From contig NC_057719.1 in the NCBI RefSeq assembly GCF_004010195.1, forward strand, positions 49,591,400-49,655,399: a stretch of 64,000 nucleotides of DNA, in the 5' to 3' direction. The translations under genes were made by a program, and so were the position numbers. This stretch comes from Chiloscyllium plagiosum (lineage: Eukaryota). This document shows, one piece after another, positions 1 to 64,000 of the stretch; the stretch's first letter is position 1; every line of letters begins with the position of its first letter. The notes under the pieces are model-generated. The model was not told the DNA's origin and ran no database searches. It saw only the letters and a program-made list of their open reading frames with translations.

Positions 1-190
1 GAGTGGAGGGCTGCGCGTTCCGAGGGTGAGAGGTTGGAGTGGGTGAGAGGGGTGGGGGAGTTCAGGTGGCGGTTAATATCGCGGCGGCAGTTGGCTATGA
101 AGAGGTCGAGGGCAGGTAGGAGGCCAGCACGGGGTGTCCAGGTGGATGGGGTGTGTTGGAGGCGGGAGAAGGGGTTGTCAGAGGGTGGGC
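1..190 (-). mobile_element. Penelope-like element ORF fragment (region N-terminal to RT)
   Basis: Minus translation PPSDNPFSRLQHTPSTWTPRAGLLPALDLFIANCRRDINRHLNSPTPLTHSNLSPSERAALHS, typical of the segment preceding KPADKG in vertebrate Penelope RT ORFs. Runs off the window edge. Confidence 0.75.
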
Positions 191-949
191 CAGGATACCC
201 TGCATCTGCTGTGGCCAGCAAGTGAGACTTAAACTGAGTTTCCAGTCCCGATGTAAGGACTCTACCACAGTGCCACAAGTCTCTGTCTTCACAAGTTTTG
301 TCAAAATACATTCTAAAAAAGGATTACACTGAGGTAACTTATTGGAAACACTCAGCAAGTTCGCTTATTTCTAGCATTTTCGGCTTTGATTTCAGGCTTC
401 CAGAATCCGCTGTATTTTGCTTTTTATAGTTAGATAAATTTGGCTTTAGGTAGGGAAAATAATTCGAAATTATTCAACCATGATGTGTAAGAGGGATTAA
501 GACACTGTTGCTTATGTCAGAATCCTATGCATCTCATACCCAAAAGAATGGAATATTGGCTAGAATTATAGAATTATTATGAATTACAAGCTTATAAAGA
601 GATTACTGTATTGAGAAAACAAGTTAATTCAATGGTGACACAAATGTTTGCAATCGGAAATCTAAGAAAATGTTTAACTCTCCACCCAGCCCAACCTCCC
701 AAAAAAATGAAACAAACTGAACTTGAAAATGGTCATCGTTGGAACCAAGTAAATCAAATTGCATGCAAATATTGACGCTAGACCTTTCTCTGACTCGATT
801 AAACAAATGAAAAAGTTGGAGGTGAAGTGTTGCGTGACAGAGCAGTTATAGTATGGAATCATAATGCTGCTGCTCTTTCCCACGGGCTGTAGGTTTTATA
901 CTCCACTTGGCTGTCAATGCTAATTGCCTGATTTACAGAATACAGTAAC

Positions 950-1950
950 ATTGCTGCTCAGCGGCAGCCAAGGGAATAGCGCTGACGCTTATCATGCGAA
1001 GTTAAAAATCACACAACACCAGGTTATAGTCCAACAGGTTTAATTGAAAGCGCTAGCTTTCGAAGCGCTGCTCCTTCACCGGTTACCTGCCAAACTGCGA
1101 TCTTTCATAATGTCATTCAGATAACCTCAAATTCAAACCACCCTCTAATAAAATTCCGAAAAAAAACGTTCAATTACAAAACTTCGCCATTTTGCAGTTG
1201 TTCGGTTAAAAAAAAGTTTCATTGACAACAATCACATTTCGAGTCAGAATTAAAACAGATATATGTGGCTCAGTAAATGAATCTAACCCTCCCTGGGTCA
1301 AGTGGGGGGTGGTGGAGGACGTGTCAACAGAAAACGGTTGGGTCGAGACCGTGACCAGGCGATTAAACCTGTATTAAGAATTAACCAATTGGTTGCAAAA
1401 CAAAATCTTTCCAGCAAGTTTCAGCAGCTCGCCGGCCATGAAAAGGTGAGTGTAAACAGGCAGCTAGAAATCAGCAGCGTTTCAACACTCAAGAGGGTCA
1501 GCGCTAGGCAGTCAGGAGGAAACCCCGGAGGCACACACGTTGCAGGTACATGATGGGAAGGGGGCTATCTGAGCTGAGAGTCAGGGTCTGGAGGTTGTAC
1601 GTCTGACCGCAGCGAGGAGCAATAGGTCGGCACAGCCATCGAGCGGCGCTACTACCCACAGAGCAGCAGCAGCAGGTTCCGGAAGGGAGCAGGGGACACC
1701 GGGGAGAAGCACAGAGACTGAGAGTTGCAGTCATTGGAGGCTATTAACCTGATGAAGAGGCTTACCGACAAAGACCGCTCCTCGGAGATGTTGGGGAAGT
1801 GAGGACCAACTGTGTCATTCAACTTTGACACCATATGGAAATTCGGAGACCGCTGTGGGATAGCCCAGTTAGCGGCCTTCTGTATGACTGTGTGCTCACA
1901 GATACCGAATAGCAGAGGCAGGCCGATGCTTAGGTTTTGCTAAGGATCAA
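950..1950. promoter_or_regulatory. Candidate CpG-rich promoter region
   Basis: Visibly more CpG than flanks; YY1-like CAAAATGGCG on minus at ~1185-1194; CCAAT/ATTGG at 1385-1392; gccggccATGAAAAG|gtgagt at 1431-1451. No gene identified. Confidence 0.3.
999..1082 (-). mobile_element. Penelope pseudo-LTR fragment with degenerate hammerhead
   Basis: Same sequence as the pLTR at 55389-55470 and the reverse complement of 58215-58280 (gttaaaaatcacac...ttatagtccaacaggttt...gcgctgctccttca). Confidence 0.7.
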
Positions 1951-2195
1951 ACCAGTCGGGTTGATAGGGTGTTGGAGTAAGGGCCCAGGCTGGATTCTCC
2001 TAAGATGCCGCGGATAATACATGTGGCTATCAATTTTCATACAGAACAGCCTGAGTCTTCCAGAATGGGACTTCCTCTCCACTTGCTGAATATACAGCTA
2101 GTTTGTGTATTGCAAATGTGTCTAAGGTTGCAGAAAGCTGTCACTCTTCACATTCTCAGGTAGAGGGGAGGCAATGTGCAAAGCTCATGTCATTC

Positions 2196-2291
2196 CAGAG
2201 TCATACTCATAGAGTCATAGAGATGTACAGCATGGAAACAGACCCTTTGGCCCAACCCGTCCATGCTGACCAGATATCCCAACCCAATCTC
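2196..2291 (-). mobile_element. CR1 (HER1-type) LINE 3' tail
   Basis: agagtcatagagatgtacagcatggaaacagaccc... is the reverse complement of the CR1 3' end seen at 17250-17330 and 41560-41640. Confidence 0.8.
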
Positions 2292-2432
2292 AGTGTTCAC
2301 TGAGGAGAGGAACATGATGAATCTTGAGATTAGAGATAGAAGTTTGATTAGTCTGGATCACGTTGACATAAGTAGGGAAGACGTGTTGGGTAGGCTAGAG
2401 GTTATTCAGGATGGATACTCTTTGCTACCTTC

Positions 2433-2481
<49 letters not shown>

Positions 2482-4237
2482 NNNNNNNNNNNNNNNNNNN
2501 NNNNNNNNNNNNNNNNNNNNNNNNNNNNNNNNNNNNNNNNNNNNNNNNNNNNNNNNNNNNNNNNNNNNNNNNNNNNNNNNNNNNNNNNNNNNNNNNNNNN
2601 NNNNNNNNNNNNNNNNNNNNNNNNNNNNNNNNNNNNNNNNNNNNNNNNNNNNNNNNNNNNNNNNNNNNNNNNNNNNNNNNNNNNNNNNNNNNNNNNNNNN
2701 NNNNNNNNNNNNNNNNNNNNNNNNNNNNNNNNNNNNNNNNNNNNNNNNNNNNNNNNNNNNNNNNNNNNNNNNNNNNNNNNNNNNNNNNNNNNNNNNNNNN
2801 NNNNNNNNNNNNNNNNNNNNNNNNNNNNNNNNNNNNNNNNNNNNNNNNNNNNNNNNNNNNNNNNNNNNNNNNNNNNNNNNNNNNNNNNNNNNNNNNNNNN
2901 NNNNNNNNNNNNNNNNNNNNNNNNNNNNNNNNNNNNNNNNNNNNNNNNNNNNNNNNNNNNNNNNNNNNNNNNNNNNNNNNNNNNNNNNNNNNNNNNNNNN
3001 NNNNNNNNNNNNNNNNNNNNNNNNNNNNNNNNNNNNNNNNNNNNNNNNNNNNNNNNNNNNNNNNNNNNNNNNNNNNNNNNNNNNNNNNNNNNNNNNNNNN
3101 NNNNNNNNNNNNNNNNNNNNNNNNNNNNNNNNNNNNNNNNNNNNNNNNNNNNNNNNNNNNNNNNNNNNNNNNNNNNNNNNNNNNNNNNNNNNNNNNNNNN
3201 NNNNNNNNNNNNNNNNNNNNNNNNNNNNNNNNNNNNNNNNNNNNNNNNNNNNNNNNNNNNNNNNNNNNNNNNNNNNNNNNNNNNNNNATCTAGAAGAGGG
3301 CACTGTTGGTATGATCAGCAAGTTTGCAGATGACACGAAGATTAGTGGAGTAGCAGAAAGCATAAGGGACTGTCAGAGAATACAGGAAGATATAGATAGA
3401 CTGGAGAGTTGGGCGGAAAAGTGGCAGATGGATTTCAATTCAGACAAATGTGAGGTGATGCATTTAGGCAAGAGTGAATTATACAATGAACGGAAGAGCC
3501 AAGGGAAAAGTTGATGGGCAGAGAGATCTGGGAGTGCAGGTCCATTGTACCCTGAAGGTTGCTGCACAGGTGGATAGAGTGGTCAAGAAGGCATATAGTA
3601 TGCTTGCCTTCATTAGAAGGGGTATTGAGTATAAGAGCTGGCAAGTCATATTAAAATTGTACAAACATTGGTTTGCCCGCATTTAGAATACTATGTACTG
3701 TTCTGATCGCCATATTACCAAAAGGATGTGGACACTTTGGAGAGGGTGCAGAGAAGGTTTATGAGGATGTTGCCTGGTATGGAAGGTGCTAGCTATGAAG
3801 AGAGGTTGAGTAGGTTAGGTTTATTTTCACTAGAAAAAAGGAGATTGAGGGGGGACCCGATTGAGGTTTACAAAATCATGAAGGGTATAGACAGGGTGGA
3901 TAGAGACAAGCTTTTTTCCAGGGTGAAGGATTCAAAAACGAGTGGTCACGCTTTCAAGGTGAGAGGTGGAAAGTTTAAGGGGGATACATGTGGCAAGTAC
4001 TTCACACAGAGGATGATAGGTGTTTGGAACACGTTGCCAGCAGAGGTGGTAGAGACAGGCAAGGTAGATTCATTTAAGATGTGTCTGGACAGATGCATGA
4101 GTAGGTGGGGAGCAGAGGGATACAGATGCTTAGGAATTGACCGACTGGTTTAGATAGTACATTTGGATTGGCTCAGGCTTGGAGGGCCGAACGGCCTGTT
4201 CCTGGGCTGTAAATTTTCTTTGTTCTTTGTTCTTGTT
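2290..4237 (+). mobile_element. CR1 LINE ORF2 (RT) 3' portion, spanning assembly gap
   Basis: SVFTEE..SREDVLGRL before the gap; [45 protein letters not shown] after it; ends in (ttgttct)n tail. Confidence 0.9.
2482..3287. other. Assembly gap (N run), preceded by poly-C 2434-2481
   Basis: Ns in sequence. Confidence 1.
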
Positions 4238-4433
4238 CTAATCTAGTCCCACCTGCCAGCACCCCGCCCATATCCCTCCAAACCCTTCCTATTCATATAC
4301 CCATCCAAATGACTCTTAAATGTTGCAATTGTACCAGCCTCCACCACTTCCTCTGGCAGCTCATTCCATACATGTACCACCCTCTGTGTGAAAAAGTTGC
4401 CCCGTAGGTTTCTTTTATATCTTTCCCCTCTCA
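4238..4433 (-). mobile_element. CR1 LINE 3' fragment
   Basis: RGERYKRNLRGNFFTQRVVHVWNELPEEVVEAGTIATFK; tail-to-tail with the preceding CR1. Confidence 0.9.
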
Positions 4434-4434
4434 G

Positions 4435-4775
4435 GATGCCGCCTAATGTTCTGGGGACTTGGGTTTGAATCCCATGTGAAGTAAAAGCTGGAATCTTTTT
4501 GACAGGGAGATTTTCCATCCTTACCTGGACTGGCCTACTCCTAACTGCAGAATCACATCATTATGACTGAATCATAGCTGCTCTCTGAAATGGCCTAGCA
4601 AGTCACTCAATTGGAACAAACTGCTACAAAGTCTAAAGAAATGAATTAAACCAGACAGACCACTTGCATTGACCTAAATGTCAGAAATGATAGCAGCAAA
4701 GCCAGTCATATGATCTCTACAATATACTCCGAATGGACATCTAGGGGTTTGTGCCAAAATTGGGAGAGCTGTTTA
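4435..4775 (+). mobile_element. SacSINE1/Deu-like head joined to start of LINE endonuclease
   Basis: B-box gggtttgaatccc; Deu-like ccttacctggactggcctac...ctctgaaatggcctagcaagtcactca; then gtgccaaaattgggagagctg (VPKLGEL). Confidence 0.6.
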
Positions 4776-4777
4776 GT

Positions 4778-5127
4778 TATAGAACATAGAAAAGCACAGC
4801 ACATAACAGGCCCTTTGGCCTATGATGTTGTGTCGAGGTTTAATCCTAATGTAAAATATAGTACCTACGCACCCCTCAACTCAGTGCTAACCATGTGCAT
4901 GTCCAGTAGTCGCTTAAATGTTCCCAATGATTCTGCTTCCACCACCACAGCTGGCAACGCATTCCATGTGTTCACAACTCTCTGCATAAAGAACCTACCT
5001 CTGACATCTCCTTTATACCTTCCTCCTAATATCTTCAGACTATGATTCCTCGAACGAATCAATCCTGCCCTGGGGAAAAGTCTCTGGCTATTGACTCTAT
5101 CTATGCCACTCATTATTTTGTATACCT
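4778..5127 (-). mobile_element. CR1 LINE 3' fragment
   Basis: GIDRVNSQRLFPR...DVRGRFFMQRVVNTWNALP; (tatgttc)-type tail. Confidence 0.85.
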
Positions 5128-5229
5128 GTTATGAAACAGCCTAATATTCTGCAAGGGATGATTGCATGAGTAAAAGTATGTCTCAGATACCATCATCATC
5201 CCACTGGCAGTACAGATCCACCAGAGGTA

Positions 5230-7535
5230 ACAGCATAGTGGTACAGTCAGAAGGGAGTCGCCCTGGTAGTCCTCAACATTGACACTGATTTGGTGGGGTG
5301 GGTAACACCAGCAGTTAGAACAAGTGTCAGAATAGTCTTGGGGAATGGACCCTCATGAGCAGTCCCAGTATTGATAGCCAATGTACCAGAAAATATTATT
5401 GGCATGGACTTATTAAAAGGTACCACCTTGCAAACCCCACTAGACAAATTCTCTTTTAGTATACGCGCTGTGACCATTACCGTTGGCAAGGCAAAATGGA
5501 AACTCCTCATTATCCCTCCACCCACACGGGTGGTTTCAATGGAACAGAATCGTATTCCGAGAGGAAATTGGGGATACTACATCGGGCTGTTAGCTGCAGG
5601 CATTGTGACACATACAGTATCTGTGTGCAATAGACCAATATGGCCTGTGAAGAAGTCTGATGCAAGTTGGCGAATGACAGTTGATTATCACCAACTCAAC
5701 AAATACTCTCCTTCACTGTCAGTGGTTGTGCCTGATGTGGTCACTATTATAGAAAGTTTGGCATGGGGCCAGATGCCTGGTTTGCCATTATTAATCTAGC
5801 AAATGCCTTCTTTTTGATACTGATAGCCCCAGAATCACAAGCGCAGTTTGCTTTTGCATGGGAGGGTCACCAATTACCTCCTGTTGGCTACCACAAGGAT
5901 ACAAACAAAGCCCAACCTTATGCCATGGGCTAGGAGCAAAGGACTTTGATATGTGTCCACTGCAACCAGACATTCATATAGCACATTATATTGATGACAT
6001 CTTAATCCAGAGACCACGGTGGCAGAAGCTCTGGTCACACTGGTGCAAAGGCTGAGAAGTGAACCCAAAGAAGTTACAGGGACCAGCACAATCAGTGCAG
6101 TTTTTGGGCATTCAGTGGACAAAAGGGAATAGAGTTATCCATGAAAAGAAATGGCTGTCCCAAGTAGCAAGACTAAGGCACACAAATTTATAGGTCTGCT
6201 CAGATATTGGTGCAGATATATACCTCACTTGACCATGTTACTAAGACCTCTGTATAACATCACTCAAAAGAAAGCACCGTTTGAATGGGGCAATGAAAAG
6301 CATGAAGCATTTATGGCTGCTAAAGAGGCTGTAGCATTAGCACTGCCCCTGGCTCCCCAAATACCTGGCATCCCCTTTGAATTACAAGTATTAGTAGTGC
6401 AAGATGTAGCCACATGGAGCTTAAGGCAGAGACAGAAGGGGAAAGCAATACCTTTGGGTTTCTGGTCCAGAAAGCTGACTGAGGCAGCTACACGTGGAGC
6501 AGGAGAGTCAATGTTTCGAGCATATGCTCTTCATCAGGACATGTGGTGCTGGAAAAGCACAACAGGCCAGGATGTTGCCTGATCTGTTGTGCCTGATCTG
6601 CTGTGTTTTTCCAGCATCAAAGTCTTCGACTCTGATCTCCAGCATCTACAGTCCTCAGCTTCTCCTGAGGCAGCTACATGTTACACACCATTTGAAAAGC
6701 AAATTCTGGCCTACTACTGGTCTTTAGCAGAGACTGAAGGGCAGTTGGGCAAGGACAAAGTGTTCCTCATACCTGAATTACCCATTCTGACATGGGCGTT
6801 ATATGACATAGTGACCTACAAGGTCAGTACAGCCTAACAAAGCTCCATTGTAAAATGGAAATGGTACATAACTGATCAAGCCAAGAAGGGAAAGGAAGGG
6901 GTTGCCAAACTCCATGTGCAAATAGCTGAATACCCATCTGGTGAACAAACTCAAAGTTCTGACCTGGCCATGCCTGCATCTCCAATTCAATTGGGCCTTC
7001 CATTCAAACACTGCCTGTGGATACTCGTTACTGTGCTTGGTTCACTGATGGATCAGCCATCTGGAAGACTGGTTCAAGGTGGTGGTGAGCAGCTATACAT
7101 AATCTCTCCACACAGGTGATTATCCATAGTGAAGGAGATGGAAGAATGAGCCAGTATGCGGAATTGGCAGTTGTGGTCCTAGCGCAGGAAGAAGAGAGTC
7201 AGTGTCTGCACATTTGTACTGACTCATGGGTGATGGCCAATGAGATGGCTGTATGGATGCAAACCTGGTAGTCACATGACTGGAAGTTTTCTGGAAAGCC
7301 CCTGTGGGGAACCGAACTGTGGAAACAAATATGGGTAAAGGAACAGCACATAAAAATTGCTGTAAACCAGTGGATGCCCATATGAAGGATGGTTCTGAAT
7401 CTGCTGATCACAACAATACTGTAGACAGAATAGTAAAAGTCCGAACAGTTGAAGATGCATCCCAAGAGTATCACATTGGAAAATGGGCTCCTGGAAAGTG
7501 AGGATGTTTAAGGTATCATGGCATTCACATCACTC
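5230..7535 (+). mobile_element. Decayed endogenous retrovirus pro-pol, class III (ERV-L/ERV-S-like)
   Basis: Protease end ENIIGMDLL; RT PIWPVKKSDASWRMTVDYHQLNK, LPQGYKQSPTLCH, HYIDDILI; tether PLGFWSRKL..YTPFEKQILAYYWSL; RNase H AWFTDGS, SQYAELA, CTDSWVMANEMAVW, GKPLWG. Multiple stops and frameshifts. Confidence 0.85.
6496..6664. mobile_element. Short Penelope-derived insert with hammerhead core, inside ERV pol
   Basis: TSD ctgaggcagctaca(c/t)gt at 6479-6495 and 6665-6681; minus strand CTGATGA-A-GAGC-ATAT-GCTC-GAAA at ~6514-6537. Confidence 0.8.
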
Positions 7536-7539
7536 GTCA

Positions 7540-8240
7540 CATCTTGCCAATCAAAGACCCATTTCTGCATGGTCTCTGGTTTCTGCCAGTCAGCCAATCT
7601 TTGCCCATGAAAAATATTACCCCAGAGACATCAACTTTTATCTTCAGCAATAACCTTTCATTAGTAGTAATTTTCTCAAGTGGCACCTTATCAAATGCCT
7701 TCTGGAAATCCAAACTCCCCTTCATCAATGATGCTTGGTTGCCTTCAAACAAAATTCCAATAAATTGGATCAACATGATTTCTTTTTGTCAAAACAACAC
7801 TGACTCTTCTGGATAACTTTGAAGCGCTAGCTATAGTCTCTTTATTTATTGATTTTAATAACTTCTCCAGAACAGACCTCAAGATAATTGTTCTATAGTT
7901 TCTTTTTTATACTTTTCTCATTTTTTGAATAGAATGGTTATACTTGCTACTCTCCAGTCTGATGGAATCTTTCTTGGATCTAGGTATTTTGGAAAATTAA
8001 CACTGTTGCATCGAATATCCCATTAACAACCTCTTTCAAGTCCTTTAAATAAAGTCCACCTAAACTGGGAATCTTGATAGCTTGCAGCTCCATCAGTTTA
8101 CCTAGTACCACTTCCCTCATGATTGTAACTTTGCTAAGTTCCTCTCTACTTTCGTCCTCCTGATTTCCAGCTGCTACTGGAATATCTCTTGTATCCTCTA
8201 AACAAAGCAAAATATATGTTTATTTCATCTGCCATTTCCA
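7540..8240 (-). mobile_element. Degenerate CR1 ORF2 fragment
   Basis: LDFQKAFDKVP, DWLTGRNQR, REVVLGKLMEL...LKEVVNGI. Confidence 0.75.
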
Positions 8241-8749
8241 TTTTCTATTCATTTATGGGATGTGGGCTTCACTAGCTGAGCCAGCAATTATTGCCCAACT
8301 CTAGTTGTATCTCATTGAGATGAACTGATTTATTGAACTGCAGTAGTCTATTTGGCATAGCTCCATTCACTCAGGAACACTGAAAGAAAGGCAGTATATT
8401 TCCAAATCAGAATGTGTGGCTTGGAGCAGAACTTTCACGTGGTAGTTTTCCCATGTATCTGCTGCATTTGTACTTCTTGATGGTGGCTTTTTTTTGCTCA
8501 AAGGAAATGTTGCTGTGTTAGGATTATTGCAATTATGTAGAATTTACATTATGTAATAACACAATGCAAAAAATGACTGAAGACAAATGTCAACCAGATA
8601 AGAATAAGGCCTCTTGTAAGCTCTTTTATAATGTCACTGATCTTCAAACAACACTTCATTTATAGGTTGCAATTGAATCAATACTTAATAAACTCCCTTT
8701 CAAATAATAGATGTTGAGTCATTACTTTTGTTTTGTCTTACTTATTCCT

Positions 8750-9063
8750 GGCTACATGGTGATTCAGTGGTTAGCACTGCTGAATCACAGCGCCAGGGAT
8801 CCAGGTTTGATTACATCCTTGGGCAACTGTCTCCCTGTGTCTGCGTGGGTTTCTTCTGAGGGCTCTGGTTTCCTCCCACAGTCCAAAGATGTGCAGGTTA
8901 GGTCGATTGACTATGTTAAATTGCCCATAGTGTCCAGGGACATGTAAGTTAGGTGGATTAGCCATGGGTAATGCAGATCTACAAGGATAGGATAAGGGGG
9001 AGGTTTGGAAGAGATGCTATTCGGAGGGTTGGTGTGGCCTGCTTGCACACTGTAGGGATTCTA
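8750..9063 (+). mobile_element. V-SINE (HE1-like), diverged
   Basis: tRNA-like head cagtggttagcactgctg; V-domain gtgtctgcgtgggttt...cctcccacagtccaaagatgtgcagg. Confidence 0.85.
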
Positions 9064-10389
9064 AGAACTGAAATTACCAGCATGGTCAAGCCTCAGAACA
9101 GTACTGACTTGCAGATCTGTTTTTACCTGTTCAGCTTATTTTTATATTTTGAAATATTAGAATCCACTCAACAGGGAACTTGCAAACTAGCTCCTAATGA
9201 TAGTTGACAGTCTACAACATCAAATGCTCTGGTGAAAATGAATTGTTTAACCAGCAGCATAAAGTTCAGTTCTTCTCCTGTTTCACTCCCCATCACTGCC
9301 ACAAAATATATTCAATCTGTCAGAATTTTACCCACTCACTTAACCTATTTGTATCTCTGCATTTTCCTTACCTGTTCTTCACAACATACGTTTCTCCCTT
9401 TCCCTAGTGTCATCTGTGAATTCCTTCTCCTGTTATGTTCCCCACCACTGCGTTAAAATTCATGAAGAATTTAGTAGCAGTTTAGTAACGACATAAACAT
9501 AAGAATAGACTTTGTAAGAATTTAATGTTTTCCCAAAATTCAACTCTCTTGTACTATCATTCTGTATCAAAAAGATGTTTAATTCTCTTGATAATGTAGT
9601 GAGTACATGCAGTAGCTTGGGTGTCTGTGAGCTTTACAAATCAACACTATTTGTGCTACTTTAACTGAGCTGGACCATGGTAGTACATGTGTTAGTGGTA
9701 TAGTGAGTGGACAAAAATAGACCAAGTTTGGACTTCTGATGATATCCAATTATATGTGTTTGGATTTTAATTGCGAAAAAGAAGCACATTGTTAAAAGTA
9801 GTGTCTTCTGTCACTCTCAACAGTCTAGATTTTGCAGTAAAATAAATATTGAGGCTGGAATCAAGCCCAGGTCCCTGGCACTGTGAGCCAGCAGTGCTAA
9901 CCACTGAGCCACCCGTGCTGCCTCAGTAAATGCACCAGAGTGTTCTTGTGATACAGTAGTGGTGTTCCGACCTCTGGCCTAAAAGACCTGGGTTTAAGTC
10001 CCACTGTTCAAAAGGTTTGTCATAACACATCTGAACAGGTTGATTACAAATATCGATATGGACCACATAGTTAGTAACTTGTCAAGAATTGAGAGGACAT
10101 GCCTAGCAGGGGATGATTGAGTGAGACTGCAGATATTTTTTCTTTAAGACGGGGAAGAGACAATGAACAGCTCATTGTTATCTACAGACTTACGATGAAG
10201 GTTGAGTTGTCATTCAAGTGCAAAAAGAGGGTCATTGATGTTGTGCTCAATTGTGATTATGATCATTTCTCCATCTAAGGGACCTGCGGTTGTGGCTGTG
10301 TTTGAGATGACACCACCTACTCTGAAATGACTGGAGCAGCACAAGGAACAATATGTGTAGCAATACAGATCGCTGCAAACGAAAATGGG

Positions 10390-10750
10390 GGATAGGATGG
10401 GCCCAAAGGGGCCATCTCTGAACTGGTATTACAGAGGATCAGCTTCCTGAATATATCAGATCAGCAGTGGCTCTAACAGTTACGCCTGTCACGACAGATA
10501 AGAGTTCTGACTGAGTTGTATGCATTCCTTGACGATTATCTTAGGTCACAAGGTATAAGGGGACATCTTATGTCTGTAGCTGTCAAGATGACAGTGACCT
10601 TAGCCTTTCTGATATCTGCTGCATTTTTGGAGTCAGCAGCACTTCCCACTTGGCAGCTGGTACACATTTTAAGAGGGCATCAGATTTTGTTGCCTTCAAT
10701 GCAGGTACAACCAGTCAGGTACAAGGAAGTTTTTGGGTTTGTCTGAAATG
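10390..10750 (+). mobile_element. PIF/Harbinger transposase (HARBI1-like) N-terminal remnant
   Basis: QRISFLNISDQQWL*QLRLSRQ..TELYAFLDDYLRSQGIRGHLMSVAVKMTVTLAFLISAAF resembles the Harbinger nuclease HTH region (…LPVAVKVTAALNFFASGSFQ). Confidence 0.6.
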
Positions 10751-11663
10751 CTTATTCCCTCAGATGCAGGATATGATCAACTTCACCCATCAGGAACTTC
10801 TTGTCACAGCTTAAGGTAAGGAGGTAGGACATTATGATGAAATGCCAGTTTCTCAAAACAAGTGTCATGACACATACTTGGTAATAAACATGGCCCTTTT
10901 CATTCTTTTCAAGTGGAAAGTGCATTTTAACCAAGCTTGATAATCTGCAGCCAGGTGAATCCCACAGTGATGCTGCCACTGCCTCTCTGTCCTCAGGTGA
11001 GAACTCCTCAGTGATTCCTCCTGTGGCTGGAGCAGATATGGAAGAGGCAGGCTGCTCAAATGAGTACCCCAGTGCCCAATGTACCCCTTTTCAAGTATGT
11101 AATGTGCATCAGTGTGCTGTGCAGCTTTATTTGTGCAGGGACAGTCTTAGTCACAGGGGCATGAGGTAAATATGTGCCTCAGTCGGAGAAGGGAAGGCAA
11201 TGTCTTCAGAAGATTGAGCCCCTTGAGTAATAGCCCCGTAAACCTGGACCATATTTGGTTCTGAGAATCCTGCCAAATAACTGGGCTTACAAAATTATTC
11301 TCCCAAATGTACGTTGCTTTGATTGAGCCCTTTGCTTGAATGAGAGCTGTCACTGGGCACATATCTTCTCCTAAATATTGCATACTTTCAAGGTATCCAT
11401 CTCAGAGGATGCAGTGCCTTAAGATCCTTATAGTTTGCAGCCTAAATTGGTATATTACTAACTGTAGTATAAGGGTTTGTAAAGGTTAATGTGTGAGGGT
11501 GTGCACCTCTCATAATGATAATGTCACAGGTCACATGACTGACAGATTGGAAGGGAGAATGATCATAGTTTCTGCAAAGTAAGACTTCGTCATGTATGTA
11601 TTTAGTATATAATAAACTTGTTTTTTGAATATGTTAATGTCTCACTAACCATTCTGAAAATAG

Positions 11664-11763
11664 GCAGAAGTGGGTACTGCAGATGCTAGAGTAGAGTCAA
11701 GATTAGAGTGGTGCTGGAAAAGCACAGCAGGTCAGGCAGCATCCAAGGAGCAGGAAGGGCTTT
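11664..11763 (-). mobile_element. Short Penelope-derived insert in Gypsy LTR
   Basis: TSD tgaaaatag at 11655-11663 and 11764-11772; body matches the left arm of 44718-44770. Confidence 0.7.
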
Positions 11764-12286
11764 TGAAAATAGACTAACCAACATGCAATGTGATGGCAGC
11801 AGCAATAAATCCAAAGCACTGGAAATTCAACTTTAAGCATGAGTAACAGTCAGACCTGAAAAAGTGGCGCCCAAAGTATCAAACTCAATAGCAGACAATT
11901 GGGGAACTCCAAAGCTGCTCCGTAGCCAAAGTGGAGGTAATGAGGTTTGGAAAATTAGCTTTCAAAGTCATTCAAGGCTGTGCCATAGCAGTAAGAGTGA
12001 TCTGTGAAGAAAATCCTGATCCAGCAATCACAGACTTGAAATCAGAGAACCAAGCAAAGTCTGTAGATCTGGTGAGAAGCTCTTAAAAAGAGTTTTAAAA
12101 GGGTGGATTCTAATGGCATAATAGGCAGACATCACTTGAAAAACCCAGAATGCAGGCAAGGGCAGCTTAAACTAAAATCCCTGCAGTCAAGATCCTAACT
12201 CAAAGCAACAATGGCAAAGAAGCAAAGAAAAATCAAATGAAAAGCTATTCCAAATATGTGATATTCCAGGGAAAGGGAGGGAAGGA

Positions 12287-12737
12287 ATAGAGTCATACAG
12301 CATGGAACAGACCCTTTGGTCCAACTCAAACCAGACATCCCAGTCTGACATGATCCCATTTGCCAGCATTTGGCTCATATCCCTGTAAACCATTCCTAGT
12401 CATATACCCATCCAGATGCCTTTTTAATGGTGTAATTGTACAAACCTCTACCACTTCCTCAGGCAGCTTGTTCCATACATCCGCCACCCTCTGTGTGATA
12501 AAGCTACCCCTCGGGTCCTTTTTAAATCTTTCCCCTCTCACCTTAAACCTATGTCCTCTAGTTCTGGACTCCCCCACCCTAGGAAAAAATACCTTGGCTA
12601 ATCATCCTATCCAAGACCCTCTTGGTTTTATAAACCTCTATGAGGTCACCCCTTCAGTCACCGATTCTCCAGGGAAAAGTGCCGTAGCCTATGCAGCCTT
12701 CCCCATAGCTCAAACCCTTCAGACCTGGCAACATCCG
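12287..12737 (-). mobile_element. CR1 LINE 3' fragment
   Basis: GESRTRGHRFKVRGERFKKDPRGSFITQRVADVWNKLPEEVVE. Confidence 0.9.
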
Positions 12738-13357
12738 TATTATTGAAATAAATTAAAACAAAGCAATCTTCAAGAGTTTTTCTTGATTTAAAAAATAAAT
12801 ACCAAGTCCAGATGGTAGTTACCCCAGGGAGATAAAGTGATCGCAGCAGGATGAGCAGTTTGGGAAAGTTTCAAATACTGGAAGGAACGTTTAAAACTTC
12901 AGGCAGAGCAATGAAAAGTTTAGAAAAATGAAAGCTAAACTTATATTACATGAGAAGTCTGGACACTCGGAAGGACCAAGTCAAATTCAAAACTGGTGGA
13001 AACAAACTTTGAGGTACCAGGTTACTTCAGATTCAACAATAATTCTGAAGCTGAACAGGGTAACACAGCACTTTATTCCACTGGAACAGTAGTGATAATG
13101 TTATTGCAAGTCAGAGCATTAATGAGACCTCGGATAAACTTGAAGAGGTTTTAAATGCATTTGATAACTATTTCAGCCTGACGAACATAGGATTCTGGAA
13201 AGGGCCAAAGTCAATGACAGTTTCCAGAAACAAATGGATGCTTTTAATAAATTATCTTTACATACAGATTGAAGCATGCAAGAAGGGAGAACTAACAGTG
13301 GAATAAATATAAAACAGCACTGTGTTGCTGATGAATCTTTGTCAGATGTGTCTTTAC

Positions 13358-14168
13358 TAGACAAATGTGAGGTGATGCATTTAGGCAAGTCTAATTCTAG
13401 AGCGAATTATACAATGAATGGAAGAGCCTTGAGAAAACTTGATGGGCAGAGAGATCTGAGAGTTCAGGTCCATTGTACCCTGAAGGTTGCTGCACAGGTG
13501 GATAGAGTGGTCAAGAAGGCATATAGTATGCTTGCCTTCATTGGATGGGGTATTGAGTACAAGAGCTGGCAAATCATGTTAATATTGTACAAGACATTGG
13601 TTCGGCCGCATTTAGAATACTGTGTACTGTTCTGGGCGCCACATTACCAAAAGGACGTGGATGCTTTGGAGAGGGTGCTTATGGGCGGCACGGTGGCACA
13701 GTGGTTAGCACTGCTGCCTCGCAGCGCCAGAGACCCGGGTTCAATTCCCGCCTCAGGCGACTGGTATGGAAGGTGCTAGCTATGAAGAGAGGTTGAGTAG
13801 GTTAGGTTTTTTTCACTAGAAAAAAAGGAGATTGAGGGGGGACCTGATTGAGGTTTGCAAAATCATGAAGGGTATAGACAGGGGTATAGACAGGGTGGAT
13901 AGAGACAAGCTTTTTCCCAGGGTGAGGAATTCAATAACGAGAGGTGGAAAGTTTAAGGGGGATGCACGCGGCAAGTACTTCACACAGAGGGTAGTGGATG
14001 TTTGGAACGTGTTGCCAGCAGAGGTGGTAGAGGCAGGCACGGTAGATTCATTGAAGATGCGTCTGGACAGATGCATGAGTAGGTGGGGAGCAGAGGGATA
14101 CAAATGCTTAGGAATTGACCGACAGGTTTAGACAGTACATTTGGATCGGCTCAGGCTTGAAGGGCCTG
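13358..14168 (+). mobile_element. CR1 LINE 3' fragment (same subfamily as 3288-4237) with embedded V-SINE head at 13683-13762
   Basis: DKCEVMHLGKSN...LVRPHLEYCVLFWAPHYQKD; nearly identical to 3445-4200. Confidence 0.9.
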
Positions 14169-14973
14169 CTAGTGTCTTAAAGGGATAATGGCCCAGTTAA
14201 AGAGTATTTAACAGGTACTTAATCTGTTCAAGTCCAGGAGATGGTTAGTAAGGGCTGATTAATATTATAATGTTTCATGGAGACTTGATGGATATGGTAT
14301 TGTTCTGTATGCTACCCTTATTCAGAGGTAAACACTGCTTGTAGCAAGGGCTGATAAGGTGTGAAAATGCAGTAAAATATAGCGAGCTGGTGATTGAGTT
14401 AATAAAGATAACCTTTAATACAATATCTCATAACACAATATCTCACAAGGGGAATACTGAAAGGTAAGTAAAACCTTGGTGCAGGAAGCTTCTGGTGGCC
14501 ATAAAGTCCACTAAATGCAGGAATGTAAAAAAAACAGAAAACTAAGTACAAAGGAACAGGAAAGCGAAAGGTGCTACAAACCCAACAACTCCATGGAAAC
14601 AAACCAAACTATAGGCATGAACAGTGTCCAGTAAACATTATAGAAAGCTTTCTGTGCAGAAAAAAAATGGTCATTCTGTCAAGGTGTACTGAAGTAAAAC
14701 CTCTATCCCCTCATGGTCAATATAATGCTGTTCTTGCCCTGCTCTGAGGGTGCAGCTGTCACTGCAAAATGGCAGATTTCACTGAGGACAATGTTACTGA
14801 AGTGAAGACATCTCAAACATTTGTTTTCATTAGGATTGCCTTCCAGCTACTTGATCTGCCTATGTGATCTGTGTTCGTTCTCCATGCTGTATTCCAAGCA
14901 GATTGTCAACTATTTCCACCAACTTATCATGTTACTGTGAAATGTTTTGGCTTGGTTCAGTTCAACAGAAAAA

Positions 14974-15221
14974 CTATAATTCCTGATCAAAGAAGTCATC
15001 AAACACTAAGATTCGTTCGGTCTTAGTTCTCATCAAACTGCGCCGTGACTGTCTGGTATTATCCATCCAATATGCCAAGGAATCATTGCTGGAACTATTG
15101 CTGGAATTGTTCCATGTTGTTGGATTCTTCATAAATTGTTTACTTATCCTGAAGTGTTTATTATTATCCGCATTATCATTTATGAAGAGCATTGGTGAAA
15201 TAAAGTCATTCCATGGATTAT
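14974..15221 (-). CDS. CCDC198: CCDC198 last coding exon with stop
   Basis: ttttttaatttag|ATAATCC; phase 1 joins the previous exon (G+AT = D). Ends ...WNNSSNSSS...RRSLMRTKTERILVFDDFFDQEL-TAG, matching the human C-terminus 'WDSSSSDS...RALVRTRTERIPLFDEFFDQE'. Confidence 0.92.
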
Positions 15222-15749
15222 CTAAATTAAAAAAGGAGAATTAAACAAAACATAAATTGTTCATAATTCTATTTAAATGGAACAAGATGTGCTTTTGAAC
15301 CTTTGAATAATGGGCTGTAGATTTTCTGCTCCATTGTCCATATCTAGTGTTTAATTCCTGGTATAATAAAATTAAAATTGGGGCACAGATACACTAGGCC
15401 AGATTTACAATGTAGGTTTGGGAGACTGACAAATGGCCTATTTGAGCAGGAGGGAAGCTCAGTGTCGCTGGAGACCTACCTGCTTGGTGCCAACAACAAA
15501 GGCAGACAGAAGCCATGTTGGCAGTTGCCTAAACCTTGCCAATTAGTGTGGTCAGTTCCTCAAAGTAGAACATGCTGGAAAGCAGCCATGGACAAGAGGG
15601 TAAGAACAGCCCTAATGTTAGCTTCATTGGACGCACAGAATAAATTTAAAAATGAATGTCAAGCAGTCTACGGAAGGGCACAGCTGAGCATATGCAAACC
15701 ACAGCCAAGTTTGTGTCTTTTTTACCACCATGCTCCCTCTGGAATTACG

Positions 15750-16240
15750 AGTGAATTATAACTCTGCCAAAAAGGTCAAGCATTTTTGATCCCTTTGTAA
15801 TCTATGATAAAGGATAGAATTGATGAATGACTCTAAAGGCCTGGATTAGTGGAGAACAAACAGCCCAGATTTGTCAAGAGTATATCATACTTGACTAAGT
15901 TCCTTGCACATTTTTGAGGACATTACAGGGGTGTGAAAGGAATATAGTGGATGTGTTGCATGAATTCTCAGAAGGCATTTGATAAGCTGCCTCATAAGAA
16001 ACTTGATCCAAATAGCATAGGGCATGCTGTTAAAGAAAGTGTTGGCACTTAAATAGAGAAGTAGACATGCAGTGAAAAGCCAAGAGCATAAGGAAATTTT
16101 TTTTAATTTTCAAGATGCAAATGCTGGCATGTCCCAAAATCCCTTTCTTGGAATCACCCATTTACTAGTCATATAAATGATCTGGGCACAAGGGAGACGT
16201 TTGCTGATATCTTGACAACAGGGCACAGAGAGACAACAGA
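15750..16240 (+). mobile_element. Highly degenerate CR1 RT fragment
   Basis: ttctcagaaggcatttgataagctgcctcat (QKAFDKLPH); atataaatgatctgg (INDL). Confidence 0.6.
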
Positions 16241-16924
16241 ATAGTGTGAATAAGTAGTTCAGGAGGAGTAAATTGGGAAAGCAAATCTTCCCTACATGTT
16301 AAAATTTTCAACCGGGATTTTGCAAACAGGACTAACTCCATACACTTCAAAAATGGCAGAAATACCCAGGTGTAGAAGCACATTTCTGAGAGCTCCAATT
16401 TTTGCCAGGGGGGAAATGGAGGTGGGATATAAACTGTTACATGAAGGATACTCAGCAGAGTCTTTTGAAAATAGTGCTGAGTTTAGATAGACCCTATGTT
16501 GGCTGTTGCAGGGCCTTAACCAACAGTGCGAGAGTTTCAAATTATAGGGTAATTATAAACATTCTTGAAGGGCAGATAAAATTGATTAATTGTTGAGATC
16601 TGAAGTTAATTAAATCCACAGACTTTTGCAAATGAAAGATAAACAGGCTGTAGTGAAAGTGAAAATAAAAGTCTGCTGTATTGCTTTGATTGGCAGGTCA
16701 GGTGGTGTACTAGCAGTTTCAGTCGTTGTTAGTTGACATCACCTTAAGGACACTTTATGAATTCTTGGTTGATTTCCAAAAGGTACAACTACCTCAGCAG
16801 GGGATTCCAATTTGCTTACGGCATTAGGTCATTTAGGATTAGGAGTCTTGAGTTATGATATGAGTTATGAACATAAGGTTTTGTTTTGCTTTTATGAAAT
16901 AACCTTCTTCGGGCAGTAATTTTC

Positions 16925-17330
16925 TTTCCTTTATTGGTCAGAGTATTGAGTACAGGAGTTGAGAGGTCATGTTGCGGCTGTACAGGACATTGGTTAGGCC
17001 ACTGTTGGAATATTGTGTACAATTCTGGTCTCCCTCCTATCGGAAAGATGTTGTGAAACTTGAAAGGGTTCAGAAAAGATCTACAAGTATGTTGCCAGGG
17101 TTGGAGGCAGAGGGTGGTATGTGTATGGAATGAGCTGCCAGAGGATGTGGTGGAGGCTGGTACAATTGCAACATTTAAGAGGCATTTGGATGGGCATATG
17201 AATAGGAAGGGTTTGGAGGGATATGGGCCAGGTGCTGTCAGGTGGGACTAGATTGGGTTGGGATATCTGATCAGCATGGACGGGTTGGACTGAAGGGTCT
17301 GTTTCCATGCTGTACATCTCTATGACTCTA
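16925..17330 (+). mobile_element. CR1 (HER1-type) 3' fragment with internal deletion
   Basis: IEYRS..LVRPLLEYCVQFWSP; WNELPEDVVEAGTIATFKRHLDG; ctctatgactcta tail. Confidence 0.9.
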
Positions 17331-17686
17331 TTAGTTGAGATTTTCCTTTTTTTAAAGATTTGAATTGCATTTCGCAAATGAGATATTTTTGCTATCAAGT
17401 CTGTATAATGATAGCTATATTATATTTTTAAAACTGAATTTAATTTCACCTCGGCATAGCTCATGAAGGCTGACCAAGGTGGATACTGGGTGTGTTTGCA
17501 TGATGACATAAAGGGCAATGGGGTAGGGGGAGGGTGAATGGCATGAGTTGGCATAAAGAGGAGGATCCATGCTGGTATATGGGGATTTGAGTTTGAATGA
17601 GTTAGCATGGAGGACCATGAGGAGTTGATGAGGATGTAAGTAGTGTGGTCTTCAGGGCCTAGAATCTTATAACTTAACAAAGAAAT

Positions 17687-17923
17687 GAGTTTGCACATTC
17701 TCCCCGTGTCTGCGTGGGTTTCCTCCAGGTACTCTGGTTTCCTCCCACAGTCCAAAGATGTGCAGGTCAGGTGAATTGGCCATGCGAAATTGCCCATAGT
17801 GTTAGGTGCATTAGTCAGAGGGAAGTGGGTCTGGGTGGCTTACTCTTCGTAAGGTTGGTGTGGACTGGTTGGGCCGAAGGGCCTGTTTCCACACTGTAGG
17901 GAATCTAATCTGATCTAATCTAA
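17687..17923 (+). mobile_element. V-SINE (HE1-like), 5'-truncated
   Basis: V-domain plus (taatc)n tail. Confidence 0.85.
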
Positions 17924-18627
17924 TTTCATGAAGCAGGCCTTCTAACCAGATCATCTTGACATTCAACCATTCCTACGCTCTACTTCAGGGCTTGAAGTCT
18001 GCTTCTATCTTGCACTTGCAACTTTAGAACCGAAGTTGAAAAAAAATGAATAAAGGCAAATGGGATTCCATATGTTTTACTTTGAAGCAATGAATATACT
18101 TTAAAATCAAATTGATGCCAAATTTTGAAAAGTAAGTGGTTAGGTGGCATTTAGGTGCTGATGTTACTGCACTAGTGATCCAGATATCTGAACTAAAGCT
18201 CTTTTGAGAGGAGTTCAAATCCCACCTTGTCAGGTGACTTTAAATTCAATTCATAATTAATACGTCTGGAATTCAAAAGCGTAGTCTTAGTAATGATGAC
18301 CTTGAACTTACTGGATGATTGTGGAACAAAACATCTAGTTTAATAATGCCTGATTTACCCTGTCTGGTTGACATGTGATTCCAGATGCATCATATTATGG
18401 TTCACTGTCAAATGCCAAGCAAGCCATTCAGTTGTATCAAATTACCATAGAAAAATCAAAAAGGAATAAAATGGAACACACCAAGGATGTAGGTGCCAGA
18501 AATGACGAAGACATAACAAGTTCAGTCAACCCTTTCAACAAAGAAATATCTGTTGACCTGTATCAAAATAGGGGCAGATGTCCTACGGGCTAGTCAAGCA
18601 ACATATTCACACTCACTAACTCATACC

Positions 18628-18915
18628 TTAGATTAGATTAGATTACTTACAGTGTGGAAATAGGCCCTTCGGCCCAACAAGTCCACACCAATCCGCCGAA
18701 GCGCAACGCACCCATACCCCTACATTTAACCCTTCACCTAACACTACGGGCAATTTAGAATGGCCAATTTGCCTGACCTGCCCATCTTTGGATTGAGAGG
18801 AAACCAGAGCACCTGGAGGAAACCCACGCAGACACGGGGAGAATGTGCAAACTCCACTCGGTCTGTCGCCTGAGGCGGGAATTGAATCCGGGTCTCTGGC
18901 GCTGTGAGACAGCAG
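18628..18915 (-). mobile_element. V-SINE (HE1-like)
   Basis: (gatta)n tail, V-domain and tRNA head on minus. Confidence 0.9.
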
Positions 18916-19121
18916 TTGCATCATTCCTGGTTATGTCCTGTCCCACTGGCAAGATGGGTCCACAACAGGTTGGGAGTGAGTAGCACTGCCTGTACTCAAA
19001 ATTGACTGGATCAGGTTAAAATCAGCAAGTTTACTGCACCCTCTCAGCTAATGAATCATTAGTCCTCCATGTTGAACACCACTTGGAGGAAGCAACTAGA
19101 GTAGCAAAGACCTTGAATGTA

Positions 19122-19260
19122 CTTTTGATGAAGAGTCACCAGACTTGAAATATTAACTCTGCTTTCTCTCCACAGATGCTATCAGATCTGCTGAGTTTCA
19201 CCAGCAATTTCTGTTTTAGTTTTAGATCTCCAACATCTGCAGTTCTTTGTTTTAGTTCAA
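19122..19260 (+). mobile_element. Short Penelope-derived insert, degenerate hammerhead
   Basis: tTGATGA-agagtcaccagactt-GAAA; tgaatgta repeated on both flanks. Confidence 0.6.
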
Positions 19261-19647
19261 TGAATGTAATTAGTGGGTGATTTTATGTTCAAGAGTGAGT
19301 CCATAGCTCCAATGCTGATCAAGCTGTTGATTCCTCTGGTGATGCATCCTCATCCATCTACCTGCTAGCTGCATCTATCCATGCTAATATTGGTAGGAAT
19401 AACTGTCATACACTCCTTGTTGAGACCAAATCCCATCCTCATACTGAGCATTTTCTCTATCATGTTCGAAGGCATTCAACTGGGAATTTATGAGGCTCTG
19501 TGAACTACCATCAGCAAATGAATTGTATTCAGCCACAATCTATAATCTCACAGTCCAGTATATCCCTCACTCTACCATTGCTGTTAAAGCAGGAGATCAA
19601 CTCTGGATCTTTGAGGATTATAGGAGAACACATCAGGAGCAGTACTG

Positions 19648-19815
19648 AAAACCAAAAATGGTGGAAATCACAGCAGGTCAGACAGCATCTGATGAAGAGT
19701 CATCTGGGCTCGAACGTTAGCTTGCTTTCTCTCCATGGATGCTGCCTGACCTGTTGTGATCTCCAGCATCTTTTGTTTTCAGTAATGATTCCAGTATCTG
19801 CAGTAATTTGTTCCG
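19648..19815 (+). mobile_element. Short fold-back Penelope-derived insert with hammerhead core
   Basis: 18-bp TSD acatcaggagcagtactg (19630-19647, 19816-19833); CTGATGA-agagtcatctgggctc-GAAcgtta; arms cagcaggtcagacagcatc / gatgctgcctgacctgttg. Confidence 0.8.
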
Positions 19816-21454
19816 ACATCAGGAGCAGTACTGGGCTTAGCTAAAAGTGAAGTGGCAACCTGATGAAGCTACAATTATTACTCATTTAGCATTATTATTA
19901 AAACAACAGATGTAACATAGAACAGACAGAGCAAGACAACCCACAACCAAAGGATCTGTATATCTGTGTGTGATACACACATACACAGATATGCTAATAT
20001 ATATATATATATAAAAGATCAAACCCCTCAGGTGTCCTGCCATGATGGTGAGCAATTAAATGAGGTGGACAAGGATCCACAAATCCCCCTTATCTCACTG
20101 ATAGGGGAGTCAGCATGGCAGTAGGAAAAACACGGCGGAAACATCTGCAACCATTTTCAATCAGAAAGGTCAGGTGGATAATCTATCTAAACCTTCACCT
20201 GATGTGCCCAGCGTCACAGTCCATCACCACATGCAGTTAAACTGAACAATGTTCAGAACTATGGAAAGTGAACAGAAAAGTAAACTGATTCCATGAATGA
20301 GAGGTCATCCTCAAAGGTAGTGGATCTTCTGATTAGAATAGAAAATATTCAGGGGCAAACCAATTAAAAATGTTAAACCCTTATCATTGTTAATATGTTA
20401 AAGAGAAAAATATTATTTTCATGGTTGCACAAACCATCACAATGAAATACATTCAGGATTATCATTTGTAAAATGTTGAAAGACTATACTCCACGGAGGG
20501 GAACATTGAACATGGAATGGTTTATTATTAGTTGTAACTGAGCAGCATTTATAAGTAGATTGGATCAGTATTTGAAAATGAAAATGATACAAAGAACAGG
20601 CCAAACTAGGATTAGAATAGATAATTTAATTGAAGAATTAGCCCACAAACACACACAATGGGGTTAATGGCTAAGTTCTAGCCAGTAACTTCTTTGGGCA
20701 GAAAGTGAAAGGGGTCTGAGTGCCTGGAATATGAGAAGATTTGTGGCAAAATCAAATGAGTAATCAGTAAGGCCAATTTTGAAGTTAGGAGTATTTGGCT
20801 TCCATCTGTTATATATTTAGATTTATTACTACATACCTCTAGACCAGATGGGATTTGATCCCAGACTCCTAATCTAGAGATAGGGACACTACCACTACAC
20901 CATAAGGGCCCTCACCTCATCTTTTATGCTCTTGGTATTCCAAGTCCCTCACTAGATAGTGACGAATTGCTAATTAAGGAGGATTATTGTTTGTTAAGTA
21001 CCTTGTTAGTGGACCAATCTGGGAGTTGTGATGCCTATAGGGTTCACAGGAAGAACAATCAGGAAGGGGATTTAAAGGTTTGGGAGATCACCAACACATT
21101 GAGATGGAAGCAGAAAGCCATAGGGGCAGTGTAGGTATTCAATGAGGTTAGTTACAGTGAGAAAACTCTCTAGGCCTTACAACAGGAGGTCCTCCAAAAT
21201 CCTTGGTGCAACTTAGACTTTGCAAAAAAAAAATTTAAGGTTCAGCCCTATCAGTCTAATTCTTCAACACATGATATGAAGCAAAGAACACTTGCTTGAA
21301 TGATTTTCATTCTGTGTCAATTCTTTCTCTGTAATACGACTACATATTTCTATTTTGATCTAATGGTCTCAGCCCAGCATTTACCACTGCCATCCTGCAT
21401 AATAATTAGGTTGGTTACCCAGCAACTTTCAAAGGAAATAATCCTATTTAAAGA

Positions 21455-23120
21455 GTTAATCCAGGTAGTTACAGGCCAGTGAGCCTGATGTCTGTAGTGG
21501 GAAAGCTATTGGAGGAGATACCGAGAGACAGGATTTATTCACATTTGGAAGTGAATGGACTTGTTCGTGATCGGGGTCATGGTCATGAGTCACCAACTTG
21601 ATTGAGTTTTTCGAGGAGATGATTAGATTACATTACAGTGTGGAAATAGGCCCTTCGGCCCAACAAGTCCACACCGACCCGCTGAAGCACAACCCACCCA
21701 TACCCCTACATTTACCCCTTACCTAACACTACGGGCAATTTAGCATGGCCAATTCACCTGACCTGCACATCTTTGGACTGTGGGAGGAAACCGGAGCACC
21801 TGGAGGAAACCCACGCAGACACGGGGAGAATGTGCAAACTCCACACAGTCAGTCGCCTGAGGCGGGAATTGAACCCAGGTCTCAGGCGCTGTGTGGCAGC
21901 AGTGCTAACCACTGTGCCACCGTGCTGCCCACAATGAGAATGACTGATGAGGGAAGGGCATTGGATGTCATCTACATGGACTTTAAATAAGATAATGGAT
22001 AAGGTACCTCATGGCAGGCTGGTACAAAAGATAGTCTCATGAGATCCAGGATGAGCTGGCTAGATGGATATAAAATATTAATGGTGATAGAAGACAGAGA
22101 ATAGCAGTGGAAGGGAACTTTCTGGAATGGAGATAAGTAATTAGTGGTATCCGGACGGATCAGTGCTGGGGCCTTTGTTGTTGTAATGTATATAAATGGT
22201 CTGGAGGAAAACGTAGGTGGTCTGATTAGTGAGTTTGTCGATGACATCAAAATTGGCAGAGTTGCAGGTAGTGAGGAGGATCGTCAAAGGATACAGTGGG
22301 ATTTAGATAGATTACAGATTTGGGCAGAGAAATGACAGCTGGAGTTTAATCCTGACAAATGCAAGGTGATAAACTTTGGAAAATCAAATTCAGGTATGAA
22401 TTATACAATAAATGGCAAAACCCTTAGGAGTATTGGGATACAGAGGGATCTGTTGTACAGATCCACAGATCCCTGAAAGTGGCAACGCAAGTAGATTAGG
22501 TGGTCAAGAAGGCATACAGCATACTTACCTTCGTGGGCCAGGGCACCGAATATAAAAGTTAGCAAGTTATGATACAGCTGTATAAAACATTAGTTAGGCC
22601 ATATTTAGAATATTGCATGCAGTTGTGGTCACCACACTACCAGAAGGATGTGGATGCTTTGGAGAAGGTGCAGAGAAAGTTGCCTGCTCTCGAGGGTTTT
22701 GGTAATGAGGAGAGCTTGGATAGACTCAAATTGTTTTTAATGGAAAAATGGAGGCTTGGCGGGACTGGATAGACATCCACAAAATTAAGGCACAGATATG
22801 GTGGATAGTCTGAGGCTTCTTACCAGGGTGGAAAGGTCAACTTCAAGAGGGCACAGGTTCAAGGTGAAAGGGGAAAGGTTTAGCGGAGAAGTGCAAGGAA
22901 CATTTTTCACACAGAGGTTCGAGGGTGTCTGGGGTGCACTGCCAATGGAGATAGTGGAAGTAATGTTCGCAACTTTTAAGGCATATCTTGATGCACACAT
23001 GAACGGGAGGTAAACAGAGGAATACAAACTGTGAATGGGCAATAGATAGTGGATCTAAATAAGGAGTAGGAATCAGCGCAGCCTTAGTGGGCCAATGGGC
23101 CTGTTTCTGTCCTGTAGTGC
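21455..23120 (+). mobile_element. CR1 ORF2 3' half, interrupted by a V-SINE
   Basis: YRPVSL, DEGRALDVIYMDF, SEFVDDIKIG, LVRPYLEYCMQLWSPHYQKD, FFTQR. Confidence 0.9.
21620..21930 (-). mobile_element. V-SINE (HE1-like), full length
   Basis: Minus gggcagcacggtggcacagtggttagc...gggttcaattccc (A/B boxes), V-domain, (taatc)n tail. Confidence 0.92.
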
Positions 23121-23756
23121 ATTGTATTGGTATTAAGACAGGCCACAAAGTAATTTTGAGGAATGTAAAATGAAAACTAAACAATAATGGCCTAATTTCT
23201 CATCAATGTGAACCAAAGAATTACAGAAGGATAGCAGGATTAGAGGCCATGCAGCTACAGATTTTGAAATCTCGGATCTAGGATGATGACCTGCTCACAC
23301 CAAAGACAACAACATTTCCTAGAAGTGAACCTGAACTTGAAAAATTGTTCAAATTTGATCACATTTTAAATTATGTGGTTTTCAAAAGTCTTGTGCTTCT
23401 GTAGGAAGAATTAAATTTACTTCAATATTTGTTTTGACTGCTATATTTGTCAAAAGATTATATATGTGTGAGGAGATGTGCTTTGTATTCATGGACATGC
23501 AAACCCTTTTTATGTACAGATAAATTAGCCCCCCCAAAAATGACCCACAGTTTGGAAGTAGGAAAATGGTCTAATATTAATAGAAAATATTATTCAAAAT
23601 ACATTTCTGTAAACACAAAATATTTTGAATCATGACTTGAAAAATGTCAAGCTCTTCAAAATGGAAAGTTAGGCCTGATGACAGTTAGGCCCAGAATTCT
23701 TCTTTTTAATAATTCATCAGCATCTTTGCAGTTAATCCAAAGAATAACTTAATTAC

Positions 23757-23937
23757 CATCATCTTTACTGAATGTATCATCATATGCTATTGCAATATAG
23801 CATTGATCTTGATGACTGTTATTTTGTGCTGCTTCCCTTGCTTTTTTAGCTCCGACATCCTTTATTTTCTTGTTACTATTGCCAGTCTCCAGGGCAAGAT
23901 TCCTCTTCAGTTCTGTCTGTTCCTGCAGGTGAATTGC
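23757..23937 (-). CDS. CCDC198: CCDC198 penultimate coding exon
   Basis: tttctttacag|GCAATTCAC...GATGATG|gtaatt; 181 nt, phase 0-1. AIHLQEQTELKRNLALETGNSNKKIKDVGAKKARE...YDDTFSKDD vs human 'AQMELKKSLHGEARINKQSPRDHKAKK'. A second in-frame acceptor would start the exon at 23922. Confidence 0.85.
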
Positions 23938-24084
23938 CTGTAAAGAAACAAGTAAAACCATGATCAGTAATTTCATTCGATTGTGAAAAAAATATACAAT
24001 AAAACTTTATGTTGGAAGCTGAATACAAATCTTAGGCAAAAAAATAAGATTACAAAGTGAATCAAAACTTAAAGGTTATGTTAC

Positions 24085-27000
24085 ATAGGAATCTCTTCTG
24101 GTGTAGAAGTGACTTGTACAAGAAGGATGGATTGCACCTGAATTGGAAGAGGACTAATATGCAGGCAGGGAGATTTGCTAGAGATGCTCGGGAGGATTTA
24201 AGCTATTAAGGTGGCCCGGGGGGGGGGGGGGGATTACCCAGGGAGATAGTGAGGATAGAGATCAATCTGAGACTGGTACATTTGGAAAAAGGAGCAGGTC
24301 AAGCAGTCAGGACAGGCAGGAACAAAGCAGAGAACAAGGTCAGACTGGTACATTAAAATGCATTTACTTCAATGCAAGAGGCCTGACAGGTAAGGCAGAT
24401 GAATGCAGGGCATGGTTAGGAACATGGACTGGGATATCATAGCAATTATAGAAACGTGGCTCAGGGATGGACAGGACTGGCAGCTTAATGTTCCAGGATA
24501 CAAAACTATAGGAAGGATTGAAAGCGGGGGGGGGGCAGAGAGGAGAGGGAGGGATGTTTTTGATAAGGTTTAGCATTCCTGCTGTACTTAAGAAGGATAT
24601 TCCTGGGAACACATCCAGGGAAGTTATTTGGGTAGAACTGAGAAATAAGAAAGGGATGATCATCTTATTGGGATTGTATTATAAACCCCCTAATAGTCAG
24701 TGGGAAATTGAGAAACAAATTTGTAAGGAGATCTCAGCTATCTGTAAGAATAATAGGGTAGTTATTGTAGAGGATTTTAACTTTCCAAACAGACTGGTGT
24801 TAAGGATTTAGATGGAGAGGAATTTGTTAAGTGTGTACAAGAAAAGTTTCTGATTCAATATGTGGATGTACCTACTAGAGAAGGTACAAAACTTGACCTA
24901 CTCTTGGGAAATAAGGCAGGGCAGGTGACTGAGGTGTCGAGGGGAGCATTTTGGGGCCAGCGACCATAATTCTATTAGTTTTAAAATAGTGATGGAAAAG
25001 GATAGTCCAGATCTAAAAGTTGAAGTTCTATATTGGAGTAAGGCTAACTTTGACGGTATTAGGCAATAACTTTCAAAAGCTGACTGGGGGGCATGGGAAA
25101 CCTTCAAAACTGAGATAATGTGAGTCCAAACACAGTATATTCCTGTTAGGGTGAAAGGAAAGGCTGGTAGGTATAGGGACGCTGGATGACTAAAGAAATT
25201 GAGGTTTTGGTGAAGAAAAAGAAGGAAGCATATGCCAAGTATAGACAGGATAGATCGAGTGAATCCTCAGAAGAGTATAAGGGCTGTAGAAGTATATTTA
25301 AGAGTGAACACAGGAGGGCACAAAGGGGACAGGAGATAGCTTTGGCAAATTGGGTTAAGGGAATCCAAATGGACTTTATGAAGACATTAAGAACATTAAG
25401 GACAAAAGGGTAACTAGGGAGAGAATAGGGACCCTTAAAGATCAGCGAGGTAGCCTATGTGTGGAACTGCAGGAGATGGGGGAGATACTAAACAAGTATT
25501 TTGCATCAGTGTTTACTGGGGAGAAGGACATGGAAGATATAGAATGTGGATAAATAGATGGTAGGGTCTTGAAAAATGTCCATATTACAGAATAGGATGT
25601 GCTGGATGTCTTGAAACACATAAAAATGGATAAATCTCCAGGATCTGATCAGGTGTACCCTAGACCTCTGTAAGAAGCTAGGGAAGTGATTACTGGGCTC
25701 CTTGCTGAGATATTTGGATCATTGTTAGTCACAGCTGAGGTGCTGGAAGATTGGAGGTTGACTAACGTAGTGCCACTATTTAAGAAAGGTGGTAAGGAAA
25801 AGCCAGGAAACTACAGACCAGTGAGCCTGACATTAGTGGTGGGCAAGTTATTGGAGGCAGTCCTGAGGGACAGGATTTAAATGTATTTGGAAAGGCAAGG
25901 ACTGATTAGGGATCATCAGCATGGCTTTGTGCATGGGAAATCATGTCTCATGAACTTGATTACAGAACGAGAGGGCATAGGTTTAGGGTGAGAGGGGAAA
26001 GATATAAAAGAGACCTAATGGGCAACTTTTTCATGTAGAGGGTGGTACGTGCATGGAATGAGCTGCCAGAGGAAGTGGTGGAGGCTGGTACAATTGCAAC
26101 ATTTAAAAGGCATTTAGACGGGTATATGAATAGAAAGGGTTTAGAGGTATATGGGCCGGGTGCTGGCAGGTGGGACTAGATTGGGTTGGGCATGGACGGG
26201 TTGGACCGAAGGGTCTGTTTCCATGCTGTACAACTCTATGACTCTAAGTAACAAAGAAGATTAATGAGGGCTGAGTGGTAGATGTGATTTATATGGACTT
26301 CAATAAGGCGTTTGACAAGGTTCCCCATGGTAGACTGGTGAGCAAGGTTAGATCTCATGGAATACAGGGAGAACCAGCCATGTGAATACAAAACTGGCTC
26401 AAAGGTAGAGGACAGAGGGTGAAGGCCTGGGACCAGTGGTGTGCCACAAGGACCAAGGATCAGTGCTGGGTCCACTACTTTTCATCATTTATATAAATGA
26501 TTAGGATGTGAACTTGGAGGTATAGTTAGTAAGTTTGTAGATTACACCAAAATTAGAAGTGTAGTGGACAGCGAAGAAGGTTACCTCAGATTACAACAGG
26601 ACCTTGATCAGATAGACCAATGGGCTGAGAAGTGGCAAATGGAGTTTAACTCAGATAAATGTGGGAGGTGCTGCATTTTGGGAAAGCAAATCTTCGTAGG
26701 ATTTATACACTTAATGGTAAGGTCCTAAGGAGTGTTGCTGAACAAAGAGACCTTGGAATGCAGTTCATAGTTCCTTTTCAATGGAGTTTAGTTTAGATAA
26801 ATGTGAGCAATGGAAAATCAAATCTTATGTGAAACTTGAAAGGGTTCAGAAAAGATTTACAAGGATATCACCAGGGTTGGAGGATTTGAGCTATACGGAG
26901 AGACTGAACAGGCTGGGGCTGTTTTCCCCAGATCGTTGGAGTTTGAGGGGTGACCTTACAGAGGTTTATAAAATCATGAGGGTAATGGATAGGATAAATA

Positions 27001-27270
27001 GACAAAGTCTTTTCCCTGGGGTGGTGTAGTCCAGAACTAGAGGGCATAGGTTTAGGGTGAGAGGAAAGATATAAAAGGGACCTAAGGGCCTTTTTCATGC
27101 AGAGGGTGGTGCATGTATAGAATGAGCTGCCAGAGGAAGTGGTGGAGGCTGGTACAATTACAGCATTTAAAAGGCATATGATTAGGAAGTGTTTAGAGGG
27201 ATATGGGCCTAGTGCTAGCAAATGGGACTAAATTAGGTTAGGACATCTGGTCGGCAGGGACGAGTTGGAT
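24085..27270 (+). mobile_element. Near-complete decayed CR1 (end of ORF1, EN, RT) with a nested CR1 3' piece at ~25962-26245
   Basis: DGLHLN (ORF1 end); YFNARGL, IETWL, GLYYKPPN, EDFNFP (EN); KPGNYRPVSLT, KAFDKVPHGRL, LERVQKRFTR (RT). Confidence 0.9.
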
Positions 27271-27559
27271 TAAATAGGTTCTCTCAGCTTTACTGCAGGG
27301 TTATAACATGTTTGCATCTCAGACACTGAGGGTAAAGATAGGAAATTATTGTACTTTTGCCAATGTTATAGATTTGAATTCTGTGTATCCCATGTATTGC
27401 TAATAAGTTCTGCATAAAACATTGTTGAAGAATATGGTTCCAATACTGAAAAAGGACAAGATCCTAGATCTAGATAGTATGCACGCAGGAAAAATATATA
27501 GTTGAGGCACTATTTAAAAATACAAAAAATTATAGAACATAATTACAGAGACCAGTGGA

Positions 27560-28950
27560 TAGCTAAATATTGATCCATAAAATAGGAAAAGGAAGAAAGA
27601 ACAAATCCTGGGATCTACAGACCAGACGCATGAAACACATTAACTCTTTCCAAAAGTAGTGAGAAAACATCATCTAATGGCAGCAAATATAATAAAATAT
27701 CAATGTGGATTTCAAAGGCTAACTGGGCGAAAGTGAGGACTGCAGATACTGGAAATCAGAGTCAAGATTAGAGTAGTGCTGGAAAAGGGCTCCTGCCTGA
27801 AACGTCGATTTTCTTGCTCCTCGGATGCTGCCTGATCTCATGTATATCTGACCTAATTTGTTAAAGAGCTAACTGCATCAAGCATTAAAAGTCATTTATT
27901 TGCACTTTTAAAAAGCCCTTGATAGCATCACATATGGTAGCATAGTATGGTTCTGATAAAAAATAGAATATATGGAGCAAGAAGACAAATAACTGAACAG
28001 ACAGTAAAACTCTCTTTAAAATAAAGTTAGAAAGCAGTGAGTAGGATTAAAGAGTAATTATTCACAGGGATGTAGAATCCATGAGTTGACTTCCATCCAT
28101 CTGTGCTAGAATCATGGTCATTCAAGATTTATGTCAATGACATGGGCTTGGGCTTCAGTAACTCAACATGAGCACAGCTAAAATTTGCAAATGACACCAA
28201 AACTAGTGAAGAGGGGACATGTACAGAGTAGTGTAACTAATACTGAGGGAGAATACAACAGAGTAAAAGAAGACAGTAGATAAATTGCAGTCTAAAGAGC
28301 AAATAAACATGAACATTGATAAAGGTGAGGCAATGAACTTTAGGAGAAAAAATACAGAAAAAATGGCTACATTTTTAAAGTAAGAGACTGAATGGTGTTC
28401 AAGAGCTAAGAGATCTAAGGATGCATGTAAACAATTCATTAAAATAGTGCCATAGACCAGCAAATCAACGAACACTGTAAACAAAGCACTGGAATTTATT
28501 TCTACAGAATTAAAATCGAAAGACCTCAAGTTATGTTCATGTCAAAACTATTAAAAAGGCCACTGAAGAAAGTGCAAAAGCAATTTACGAAGAAGGTACT
28601 TAAGGTTAAAGAGTTTTTTTTTCCTTTTGAAAAGCTGAGAGAAGACCAAATAAATTATATAAATTATAAATGGGTTGGGCAGATGGATGTGAAGAGAATA
28701 TTTCCACTTGTGGGAAAATACAAACTGAGGTCATATATACAAGATGTTTGCTAATAAATCCAGTAGGGAAATAGGAGAAAGTGGAATTTGCTGCTACCAG
28801 AAATGGTTGCACCAAATAGCTCAGAGAAAAGTAATAAACAGATATGTCAAAGGGATAAAATGAAATAGATGAAATGGGAGAACATTCATGGAAAGCACAA
28901 ATGCTAGCTTAGACTAGCTGGGCTAATGACCTGCTGCTGAATGGTATATT
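27560..28950 (+). mobile_element. Highly degenerate CR1 RT/3' end with Penelope-type insert at ~27725-27840
   Basis: aatcctgggatctacagacca, aaatttgcaaatgacaccaaa (KFANDTK), LKKVQKQFTK. Confidence 0.55.
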
Positions 28951-29137
28951 CTATGCAAAGTTTATTTTAGGCTAATTCCTAAATCATAAGAAAATCTGCT
29001 TTAGTCTGTTGCTAAGCTGAATAATGGAACTGTTAATTATTGGCTTCTTTTTATTCCAGAACAGTTTAATGTAGAAACAATTGTGCAATTCACCCTACAG
29101 GCAGTCCCTGGATTATGAACAGGTTCCATTCTTGAGA

Positions 29138-29437
29138 TGTTTAGATTAGATTACTTACAGTGTGGAAACAAGTCCACACCGCCCTGCCGAAGCGCAACCC
29201 ACCCATACCCCTACATTTACCCCTTACCTAACACTACAGGCAATTTAGCATGGCCAATTCACCTGACCTGCACATCTTTTGGATTGTGGGAGGAAACCGG
29301 AGCACCCGGAGAAAACCCATGCAGACACGGGGAGAATGTGCAAACTCCACACAGTCAGTCGCCTGAGGCGGGAATTGAACCCGGGTCTCTGGCGCTGTGA
29401 GGCAGCAGTGGTAACCACTGTGCCACCATGCCACCCA
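29138..29437 (-). mobile_element. V-SINE (HE1-like)
   Basis: Same consensus as 21620-21930. Confidence 0.92.
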
Positions 29438-29561
29438 CAAAAGTTGTTTGCAAGTCAAATTGTACAGAAGTCAAAACACAATTCAAGACAATATAAAGTA
29501 GCCACCTTTAAGGACAGGCCTTATATATTAGAATTATATCCCTGTCTGGGATCACATTCAT

Positions 29562-30850
29562 ATAGAACATAGAACATATAACAATGCAGCACAGAACAGG
29601 CCCTTCGGCCCACGATATGCCAAACATTTGTCCTAGCTTAAGCACCTATCCATGTACCTATCCAATTGCTGCTTAAAGGTCACCAATGATTCTGACTCTG
29701 CCACTCCCACAGGCAGCGCATTCCATGCCCCCACCACTCTCTTTGTAAAGAACCTACCCCTGACATCCCTCCTATACCTTCCACCCTTCACCTTAAATTT
29801 ATGTCCCCTTGTAACACTCTGTTGTACCCGGGGAAAAAGACTCTGACTGTCTACTCTATCTATTCTCCTGATCATCTTATAAACCTCTATCAAGTCACCC
29901 CTCATCATTCGCCGTTCCAATGAGAAAAGGCCTAGCACTCTCAACCTATCCTCGTGCAACCTATTCTCCATTCCAGGCAACATCCTGGTAAATCTCCTCT
30001 GCACCCTCTCCAAAGTTTCCACATCTTTCCTAAAATGAAGCGACCAGAACTGCACACAGTACTCCAAATGTGGCCTTATCAAGGTCCTATACAGCTGCTA
30101 CTTCACCTCACGACTCTTGAATTCAATCCCTCTGCTAATGAACGCTAATACACCAGCCTTCTTACAAGCTCTATCCACCTGAGTGGCAACTTTCAAAGAT
30201 CTATGAACATAGACCCCAAGATCCCTCTGCTCCTCCACCTTACTAAGAACCCTACTGTTAACCCTGTATTCCGCATTCTTATTTGTCCTTCCAAAATGGA
30301 CAACCTCACACTTGACAGGGTTGAACTCCATCTGCCACTCCTCAGCCCAGCTCTGCATCATATCTAAGTCCCTTTGCAGCCGACAACAGCCCTCCTCACT
30401 ATCCACAACTCCACTAATCTTCGTATCGTCTGCAAATTTACTGATCCACCCTTCGACTCCCTCTTCCAAGTTATTAATAAAAATTACAAACAGCAGAGGA
30501 CCCAGAACTGATCCCTGCGGAACTCCACTTGTAACTGGGCTCCAGGCTGAATATTTACCATCTACCACCACTCTCTGACTTCAACCAGTTAGCCAGTTCT
30601 CTATCCAACTGGCCAAACTTCCCACTATCTCATGCCTCCTGACTTTCTGCATAAGCCTACCATGGGGAACCTTATCAAATGCCTTACTAAAATCCATGTA
30701 CACTACATCCACTGCTCTACCCTCATCCACATGCTTGGTCACCTCCTCAAAGAATGCAATAAGACTTCTAAGGCAAGACCTACCCCTCACAAATCCGTGC
30801 TGGCTGTCACTAATCAAGCAGTGTGTTTCCAGATACTCATAAATCCTATA
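29562..30850 (-). mobile_element. CR1 ORF2 3' portion, relatively young
   Basis: [59 protein letters not shown]. Confidence 0.95.
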
Positions 30851-30989
30851 TGTACAAGCATTCAATAATCTGACAATTTTTAAACTAGGGACCTTTTTAC
30901 CTTTCTGAATTTTACCTTCAATTCTGGATAACTTGTGTAAAAGTAGCTTATTTCCTGGTCATCCAGGTTTTACAGCATAGAAAGAGGGC

Positions 30990-31085
30990 CTTCCTGAAGA
31001 AGGGCTTATGCCCGAAACGTCGATTCTCCTGTCCCTTGGATGCTGCCTGATCTGCTGCGCTTTTCCAGCAACACATTTTCACCTC
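30990..31085 (+). ncRNA. Minimal type I hammerhead ribozyme in a short Penelope-derived repeat
   Basis: CTGAAGA (30994-31000)-A-GGGC-TTAT-GCCC-GAAA-CG-TC: intact CUGANGA/GAAA/NUH core, 4-bp stem II, palindromic ACGT. Confidence 0.7.
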
Positions 31086-31727
31086 TGCCCTTCCACCCAT
31101 TTGGCAGTTATATGGCTCAATTGCACCAGATTTCTATGCAGTTTTTTTTTACTACTGAATTCACATTAGGATTGGAATATGACCCCAGGGCATTAGCCTG
31201 GTCTCTACATTACTACTGTTTTCTCAACATGGTCCATGGTCAATTTTCAATAATTCAGCTTTGACTTGAACTTGTTCTAGATAGGTCTGCCCACCACCTG
31301 CTTTCAGCTGCTCAGACCTTTTGCTCCATCTGAAATCCTTCTGCCATTATCATCAGACCTACTACCCAATCTGGTCTACCTCCTTCATACCAGTGCTCAA
31401 CACTGCAGCTTATCCACCTCCAGTCTCATAGATATTCCTGGCCATCCTTCTTCTGTTTCCTAAAATCCATTACATATCTTTATATAGTCAAAAAAATTAC
31501 TCTTTAACTTGCTACTGTGACTAGCATTATTATGTATAGACTTTCTATCACTTAAATTGGGGCTAGCTGACAATGAAGATTAATCTTGTACTTGTATGGT
31601 ATTCCTAAGATGATGACAATGCATCTGAGAGAACTGAGCAACCACCCTGATTTCTATCTACTGCATTGCAGACATTTAGCTGTAAAACCAGACACACAGA
31701 CACTTGATAGTTAAAACAATAACTGAC

Positions 31728-31823
31728 CTCCTGCTGCCTTCTTTGCTTTTCATATTGTATTTTTTGGATTTGTTGTCGTCTCCTGGAAAATTGATTTGCA
31801 ATTTCTGCTTGTACTTCTTGTGC
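31728..31823 (-). CDS. CCDC198: CCDC198 internal coding exon (coiled-coil, Q/R/K-rich)
   Basis: tatttcttctcaaag|GCACAAGAA...CAGCAGGAG|gtcagt; 96 nt, phase 0-0. AQEVQAEIANQFSRRRQQIQKIQYEKQRRQQE. An alternative in-frame acceptor would start the exon at 31853. Confidence 0.8.
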
Positions 31824-31954
31824 CTTTGAGAAGAAATACAGGTTATGAAAATGCTATCAAAATATATTCTAGAGAACATTATTAAGAAAAATATTCCTCT
31901 TTTTTCAATTTGTGAAGGTAATGTTAATCTCAGTATGTAATATTATAAAACATA

Positions 31955-33920
31955 GTAGAGTCAGAGGCATACAGCTGGACAGCATAGAAACAGACCCTTC
32001 AGTCCAACTTGTCCATGCCAATCAGAGATGCCAAAGTAACCTAGTCCCATTTGCCAGCATTTGGCCCACATCCCTCGAAACGTTTCCAATTCATGTACCC
32101 ATCCAGATGACTTTTAAATGTTGTAATTGTACCAATCTTCACCACTTCCTCTGACAGCTCATTCTATACACGCACCACATTCTGTGTGAAAACATTGCAT
32201 CTTAAGTCCCTTTTAAGTCTTTCCCCTCTCCCTCTAAACCTACAGTCTCTAGTTTTGGACACCCCGACGCCGGAGAAAAGAGCTTGACTATTCATCATAC
32301 CCTCGCCCTCATGATTTTATAAACTTCTGTAATGTCACCGCTCAGCCTCCGATGCTCCAGGGAAAATAACCCCAGCCTGTTCAGCCTCTCCCTATAGCGC
32401 AAGCCCTCCAATCCTGGCAACATCCTTGTAAACCTTTTCTGAACTCTTTCAAGTTTCACAGCATCCTTCAAATAGCAGGGAGACCAAAAGTGGCCTAACC
32501 AACGTCCTGTATAGTTGTAACATGACCTTCAAATTCTTATGCACTGACCAATAAAGGAAAGCATACCAAACTCCTTCTTCACTATCCTGTTTACCTGCGA
32601 CTCCACTTTCAAGGAACTATGAACCTGCACTTCAAGGTCTCTTTGTTCAGCAACACTCTACAAGACATTACCATTAAGTGTACAAGTGCTGCCCTGATTT
32701 GCATTTCCAAAATGAAGCACCTCCCATTTAGCTAAATTAAACTCTATCTGTCACTTCTCAGCCTGTCGGCCCATCTGATCCAGAACCCGTTGTACTCTAA
32801 GTAACCATTTTCGCTGTCCACTACACCTCCAATTTTGGTGTCATCTGTAAACGTACTAATCATATCTCCTATGTGCACATCCAAATCGTTTATATGAATG
32901 ATGAAAAGTAGTGGAGCCAGCACTAATCTTTGTGACACTCCATTGGTCACAGGCCTCCAGCCTGAAAAACAACCCTCTACCATCATCTGTCTTCTACCTT
33001 CAATCCAGTTCTGTATCCAAATGGCTAATTCATAGAGTCATAGAAATGTACAGCATGGAAACAAACCCTTCGGTCCAACCAGTCCACGCCGACCAGACAT
33101 CCCAACCCAATCTAGCTCACATCCCAACCCAATCTAGTCCCACCTGCCAGCACCCGGCCCATATCCCTCCAAACCCTTCCTATTAATTTTGTAAACTCTA
33201 TAAGGTCACCCCTCAGCCTCCGATGCTCCAGGGAAAACAGCCCCAGCCTGTTCAGCCTCTCCCTGTAGCTCAGATCCTCCAACCCTAGCAACATGCTTGT
33301 AAATCTTTTCTGAACCTCTCCCTATGTTCCATGAGATCTAACATTGTTAACCAGTTTACCATGTGGAACCTTGTCAAACGCCTTACTGAAGTCCATATAG
33401 ATCACGTCCACTACTCTGCTTTCATCAATCTACTTCATTATGTCTTCAAAATACTCAATCAAGTTAGTGAGACATGGTTTCCCATGCACAAAGCCATGTT
33501 GACTATCCCCAATCAGACCTTGTCTTTCCCAAATATATGTAAATCCTGTCTCAGGATCCTCTCGAACAACTTGCCCACCACCGATGTCAGGTTCACTAGT
33601 CTATAGTTCCTCATTCTTTCCTTATCAACTTTTAAAAATAGTGGCACCATGTTAGCCAACCTCCAGTCTTTCAGCACTTCACCTGTAGCAATTTATGATA
33701 CAGATATCTCAGCAAGGGACCAAGCAATCACTTCCCTAGCTTTCTGCAGAGTTTGAGATTACTCCTGATTAGGTCCCAGGGACTTATTCACCTTTATGTG
33801 TTTTAAGATGTCCAGCACCTCCTCCTCTGCAATATAGACATTTTTCAAGACTTCGCTATTTAGTTCCTCAAGTTCTCTAGCTTCTATAAACACTGATGCA
33901 AAATACTTGTTTAGTATCTT
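31955..33920 (-). mobile_element. CR1 ORF2 fragment with nested CR1 3' piece (33030-33315)
   Basis: [48 protein letters not shown]. Confidence 0.9.
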
Positions 33921-34138
33921 GTTTAGTAGATGATCTTTACTTGTTTAGTAGATGGGAATCGTGAGAATACTAAAAGAAAAGCTGAGAGAATGAAAAAAAA
34001 TTGGGGTTTCAATTTCAAGTAACTATTTCCTGAATTCCCCATAAGCTTAAATGATAACTTCAAATTCTCACTATTAAGTGGGTTCTGTCCTAATTGCATG
34101 CATTCCTATCCCATTATTAGTATTATAATCCCAGATGA

Positions 34139-34865
34139 TGTTACTGATGTCAGATCCCAGTCTGAAATCTGGCTTGATAGAATATATGTTTTTTTAAATA
34201 ACTGAGGTGGCCTTTCACTGAAACACAATCACGCAATGCTGCATATCTGAATTTAGCAATAAAACTGAAGTTCATTACACAAAAGAAATAAAGGTAAAAT
34301 AGAATAAACCAAACTGTTTACACAAAACACAATTTCAAGGCTTTTCAAACACTTAGTAAAGTATAATCTCAATTATCCTTACACTATCACTTTACAGTAG
34401 TCAAACAGCAGACAGAGTTCTCTACTCTGTCACAACTATAGATTTGACTTGACTATTTTTTGCAGTTCCTAATCTTTAGAGTTTGCTAGTTTTTTTAATT
34501 GACAACCAAGCTTAAAAATTCTTACATTCAAATAATCCCTTCAGGGTTTTACCCAAACATTTCTGGCCTAGCACTTTCAAACTGAGCCCTTATACTCAAA
34601 TAACCAACATCTTATAGTTCTACACTAACTCCTTTCTCCAGGAGAAACTGTTTCTTACATTTAACTTAAACCAGGATTTCAATCAATTTTTCTTTTTTTT
34701 GAACCAATAGCAAATTAATACTTTTCACTATTCATTCTGTCCAAACTCTTACAAGGTAAACAAATTCCCACTATTACTCCAGAAATTCTCACTCTTGCAG
34801 GTTTAAAAGAAAAGATGGGTTCAGAAATGCTGACAAGTTAAACTTTAAGCTCCCTTATATACACA
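34139..34865. mobile_element. Possible solo LTR
   Basis: Starts TGTTAC; AT-rich with the same strand-biased character as the LTR-like 52266-52818. Right end and TSD not found. Confidence 0.3.
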
Positions 34866-34869
34866 GACT

Positions 34870-35310
34870 CTCCTACATGGCTTCAAAACTTGGACTACAT
34901 GTAGATGATATCTCAAGACCTTTGAGAAGTATCATCAATGTTGTTTGAGATGGATTCTTAGCATCAGCTGGGAGGACTGGCATACTAACATAAGCATCCT
35001 TAAAGCAGCTAAAAGTATCAGGATCAAGGACATGATCATCTGAAACCAACTCCGGTGAGCTGGGCACATGTTTAGGATGCCTGATTTTTGACTGCCAAAG
35101 TAAATCAGTTTTGCCCAGCTCAAAGGAGGCCCTTGAAACAGAAGAGGACAAAGGAAGCATTTCAAAGATTCATGAAGGCTTTCCTCAGACAATACGACAC
35201 TGATATCAATGCATGGGAGACCCTTATTCAAAAGAAATTGATTAGGAGGAAGCTCTTGTATAAATTATTTCAGGACATCCATTGGCAAGACGATGTGCGA
35301 AAAGAAGCTG
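34870..35310 (+). mobile_element. RTE-clade LINE C-terminal fragment
   Basis: WTTCR*YLKTFEKYHQCCLRWILSISWEDWHTNISIL...NQLR*AGHMFRMPDF*LPK, the RTE 'LRWAGHV.RM....LPK' motif. Confidence 0.75.
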
Positions 35311-35499
35311 GAGAAACCAAGGATCAATTCTACCTCCAAGGAACACCTACCAGCTGTGTGGTCAGACAATCAATGCTTTGCTATCCATCTGATTATACCC
35401 TTGATATCTTTGGGTGATTCCCACTTTCTAATGCCTATACATTTCAGGTTGAGTTAACAATTAGGGAAAATGCAGCAGCAAAAAGCAAATTAGACAGAG

Positions 35500-35698
35500 T
35501 TTTACCAGACCATATGGCTGGTTTCCCATTAGAGAGAGATAACTTGTGGTGATTTAACCTAAGGGTTACCATGTCTCAGGCAAGGTGAGACATTGAGAAG
35601 GACAGTCCTTCCTGATAATGTCAACTAGTGCAGGAATTGGACCCATGCTGTTAGCATCACTCTGCATTGGAAACCAGCCCTCCAAGCTATCCGAACCC
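35500..35698 (-). mobile_element. tRNA-derived SINE (second family); another copy at ~51815-52000
   Basis: Both copies share cagaccata..gctg..ccatt.agagagaga..ggtg.tttaa..gagggt.acc.tg.ctcagg..ttgagaag..agtccttc; B-box on minus. Confidence 0.65.
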
Positions 35699-36089
35699 TT
35701 AGACAATAAGATTGAATGGCATTAAGGTTAAATAGCTCTTAAGGTTTCAGTTGGCAAAGGATATCTGATTGTCCAATGAAGTCTTTCATTATAGGTAGCA
35801 GTTTGAGAGCAATCCGAAGCTATCTCCTTTTGACTCTTCTATCAACAGTTAGCCTCAATGTTTCAGACTGCTAAGCTAACCTGAAATGTTTGTGCATCCC
35901 GCATGACAGTGTTGAGCTTGAGAGAGGCACTGCTTTGTGCAGCTTTTCTATATCAACCAATTAGCAATGAGGGAGAGTGGACATACTGTACATTTCACAA
36001 CCTTGAACAGCTGTGTAATCCTTACACATTGCATTTAGCCTCAGTGTTGTTCATATTAAAGTGTAATGAGTAGAGTGTAAAGTGTTATG

Positions 36090-36483
36090 AGGAAGGGTCA
36101 CTCAACCCGAAATGTTAAGGCTGATTTCTCTCCAAAATGCTGCCAGACCTACTGAGCTTTACCAGCAATGTCTGTGTTTCTGATTTACAGCATCCACACA
36201 TCTCTTCCAGACATGCCCACCTTGAAGAAGTTCTGTTCCTCTCTCTGATTTTCCATTCCAATCTTCTTTCTTGTCCACCACTAATTTCACAGTCATTAAT
36301 TTCACTGTCACTCCTGGTGTTTGACAAGGTATTTGCTAAAACCCACTTCCAAAGCCACATCACATTGCTCAGTGACCGCCTCCAGCAGATCTGAGGAAAG
36401 GTCACTTGACCCAAAACGTTAACTCTGATTTCTCTGCTCAGATGCTGCCAGGCCTGCTGAGCTTTTCCAGCAATTTCTGCTCT
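36090..36483 (+). mobile_element. Mini Penelope-derived element with two direct-repeat pLTRs, each with a hammerhead-like core
   Basis: TSD tgtaaagtgt(t/a)atg at 36076-36089 and 36484-36497; repeats ~36087-36180 and ~36391-36483. Confidence 0.7.
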
Positions 36484-36719
36484 TGTAAAGTGTAATGCCT
36501 TGGTTAAAATCTACAATGTCATGGTTCAAGATTCCCTGAGGTCTGATGCTATCTGTAATCAAGGAGTCAGTTGCTTATGAGAGATTAGCAATGCTTGGCA
36601 ATTGCAACTTCTAACATCCAGGGGATGTCTGAAGGGGCTGCTCATCTCTCACATTTGCATGACTGCACTAGGTCCTTTGATCCAGCTTACTGAATGCATG
36701 TGGAAAAGTCGCCTGCTCC

Positions 36720-38104
36720 TCCTGTGCCTGTCTCTGCAGGTTGATCTACCCATTAATGGCTGAAACCATGGGATCACCTTCTGTCTTGGCCTGAGCAGCT
36801 TCCTGTTCTCCTGCAGACTCTATGTGCTCAGAACTTGCAATTTTTCTTCCCCTGTGTCAGTGATGTGCTCGCCAGGTTGTGCTCCTGAGGGTAACCTAAA
36901 GAACCAACTGAGGTGAAGTCGCTGAGGGTGTAGGTGAAAGCCTTGCCACTACCTCCTCTGAGGATTGAATGTCTTTCTCCCCAGTGCTGGAGATGGATCT
37001 GAGATGTCTAGCATTAGCCTCTTCAGGACAGATTTTTGTTTGATGATGCTAGTAACTGCATTAGAGAAGAGAGGCAATTAGTTGTTTTACAGGGGTAAAT
37101 GCTGAGTTAGCATTGATGGCAATGAGAGAGCACTGCAGCATAGCAGAATGAAAATTACTGTTTAATTGCCCATTAAGGTCTCTAGATGAGAGGTCATGCT
37201 GTTCTCCAGCCAGCTCAAATATATTCACCTCATACAGTGTGAGGAATCCAAGTCTGCCACTGTCTGTACTCCCCATCCCAATCCCACCTTCCGACCTGTT
37301 TGTGGGACAGTCTTTCCTGCAAAGAGACAAAGAAAGGGATCGCTTTTGATGGGAGTGGATGGAAGAGCAGTTCATGGTGATGCAGAAGCAGGAAAGACAG
37401 TGAAATGTCTCCAGTGAGTAAGCACAGAGGGCAGTGAGTGGTGGTTGTTTTGGGAGGATGAGGTGGGTGGAAGCCATTAAGTGAACATGATGTGCAATGA
37501 CAGCTGTAATCCATAATGCTTGGCGAGAGCCATGTGCGGTACCAGAGTGAGAGTGGTGACTCTCTGACTGTGAGGGTGCAGAGAAAAGATGGTGGCACTT
37601 GTGGAGTGCAGAGGATCATTCATCTTCACCCTGCACTTCTGCGCATTACATTTCACTGAGGCCACAGCATTTATGCAGGGCTCTATCCCACTCTAGGCTG
37701 GCTTTGTCTGGTAGCATTGCCTCTTTTGATGGATAAAGCACTGCTGTCCTCTCCATAATCCTATCCACTAGCATCTCCAGATCTCCGTGAGTCAAACAAA
37801 ATACCAGCTTTCCTTTCTGGGCCATGTCCATTGTGATGATGGCTAAGAAACATGAAGCACAGTTCCTGGCTTATAACATCTGAAGTGATGTGCAACTGGG
37901 CTTTAGCTGTGTCTGCAGCATGAATCTGGAAATTTTCCAGCAGTGGTGAACACTTCCACCTCTTCAGCTGTGTAATTCTCCGAGAAAGTCAACCAAGAGC
38001 CTGGATGCTTAATTAATGAGGTGAAAAGTGGAAAAACAAATTTGAGTCAAGTTGCTGTGAATTATGGTTAACAAAACACAAACTCAAATTGGGAAATCCA
38101 GCCC
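36720..38104 (-). mobile_element. PIF/Harbinger Myb/SANT-like gene remnant
   Basis: MAQKGK...GDLEMLVDRIMERTAVLYP..W..; NAQKCRVKMND; downstream acceptor tctttgcag|GAAAGAC and GFLTLYEVNIFELAGEQHD; ends aaatccagccc (GGGCTGGATTT, TIR-like). Confidence 0.6.
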
Positions 38105-38922
38105 CAAATATCTATTCATAGGATTTGCCGATTTCCTTTTAGATCTCAAATTCCCCCAGAACCCAGGACTGGGGACTAGCAAGTGCCAACCAACAGGAAA
38201 CCAACAGAGGACAGAGGGAGCCCACAGAACCCATGGTGACACCTCCATGACAGGCAGCAACCCACTGCTGGTACTAGCTCAGGCCAAAGCCAAGACCCAC
38301 TTCTTCAGAGCTGATCTTCAGCTGCCCACTGAGTGCTACCACTGGCTACTGCACCTTGCAATGTTTGCCACGTCAAGCCAGTTGAGGCCAGAACCGCACC
38401 ACAGTCGACACTCTGCAGCTGACCATCACTGACCGAGACCTCTTCCCCCCAGCTCCATTTGTCTAAAGCAATGACAGCAGCTCAACAATCTGTTGGGAGG
38501 ATTCAGGACTCACCAGATCCCCGTGCAAAGCTATATATCCAATATCCAGACTGTGCTGCTGGACAACTGAGCCAGGTAAAGATCAGGAAAAGAAAAGCAG
38601 GAGAAAAGGGAGCTGTGATTGGAGGAACTGGAGCAGGGATGAGGGAGACACTGAATCTGTGGGTGGAATCGTGCCAGTATCTTATCAGTGTATATCAGCC
38701 AGTATCTTAGAGACGCCTTACCTGGCGGCAGCCTGTTAAATCTGGATGGCAAAGAAACACCATGTGAAGGACAGTTCCTGGCTTATAACATCTGAAGTGG
38801 TGTGCAACTGGGCTTTAGCTGTGGTGCTTGCATTGGTAAACGTTTCTACCCCTTCTGCTGTGCAATTCACAGAGAAAGTCAACCAAGAGCCTGGATGCTT
38901 AATTAATATGGTGAAAAGTGGA
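37845..38922 (+). repeat. Diverged direct repeat of ~170-190 bp (37845-38032 and 38752-38922)
   Basis: Both copies contain acagttcctggcttataacatctgaagtg.tgtgcaactgggctttagctgtg and gagaaagtcaaccaagagcctggatgcttaattaat..ggtgaaaagtgga. Confidence 0.9.
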
Positions 38923-39865
38923 GTCCCCTGGAATCCAGACTCCATAGCCACCAGTTCTGTGCTTCCTTGGCTGCTGGTGGAACATCACTCTGGAGTCCCA
39001 AGAGAACACAGTGATGCGTTCAGGTGTTCCTTGGGTTGGAGGTTGTGAGAAAAGAGAAACAGAGACGTAAATTGCAAAAGTCAGGGTCTCGTTCCCAGCA
39101 GGCAACCTCCTGCCTGACGTCCACTTCTCTAATCAGGCACTTTGATACCTGATTCCTGTGCATGAGGACTACTCCAGGGTTTCAAACTGTCCACGGATGA
39201 GCACTACTGTGAATGTCACATGGTGCCAGGCTTGCCTGCAGCTACAAGTTAATCCCAAAGATGGTGGGTTAAGTCTTTAAGTGGTCACTTAAAGGTCTTA
39301 ACTGGTCACGGAGCAGGAAGGTCGAAATGCATCTTCCCATACAGAATGTGACGCTAATGGAGGCAGGAAATGTTTGGGTAAGTTCCCGCTCTACCTACTC
39401 AGCTCCACGCTCCTTGGGGGGATGGAAGATTCAACCTTGTGATTGGAAGAACAGCTCATCACAGATTCTGTCTCCTGCATTCGTGGCTCTTTCAATCAAA
39501 ATGCAGATGGGTGATCTTCCTTCAACAGTTTGCCTCTGTCATTGAGTTTTTGGTAGCGGTGTACAAATTTTCCAATGGCAATTTGCCAAACACTTCCATG
39601 GATTTTGAATCCTGCTCCATGGCCCAACTTGCCCAACCTAGTGAGTATTAGCAGCATTTTGCCTTTATGCTCCAATACTCTTACGGTTACTCCTTTCTGC
39701 ATTGTGTTACCAATAACAAATTCTTTCTGGAACCTACATCTTGGCAATTTACAGTAATCGGATTCTTTGTTTTTAAAACTGCACCCAGAGATTTTATCAC
39801 CTCTCAACAGGACATGCTTTGGAGAACACAACATTCAGCACAACAAAGAACTCCACTCCAAATGT

Positions 39866-40179
39866 GGGCAGCACGGTGGCCCAGTGTTTAGCACTGCTGC
39901 CTCACAGCGCCAGAGACCCGGGTTCAATTCCCGCCTCAGGCAACTGACTGTGTGGAGTTTGCACATTCTCCCCGTGTCTGTGTGGGTTTCCTCCGGGTGC
40001 TCCGGTTTCCTCCCACAGTCCAAAGATGTGCAGGTCAGGTGAATTGGCCATACTAAATTGCCCGTAGTGTTAGGTAAGGGGTAAATGTAGGGGTATGGGT
40101 GGGTTGCGCTTCGGCGGGTCGGTGTGGACTTGTTGGGTTGAAGGGCCTGTTTCCACACTGTAATGTAATCTAATCTAAT
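39866..40179 (+). mobile_element. V-SINE (HE1-like), full length
   Basis: A/B boxes, V-domain, taatgtaatctaatctaat tail. Confidence 0.93.
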
Positions 40180-40516
40180 TTAAGTTATTCTTCTTTCATG
40201 AAGTTTTACCTAGAAAGTGACACTGTCACATACATGTATATCTGACAAATGCCACATGAAAATAGTCATAGCTTTGTGATTCATTGGTATTCTCTATAAC
40301 CTTATACAATACAGTTGTAAATCTCTTTGTGCACAATATGAAATGTATTCCTAAATCACCAACTTCTGATGGAAGGTGAAATGATAAGTGCTAAACAAGT
40401 TGCATTGTATTAAAAAACTGAAAGATTTGCCAAAATTACTGAAAATCAGTGCAAAGAAAGACAAACTGAACAAGCTCTCCACAAGATTCAAAACTTTATA
40501 TAACAAGTATTCTCCA

Positions 40517-41640
40517 TTAGATCTCACAGAATACAGGGAGAACTAGCCATTTGGATACAGAACTGGCTCAAAGGTAGAAGACAGAGAGTGGGGGTGGAGT
40601 GTTGTTTTTTAGACTGGAGGCCTGTGACCAGTGGAGTGCCACAAGGATCGGTGCTGCGTCCTCAACGTTTTGTCATTTACATAAATGATTTGGATGCGAG
40701 CATAAGGGGTACAGTTAGTAAGTTTGCAGATGACACCAAAATTTGAGGTGTAGTGGACAGCGAAGAAGGTTACCTCAGATTACAACAGGATCTTGACCAG
40801 ATGGGCCAATGGGCTGAGAAGTGGCAGATGGAGTTTAATTCAGATAAACGCGAGGTGCTGCATTTTGGGAAAGCAAATCTTCTACACTTAATGGTAAGGT
40901 CCTAGGGAGTGTTGCTGAACAAAGAGACCTTGGAGTGCAGGTTCATAGCTCCTTGAAAGTGGAGTTGCAGGTAGATAGGATAGTGAAGGTGGCGTTTGGT
41001 ATCCTTTCTTTTATTGGTCAGAGTATTGAGTACAGGAGTTGGGAGGTCATATTGCGGCTGTACAGGACATTGGTTAGCCACTATTGGAATATTGCGTGCG
41101 ATTCTGGTCTTCTTCCTATCAGAAAGATGTTGTGAAACTTGAAAGGGTTCAGAAAAGATTTACAAAGATGTTGCCAGGGGTGGAGGACTTGAGCTATAGG
41201 GAGAGGCTGAACAGGCTGGGGCTGTTTTCCCTGGAGCGTTGGATGCTGAGGGGTGACCTTATAGAGGTTTACAAAATTATGAGGGGCATAGATAGGGTAA
41301 ATAAGCAAATTCTTTTCTCTGTGGTCGGGGAGTCCAGAACTAGAGGAGATAGGGTTAGGGTGAGAGGGGAAAGATATAAAAGAGACCTACGGGGTTACTT
41401 TTTCATGCAGAGGGTGGTACGTGTATGGAATAAGCTGCCAGAGGATGTGGTGGAGGCTGGTACAATTGCAACATTTCAGAGGCATTTGGATGGGTTTTTG
41501 AATAGGAAGGGTTTGGAGGGATATGGGCCGGGTGCTGGCAGGTGGGACTAGGTTGGGTTGGGATATTTGGTCGACATGGACGGGTTGGACCAAAGGGTCT
41601 GTTTCCGTGCTGTACATCTCTATGACTCTATGACTCTATA
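40517..41640 (+). mobile_element. CR1 (HER1-type) ORF2 3' portion
   Basis: [27 protein letters not shown], (ctctatga)n tail. Confidence 0.95.
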
Positions 41641-43332
41641 AGATGGTTAGTAAGCAGCACAGTTTAACACCTTTCATCTTTTTCTGACATTGGTTACTTT
41701 GTAAAAACTGAGTAATTTCAGACTGTATCTTCGATTGAAATATCTTTTCAGGACCTGTGTCCGAGTTAATTTATTAAGCATTGTTATCATATACAGTGGT
41801 GTCAATGTTATATGATCTTCTCAAATACTCAAAAAAATTTTAAACATTAAAATCCCATTCAGTCCATAAAAGGTGAGGGTTGGCGCTGAGGGGAGCAGTA
41901 TAAAAGGTTTGGATGTGTCTTCATTATTGTAACATAATAAATGGGACAGTGAGTGGAACAGAGCAGTGTTGGAGGCAAGTTGGGAGTGGAATGAAATAGT
42001 GTGAATGGCAAGGATAAATATGAAACAGAGTGATGCAAAGGTGTCATGCTGGTTATACTGCTCTGCTCCACTCACATCCACTCCTGTGGTACTGCTCCTT
42101 TCCTGTTCTGGACTGGAATTGTGCGGGCAGACTGCTTTCTGGCTCAGGCTAAAGTGTTGAGCAGTGGAGCTTCCACCTCTTGGTGGGAAGAATTCCCACC
42201 ACAAAGCTGCCAGCCCATCAGTCCTGGTAATGCCAAGAGCTCAGAAGGCCCACTGGATCTCACAGTGAGATAAGTCAGGTGTTTGGGGCCACAAGGGTTG
42301 AGCCACCTTAGGGAAGGCAAGAAGATAGGAAGTAAGATATTGTACTAAGTTCAGAGAGACACACCGTCAGGTCCCAAAATCCCTGAATATAGCACCCCAT
42401 TTCCTTCACACACTTATAAAATCTTTTTTCTAAAAATAGCCTTTCCTTTCCCAGCCAAGTGTCCATGCAAACTATATAATGGCATGGGCAGCATATTATT
42501 ATGGTCAAGTCTAACTGACCTTTGCTTACTCATTTAAAATCGTACTCATTTAAACCTAGTATATTACAGAAATGGTTAGGAAGGCTTTGGGCTAACTACC
42601 TGATTTGTGTTACATGCGACCCTCCAAACACCCATCAGGGGCACGTCAAATCCAGTCTCTCGCTTCAACTTTTATCCATTTTGGGCTGAATTGACTGCCT
42701 CCTTCACCCAGCATTAAAATCAGGGGTGAGCCCGTGTGAGTTTGGCCAGTTTACCTTGTAATCATTTAATGACTTTAATTGACTGAAGCTATGACGTGTG
42801 CTCCAAATGAGAGGAGCCCCTAACTCCGAGAACTGGAAGCCAGTAAAATGATCAGCAGCTCTCTTGTTCCGGTATCACCTGAAAGGAGTGGCCACGGCTG
42901 GCACCATATTGATTTCCCCAAACAAGAGAAATCAGGAGGCCAGAACATGCTGACTCTGTGTCTTTCTGTGGAGTTATTCTCGCAGGGCTTGGAAAGAGGG
43001 CTGGGGTTCCTGGATTGGACAGAGCAGGCAGCAGGGGAAACACAGGTTAAAGTCACTCTTGTCAAGGGGCTTCCAAAAAGTCTTCAAGAACGATAGGGTA
43101 GAGCGATGAGATGTCGTCAAATTCAGCTTTACCTTTGTACTATCTAGTCACTGTCTAGGCTGAGGTCTGCCTTATGATGTGTCCCATGAAGGAAGTGTTG
43201 ATGCAAATTATATAATGTTGGAACATCAAAATTTCTGTTCTTTTCTAGTTGTAAAATCTGTCCACATTATCACCATTGATTCAACTCTAATATAATATAG
43301 TGGACGCATTCAATTAATGTGGAATAATTCAC

Positions 43333-43410
43333 CTGAGTTTTGCATGCTCGTTGCCTTCCTTCAGCTTTCTCAGAGGTGATCACTGTACCACAATTAATGG
43401 GTTCAAGTTT
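43333..43410 (-). CDS. CCDC198: CCDC198 internal coding exon
   Basis: tattttag|AAACTTGAA...AAAACTCAG|gtgaat; 78 nt, phase 0-0. KLEPINCGTVITSEKAEGRQRACKTQ vs human 'KLEPIDLPRVITSGRLLSQRE'. Confidence 0.9.
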
Positions 43411-44717
43411 CTAAAATACATAGAACGAAACAAATATAAAATATTCCAGTTTTATATATGCTGACATTTAACTTAATGACAGGCAAGTAATTGGTCAGAC
43501 CTGTACTAAACAACATGACCCATATAAATGTTGGCAGATAATGAATATAACTCTGATGTCAGCAAAACTAAAATTTCAGCTGAAGAAGGTTACTTTTCAC
43601 CAATTGCTTTTTTGAATTGATAGATACATTTTTTCAATAATGTGGCCTGACTATAACATAATGGTTGTTTTTAGTTGTGAACTAACATAAAGGGAATTAT
43701 AATAATTGTAAAGAAATGCTATAATTAAACTACTGTATAGTGATAGTATCCCACCTTTGTAAAATTGTATTTGGTCTTAGTTTGGTTTGATTGGGGAAGA
43801 AGCTAATATTAAACTAGTTAATGCTAATTAACCGATGTTAATTCATGAGAAATAGTCTGACAGATTTTCTTGTGATGTGGATGAAATTGTATATTTGTAT
43901 CCCTGAGTTTTTTTGTATCTAATTCGGTCATTTCTTCGACAACGTAATGGTTGTGTTCTTGTGCGATCCTGCACAATATAGAAATAGCGCAATAGAAATA
44001 GCACTTAAAGTGATGGCGACATAATTGCATTATAGCCAACACACGTTTTAAAAGTTCACACTTTAGAAACAGTGTCACTATTCATCAATCGCTTTAAAGC
44101 CAATTCACATTGGCAAAACACGCATTATAGCAGAACGACCTGTACAATAAGTAGGATCTATAACAAGGTCACATCCTCTTCTCTTCAGCTACAGTGTGCT
44201 GCAAATATATTGAACTATGGCCTCTGCCTCAAATGCTGCATTAAGTTGCAAATAGTGGGACGCTCACTGGGCCACTCAAATATTCTCATAATAAATGAGG
44301 CCTCAGCCCAGATGCTCCTTTCTTTATGAAATTGAAGGGTCTGTTGCTGAAATTTTAATCTAAGCAGATGTTTGTATTTGCTTTAAGATATACAAAATGA
44401 CATTGAAAAAGATAGCAAAGGGATTACTGTTGACTATTTGGGAACTGATTTTCCGAATACACACTTTCACATGCAACCTCACCTGTTAGAAGTAATCACT
44501 TGAACAATTACTTTTCTGAGCATAAAGGTGCAAGTACTATTGCTGGAGAAATTAACGTGAACTTCGAAAATAGTGTTGTGAAATACCACTACCATTATGA
44601 CAGTGATTGCACTTTAATGTACTTCAATAGCTGTTAAATGCTTTGAGATCATTGATAATTATGAAAGGTGCCATATTTCACTTTGTAAAACAGTAATATG
44701 GCTAATGAAATAACAGA

Positions 44718-44930
44718 GCTGAAAATGTGTTGCTGAAAAAGCCCAGCAGGTCAGGCAGCATCCAAGGAGCAGGAGAATCGACGTTTTGGGCATGAGCCCT
44801 TCTTCAGGAATGAAGGGCTCATGCCCGAAACGTCGATTCTCCTGCTCCTTGGATGCTGCCTGACCTGCTGCGCTTTTCCAGCAACACATTTTCAGCTCTG
44901 ACCTCCAGCATCTGCAGTCCTCACTTTCTT
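44718..44930. mobile_element. Fold-back Penelope-derived insert with two inverted hammerhead-like cores
   Basis: ~88-bp inverted arms 44715-44802 / 44812-44899; 16-bp TSD ctaatgaaataacaga (44702-44717, 44931-44946). Confidence 0.88.
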
Positions 44931-44994
44931 CTAATGAAATAACAGAACCTATTAAAGGAGCATAGAGTCATTGAGTCATAGAGATGTATGGAAA

Positions 44995-47900
44995 ACCACG
45001 TTAGGGAACTGGAGCTGGAACTGGATGAACTTTGGATCATTTGGGAGGTGGAGGGGTTATTGTGAGGAGTTACAGGGAGATAGTCACACCTCAGGTGCAA
45101 GAAAAAGGCAGATGGGTTACAGTGAGAGGATGGAAAGGAAACCGGCAGGCAGTGCAGGAAATACCCGTGGCTGTTCCCCTCAATAACAAGTGTACCGTTT
45201 TGGATACTGTTGAGGGGGACAACTTACCAGGGGTAAGCCATAGGGAACAGGTATCTGGCACAGGGTCTGTCCCTGTTGCTCAGAAGGGAAGTGGGGAGAT
45301 GAGCAGAGCAGTAGTCATTGGGGACTCCATAGCGGTGGGGACAGACAGGAGGTTCTGTGGAACTGAGAGACTCACAGTTGGTGTGCTGCCTCCCAGGTGC
45401 CAGAGTTCATGATGTGTCAGATAGTGTTCTCAGGATCTTTGAGGGGGAGGGGAAGCAGCCACAAGTCGTGGTCCACATTAGCACCAATGACATAGGTAAG
45501 AGGAGAGATGGGGATTTAAGTCAGAAATTCAGGGAACTAGTGTGGAAGCTTAGTGGGAGAACAAACAGAGTTGTTATCTCTGGTTTGTTGCCTGTGCCAT
45601 GTGCCAGGGAGGCAAGGAATAGGGAGAGAGAAGTGTCAAACACGTGGCTACAAGGATCATACAGGAGGGAGGGTTGGGGCTGAATAATTGGGGCTCATTC
45701 GGGGTGGGTGGGACCTCTACAAATGGGATGGTCTATATCTGAATCAGAGGGGTACCAATATCCTGGGGGGAGGGGGGGTGGTGGCGAAATTTGCTAATGC
45801 TATTCGGGAGGGTTTAAACTAATTCAGCAGGGGAATGGGAACCTGAATTGCAGTTCCAGTATACAGGAGCTTGAGAGTAGTGAGGTCAGAAATGAGGTTT
45901 CAAGGTCGCAAGAGCTCACCAGCAAGCAGGATAGTGATTTGAAGTGAGTCTACTTCAACTCGTCAACTCCAGGATCATCTGGAATAAGATGGGTGAACTT
46001 GCAGCATGGGTTGGTACCTGCAACTCCAATGTTGTGGCCATTTCAGAGACATGGATAGAGCAGAAACAGGAATGGTTGTTGCAAGTTCTGGGATTTAGAT
46101 GTCTCAATAAGAACAGAGGACATGGCAAAAGAGGGGAGGTGTGTCATTGTTAGTCAAGGACAGTATTATGGTGGGAGAAAGGACATTTGAGGACTCATCT
46201 ACTGAGATGGTATGAGCTGAGGTTAGAAACAGAAAAGGAGAGGTCACCCTGTTGGGAGTTTTCTATAGGCCTCCAAATAATTCCAGAGATGTAGAGGAAA
46301 GATAGCAAAGATAATTCTGGATAGAAGCGAGAGTAACAGGTTAGTTGTTATGGGTGCCTTTAACTTTCCAAATATTGGCGGGAAATACTGTAGTTCGAGT
46401 ACCTTAGATGGGTCAGTTTTTGTCCAATGTGTGCAGGATTGTTTTCTGACACAGTATTTAGACAAGCCAACAAGGTGCTTTGGATTTGGTTCTGGGTCAT
46501 GATCCTGGCCAGGTGTTAGATTTGGAGGTAGGTGAGCACTTTGGTGAGCACAATAGTGACACAATTCAGTTAGGTTTACTTTAGTGATGGAAGGGATAGT
46601 TATATACCGCAAGGCAAGAGCTATTGCTTGAGGAAAAGGTGATTATTTTGCAATTTGGCAAGATTTAGGATGCATAGGGTGGGGAAGGAAACTGCAGGGG
46701 ATGGGCACAATTGAAATGTGGAGCTTATTCAAGGAACAGCTATTGCAGGTCCTTGATAAGTATGTATCGTCAGGCAGGGACGAAGTTGTCGAGCATTGGA
46801 GCCATGGTTTACTAAAGAAGTTGAATCTCTTGTCAAGAGGAAGAAGAAGGCTTATGTTAGGATGAAACATGAAGGCTCAGTTAGGGCACTTGAGAGTTAC
46901 AAGTTAGCCAGCAAAGACCTAAAGAGAGAACTAAAGAGCCAGGAGGGGACATGAGAAGTCATTGACAGGATCAAGGAAAACTCTAAAGCTTTCTATAGGT
47001 ATATCAGGAATAAAAGAATGACTACAGAAAGATTAGGGCCAGTCAAGGATAGTAGTGGGAAATTGTGCATGGAGTCCAAGGAGATAGGGGGAAGTGCTAA
47101 ATGAACATACTGAGGAGAATACTGAGATACAGGCTACTAGACGAGGCGGGATTGAGGTTCACAAGGAGAAGGTATTAGCAATTCTGGAAAGTGTGAAAAT
47201 ACATAAGTCCCCTCAACTGGATGGAATTTATCCTCAGATTCTCTGGGAAGCTAGGGAGGAGATTGCAGAGTGTTTGGTTTTGATCTTTATGTCATCACAA
47301 TGACAGGAATAGTGCCAGAAGACTGGAGGATAGCAGATGTTGTCCCCTTGTTCAAGACCCTGGTAATTATAGACCAGTGAGCCATATTTCGGTTGTGGGT
47401 AAAGTGTTGGAAAAGGTTATAAGAGGTAGGGCTTATAATCATCTAGAGAGGAATGAATTGATCAGGGATAGTCAACGCAGTTTTGTGAAGGCCAGGTCGT
47501 GCCTCACAAACCTTAGTAGGTTCTTTGAGATGGTGACCAAACAGGTGGATGAGGGTAAAGCAGTTGGTGTAGTGTATATGGATTTCAGTAAAGCAATTGA
47601 TAAGGTTCCCACAGTAGGCTATTGCACAAAATACGGTGTTATGATGGCTAATTTTTTCTTAAGGGGGGTGGAGTTATGAAGATGTGGGTATACCTTTAAG
47701 AGTGTTAAAAGCAGCAGAACTACCATACCCAGCACCAAGTGGACTCAAAAATGGTAACAATGTAACACTGGGTCGAACCACTCGATTGTTTTGTTGCTTG
47801 GAGACAAAAGCAAATTTGAATTTGGCCAATATCAAACTCCAATCAAGATTGAATTGAGTATGTTGACAATCTTAAAAGCCAATGACACAATCCGATGCTC

Positions 47901-49430
47901 TGGAGTGTAAGACTGGGGAAAATTAAACAGTTGAGAAGAGAACTACCACAGCCCAGCATGTAAACAGACTGTTTGAAAATAGCTCTCTCTTAAAAGTACC
48001 TTTTCAATCAGTAACCTGTAACACAGAAATTCCTAACACGATGAAAAGAAGACACAGAAAGATCTGAAGAATCCACAGCTGCCTGGTTTTGAGATATGAA
48101 GTGTTGTTTTTGTAAAATTTAATTGGGAGTTTTATTGGACTAGTATCATAGAAGGGAAAGTAAAAGATAGGTTAGAGAAAGAAACTGTAAATAGTGGTTA
48201 GTTAATTATTCTCTGTTATACTTTAAGAAATAAAGTTGTTAATTTTTACTTTATATAGTTCTTGGCCACTCAGATTTTACAGATTACTGCATGGGATAAA
48301 TCTTTCTGTGTTGCTGGTTTTTAAATTAAGCAGGAGAGTGTACCCTGTGTCGTAACAATGGAGGCACGGGATTGAGGGTGATTTAGCAGTTTGGATCAGA
48401 AATTAGCTAGCTGAAAGAAGACAGAGGGTGGTGGTTGATGGGAAATACTCATCCTGGAGTTCAATTACTAATGGTGTACTGCAAGCAATATTTCTGGGGC
48501 CACTGCTGTTTACCATTTTTATAAATGACCAAGCTGAGGGCATAGAAGAATGGGTTAGTAAATTTGCTGATGTCACTAAGGTCAGTGGAATTGTGGATAG
48601 TGCTGAAGGATGTTGCAGGTTACAGAGAAACATCGTAACCTGCAGAGCTGGGCTGACAGGTGGCAAATGAAATTAATGTGGAAAGGTGAGAGGTGATTCA
48701 CTTTGGAATGAACAACAGGAATAAAGAGTACTGGGCTAATGGTAAGATTCTTGGTAGCGTAGATGAGCAGAGAGATCTTGGTGTCCATGTACATAGATCC
48801 CTGAAAGTTGCCACGTAGGTTGATAGGGTTATTAAGAAGGTATTAGGTGTGTTAACTGTTTTTTGGTAGAGGGATTGAGTTTTGGAACCATGAGGTCATG
48901 CTGCAACTGAACAAAACTCTGGTGCAGCCACATTTGGAGTATTGTCTGGTCACCACGTTATAGGAAGGATGTGGAAGCTTTGGAAAGGGTTCAGAGGAGA
49001 TTTAGTAGGTTGTTGCCTGATGTGGAGGGGAGGACTTATGAGGAAATGCTGAGGGACTTGAGGCTGTTTTCGTTAGAGAGAAGGTTGAGAGGTGACTTAA
49101 TTGAGACATATAAGGTATCAGAAGGTTAGATAGGGTGGACAGTGAGAGCCTTTTTACTCGGACGGTGATGGCTAGCATGAGGGGACAAAGCTTTAAATTG
49201 AGGGGTGATACATATAGGACAGATATCAGAGGTAGGTTCTTTACTCAGAGTAGTAGGGGCATGGAACGCACTGCCTGCAACAGCAGTAGACTCACCATCT
49301 TTAAGGGCATTTAAATGGTCATTAGATAAACAGCTGGATGAAAATGGAATAGTGTAGAATAGATAGGCTTCAGATTGATTCCACAGGTCAGTGCGACATC
49401 GAGGGCTGAAGGGCCTATACTGCACTGTCA
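44995..49430 (+). mobile_element. Near full-length decayed CR1 with SGNH-esterase ORF1 and EN-RT ORF2
   Basis: ORF1 RAVVIGDSI, VCCLPGARVHDV, VVVHISTNDIG, DGLYLN; ORF2 VAISETW, FYRPPN, KSPQLDGIYP, MDFSKAIDKVP, SKFADVTK. Confidence 0.92.
47637..48357 (+). mobile_element. Solo LTR inserted in CR1 RT
   Basis: TGTTATGA...TCGTAACA inverted termini; AATAAA at ~48229; 4-bp TSD acgg/atgg; CR1 sequence resumes on both sides. Confidence 0.85.
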
Positions 49431-49435
49431 TGTTA

Positions 49436-50297
49436 GATGTTCTACATCATGGAAACAGACCCTTCGGTCCAACCCGTCCATGCTGACCAGATATCCTAAC
49501 TTAATCCAGGCCCATTTGGCAGCATTTGGCCCATATTCTTCTAAACCCTTCCTATTTATATACCCATCCAGACACTGTTTAAATGCTATAATTGTATCAG
49601 CCTCCACCACTTCCTCTGGTAGCTCATCCCATACTCACACTACCCTCTGCATGAAAAAGTTGCTTCTTAGATCCCTTTTAACTTTTCCCCCTCTTACCCT
49701 AAACCTATTCCCTCTAGTTCTGGACTTCCCCACCCCTGGGAAGAGGTCTTGTCTGTTTACCCTATCCATGCCCCTCATGATTTTATAAACATCTGTAAGG
49801 TCACCCTCAGCCTCCGACAAGGAAACAACCTCAGCCTAATCAGCCTCTCCCTATAGCTCAAACCCTCTACCCCTGACAACATGCTTGTGAATCTTTTTGG
49901 AACCCTTTCAAGTTTCACAACATCCTTCCTATAGGAAGGAGACCAAAATTGCAAACAGTATTCTAATAGTGGCCTAACCAATGTCCTGTACAGCCGCAAC
50001 ATGACCTCCCAACTCCTATACTCAATACTCTGACCAATAAAGGAAAGCATACCAAATGCCTTCTTCACTGTTCTATTTACCTGTAACTCCACCTTCAAGG
50101 AACTATGAACCTGAACTCCAAGGTCTCTTTGTTCAGCAACACTCCCCAGGACATTACCATTAAACACATCCTGCTCTGATTTGCTTTTCCAAAATGCACC
50201 ACTTGACATCTATCTAAATTAAACTCTATCTGCCACTCTTCAGTCCATTGGCCCATCTGATCAAGATCCTGTTGTACTCTGCGGTAACTTTCTTCAG
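49436..50297 (-). mobile_element. CR1 (HER1-type) 3' portion
   Basis: EQRDLGVQVHSSLK, LVRPLLEYCLQFWSP; tail-to-tail with the preceding CR1. Confidence 0.92.
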
Positions 50298-50996
50298 TGC
50301 TTATATTCATATAATCAGTCGTAACAAGTTACATTGTGTTCAGCTATATTTCTTCTTTCATAGCTTGGATACAATTTAATGTGAAAATATCAGATAAATC
50401 TAAGAAGGTTGTGTAAAGGATTGAAGAGCTGAAAATTAAAGAAATCCAAACAATGGACTGCGAGTCCACTTTGAGTCTGGACTGTTTTCAATTCAGCCAA
50501 AAAACACAGGGTACCCAGTTCTCTTTGAAGTTACACTTAATCCTTATCCAGTTTAGAAATTGTGGACCTGCAAGTTTTAGAAGTTTGAAGAAGTTAAAAT
50601 CCAAAATTAGTACCCCTGTTAATTTTAGCTACTTCAAGAAAGTGAGTATTTTTAGGAAAGAGGATTCAAAAATTATGTACAGCCCAAAAATGTAAGTAAA
50701 AGGTGCCACCACATGCATAATGACTATGTGGTATAACAAATCTTTTCCAGCAGCCTACTTGGTGACATGACAGAAGTTATTAACACTGACCATTCACAGC
50801 TCAAGGTGAGGTCCCTTGTTCAAGTACTGTGTGGATTGAAAGTCATAGTCTGAAAAATTAACTTCTATTTGTCTCTCCTCAAGAATGTTACCAAATCTGA
50901 CTATTTTTCATATTTTCTGTTTTTCAGGAGATTCCAACATCTGCAGTATTTTGTTTAAGCCATATGGATTGTTATTTACTCATCTACTTGGAGAAA

Positions 50997-52265
50997 GGCA
51001 GTGGAATGGTAGTAATGTCACTAGACTTGTAATCCAGAGACACAAACTAGTATTCTAAGAACATGGGTTCAAATCCCACTACAACGCACGGTGCAATTTG
51101 ACTTCAAATTAATAAATCTGGAACTAAAAGCTAGTTAAATGGTAACAATTTGTTGTTACAAATACATCTGCTTCAATAGTAATGTTCTTTAGAGCAGGAA
51201 ATCTACCACCCTTACCTGGTCTGGCCTACATTTGCTGCCAGAACCTTTGCAATAAGATACTAAAAAATAGAAACCAGATGGACCATTGGCATTGATTCTG
51301 GCATCTGAAATGGCAACAGCAGACTTTTCAAACTGCCCCTTGTTAATAACTGATAGCTCGTGCTAAAATTAGGAGAGCCCATCTACACACTATTCAAGCA
51401 ACAGCCAGACATTCTCATCCTCACTGTCTCGTGCCTTGACGTAAATGTGTCAGACATTACCATTCCCATTCCTGGGCGTATCCTGTCTCACTGCCAAAGG
51501 TGATGCCACAATGGTACACAACTGTGAGTCTAGACCCCCATAAAGTTTCATAACATCAGGTCAAACATGGACAAGGAAACTTCATACTGATGAATCAGTA
51601 GTTCCCCCTACCCTCCTGCCATGTTGAACATCAACTGCAAGAAGTAGTGAGGGCACAGAATGAATTCTGTTTGGGGTAACTTCAAGAGTGGCACAGGAAT
51701 GTCTCAACTGATCGACCTGACAGCATATGCCCTGAAGGAGACTGATGCTCGGCTGGGGTTGCAACTGGTGATAAGAAATGCAACAACTTGAACTCAACCT
51801 CACTAAAGGTAAAATCACCACAGTCTTATCAGACCATAAGGCTGCTCTTCCATTTCAGAGAGACAACAGGTGGTGGTTTATTGAGGGTCATCATGCCTCA
51901 GGTGAGGTGAGAGGTTGAGAAAGAGAGTCCTTCATGGTAATCTTGGCCACTGCGGGAATTGAACCCACAATATTGGCTGCCAACCGAGCCAACCAACTCC
52001 CTTCATCCTTACTACTTTACTTGTCACAGATGCATCTGTCCATGACAGTACTAGTAAGAGTGACGACTGTACAGTTCTTGTGAAGACAAAGTCTCATTAT
52101 AACATTGCAGATAAACTCCATTGTGTTATGTGGCACTACCACCAAGTTAAAATGGATACATTTCAAAGAGCACTAGAAACATAAACTCGACTGTCCATGG
52201 GGGACTGTGGGCCATCTGCCATGGAAAGATTGTTTTCAACCACAACCTCATAGGCTGGCTATCCC
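50997..52265 (+). mobile_element. Decayed LINE with tRNA/Deu-like head followed by APE endonuclease
   Basis: A-box-like gtggaatggtag; B-box gggttcaaatccc; Deu-like ggaaatctaccacccttacctggtctggcctaca; KLGE..LFKQQPDILILT, QVKHGQGN, HVEH, DASVHDSTSKSD..VLVKTKS. Confidence 0.65.
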
Positions 52266-52818
52266 TAAAATTACCTGAATTAAGTTAGCTAGGTTGACTA
52301 CTAGATTTTAAAACGGACAAAAATTTATTCACAAAATTACACACTGAAACATAAATAACAGAATAAAGAACTCCTATAGAACTCACTCTATCCAAACTTA
52401 ATTATGCTGTTCTGAATATACATATCAGTCCCAATAAGCAAACTCCCTTTATAATCCAGTATAAATAGAACATGTGCCTATAGATTGAAGTTGAAGGACA
52501 GAAAGAGAGGGAGAGAGTTTCCACACAGCTCACTGTCGAACACCTCACCAGTTCAGGACTGAACTAAACTGCTCAGCTAGAGAGCTGACCACTCCCCTTT
52601 CTTCATACAGGTCACTTCTAAAACATGACCACTTTGGCCTGAAGTCTCATCTGTTTACATATAAACAAAAGGCCTCTCAAAATCCTTTTCAACTCTGTAC
52701 CAAACCAGACTGATCGGAGTCTGGCACGGTTTATGACCCTTCTGAAAAAAATCAAGGACAGAGTCTCCTTGAGCCAAGGAACAGCTTTTAGAAAGAAAAA
52801 GAGACTAGTTTTGCCACA
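52266..52818 (-). mobile_element. Probable solo LTR (one end truncated) inside LINE
   Basis: Minus strand begins TGTGGCAA, has AATAAA at ~52324; LINE sequence resumes right after 52818. Confidence 0.45.
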
Positions 52819-52869
52819 ATCAGCCCTGGTTGAATGAAAAATGCAAAGGACATGCCAGGATCACTATCA

Positions 52870-53330
52870 GGACCCAGGGCCTTTGCCGTTTCCAGTAATT
52901 TCAGCCATTCTTTGCTATAATGTGAAGTGAATTGAATTGGTTCAATCGTCAATGACCTCTGGAGGAGACCAAGATGGATCAAATACTTGGCACTTCTTGG
53001 TAAAGATGCATACAAATCCTTAAGCCTTTTTTTTTTACTGTAATGGGTTAGACTCTACCATTATTGAGAATGGGGATATTTGTGAAGCCTCCTCCTCCTA
53101 TTAGTTGTTTAATTGTGTACCACCATTCATAACTGGATGTGGCAGAACTGGAAAGTCTCGATCTTATCTGTTGGATATGGAATCACATAGCCCTGTCCAT
53201 TGCATACTGCTGCAGCTGTTTGGCATCCAAATAGCTTCACCGAGTTGACACCACAATTTTAGGTATGCCAGGTACTGTTCCTAACAGGCCCTCCTGCAAA
53301 AAAATCAGGATTGGCTCTCCAGTTTTGTCA
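52870..53330 (-). mobile_element. Inverted LINE ORF2 fragment
   Basis: PIQFTSHYSKEWLKLLETAKALGPD, the pre-RT KA.GPD motif. Confidence 0.6.
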
Positions 53331-53339
53331 TAAAGCTTC

Positions 53340-54592
53340 TAGAATCATACAGCACAGAAACAGACCTTTTGGTCCAATCAGTCCATGCCGACCATAATCC
53401 CAAACTAAACTAGTCCTTCTACCTCTGCCTGGCCCTTATTCCTCCAAATCTTCCTTATTCATGCATTTATCCAAATGCCTTTTAAATGTTGAAGTTGTAC
53501 CCACATTTACCACTTCCTCTGATAAACTGCACATTTATCCAAATTAAACTCCATCTGTCAAGATCTCTTTGTAATCTTAAGACAACCTTCTTCATTGTCC
53601 ATTATGCTGCCAATTTTGGTATCATCTGCAAACTTACTAACCATGCTTTCTATATTCTCATCTAAATCATTTATATAAATGTCAAGCAAAATCAGACCCA
53701 ACGTTGATCCCTGAGGAACAGGCCTTCTGTCCAAAAAAACCACTCTCTATCTCCTGCCGTTAAGCCAATTTTGTATCCCATTGGCAAGCTCACCCTGAAT
53801 CCCACGTAATCTAACTTTTTGAATTAGGCCACCATGTGGAACCTTGTTAAAGGCTTTACTAACGTCCAAGTAAATGGTGTCTACCGCTCTGCCCTCAACA
53901 ATGTTTTTGGTTACTTCCTCAAAAAACTCAATCAAATTTGTGAGATATGGTTTCCCTTGCACACAAGCATGCTGACTATCCCTATACATTCTTTGCTTCT
54001 CAAAATGCATAAAACTCCCATATTTTGGAATCACTTCCAACAACATGCCCACCACTGAAGTCAGAATCACAGGTCTATAGTTTCCAAGATTCCTATATTC
54101 CTTTTTAAACAAAGGCACAACGTTAGCCACACTCCAATTACCTGTCACCCTTTTGGTAGTTGTATATATACTTCTGAAAGGGGCCCTGCAATTTCCTCTG
54201 TAACTTCCCACAATATCCTGGGATACACTAGATCAGGTCCTGGAGATTGACCCATTTTTGTATTTTCTAAGACCTCCAGCACTTCCTCTTCTGTAATGTG
54301 AATGGTTTCCAAAACATCCATATTTATTTCTCTGCACTCTCCATCGCCCATTTCTTTCTCCACAGTAATGACTGATGTGAAATATTCATTTAATATCTCT
54401 CCCATCTCATGAAGTTCAACATAAAGAAAACCTCTTTGATCATTAAAGGCACTTTTCTCTCTCTCTAGTTGTTCTCTTAATGTACTTGTAGAATCTCCCT
54501 GGATTATCCTTAACCTTATCTGTCAAGGCTATCTCACATCCCCTCTTTGCCTTCCTGATTTCCCTTTTAAGGATGCCCCTGCACTCTTTGTA
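53340..54592 (-). mobile_element. CR1 ORF2 fragment with internal deletion
   Basis: [44 protein letters not shown]. Confidence 0.9.
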
Positions 54593-55352
54593 CTGTAATC
54601 TAGAAAAATAGGTTAATAAAAAATACAAGATCAGTATCAGAAACCTTAGTTACGACCCTGCTTGGACTAAGAAGTATACATGTACAATTGGAGGAGTCTT
54701 CCTGTGAACTTCAGGGCCAGGAGCATTCTCCATTGAAGCAGTTGAGTTCAGGCTGTAAATCTACACAGCTAGCAGTGAAAAGGATTGACGTTGAAACTGC
54801 ACTGCACTTTTCAACACCAGCTGCAGCATTCCAAGATTTAAAAAGTCATTGGGAGAGAGTGGCACATGTCTGAGATTGGGGTGATGTTGGGGTGTCAAGT
54901 GGGTTTCTGGCAGTCAGAGGGGTGGTCAGGTGTCTATGCAATGTCAGTTTAAGTGATTGAGAAGGTCACTTCTACCATGAGCCAGGAGTTACACAATGTT
55001 TAGTTCTATTTGGATAGAAATGGAATACTGTGCTCATGTGCTTTCTGTAGCCATGTGGCCTATGCCATAATCCACATTCACTGCAGGCAGCCACCTCACA
55101 GGCAGATCTAATGAAGACAGAGGGCAAGAAACATTGTCCTAGATACTCCAAATACTATTGGAACAGATTCAACTTACGATAATCCTGTTAAAAAGTACCC
55201 ATTTACTTTTGCAGATTTCTCCAGGCAATATTCTGAGTCTGGTCTGGCGTGAATGCATCCATTGGAGATAACGAGAGAGAAGTCCAACCAATGTCAGAGT
55301 AGCATTACAGATCAGGACATGCCGCTTTTTTATGACAATGATGCTGTATTTC

Positions 55353-58282
55353 TGGTTTGGAGGTGTCGGTGTTGAACTGGGATGTACAAAGTTAAAAATC
55401 ACACACAAGATTATAGTCCAACAGGTTTATTTGGAAGTCGAGCTTTCAGAGCGCTGTTCCTTCATCAGGTGGTTGTGGAGTATAAGATCATAAGACACAA
55501 CATTTATTGTGTGTGTGTGTGCTCGGCCACTCTGCGTTGTTGCCTGTCCCGAAGTCCGCCTTGGAGGATGGTCACCCAAAGGTCCAAGGTCGAATGTCCC
55601 AGGCCGCTGAAGTGTTCCCTAAATGCGAGGGAATACTCTTGGCTGGCAATAGTGTGGTCTCCATTCATCCATTGCCGTAGCCTCTGCTCGGTCTCACCAA
55701 TGTACCATGCCTCAGGGCATCCTTGCCTGCAGCATATGAGATAGACAACGTTGACCAAGTCACATGATTACCTGACATGTACATGGTGGGTAGTATCCCC
55801 ACGTATAATGGTGGTATCCATATCGACACTCTGACACGTCTTGCAGCGGTTGCTATGACAGGGTTTTATGGTGTTGTCCTGAAGGAAGGGCAATTTGCTG
55901 TGAACAATGATCTGTAGTGGTTTAAAGGTGAGTAGTGGAGGCGTGGGGAAGGTCTTGATGAGGTGCTCATCCTCATCGATAACGTGTTGCAGGCTGCGAA
56001 GAATATGGCATACTCATTCATTCCCGGGAAGTACTGAACAACCTGTCGGTTGCAGCTCGTGTCTGTCTCCTGAGGAGGTCATTACGGTTTCTCGCAGTTG
56101 TACATTGGAACTGACGATCGACGGGTTGAGCATTGAACCCCATTCTTATGAGGGCATTCTTGAATACTTCCAAGTGCACATCACATTCCCCCTCATCTGA
56201 GCAGATCCTGTGTATGCGTAGGGCTTGTCTGTAGGGGATGGCTGTTTTAGTATGTTTAGGGTGGAAGTTGGAGAAGTGTAGCATCGTGAGGTTATCTGTG
56301 GGTTTGCGGTACAGTGAGGGACTGAAGTGCCCATCCTTGATAGAGATGCATGTGTCTAAGAATGAGACAGATAGTAGAGAGTAATCCATGGTGAGTTTGA
56401 TGGTGGGATGAAACTCGTTCATATCACTGTGTAGTTTCATCAGTGACTCCTCGCCATGGGTCCAGAGGAAGAAAATGTCATCAAGGTATAGTGTTGGATT
56501 GGAGATCCTGCGTAGAGAAGAAGTCTCGTTCAAACTTGTGCATGAAGATATTGGCATAGTGGGGTGCAAATTTGGTCCCCATGGCTGTTCCGTGTATCTG
56601 GATGAAGAACTGGTTATCAAAGGTGAAAACATTATGGTCGAGGATAAAGCAGATGAGTTGTAGGATGGTGTTTGGAGATTGGCAGTTGTTGGTGTTGAGT
56701 ACTGAGGCTGCTGCCGCAATGCCGTCATTGTGGGGGATGCTGATGTAGAGTGCTGCAATGTCCATTATGACAAAGAGAGTTACCGGTTCGACTGGTCCTG
56801 GGTGTTGAGTTTCTGTTAGAAATCTGTAGTGTCGCCACAGAAGCTGGGGGTCCCTGTACTAAGCATTTCAAGATGCCTTTGACATAGCCAGAGAGGTTCT
56901 CACACAGAGTTCCATTGCCTGATACAATGGGATGTTCTGGTGTGTTGGCTTTGTGTGTTGGCAGTGTGTTGGCAGTGAAGTCACCTACACAAGGAGTTAG
57001 TGGGATGAGTGCGCGTAGGGAACTCTGAAGAACTGGATCCAAAGTCCTGATCAATGTGTTTAGTTCAACAGTATAGTTCTTTGGTCGGATTGGCCTGTAG
57101 TTGCCTGTAGTGTTCCTGGTTGTTCAGTTGTGAGTACACTTCCTGGTAGAAATCTATTCTATTCTGAATGAAGAATGCTCCTCCTTTATCTGCTGGTTTG
57201 ATGGCAATGTTGTGATTGGTTTTAAGAGCATGGATGGCGTTGCGTTGTAATCGGGTGAATGTTTTACTCTACCTTGTGGGTGTAGCTGATGAATCTGGCA
57301 TTTATATATTTCCTGACGGTTTGAGCATACATGTCAAGCCCAGGGCAGCAGCCCTCTGGTAGGGTCCAAGTTGACTCCTTCTTTGGTCACCCCTCTATGA
57401 ATTCCTGTAATAACTGTTCTGGTTCCTCGGTGGGCTCATTGGGATCACTACTGGCATCTTGAAAGAATTCCCTGAGTTTCATTCGGAGTTCTGTACCTAT
57501 GGGTATGGCCTCAACCAGGACCTTGGGTTCATGTCACACCACAAGTGACCCCACTGCACTACACATTCTCTCACACATACGCACACAAGGGCATGCACGC
57601 ATGCGCACCCATACACACACACGCGTGCACTAGCACAAGCACACAAACTCCTATAGACCCATATACTCACGCAAACACTCTCTCATACACAAGCTCTCTC
57701 TCATATACTCACACATACACACCTCCTACACTCACACCCACACCTGCACCCTCTCACAGACTTATACCCCTTTACACTCATATGCATACACACACACACA
57801 CTCTCTCACAGACACTCATACACCCCACACACACACATATATAAGATTGTGGAGCAAATTTGTACTTGCAGAATTACATTTTATTTTGCTCAAAAACTGC
57901 TTGAATCTATGTTAGATTCTGTAAATCCCTTTTTTGGAAATAGAATCTGTCTGAACATCGGGGCACAAATAGATAGACTATAACCTCACACTTTCAATCC
58001 ATTATCTGAGCTGACATGGCATTTATTGTTAAACTTCACTTGAGAATGTAACTTTAACTTTCATTTACATATGAAAGAACTGAAACCAACATTGTCATTC
58101 TAAAAGGTGAGAGACTTAACTAACAATACAAGTCATTTTCGATATATCATTTCAGTTGCATCACACTGTAAACTTTTACTATAAATCTTGTGTCTTAAGA
58201 TCTTATACACCACAACCACCTGATGAAGGAGCAGCACTTCGAAAGCTAGTGTTTCCAAATAAACATGTTGGACTATAACCTA
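55353..58282 (-). mobile_element. Penelope-like element (RT + GIY-YIG) with an inverted upstream pLTR
   Basis: IKPADKGG; MDIAALYISIPHNDG; QIHGTAMGTKFAPHYANIFM; YLDDIFFLW; LYRKPTD; GIY-YIG NVVYLICC..WYIGETEQRLRQWM. 57480-58282 is a plus-strand copy of the 3' end (GLNQDLGFMSH*, CA-rich tract, pLTR). 12-bp TSD atgctgtatttc (55341-55352, 58283-58294). Confidence 0.93.
58213..58255 (+). ncRNA. Minimal hammerhead ribozyme in Penelope pLTR
   Basis: cac-CTGATGA-aggagcagcacttc-GAAA-GC-TA-gtg: core, stem I cac/gtg, palindromic AGCT. Confidence 0.6.
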
Positions 58283-58980
58283 ATGCTGTATTTCAGGAGT
58301 TAAAGGCCCCAAAACCACTGACAATGACGGAGGAGAAAATAAATCTATAAGGTCAGAGAGGTAATGTGCCAGGTGGGGAACAGAAGTAAGGTGCCAAGTG
58401 GGTAAGAGATTATAGGGTGTCAGGTGGGTGTAGGAGATAGGCTGCCAGGCATATGTGGGAGGTAGGATGCTAGATGGGTACCTATGGTAGGTTGGGAGGA
58501 GGGTCAGTTATTGTCAGGAGTGGTATTTGAATGCAGCAGGGCCAGACTGGGTGGGAAGATAGTACCTACTCAAGCAGGCTGGGGCTTTAGGCAGCATTGG
58601 TGGAAGATTATTGGGTTCAACAGCTATCATAGAGTCAATGATGATTTTGGGAGAAAGTTGATAGTTACCAAGGGCTTCGAATAGGTTTTTATCTCACCTT
58701 TCCAGGGTAACTATTGAGCTTAAATGAATTTGAACCCTCTAAATTCTCTGAGATTAATTTATTCTTTTGGAGGGATCCAGACACAGGGAAATTCCTCACT
58801 GGAAAATTTAACTTCATGGGCAATTCTCAAGGGTTCTGTTGCATTGGGGATTCTGTACGGTCCTGACACACAACAACTGTCCATGTTGCTCCAGCAACTC
58901 TCTGACCATCAAATATTTAGGCCACTGTAGTGCTGTAACAAATCTATCTGCTTCTCCTGACTTACTTTTCAGGTACTTCA

Positions 58981-59241
58981 GGGCAGCATGGTGGCTCAGT
59001 GGTCAACACTGCTGCCTGGGTTCAATTCCAGTCTTGGGCAACTGTCTGTGTTGAGTTTGTGCATTCTCCCTGTGTCTGTGTAGGTTTCCTACAACAGTAC
59101 AGGAATATGTAGGTTTGGCAAATTAGCCAGGGGAATGCAGGGTTATAGGGTGGGGTGGGGGGGGGTATTGGATGCTCTTCAGAGGGTCAGTTTGGATTCG
59201 ATGGGCCAAATGGCCTGCTTTCACATTGTAGGGATTCTATG
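58981..59241 (+). mobile_element. V-SINE, diverged
   Basis: gggcagcatggtggctcagtgg...gggttcaattcc; V-domain remnants; gtagggattctatg tail. Confidence 0.8.
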
Positions 59242-59554
59242 AAGTCAGTTAGGACCCTCTAAAGCCTGCAGTTGTAATTCAATTGGGGACTTTTTCAAAG
59301 AGTTCCAGACGAGGTAATTGCCCATCAAGAGTTTCCATTTTCTGTACAATTCCCATATATTCAATTCTACATGCTCCAGGGGAATATCTTTCAGTGTACA
59401 TCCAGCCTCCAACTGTCCTCACTCCTGAACATTAGGGCAGTCATTTCTCAGGACCTGACATCAGCTTGAATTTCTATCGGTTCTTACTTAATTAATTTAG
59501 AACTGACTCAGCATGTTGGCAGCTGCAAAGCAGTTTAGTTTAAATATTTCTCAC

Positions 59555-59637
59555 CTCCAATTTGCGAGGAGGATGTTTTTTGATAATGCTCCTTTCCCCA
59601 TCATCCAAAGGGCTTTCAAATGAGGAGGCGTGAGGTA
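59555..59637 (-). CDS. CCDC198: CCDC198 (C14orf105/FAME) internal coding exon, most 5' exon seen in window
   Basis: Minus strand tttttcaag|TACCTCAC...AAATTGGAG|gtgaga; 83 nt, phase 1 to 0. Translates xPHASSFESPLDDGERSIIKKHPPRKLE, matching remembered human CCDC198 'FDIPLEHRETSIIKRHPPQRLQ'. Confidence 0.88.
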
Positions 59638-59739
59638 CTTGAAAAATGAAAACATAAAGAAAAACAGAGAGTCATACAGTTTTAACAGCATGTCCACGTG
59701 GTCATCAAGCATTATGTTGCATGTTCTAATCCCACTTTC

Positions 59740-60250
59740 CAGCATTTAGCCTATTGTTTTGCACTTGCATTTCAAGTGGAAATCTAAATACGTCTTAAAT
59801 ATCTTAATGGTTCTTACATGAACCATCCTTTCAGTAGTGAGCTCCACATATACACAATCCGCTAGGTGATTTATTTTTCTTTCAAATCTCCTTTAAACCT
59901 GCATACCTTAAATCTGTGCCCCCGGTTGCTGGCCCCCCTACTAAGGGGAAAGATTTCTCCCTATCAATGCCCTTCATTACTTTGTACACTTCAATCAGGT
60001 CCCGCCTCAGCCATCTCTGCTCTAAAAAATACAACTCCAGCCTATCCAGTCTCTATTCATAGCTGAATCACTCTATTCAGCAACATCCTGGCGATCTCCT
60101 TCACACAGTCTCTCGTGCAATCACATCCTTCCTACAGAATGGCGACCAGACCTACACACAGTACTTCAGCTGCAGCCTAACTCATGACCTCCCTGCTCTT
60201 ATCGTCAATGCCTTTATAATAAAGGCAAGTATCCTATATACCTACTGAAC
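59740..60250 (-). mobile_element. Degenerate CR1 3' fragment
   Basis: Reverse complement of LKYCV..WSP and RGHRFKV-type sequence. Confidence 0.65.
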
Positions 60251-60261
60251 CAGCTGTCTTG

Positions 60262-60512
60262 GGGTGGCTCAGTGGTTAGCATTGCTGCCTCACAGTGCCA
60301 GGGACCTGGGTTCAAGTTCAGCCTTAGGCGACTACCTGTGTGGAGTTTGTACGTTCTCTATTTGTCTATGTAGGTCCCCAGTGGGTGCTTTGGTTTCCTC
60401 CCACAGTTCAAAGATGTGCAGGTTAAGTGGATTGTCCAGTGTCCAGGGATGTGTAAATTAGGTGGATTAGCCATGGGAATTACAGGGTAGGAGGCTGAGT
60501 CTGGGTGGGCCA
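60262..60512 (+). mobile_element. V-SINE, interrupted at its 3' part by the Tx1-like LINE
   Basis: gtggctcagtggttagcattgctgcctcacag...gggttcaagttc; V-domain. Confidence 0.85.
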
Positions 60513-62882
60513 CTTCCTTTTTTTTTCAAAAATATACTTTATTCATAAAAATATTTTGATGATCTGTACAATTGGTCATGCCATACATACATAAACATTC
60601 AATTTCTTTGCATACAGAGATCGAGTAATCATTCATATATGCATACATATATCCATATGTTTAGCTGAGGCGTCATCAGAGCCCACTTACTGCGTGGGCC
60701 GCCTGTTCTTTGGCAGGCAGACATTACACGGTGGTCTTTCACCACCGCACCTTGGCAGCAGCTGCCCCGAGCTTCAGTGCGTCCCTCAACACGTAGTCCT
60801 GGACCTTGGAATGTGCCGGTCCGCAACACTTAGTCGGGGTCAGCTCCTTCAGCTGGAAGATCAACAGGTTCCGGACAGACCAAAGAGTGTCTTTCACCGA
60901 GCTAATGATCCTCCAGGCACAGTTGATGTTCGTCTCGGTGTGCATCCCGGGGAACAGACCGTAGAGCATGGAATCCCGCGTCACGGAACTGCTCGGGACG
61001 AACCTCGACAAATACCACTGCATTTGTCTCCAGACTTCCTTTGCATAGGCACATTCCAGAAGGAGGTGTGTGACAGTCTCGTCCCCCCCGCAGCCGCTTT
61101 GAGGGCAGCGTGCGGTGCGGCAGAGAGTCCGGGCGTGCATAAAGGATCTCACAGGCAGAGCCCTTCTCACCACCAGCCAAGCCATGTCAGGGTGCTTGTT
61201 GGAAGGTTCTGGCGGTGAGACAGTCTGCCAAATGGCTTTGACAGTCTGCTCAGGGAGCCGCAAGATAGGATCCGCCCTCTCCTTTTCCCGAAGGGTCTCA
61301 AGGACACTACATGCTGACCGTTTCGTGATGGACTTGTGGTCAAAGGTGCTTTTCTTCATAAATTTCTCTACGAAGGACAGGTGATACGGAACGGTCCAAA
61401 TACTTGGAGCGTTCCGCAGCAGCGGGGCCAGGCCCATCCATCGCAACTCCGGGGACAGGTAGAACCTCAGTACGTAGGATCCACACACAGCTTGATGCAG
61501 CCACACACAAAGGTGGCCATCAGGGTGAGGGTGGCAATGGGTGTGTTTTTTCCCCCGTTGCTCAGAGCTTTGTACATCAAGTCCCTTCGAACCCTGGCCA
61601 TCTTTGATCTTCATATAAAATGGAAGATAGCCTGGGTGACTGCGACCGCACAGGTCCTGGGAATAGGCCAGACCTGTGCCACATATAAAACAGTGACAGT
61701 GCCTCACACCTGATGACCAGGTTTTTACCCGCGATGGAGAGCAACCGTAGCTTCCATCTGCCCAGTTCTGCCTCACTTTCTTGAATGCTCCTCCCAAGAC
61801 TTGGCACACGCCCCAGCCTCTCCCAGGTGGTAAGTCCTGATGGTGAAGGGGATGAAGGATTGGTCGGCTCAGTTCCCGAAGAGCACGGCCTCAATCTTGC
61901 TTCGGTTTACCTTGGCCCCCAAGGCCCATTCGAACTGGTCACATATACACATCAGTTTGTGCACGGACAGCGGATCCAAGCAGAAACGGCGACATCATCC
62001 ATGTACAGGGAGGCCTTAACCTGCAGGCCCTCGCTGCCAGGAATAGTCACCCCTCTCAGGCTCACATCCTTCCTGATGTACTCAGCAAATGGCTCTGTGC
62101 CGCACACAAACAAGGCAGGAGAGAGAGGGCAGCCCTGCCTGATTCCAGATCTGACTGGGAAGCTGTCTGTTTCCCACCCATTGATTGAGACTGCACTGAC
62201 AATGTTGGTGTAGAGCAGTCTGATCCAATTGCAGATTCCCTCCCCAAAGCCCATTTTGGAGAGAACTTCTCTCATATACCTGTGTGATATCCTGTCAAAG
62301 GCTTTCTCCTGGTCCAGGCTGATCAGGCAGGTGTCCAGACCCTTGTCCTGTACGTAGGCGATCGTATCCTTGAGGAGTGCAAGACTCTCAGCGATCTTCC
62401 TGCCCGGTACAGCACAGGTTTGGTCAGGGTGAATCACCGACCCCAGAGCAGACCTGACCCGGTTGGCTATGACCTTTGCCAAGATTTTGTAATCTGCATT
62501 TAATAATGAGATTGGTCTCCAGTTTCTGATTTCCTCCCTCTCCCCCTTCCGCTTGTAGATGAGGGTGATGATGCCTTTCCTCGTGGATTCACTCATGGTA
62601 CCTGCCCGAAGCATACTGACATACACCTCCAGTAGGTCCTGGCCAATCAAGTCCCACAGAGCAGAATAGAGCTCGACTGGTAAGCCCTCGCTCCCGGGAG
62701 TTTTATTCTTTTCGAAGGACTCGAGGGCCTTGGTCAGCTCGTTTAGAGATAGCGGCTGGTCCAGTCTCTCCCGTGTTCTGTCATCTAAGACCTCTGTGAT
62801 TGAGGACAGGAATGACTGTCGGTCGGCTTCGAGTCATACAGACTGGCATAGAAGGATTTGCCGATCCTCATAACGTCAGTCC
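60513..62882 (-). mobile_element. Tx1/L1-clade LINE, 5'-truncated ORF2 (RT + C-terminal Cys/His domain)
   Basis: NWRPISLLNADYKILAKVIANR, SLDQEKAFDRISH, GIRQGCPLSPALF, YMDDV, CPQSGCGGDETVTHLLLEC; AATAAA and A-tail; 16-bp TSD gagtctgggtgggcca (60497-60512, 62883-62898). Confidence 0.95.
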
Positions 62883-62898
62883 GAGTCTGGGTGGGCCA

Positions 62899-64000
62899 GA
62901 GTGGTGAATCTGGATCAGTGGTGTTGGAAGAGCACAGCAATTCAGGCAGCATCCGAGGACAGGCAAAATCGATGTTTCGGGCAAAAGCCCTTCATCAGGA
63001 ATAAAGGCAGAGAGCCTGAAGCGTGGAGAGATAAGCTAGAGGNNNNNNNNNNNNNNNNNNNNNNNNNNNNNNNNNNNNNNNNNNNNNNNNNNNNNNNNNN
63101 NNNNNNNNNNNNNNNNNNNNNNNNNNNNNNNNNNNNNNNNNNNNNNNNNNNNNNNNNNNNNNNNNNNNNNNNNNNNNNNNNNNNNNNNNNNNNNNNNNNN
63201 NNNNNNNNNNNNNNNNNNNNNNNNNNNNNNNNNNNNNNNNNNNNNNNNNNNNNNNNNNNNNNNNNNNNNNNNNNNNNNNNNNNNNNNNNNNNNNNNNNNN
63301 NNNNNNNNNNNNNNNNNNNNNNNNNNNNNNNNNNNNNNNNNNNNNNNNNNNNNNNNNNNNNNNNNNNNNNNNNNNNNNNNNNNNNNNNNNNNNNNNNNNN
63401 NNNNNNNNNNNNNNNNNNNNNNNNNNNNNNNNNNNNNNNNNNNNNNNNNNNNNNNNNNNNNNNNNNNNNNNNNNNNNNNNNNNNNNNNNNNNNNNNNNNN
63501 NNNNNNNNNNNNNNNNNNNNNNNNNNNNNNNNNNNNNNNNNNNNNNNNNNNNNNNNNNNNNNNNNNNNNNNNNNNNNNNNNNNNNNNNNNNNNNNNNNNN
63601 NNNNNNNNNNNNNNNNNNNNNNNNNNNNNNNNNNNNNNNNNNNNNNNNNNNNNNNNNNNNNNNNNNNNNNNNNNNNNNNNNNNNNNNNNNNNNNNNNNNN
63701 NNNNNNNNNNNNNNNNNNNNNNNNNNNNNNNNNNNNNNNNNNNNNNNNNNNNNNNNNNNNNNNNNNNNNNNNNNNNNNNNNNNNNNNNNNNNNNNNNNNN
63801 NNNNNNNNNNNNNNNNNNNNNNNNNNNNNNNNNNNNNNNNNNNNNNNNNNNNNNNNNNNNNNNNNNNNNNNNNNNNNNNNNNNNNNNNNNNNNNNNNNNN
63901 NNNNNNNNNNNACTCTCTCCCCACCCCTACCCTCCTCTAGCTTATCTCTCAACCCTTCAGGCTCTCTGCCTTTATTCCTGATGAAGGGCTTTTGCCCGAA
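62899..64000. mobile_element. Penelope-type pLTRs in inverted orientation flanking a gap, both with hammerhead cores
   Basis: 62976-63042 is the reverse complement of ~63934-64000; CTGATGA-A-GGGC-TTTT-GCCC-GAA at 63978-64000 (+) and 62970-62998 (-). Confidence 0.75.
63043..63911. other. Assembly gap (N run)
   Basis: Ns in sequence. Confidence 1.

Follow-up and report, generated by a model that had tools for sequence, protein, structure and literature searches.

The window analysed here is a 64,000-nt stretch of the Chiloscyllium plagiosum genome (GCF_004010195.1, NC_057719.1, positions 49,591,400-49,655,399, forward strand) with the gene CCDC198 on its minus strand, as assessed by two ORFs matching PF15398 (Table 1); eight further candidate ORFs gave no match to this family. 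Hammerhead ribozyme cores were searched for with a strict motif (CTGANGA, a stem II of at least 3 pairs, GAAA), found 6 times where 10 second-order Markov simulations predict 0.2, and with a relaxed one (one core mismatch, at least 4 pairs), found 12 times against 2.5 expected. Cores were present at every position where an earlier note on this DNA had reported them. Named by first core base and strand (by stem II in the case of 44810+), they lie at 1082-, 6537-, 19125+, 19689+, 30994+, 36087+, 36391+, 44807- (with its partner arm 44810+), 55468-, 58220+, 62998- and 63978+. These 13 cores belong to 9 insertions, four core pairs each representing one single insertion, and 3 related insertions bring the total to 12. 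One of the strict matches, 35160-35188 (minus), is probably due to chance, having no palindrome, family tail or covariance-model support, and the remaining loose matches, with neither palindrome nor family tail and unsupported by the core model, were likewise taken as chance.

An Rfam search of the window, the check that the earlier note had proposed, returned 7 matches up to E=5, none of them to a hammerhead family; microRNA-like matches on the 44748-44866 hairpin fell far below gathering scores and were rejected as an inverted-repeat effect. A dedicated core model was built from 7 A/C-family cores, the family-B cores being held out. The held-out cores at 55437-55471 (E 0.018) and 58217-58251 (E 0.4) outrank every background match of this model, which missed the core at 1082-.

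Table 1. CCDC198 exons and hammerhead-bearing or related insertions in the window (TSD, target-site duplication; daggers mark insertions absent from the earlier note's list)
Positions	Strand	Feature	TSD
999..1084	-	Family B short copy; degenerate core, starts at core, ends before tail; site 3' of CCDC198 stop codon	none found
6496..6664	-	A-like composite: inverted tail arm, short tandem piece, core 6514-6537 with broken palindrome	17 nt, 6479-6495 / 6665-6681
11664..11760†	-	Family A; tail arm from ~+33 and 12-nt inverted stem II piece (+5..+16), junction read by eye	12 nt
14974..15240	-	ORF with last CCDC198 coding exon (PF15398 positions 246-296)	
19125..19260	+	Family C short copy with tail; starts at core (C3 changed)	11 nt
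19648..19815	+	C-like (D); inverted tail arm and forward arm from first core base 19689; GAAA one A short	18 nt
27726..27867†	+	Family A; inverted tail arm and forward arm from stem II (27785)	8 nt
30991..31086	+	Family A short copy; complete core 30994-31017, ACGT, GUC triplet, 2-bp stem I; predicted cut after 31021; antisense to CCDC198	8 nt, 1 mismatch (weak)
36090..36483	+	One family C insertion; direct cores 36087 and 36391, both broken	14 nt, 1 mismatch
44718..44930	both	Head-to-head family A; minus arm: core 44784-44807, G12A, no tail; plus arm: starts inside core, with tail	16 nt, exact
50839..50962†	+	Degenerate family C copy; starts at stem II	9 nt
55356..58282	both	2.9-kb Penelope-like insertion; minus arm: decayed RT-endonuclease ORF 57332-55522, core 55444-55468, tail; plus arm from ~57490: last ORF codons, ~680 nt 3' UTR, complete core 58220-58244 (AGCT, CUA triplet)	15 nt
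59540..59671	-	ORF with internal CCDC198 exon (PF15398 positions 73-103)	
62910..64000	both	Family A (second subfamily), head-to-head pair across N gap 63043-63911, probably one insertion; cores 62975-62998 minus (palindrome broken) and 63978 plus (cut by window end); upstream sequence common to both	

TSDs of 8-18 nt with 0-1 mismatch surround 10 of the 12 insertions, the exceptions being 1082- and the 62998/63978 insertion, which runs beyond the window. Short units with TSDs of their own, put at 9-18 bp by the earlier note, are present, the repeat at 30994 being weak. The short inserts have the normal anatomy of Penelope-like elements (PLEs), with inverted arms and an optional 30-40-nt tail. 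The 3' ends of the arms listed fall at +83..+92 in 5 of 11, at +112..+135 in another 5 and at +62 in one, clusters that recall the paired initiation sites and 30-40-bp tail of other PLEs (PMC11167929, PMC8557442).

In the window, location in the pLTR of a PLE is seen directly for family B, whose two cores flank the RT-endonuclease ORF and are enclosed with it by one TSD. Residues 1-618 of a 643-aa shark protein can be aligned to the ORF remnant (E 7e-146). The best homologues are shark proteins, 68-73% identical and containing RVT_1, and in a coral homologue Pfam calls GIY-YIG. In the window's own endonuclease frame, which holds a CX4CxxC linker and VVY..YIG, Pfam left GIY-YIG uncalled and RVT_1 below the cut-off. 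As judged from these homologues and motifs, the family-B element is a decayed EN+ PLE with a single RT plus C-terminal GIY-YIG ORF, its Neptune-type assignment resting on the linker motif. The short copy at 1082- is 84-86% identical to the ORF-linked family-B ends.

In the other families, all 11 A/C/D arms translated share a short peptide start, opened by an ATG 46-53 nt downstream of the core and recalling pLTRs that hold the first ORF codons (PMC3846280); in 2 of these arms a stop already interrupts the frame. A candidate ORF N-terminus is the 85-codon open frame 36137-36391 that joins cores 36087 and 36391. When the 86-codon stretch was shuffled 20000 times, the frame was as open in 509 cases; homologue searches found none, the atlas matches scoring at most 0.83.

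Core integrity was scored on 11 in-register rows, leaving out 3 out-of-register rows and the truncated core 63978. Core, palindrome, cleavage triplet and stem I are all kept in 2 of the 11, both antisense to CCDC198. CUGANGA, the extra base, helix II and GAAA are complete in 30994, 58220, 55468, 62998 and 6537, the others having point changes. The palindrome that the earlier note saw after GAAA, ACGT in families A and C and AGCT in B, is kept as 4 nt in 7 of the 11 rows; in reads of the 62998 family ACGT is the consensus (335/458 reads), CpG transitions making up most of the other variants in the core region. Pairs were counted on the 7 A/C rows only, the family-B rows being placed one base off register by MAFFT. 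In agreement with the claim that stem II varies while pairing is kept, 96.4% of helix II cells are paired, and 2 of the 4 pairs show two-sided changes (7 related sequences, few independent events). Helix I has 71.4% of cells paired, amounting to 3 bp in 6537 and 58220, 2 bp and a U-U mismatch in family A, and 3 of 4 in 36391; bases upstream of 36087, 19125 and perhaps 30994 derive from the target site rather than the element, and those of 36087 were rejected as a native stem I since they belong to the TSD. Between families, two-sided changes occur in stem II and the palindrome and apparently in stem I. Unconstrained folding produced no hammerhead fold for monomer or dimer, and the consensus fold downstream of the core consisted of one 5-bp hairpin with no two-sided change, leaving a conserved protein-binding structure unsupported. 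The identity proposed earlier, a minimal hammerhead of Penelope pLTRs, is supported: with their palindromic zero-loop stem III, the cores match the published consensus (PMC4209133 supplement). On sequence grounds, the cores are real minimal type I hammerheads, mostly decayed pLTR end-pieces of ordinary PLEs.

The 5'-most end, read by eye, lies at -6..+7 of the first core base in 10 of the 12 insertions (uniform-null bound 4e-8), and none of the 12 starts at the cut site. Microhomology blurs the junction offsets by several bases, and the queries that retrieved the copies were core-centred. Family A also includes copies with at least 44 and at least 66 nt of shared upstream sequence, and four arms continue through a core for 44 nt or more, the longest extending to 1.9 kb. 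Reads of the 62998 family show a depth step at -4, from ~475 to ~110, and loose ends at 63002 (151 reads; 436 and 431 contigs), both confounded because another A subfamily has different upstream sequence. RNA reads at one family A end show no pile-up of starts at the ribozyme edge. This shared start of the short copies at the front edge of the ribozyme is the one notable feature; it would fit copies made by run-off at the 5' end of an uncut element RNA.

The earlier note had expected minus-strand copies within CCDC198 introns to be present in its pre-mRNA. The point is of smaller scope than that: 1082- and 6537- lie downstream of the stop codon, and the sense cores located in introns, or probably so, number three and are all damaged, 44807- by G12A, 62998- in both palindrome and triplet, and 55468- by a stem I down to one pair. 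Read ends from one fragmented polyA run, a weak test of cleavage covering one family A end, do not pile up at the predicted cut site, and the base after the cut is covered by 286 element-sense and 128 antisense reads. Nothing in the analysis points to a regulatory role in CCDC198.

Minimal hammerheads in pLTRs of metazoan PLEs, including this class and its abundance as solo truncated copies, were already described by Cervera and De la Pena in 2014 (PMC4209133), numbering thousands per genome in coelacanth and Xenopus. The shark copies resemble them in the core (CUGANGA plus an extra base, the helix II G-C base, GAAA), in the zero-loop palindrome (CGU, GCU), H17 as C/U/A and short helix I, and in occurring mostly as solo copies tied to truncated PLEs, with opposite-strand pairs 100-700 bp apart; unlike them, they have a short helix II of 4-5 bp. 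The available part of that alignment has no chondrichthyan row, 'shark', 'Callorhinchus', 'Chiloscyllium' and 'Leucoraja' are all absent from supplement file 2, and the available portion of the paper describes no 5' boundary at the ribozyme edge. EN+ PLEs consist of a pLTR, an adjacent inverted 5'-truncated copy and an optional 30-40-bp tail (Arkhipova et al. 2013, PMC3846280; Craig et al. 2021, PMC8557442). Shared with them are one TSD round head-to-head arms, a one-arm tail, partial tandems, a pLTR with the first ORF codons and a CX2-5CxxC linker, as in the Neptune clade, whereas the shark short unit is ~90-135 nt and mostly ORF-less and rotifer pLTRs measure ~180-220 bp. Anolis Poseidon PAc, for which protein-assisted hammerhead cleavage has been demonstrated (Frangieh et al. 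2024, PMC11167929), is alike in its two internal RT start sites that set the tail, priming on both strands, uncut RNA template and absence of RNA-seq ends at the ribozyme site; its ORF starts at stem II, while the shark A/C/D candidate start lies 46-53 nt after the core start. Animal non-LTR retrozymes, reported in one chondrichthyan genome among others (Li et al. 2026, bioRxiv 10.64898/2026.07.22.740005), likewise have a type I hammerhead, a PLE pLTR origin and non-coding monomers, but are by definition tandem repeats with at least 2 complete ribozymes; the sole direct pair in the window, 36087/36391, comprises two broken cores and no repeated unit.

Taken together, the inserts are best read as abortive or truncated products of autonomous PLEs belonging to at least three element families of a shark, not as a separate class of mobile ribozymes (probability about 0.75). 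The PLE endonuclease would nick both DNA strands, each nick priming reverse transcription at either of two internal start sites that lie 30-40 nt from each other. This yields TSDs, head-to-head arms and an optional tail; the process is known from other PLEs, and the anatomy is seen in the window. The template is uncut RNA, since copies in the window hold the whole core and none starts at the cut position. In the anole PLE, uncut RNA is reverse-transcribed as far as its 5' end, and mutating the ribozyme does not abolish insertion (PMC11167929). Most copies would then end at the ribozyme's 5' edge, the likeliest reason being that the element RNA begins there, which we infer at slightly better than even odds among the options for this step; priming near the RNA 5' end would give run-off copies of 90-135 nt and priming at the 3' copy long ones. 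After insertion the cores would decay, largely at CpG sites, and lone copies with no stem III should not cleave unless paired through ACGU/AGCU or helped by PLE protein, as is known for other PLEs.

Separate non-autonomous families are not needed for the short inserts, and their independent mobilisation, as envisaged by the earlier note, is countered by the location of family B on an RT-endonuclease ORF within one TSD, by the upstream extensions of family A and by the core pairs that are single insertions. That the short inserts nevertheless represent true SINE- or retrozyme-like families, with masters starting at the hammerhead and trans-mobilised by PLE protein, seems quite unlikely: a constant 5' end, the 90-135-nt size, individual TSDs, very high copy number (27,542 and 30,659 contigs) and families C/D with neither ORF-linked nor long-upstream copies in the window would suit it, as would the ability of pLTRs to act in trans (PMC3846280) and the reported non-autonomous PLE derivatives, including some in one chondrichthyan (bioRxiv 10.64898/2026.07.22.740005), yet each of three families would need a master with the same start place, short and long forms coexist within families (as with 1082- and the family-B ends), and tandem arrays with two complete cores, the hallmark of active non-LTR retrozymes in the same preprint, were not found. 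Alternatively, the RNA may reach further upstream and the RT stall or switch template at the folded ribozyme or its bound protein, as might be expected from ends spread over ~14 nt around the stem I/core junction, from the break of both arms of the 44808 insertion at this junction and from opposite-strand joints (62990/63007, 62996/63006) in reads and contigs. This is rather unlikely given the four arms that pass through a core and the in vitro products of the anole PLE, whose length tracks the RNA 5' end through the ribozyme (PMC11167929).

Removal of complete sense cores from introns, through cutting of host pre-mRNA by ribozymes acting as trans-dimers or with PLE protein, appears distinctly unlikely. 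Single-orientation insertions in the CCDC198 span are antisense in 6 of 6 cases (CR1/SINE controls 10 plus, 9 minus; Fisher two-sided 0.057), all 3 sense cores are damaged and the core-breaking A15.1 change occurs in 84/300 sense but 1/165 antisense reads; however, these are borderline statistics from a single gene (10 vs 3, p 0.09, when counted by arms), most antisense cores are also damaged, reads span the cut base with no piled-up ends, the A15.1 variant possibly stems from one expressed locus and published dimer rates are low (PMC4209133). Finally, the motifs are hardly credible as chance or repeat-derived look-alikes with no ribozyme ancestry: the Rfam result, the family A stem I of merely 2 bp and a U-U mismatch, and the failed unconstrained folds are outweighed by the excess of strict cores over expectation, the two-sided changes between families, the position in pLTRs and the exact fit to the published consensus, including its examples with a 2-bp stem I (PMC4209133).

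The hammerhead of PLEs has weak activity in vitro, and the sole reconstituted system can insert without it. Shark genomes hold very many dated copies in several families, so that boundary and strand statistics could locate the start of the PLE RNA and could also tell whether the ribozyme ever cuts host transcripts. A fuller scenario, in which shark PLE RNA starts at the first hammerhead bases, internal priming beside this end mass-produces run-off copies of 90-135 nt headed by the ribozyme, and trans cleavage, enabled by the abundance of copies or by the PLE protein, imposes selection against them on the sense strand of introns, is rather improbable as a whole; if true, the shark genome would be a record of both PLE transcription start and ribozyme activity in vivo.

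All hammerhead ribozyme cores (CTGANGA, stem II, GAAA) reported in the earlier note were located in the window by pattern scan and sequence inspection. A strict pattern demanding 3 or more pairs in stem II recovered 6 sites versus 0.2 expected, and a pattern allowing one core mismatch but requiring at least 4 pairs recovered 12 versus 2.5 (expectations from 10 Markov simulations). The ribozyme class itself is already known, and the motif fits the min-HHR consensus that Cervera and De la Pena published (PMC4209133). The Rfam scan suggested as a check in that note gave no hammerhead match in the window up to E=5. A covariance model trained on 7 cores of families A and C (sequence groups of Penelope-like element, PLE, ends) retrieved four held-out A/D sites in a window search and scored two held-out family B sites over all background; 1082- (handles give window position of the first core base and strand) was not recovered. 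In the 7 training rows helix II was paired in 96.4% of cells, with slid controls at 41% or less. Covariation, proposed beforehand as a discriminating observation, was also found, with two-sided changes in 4 of 9 pairs, and since these rows are mutually related, the changes represent few between-family events rather than many independent ones.

BLAST with core-centred queries resolved family A (30994, 44807/44810, 62998/63978, 6537; 44810 marks a stem II position), family B (1082, 55468, 58220) and family C/D (19125, 19689, 36087, 36391), as well as three additional inserts (see table). Target-site duplications (TSDs) of 16, 15 and 14 nt unite 44807 with 44810, 55468 with 58220 and 36087 with 36391, respectively, while 62998 and 63978 are oriented toward each other across an N gap and share 97% identical upstream sequence. 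Paired by these criteria, the 13 cores represent 9 insertions, or 12 with the added inserts; 10 of the 12 are bounded by TSDs of 8-18 nt, one of them weak. The target site of 36087/36391 is present twice upstream, 21 nt apart (36057-36089; a 12-mer, exact in one copy and carrying a mismatch in the other), and the insert starts immediately 3' of the second copy.

Features of the window
Feature	Position	Strand	Remarks
Insert absent from the earlier note	11664-11760		BLAST
Insert absent from the earlier note	27726-27867		BLAST
Insert absent from the earlier note	50839-50962		BLAST
Decayed LTR-retroelement or ERV-like pol remnant	5359-7500	+	RT_RNaseH_2, E 1.7e-06
Penelope-end insert	6496-6664		Splits RNase H region of the pol remnant
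Head-to-head insertion	44748-44866		Near-perfect hairpin, ~100 bp per arm
L1/Tx1-type element	60739-62833	-	RVT_1, E 1.5e-29; zf-RVT, E 2e-09
Head-to-head pair	62910-64000		Adjoins, and probably inserted into, the L1/Tx1-type element
Assembly gap	2482-3287		
Assembly gap	63043-63911		Flanked by inverted family A arms; may conceal an ORF
G+C-rich	1-230; 1400-1950		May be part of a neighbouring gene's promoter (impression from translations)
CCDC198, PF15398 positions 246-296	14977-15240	-	
CCDC198, PF15398 positions 73-103	59543-59671	-	

A link to an autonomous PLE is provided by a decayed ORF between 55468- and 58220+, which aligns to residues 1-618 of a 643-aa shark protein and has shark proteins as nearest relatives. 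Its RT domain falls under the Pfam cut-off in the window and over it in homologues; a CX4CxxC linker and a GIY-YIG-like motif are present, the latter called by Pfam only on a coral homologue and not on the window ORF. The plus arm (one copy in a head-to-head insertion) opens with the final ORF codons and includes the 3' UTR. At 55510-55522, at a CA repeat, the minus arm lacks the terminal part of the endonuclease ORF together with most of its 3' UTR; the inverted arm retains both. The insertion shows the ORF-plus-inverted-pseudo-LTR structure described for PLEs in PMC8557442 and PMC3846280. Measured from the first core base, the 3' ends of 11 arms, placed by eye, fall at +83 to +92 (5), +112 to +135 (5) and +62 (1), in agreement with the optional 30-40-bp tail ascribed in PMC11167929 to two internal RT start sites. 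Families A and C/D have no ORF-linked copy within the window.

Few cores are intact. Of 15 aligned core rows, 11 were scored, after three misregistered ones and one truncated at the window edge had been set aside; only two of the 11 (30994+ and 58220+) still have all of core, palindrome, triplet and stem I. When monomers or dimers were folded without constraints, the hammerhead fold did not emerge, which is to be expected with stems so short, yet gives no support. PMC4209133 likewise describes solo copies left by truncated PLEs, pairs on opposite strands and weak cleavage, dimers included.

The host gene CCDC198, whose exons were located by protein motifs and then matched to PF15398, lies on the minus strand, so that minus cores are sense. 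The suggestion that minus-strand copies occur in its pre-mRNA holds for 44807- and 55468-, within the gene span, and probably for 62998-, the mapped exons starting at PF15398 position 73; 1082- and 6537- are both downstream of the stop codon. All sense cores in the span are defective (44807- has a change at G12, 62998- a damaged palindrome and 55468- a damaged stem I), and both complete cores are antisense. Single-orientation insertions within the span are antisense in 6/6 cases, versus 10 plus and 9 minus for control repeats (Fisher two-sided, 0.057); counted by arm, the contrast is 10 vs 3 (p 0.09). This excess is a lead from a single gene, not an established result. The controls, which we take to be CR1-type LINEs and tRNA-headed SINEs, show no bias inside CCDC198 (6/6 and 4/3); three queries detected 17 and 10 copies, respectively, in the window. 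The hairpin at 44807/44810 scores weakly as a microRNA precursor and, in intronic RNA, could be a double-stranded RNA or editing substrate.

Reads and contigs were aligned to the family A sequence at 62870-63042 at 88% likeness. RNA run X21 contributed 972 reads (~2% of the run read) and X22 none; 27,542 (X2) and 30,659 (X13) DNA contigs were placed, indicating that family A has very many copies. In the consensus the ACGT palindrome reappears, carried by 335/458 X21 reads and by 71% and 53% of the contig depth. Among the read and contig rows listed, none has a change repairing the third stem I pair. Molecule starts or ends pile up nowhere on this interval in X21, a fragmented polyA library and hence a poor cleavage test. 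Assuming the usual strand convention, 286 element-sense and 128 antisense reads cover the base 3' of the predicted cut, so uncut sense RNA is common. A core-breaking A15.1 change (window 62975) occurs in 84/300 element-sense reads, 1/165 antisense reads and ~0.1% of DNA contig depth, possibly from a single well-expressed locus.

A literature search, with most subscription papers outside its scope, returned none dealing specifically with hammerheads of shark PLEs or with a 5' boundary at the ribozyme edge. PLE-derived retrozymes are reported from one chondrichthyan in bioRxiv 10.64898/2026.07.22.740005, and the present families may already be among them.

In 10/12 insertions the 5'-most end lies at -6 to +7 relative to the first core base, with the remaining two reaching beyond -44, and none begins at the cut site (+28/+29). 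This clustering has a probability of 4e-8 or less under a uniform null over 134 positions, with junctions read by eye, each blurred a few bases by microhomology, and queries core-centred. Read depth on 62870-63042 falls from ~475 to ~110 across -4, where loose ends cluster (151 reads; 436 and 431 contigs, agreement 0.33 and 0.32); these signals derive partly from another subfamily with differing upstream sequence, and thus only suggest the boundary. An ATG 46-53 nt 3' of the core begins a similar peptide in all 11 A/C/D arms, and at 36087 its frame is open for 85 codons, reaching the second core (509/20000 shuffles); homologue searches with this frame found none. If it is the ORF N-terminus, the 36087 arm would have been copied from an element mRNA's 5' end. 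In Drosophila, according to PMC2377424, transcription starts ~120 nt upstream of a ribozyme-adjacent intron end, so an RNA start at the ribozyme edge would not be general for PLEs. For the shark elements, we favour an element RNA with a discrete 5' end at the ribozyme edge.
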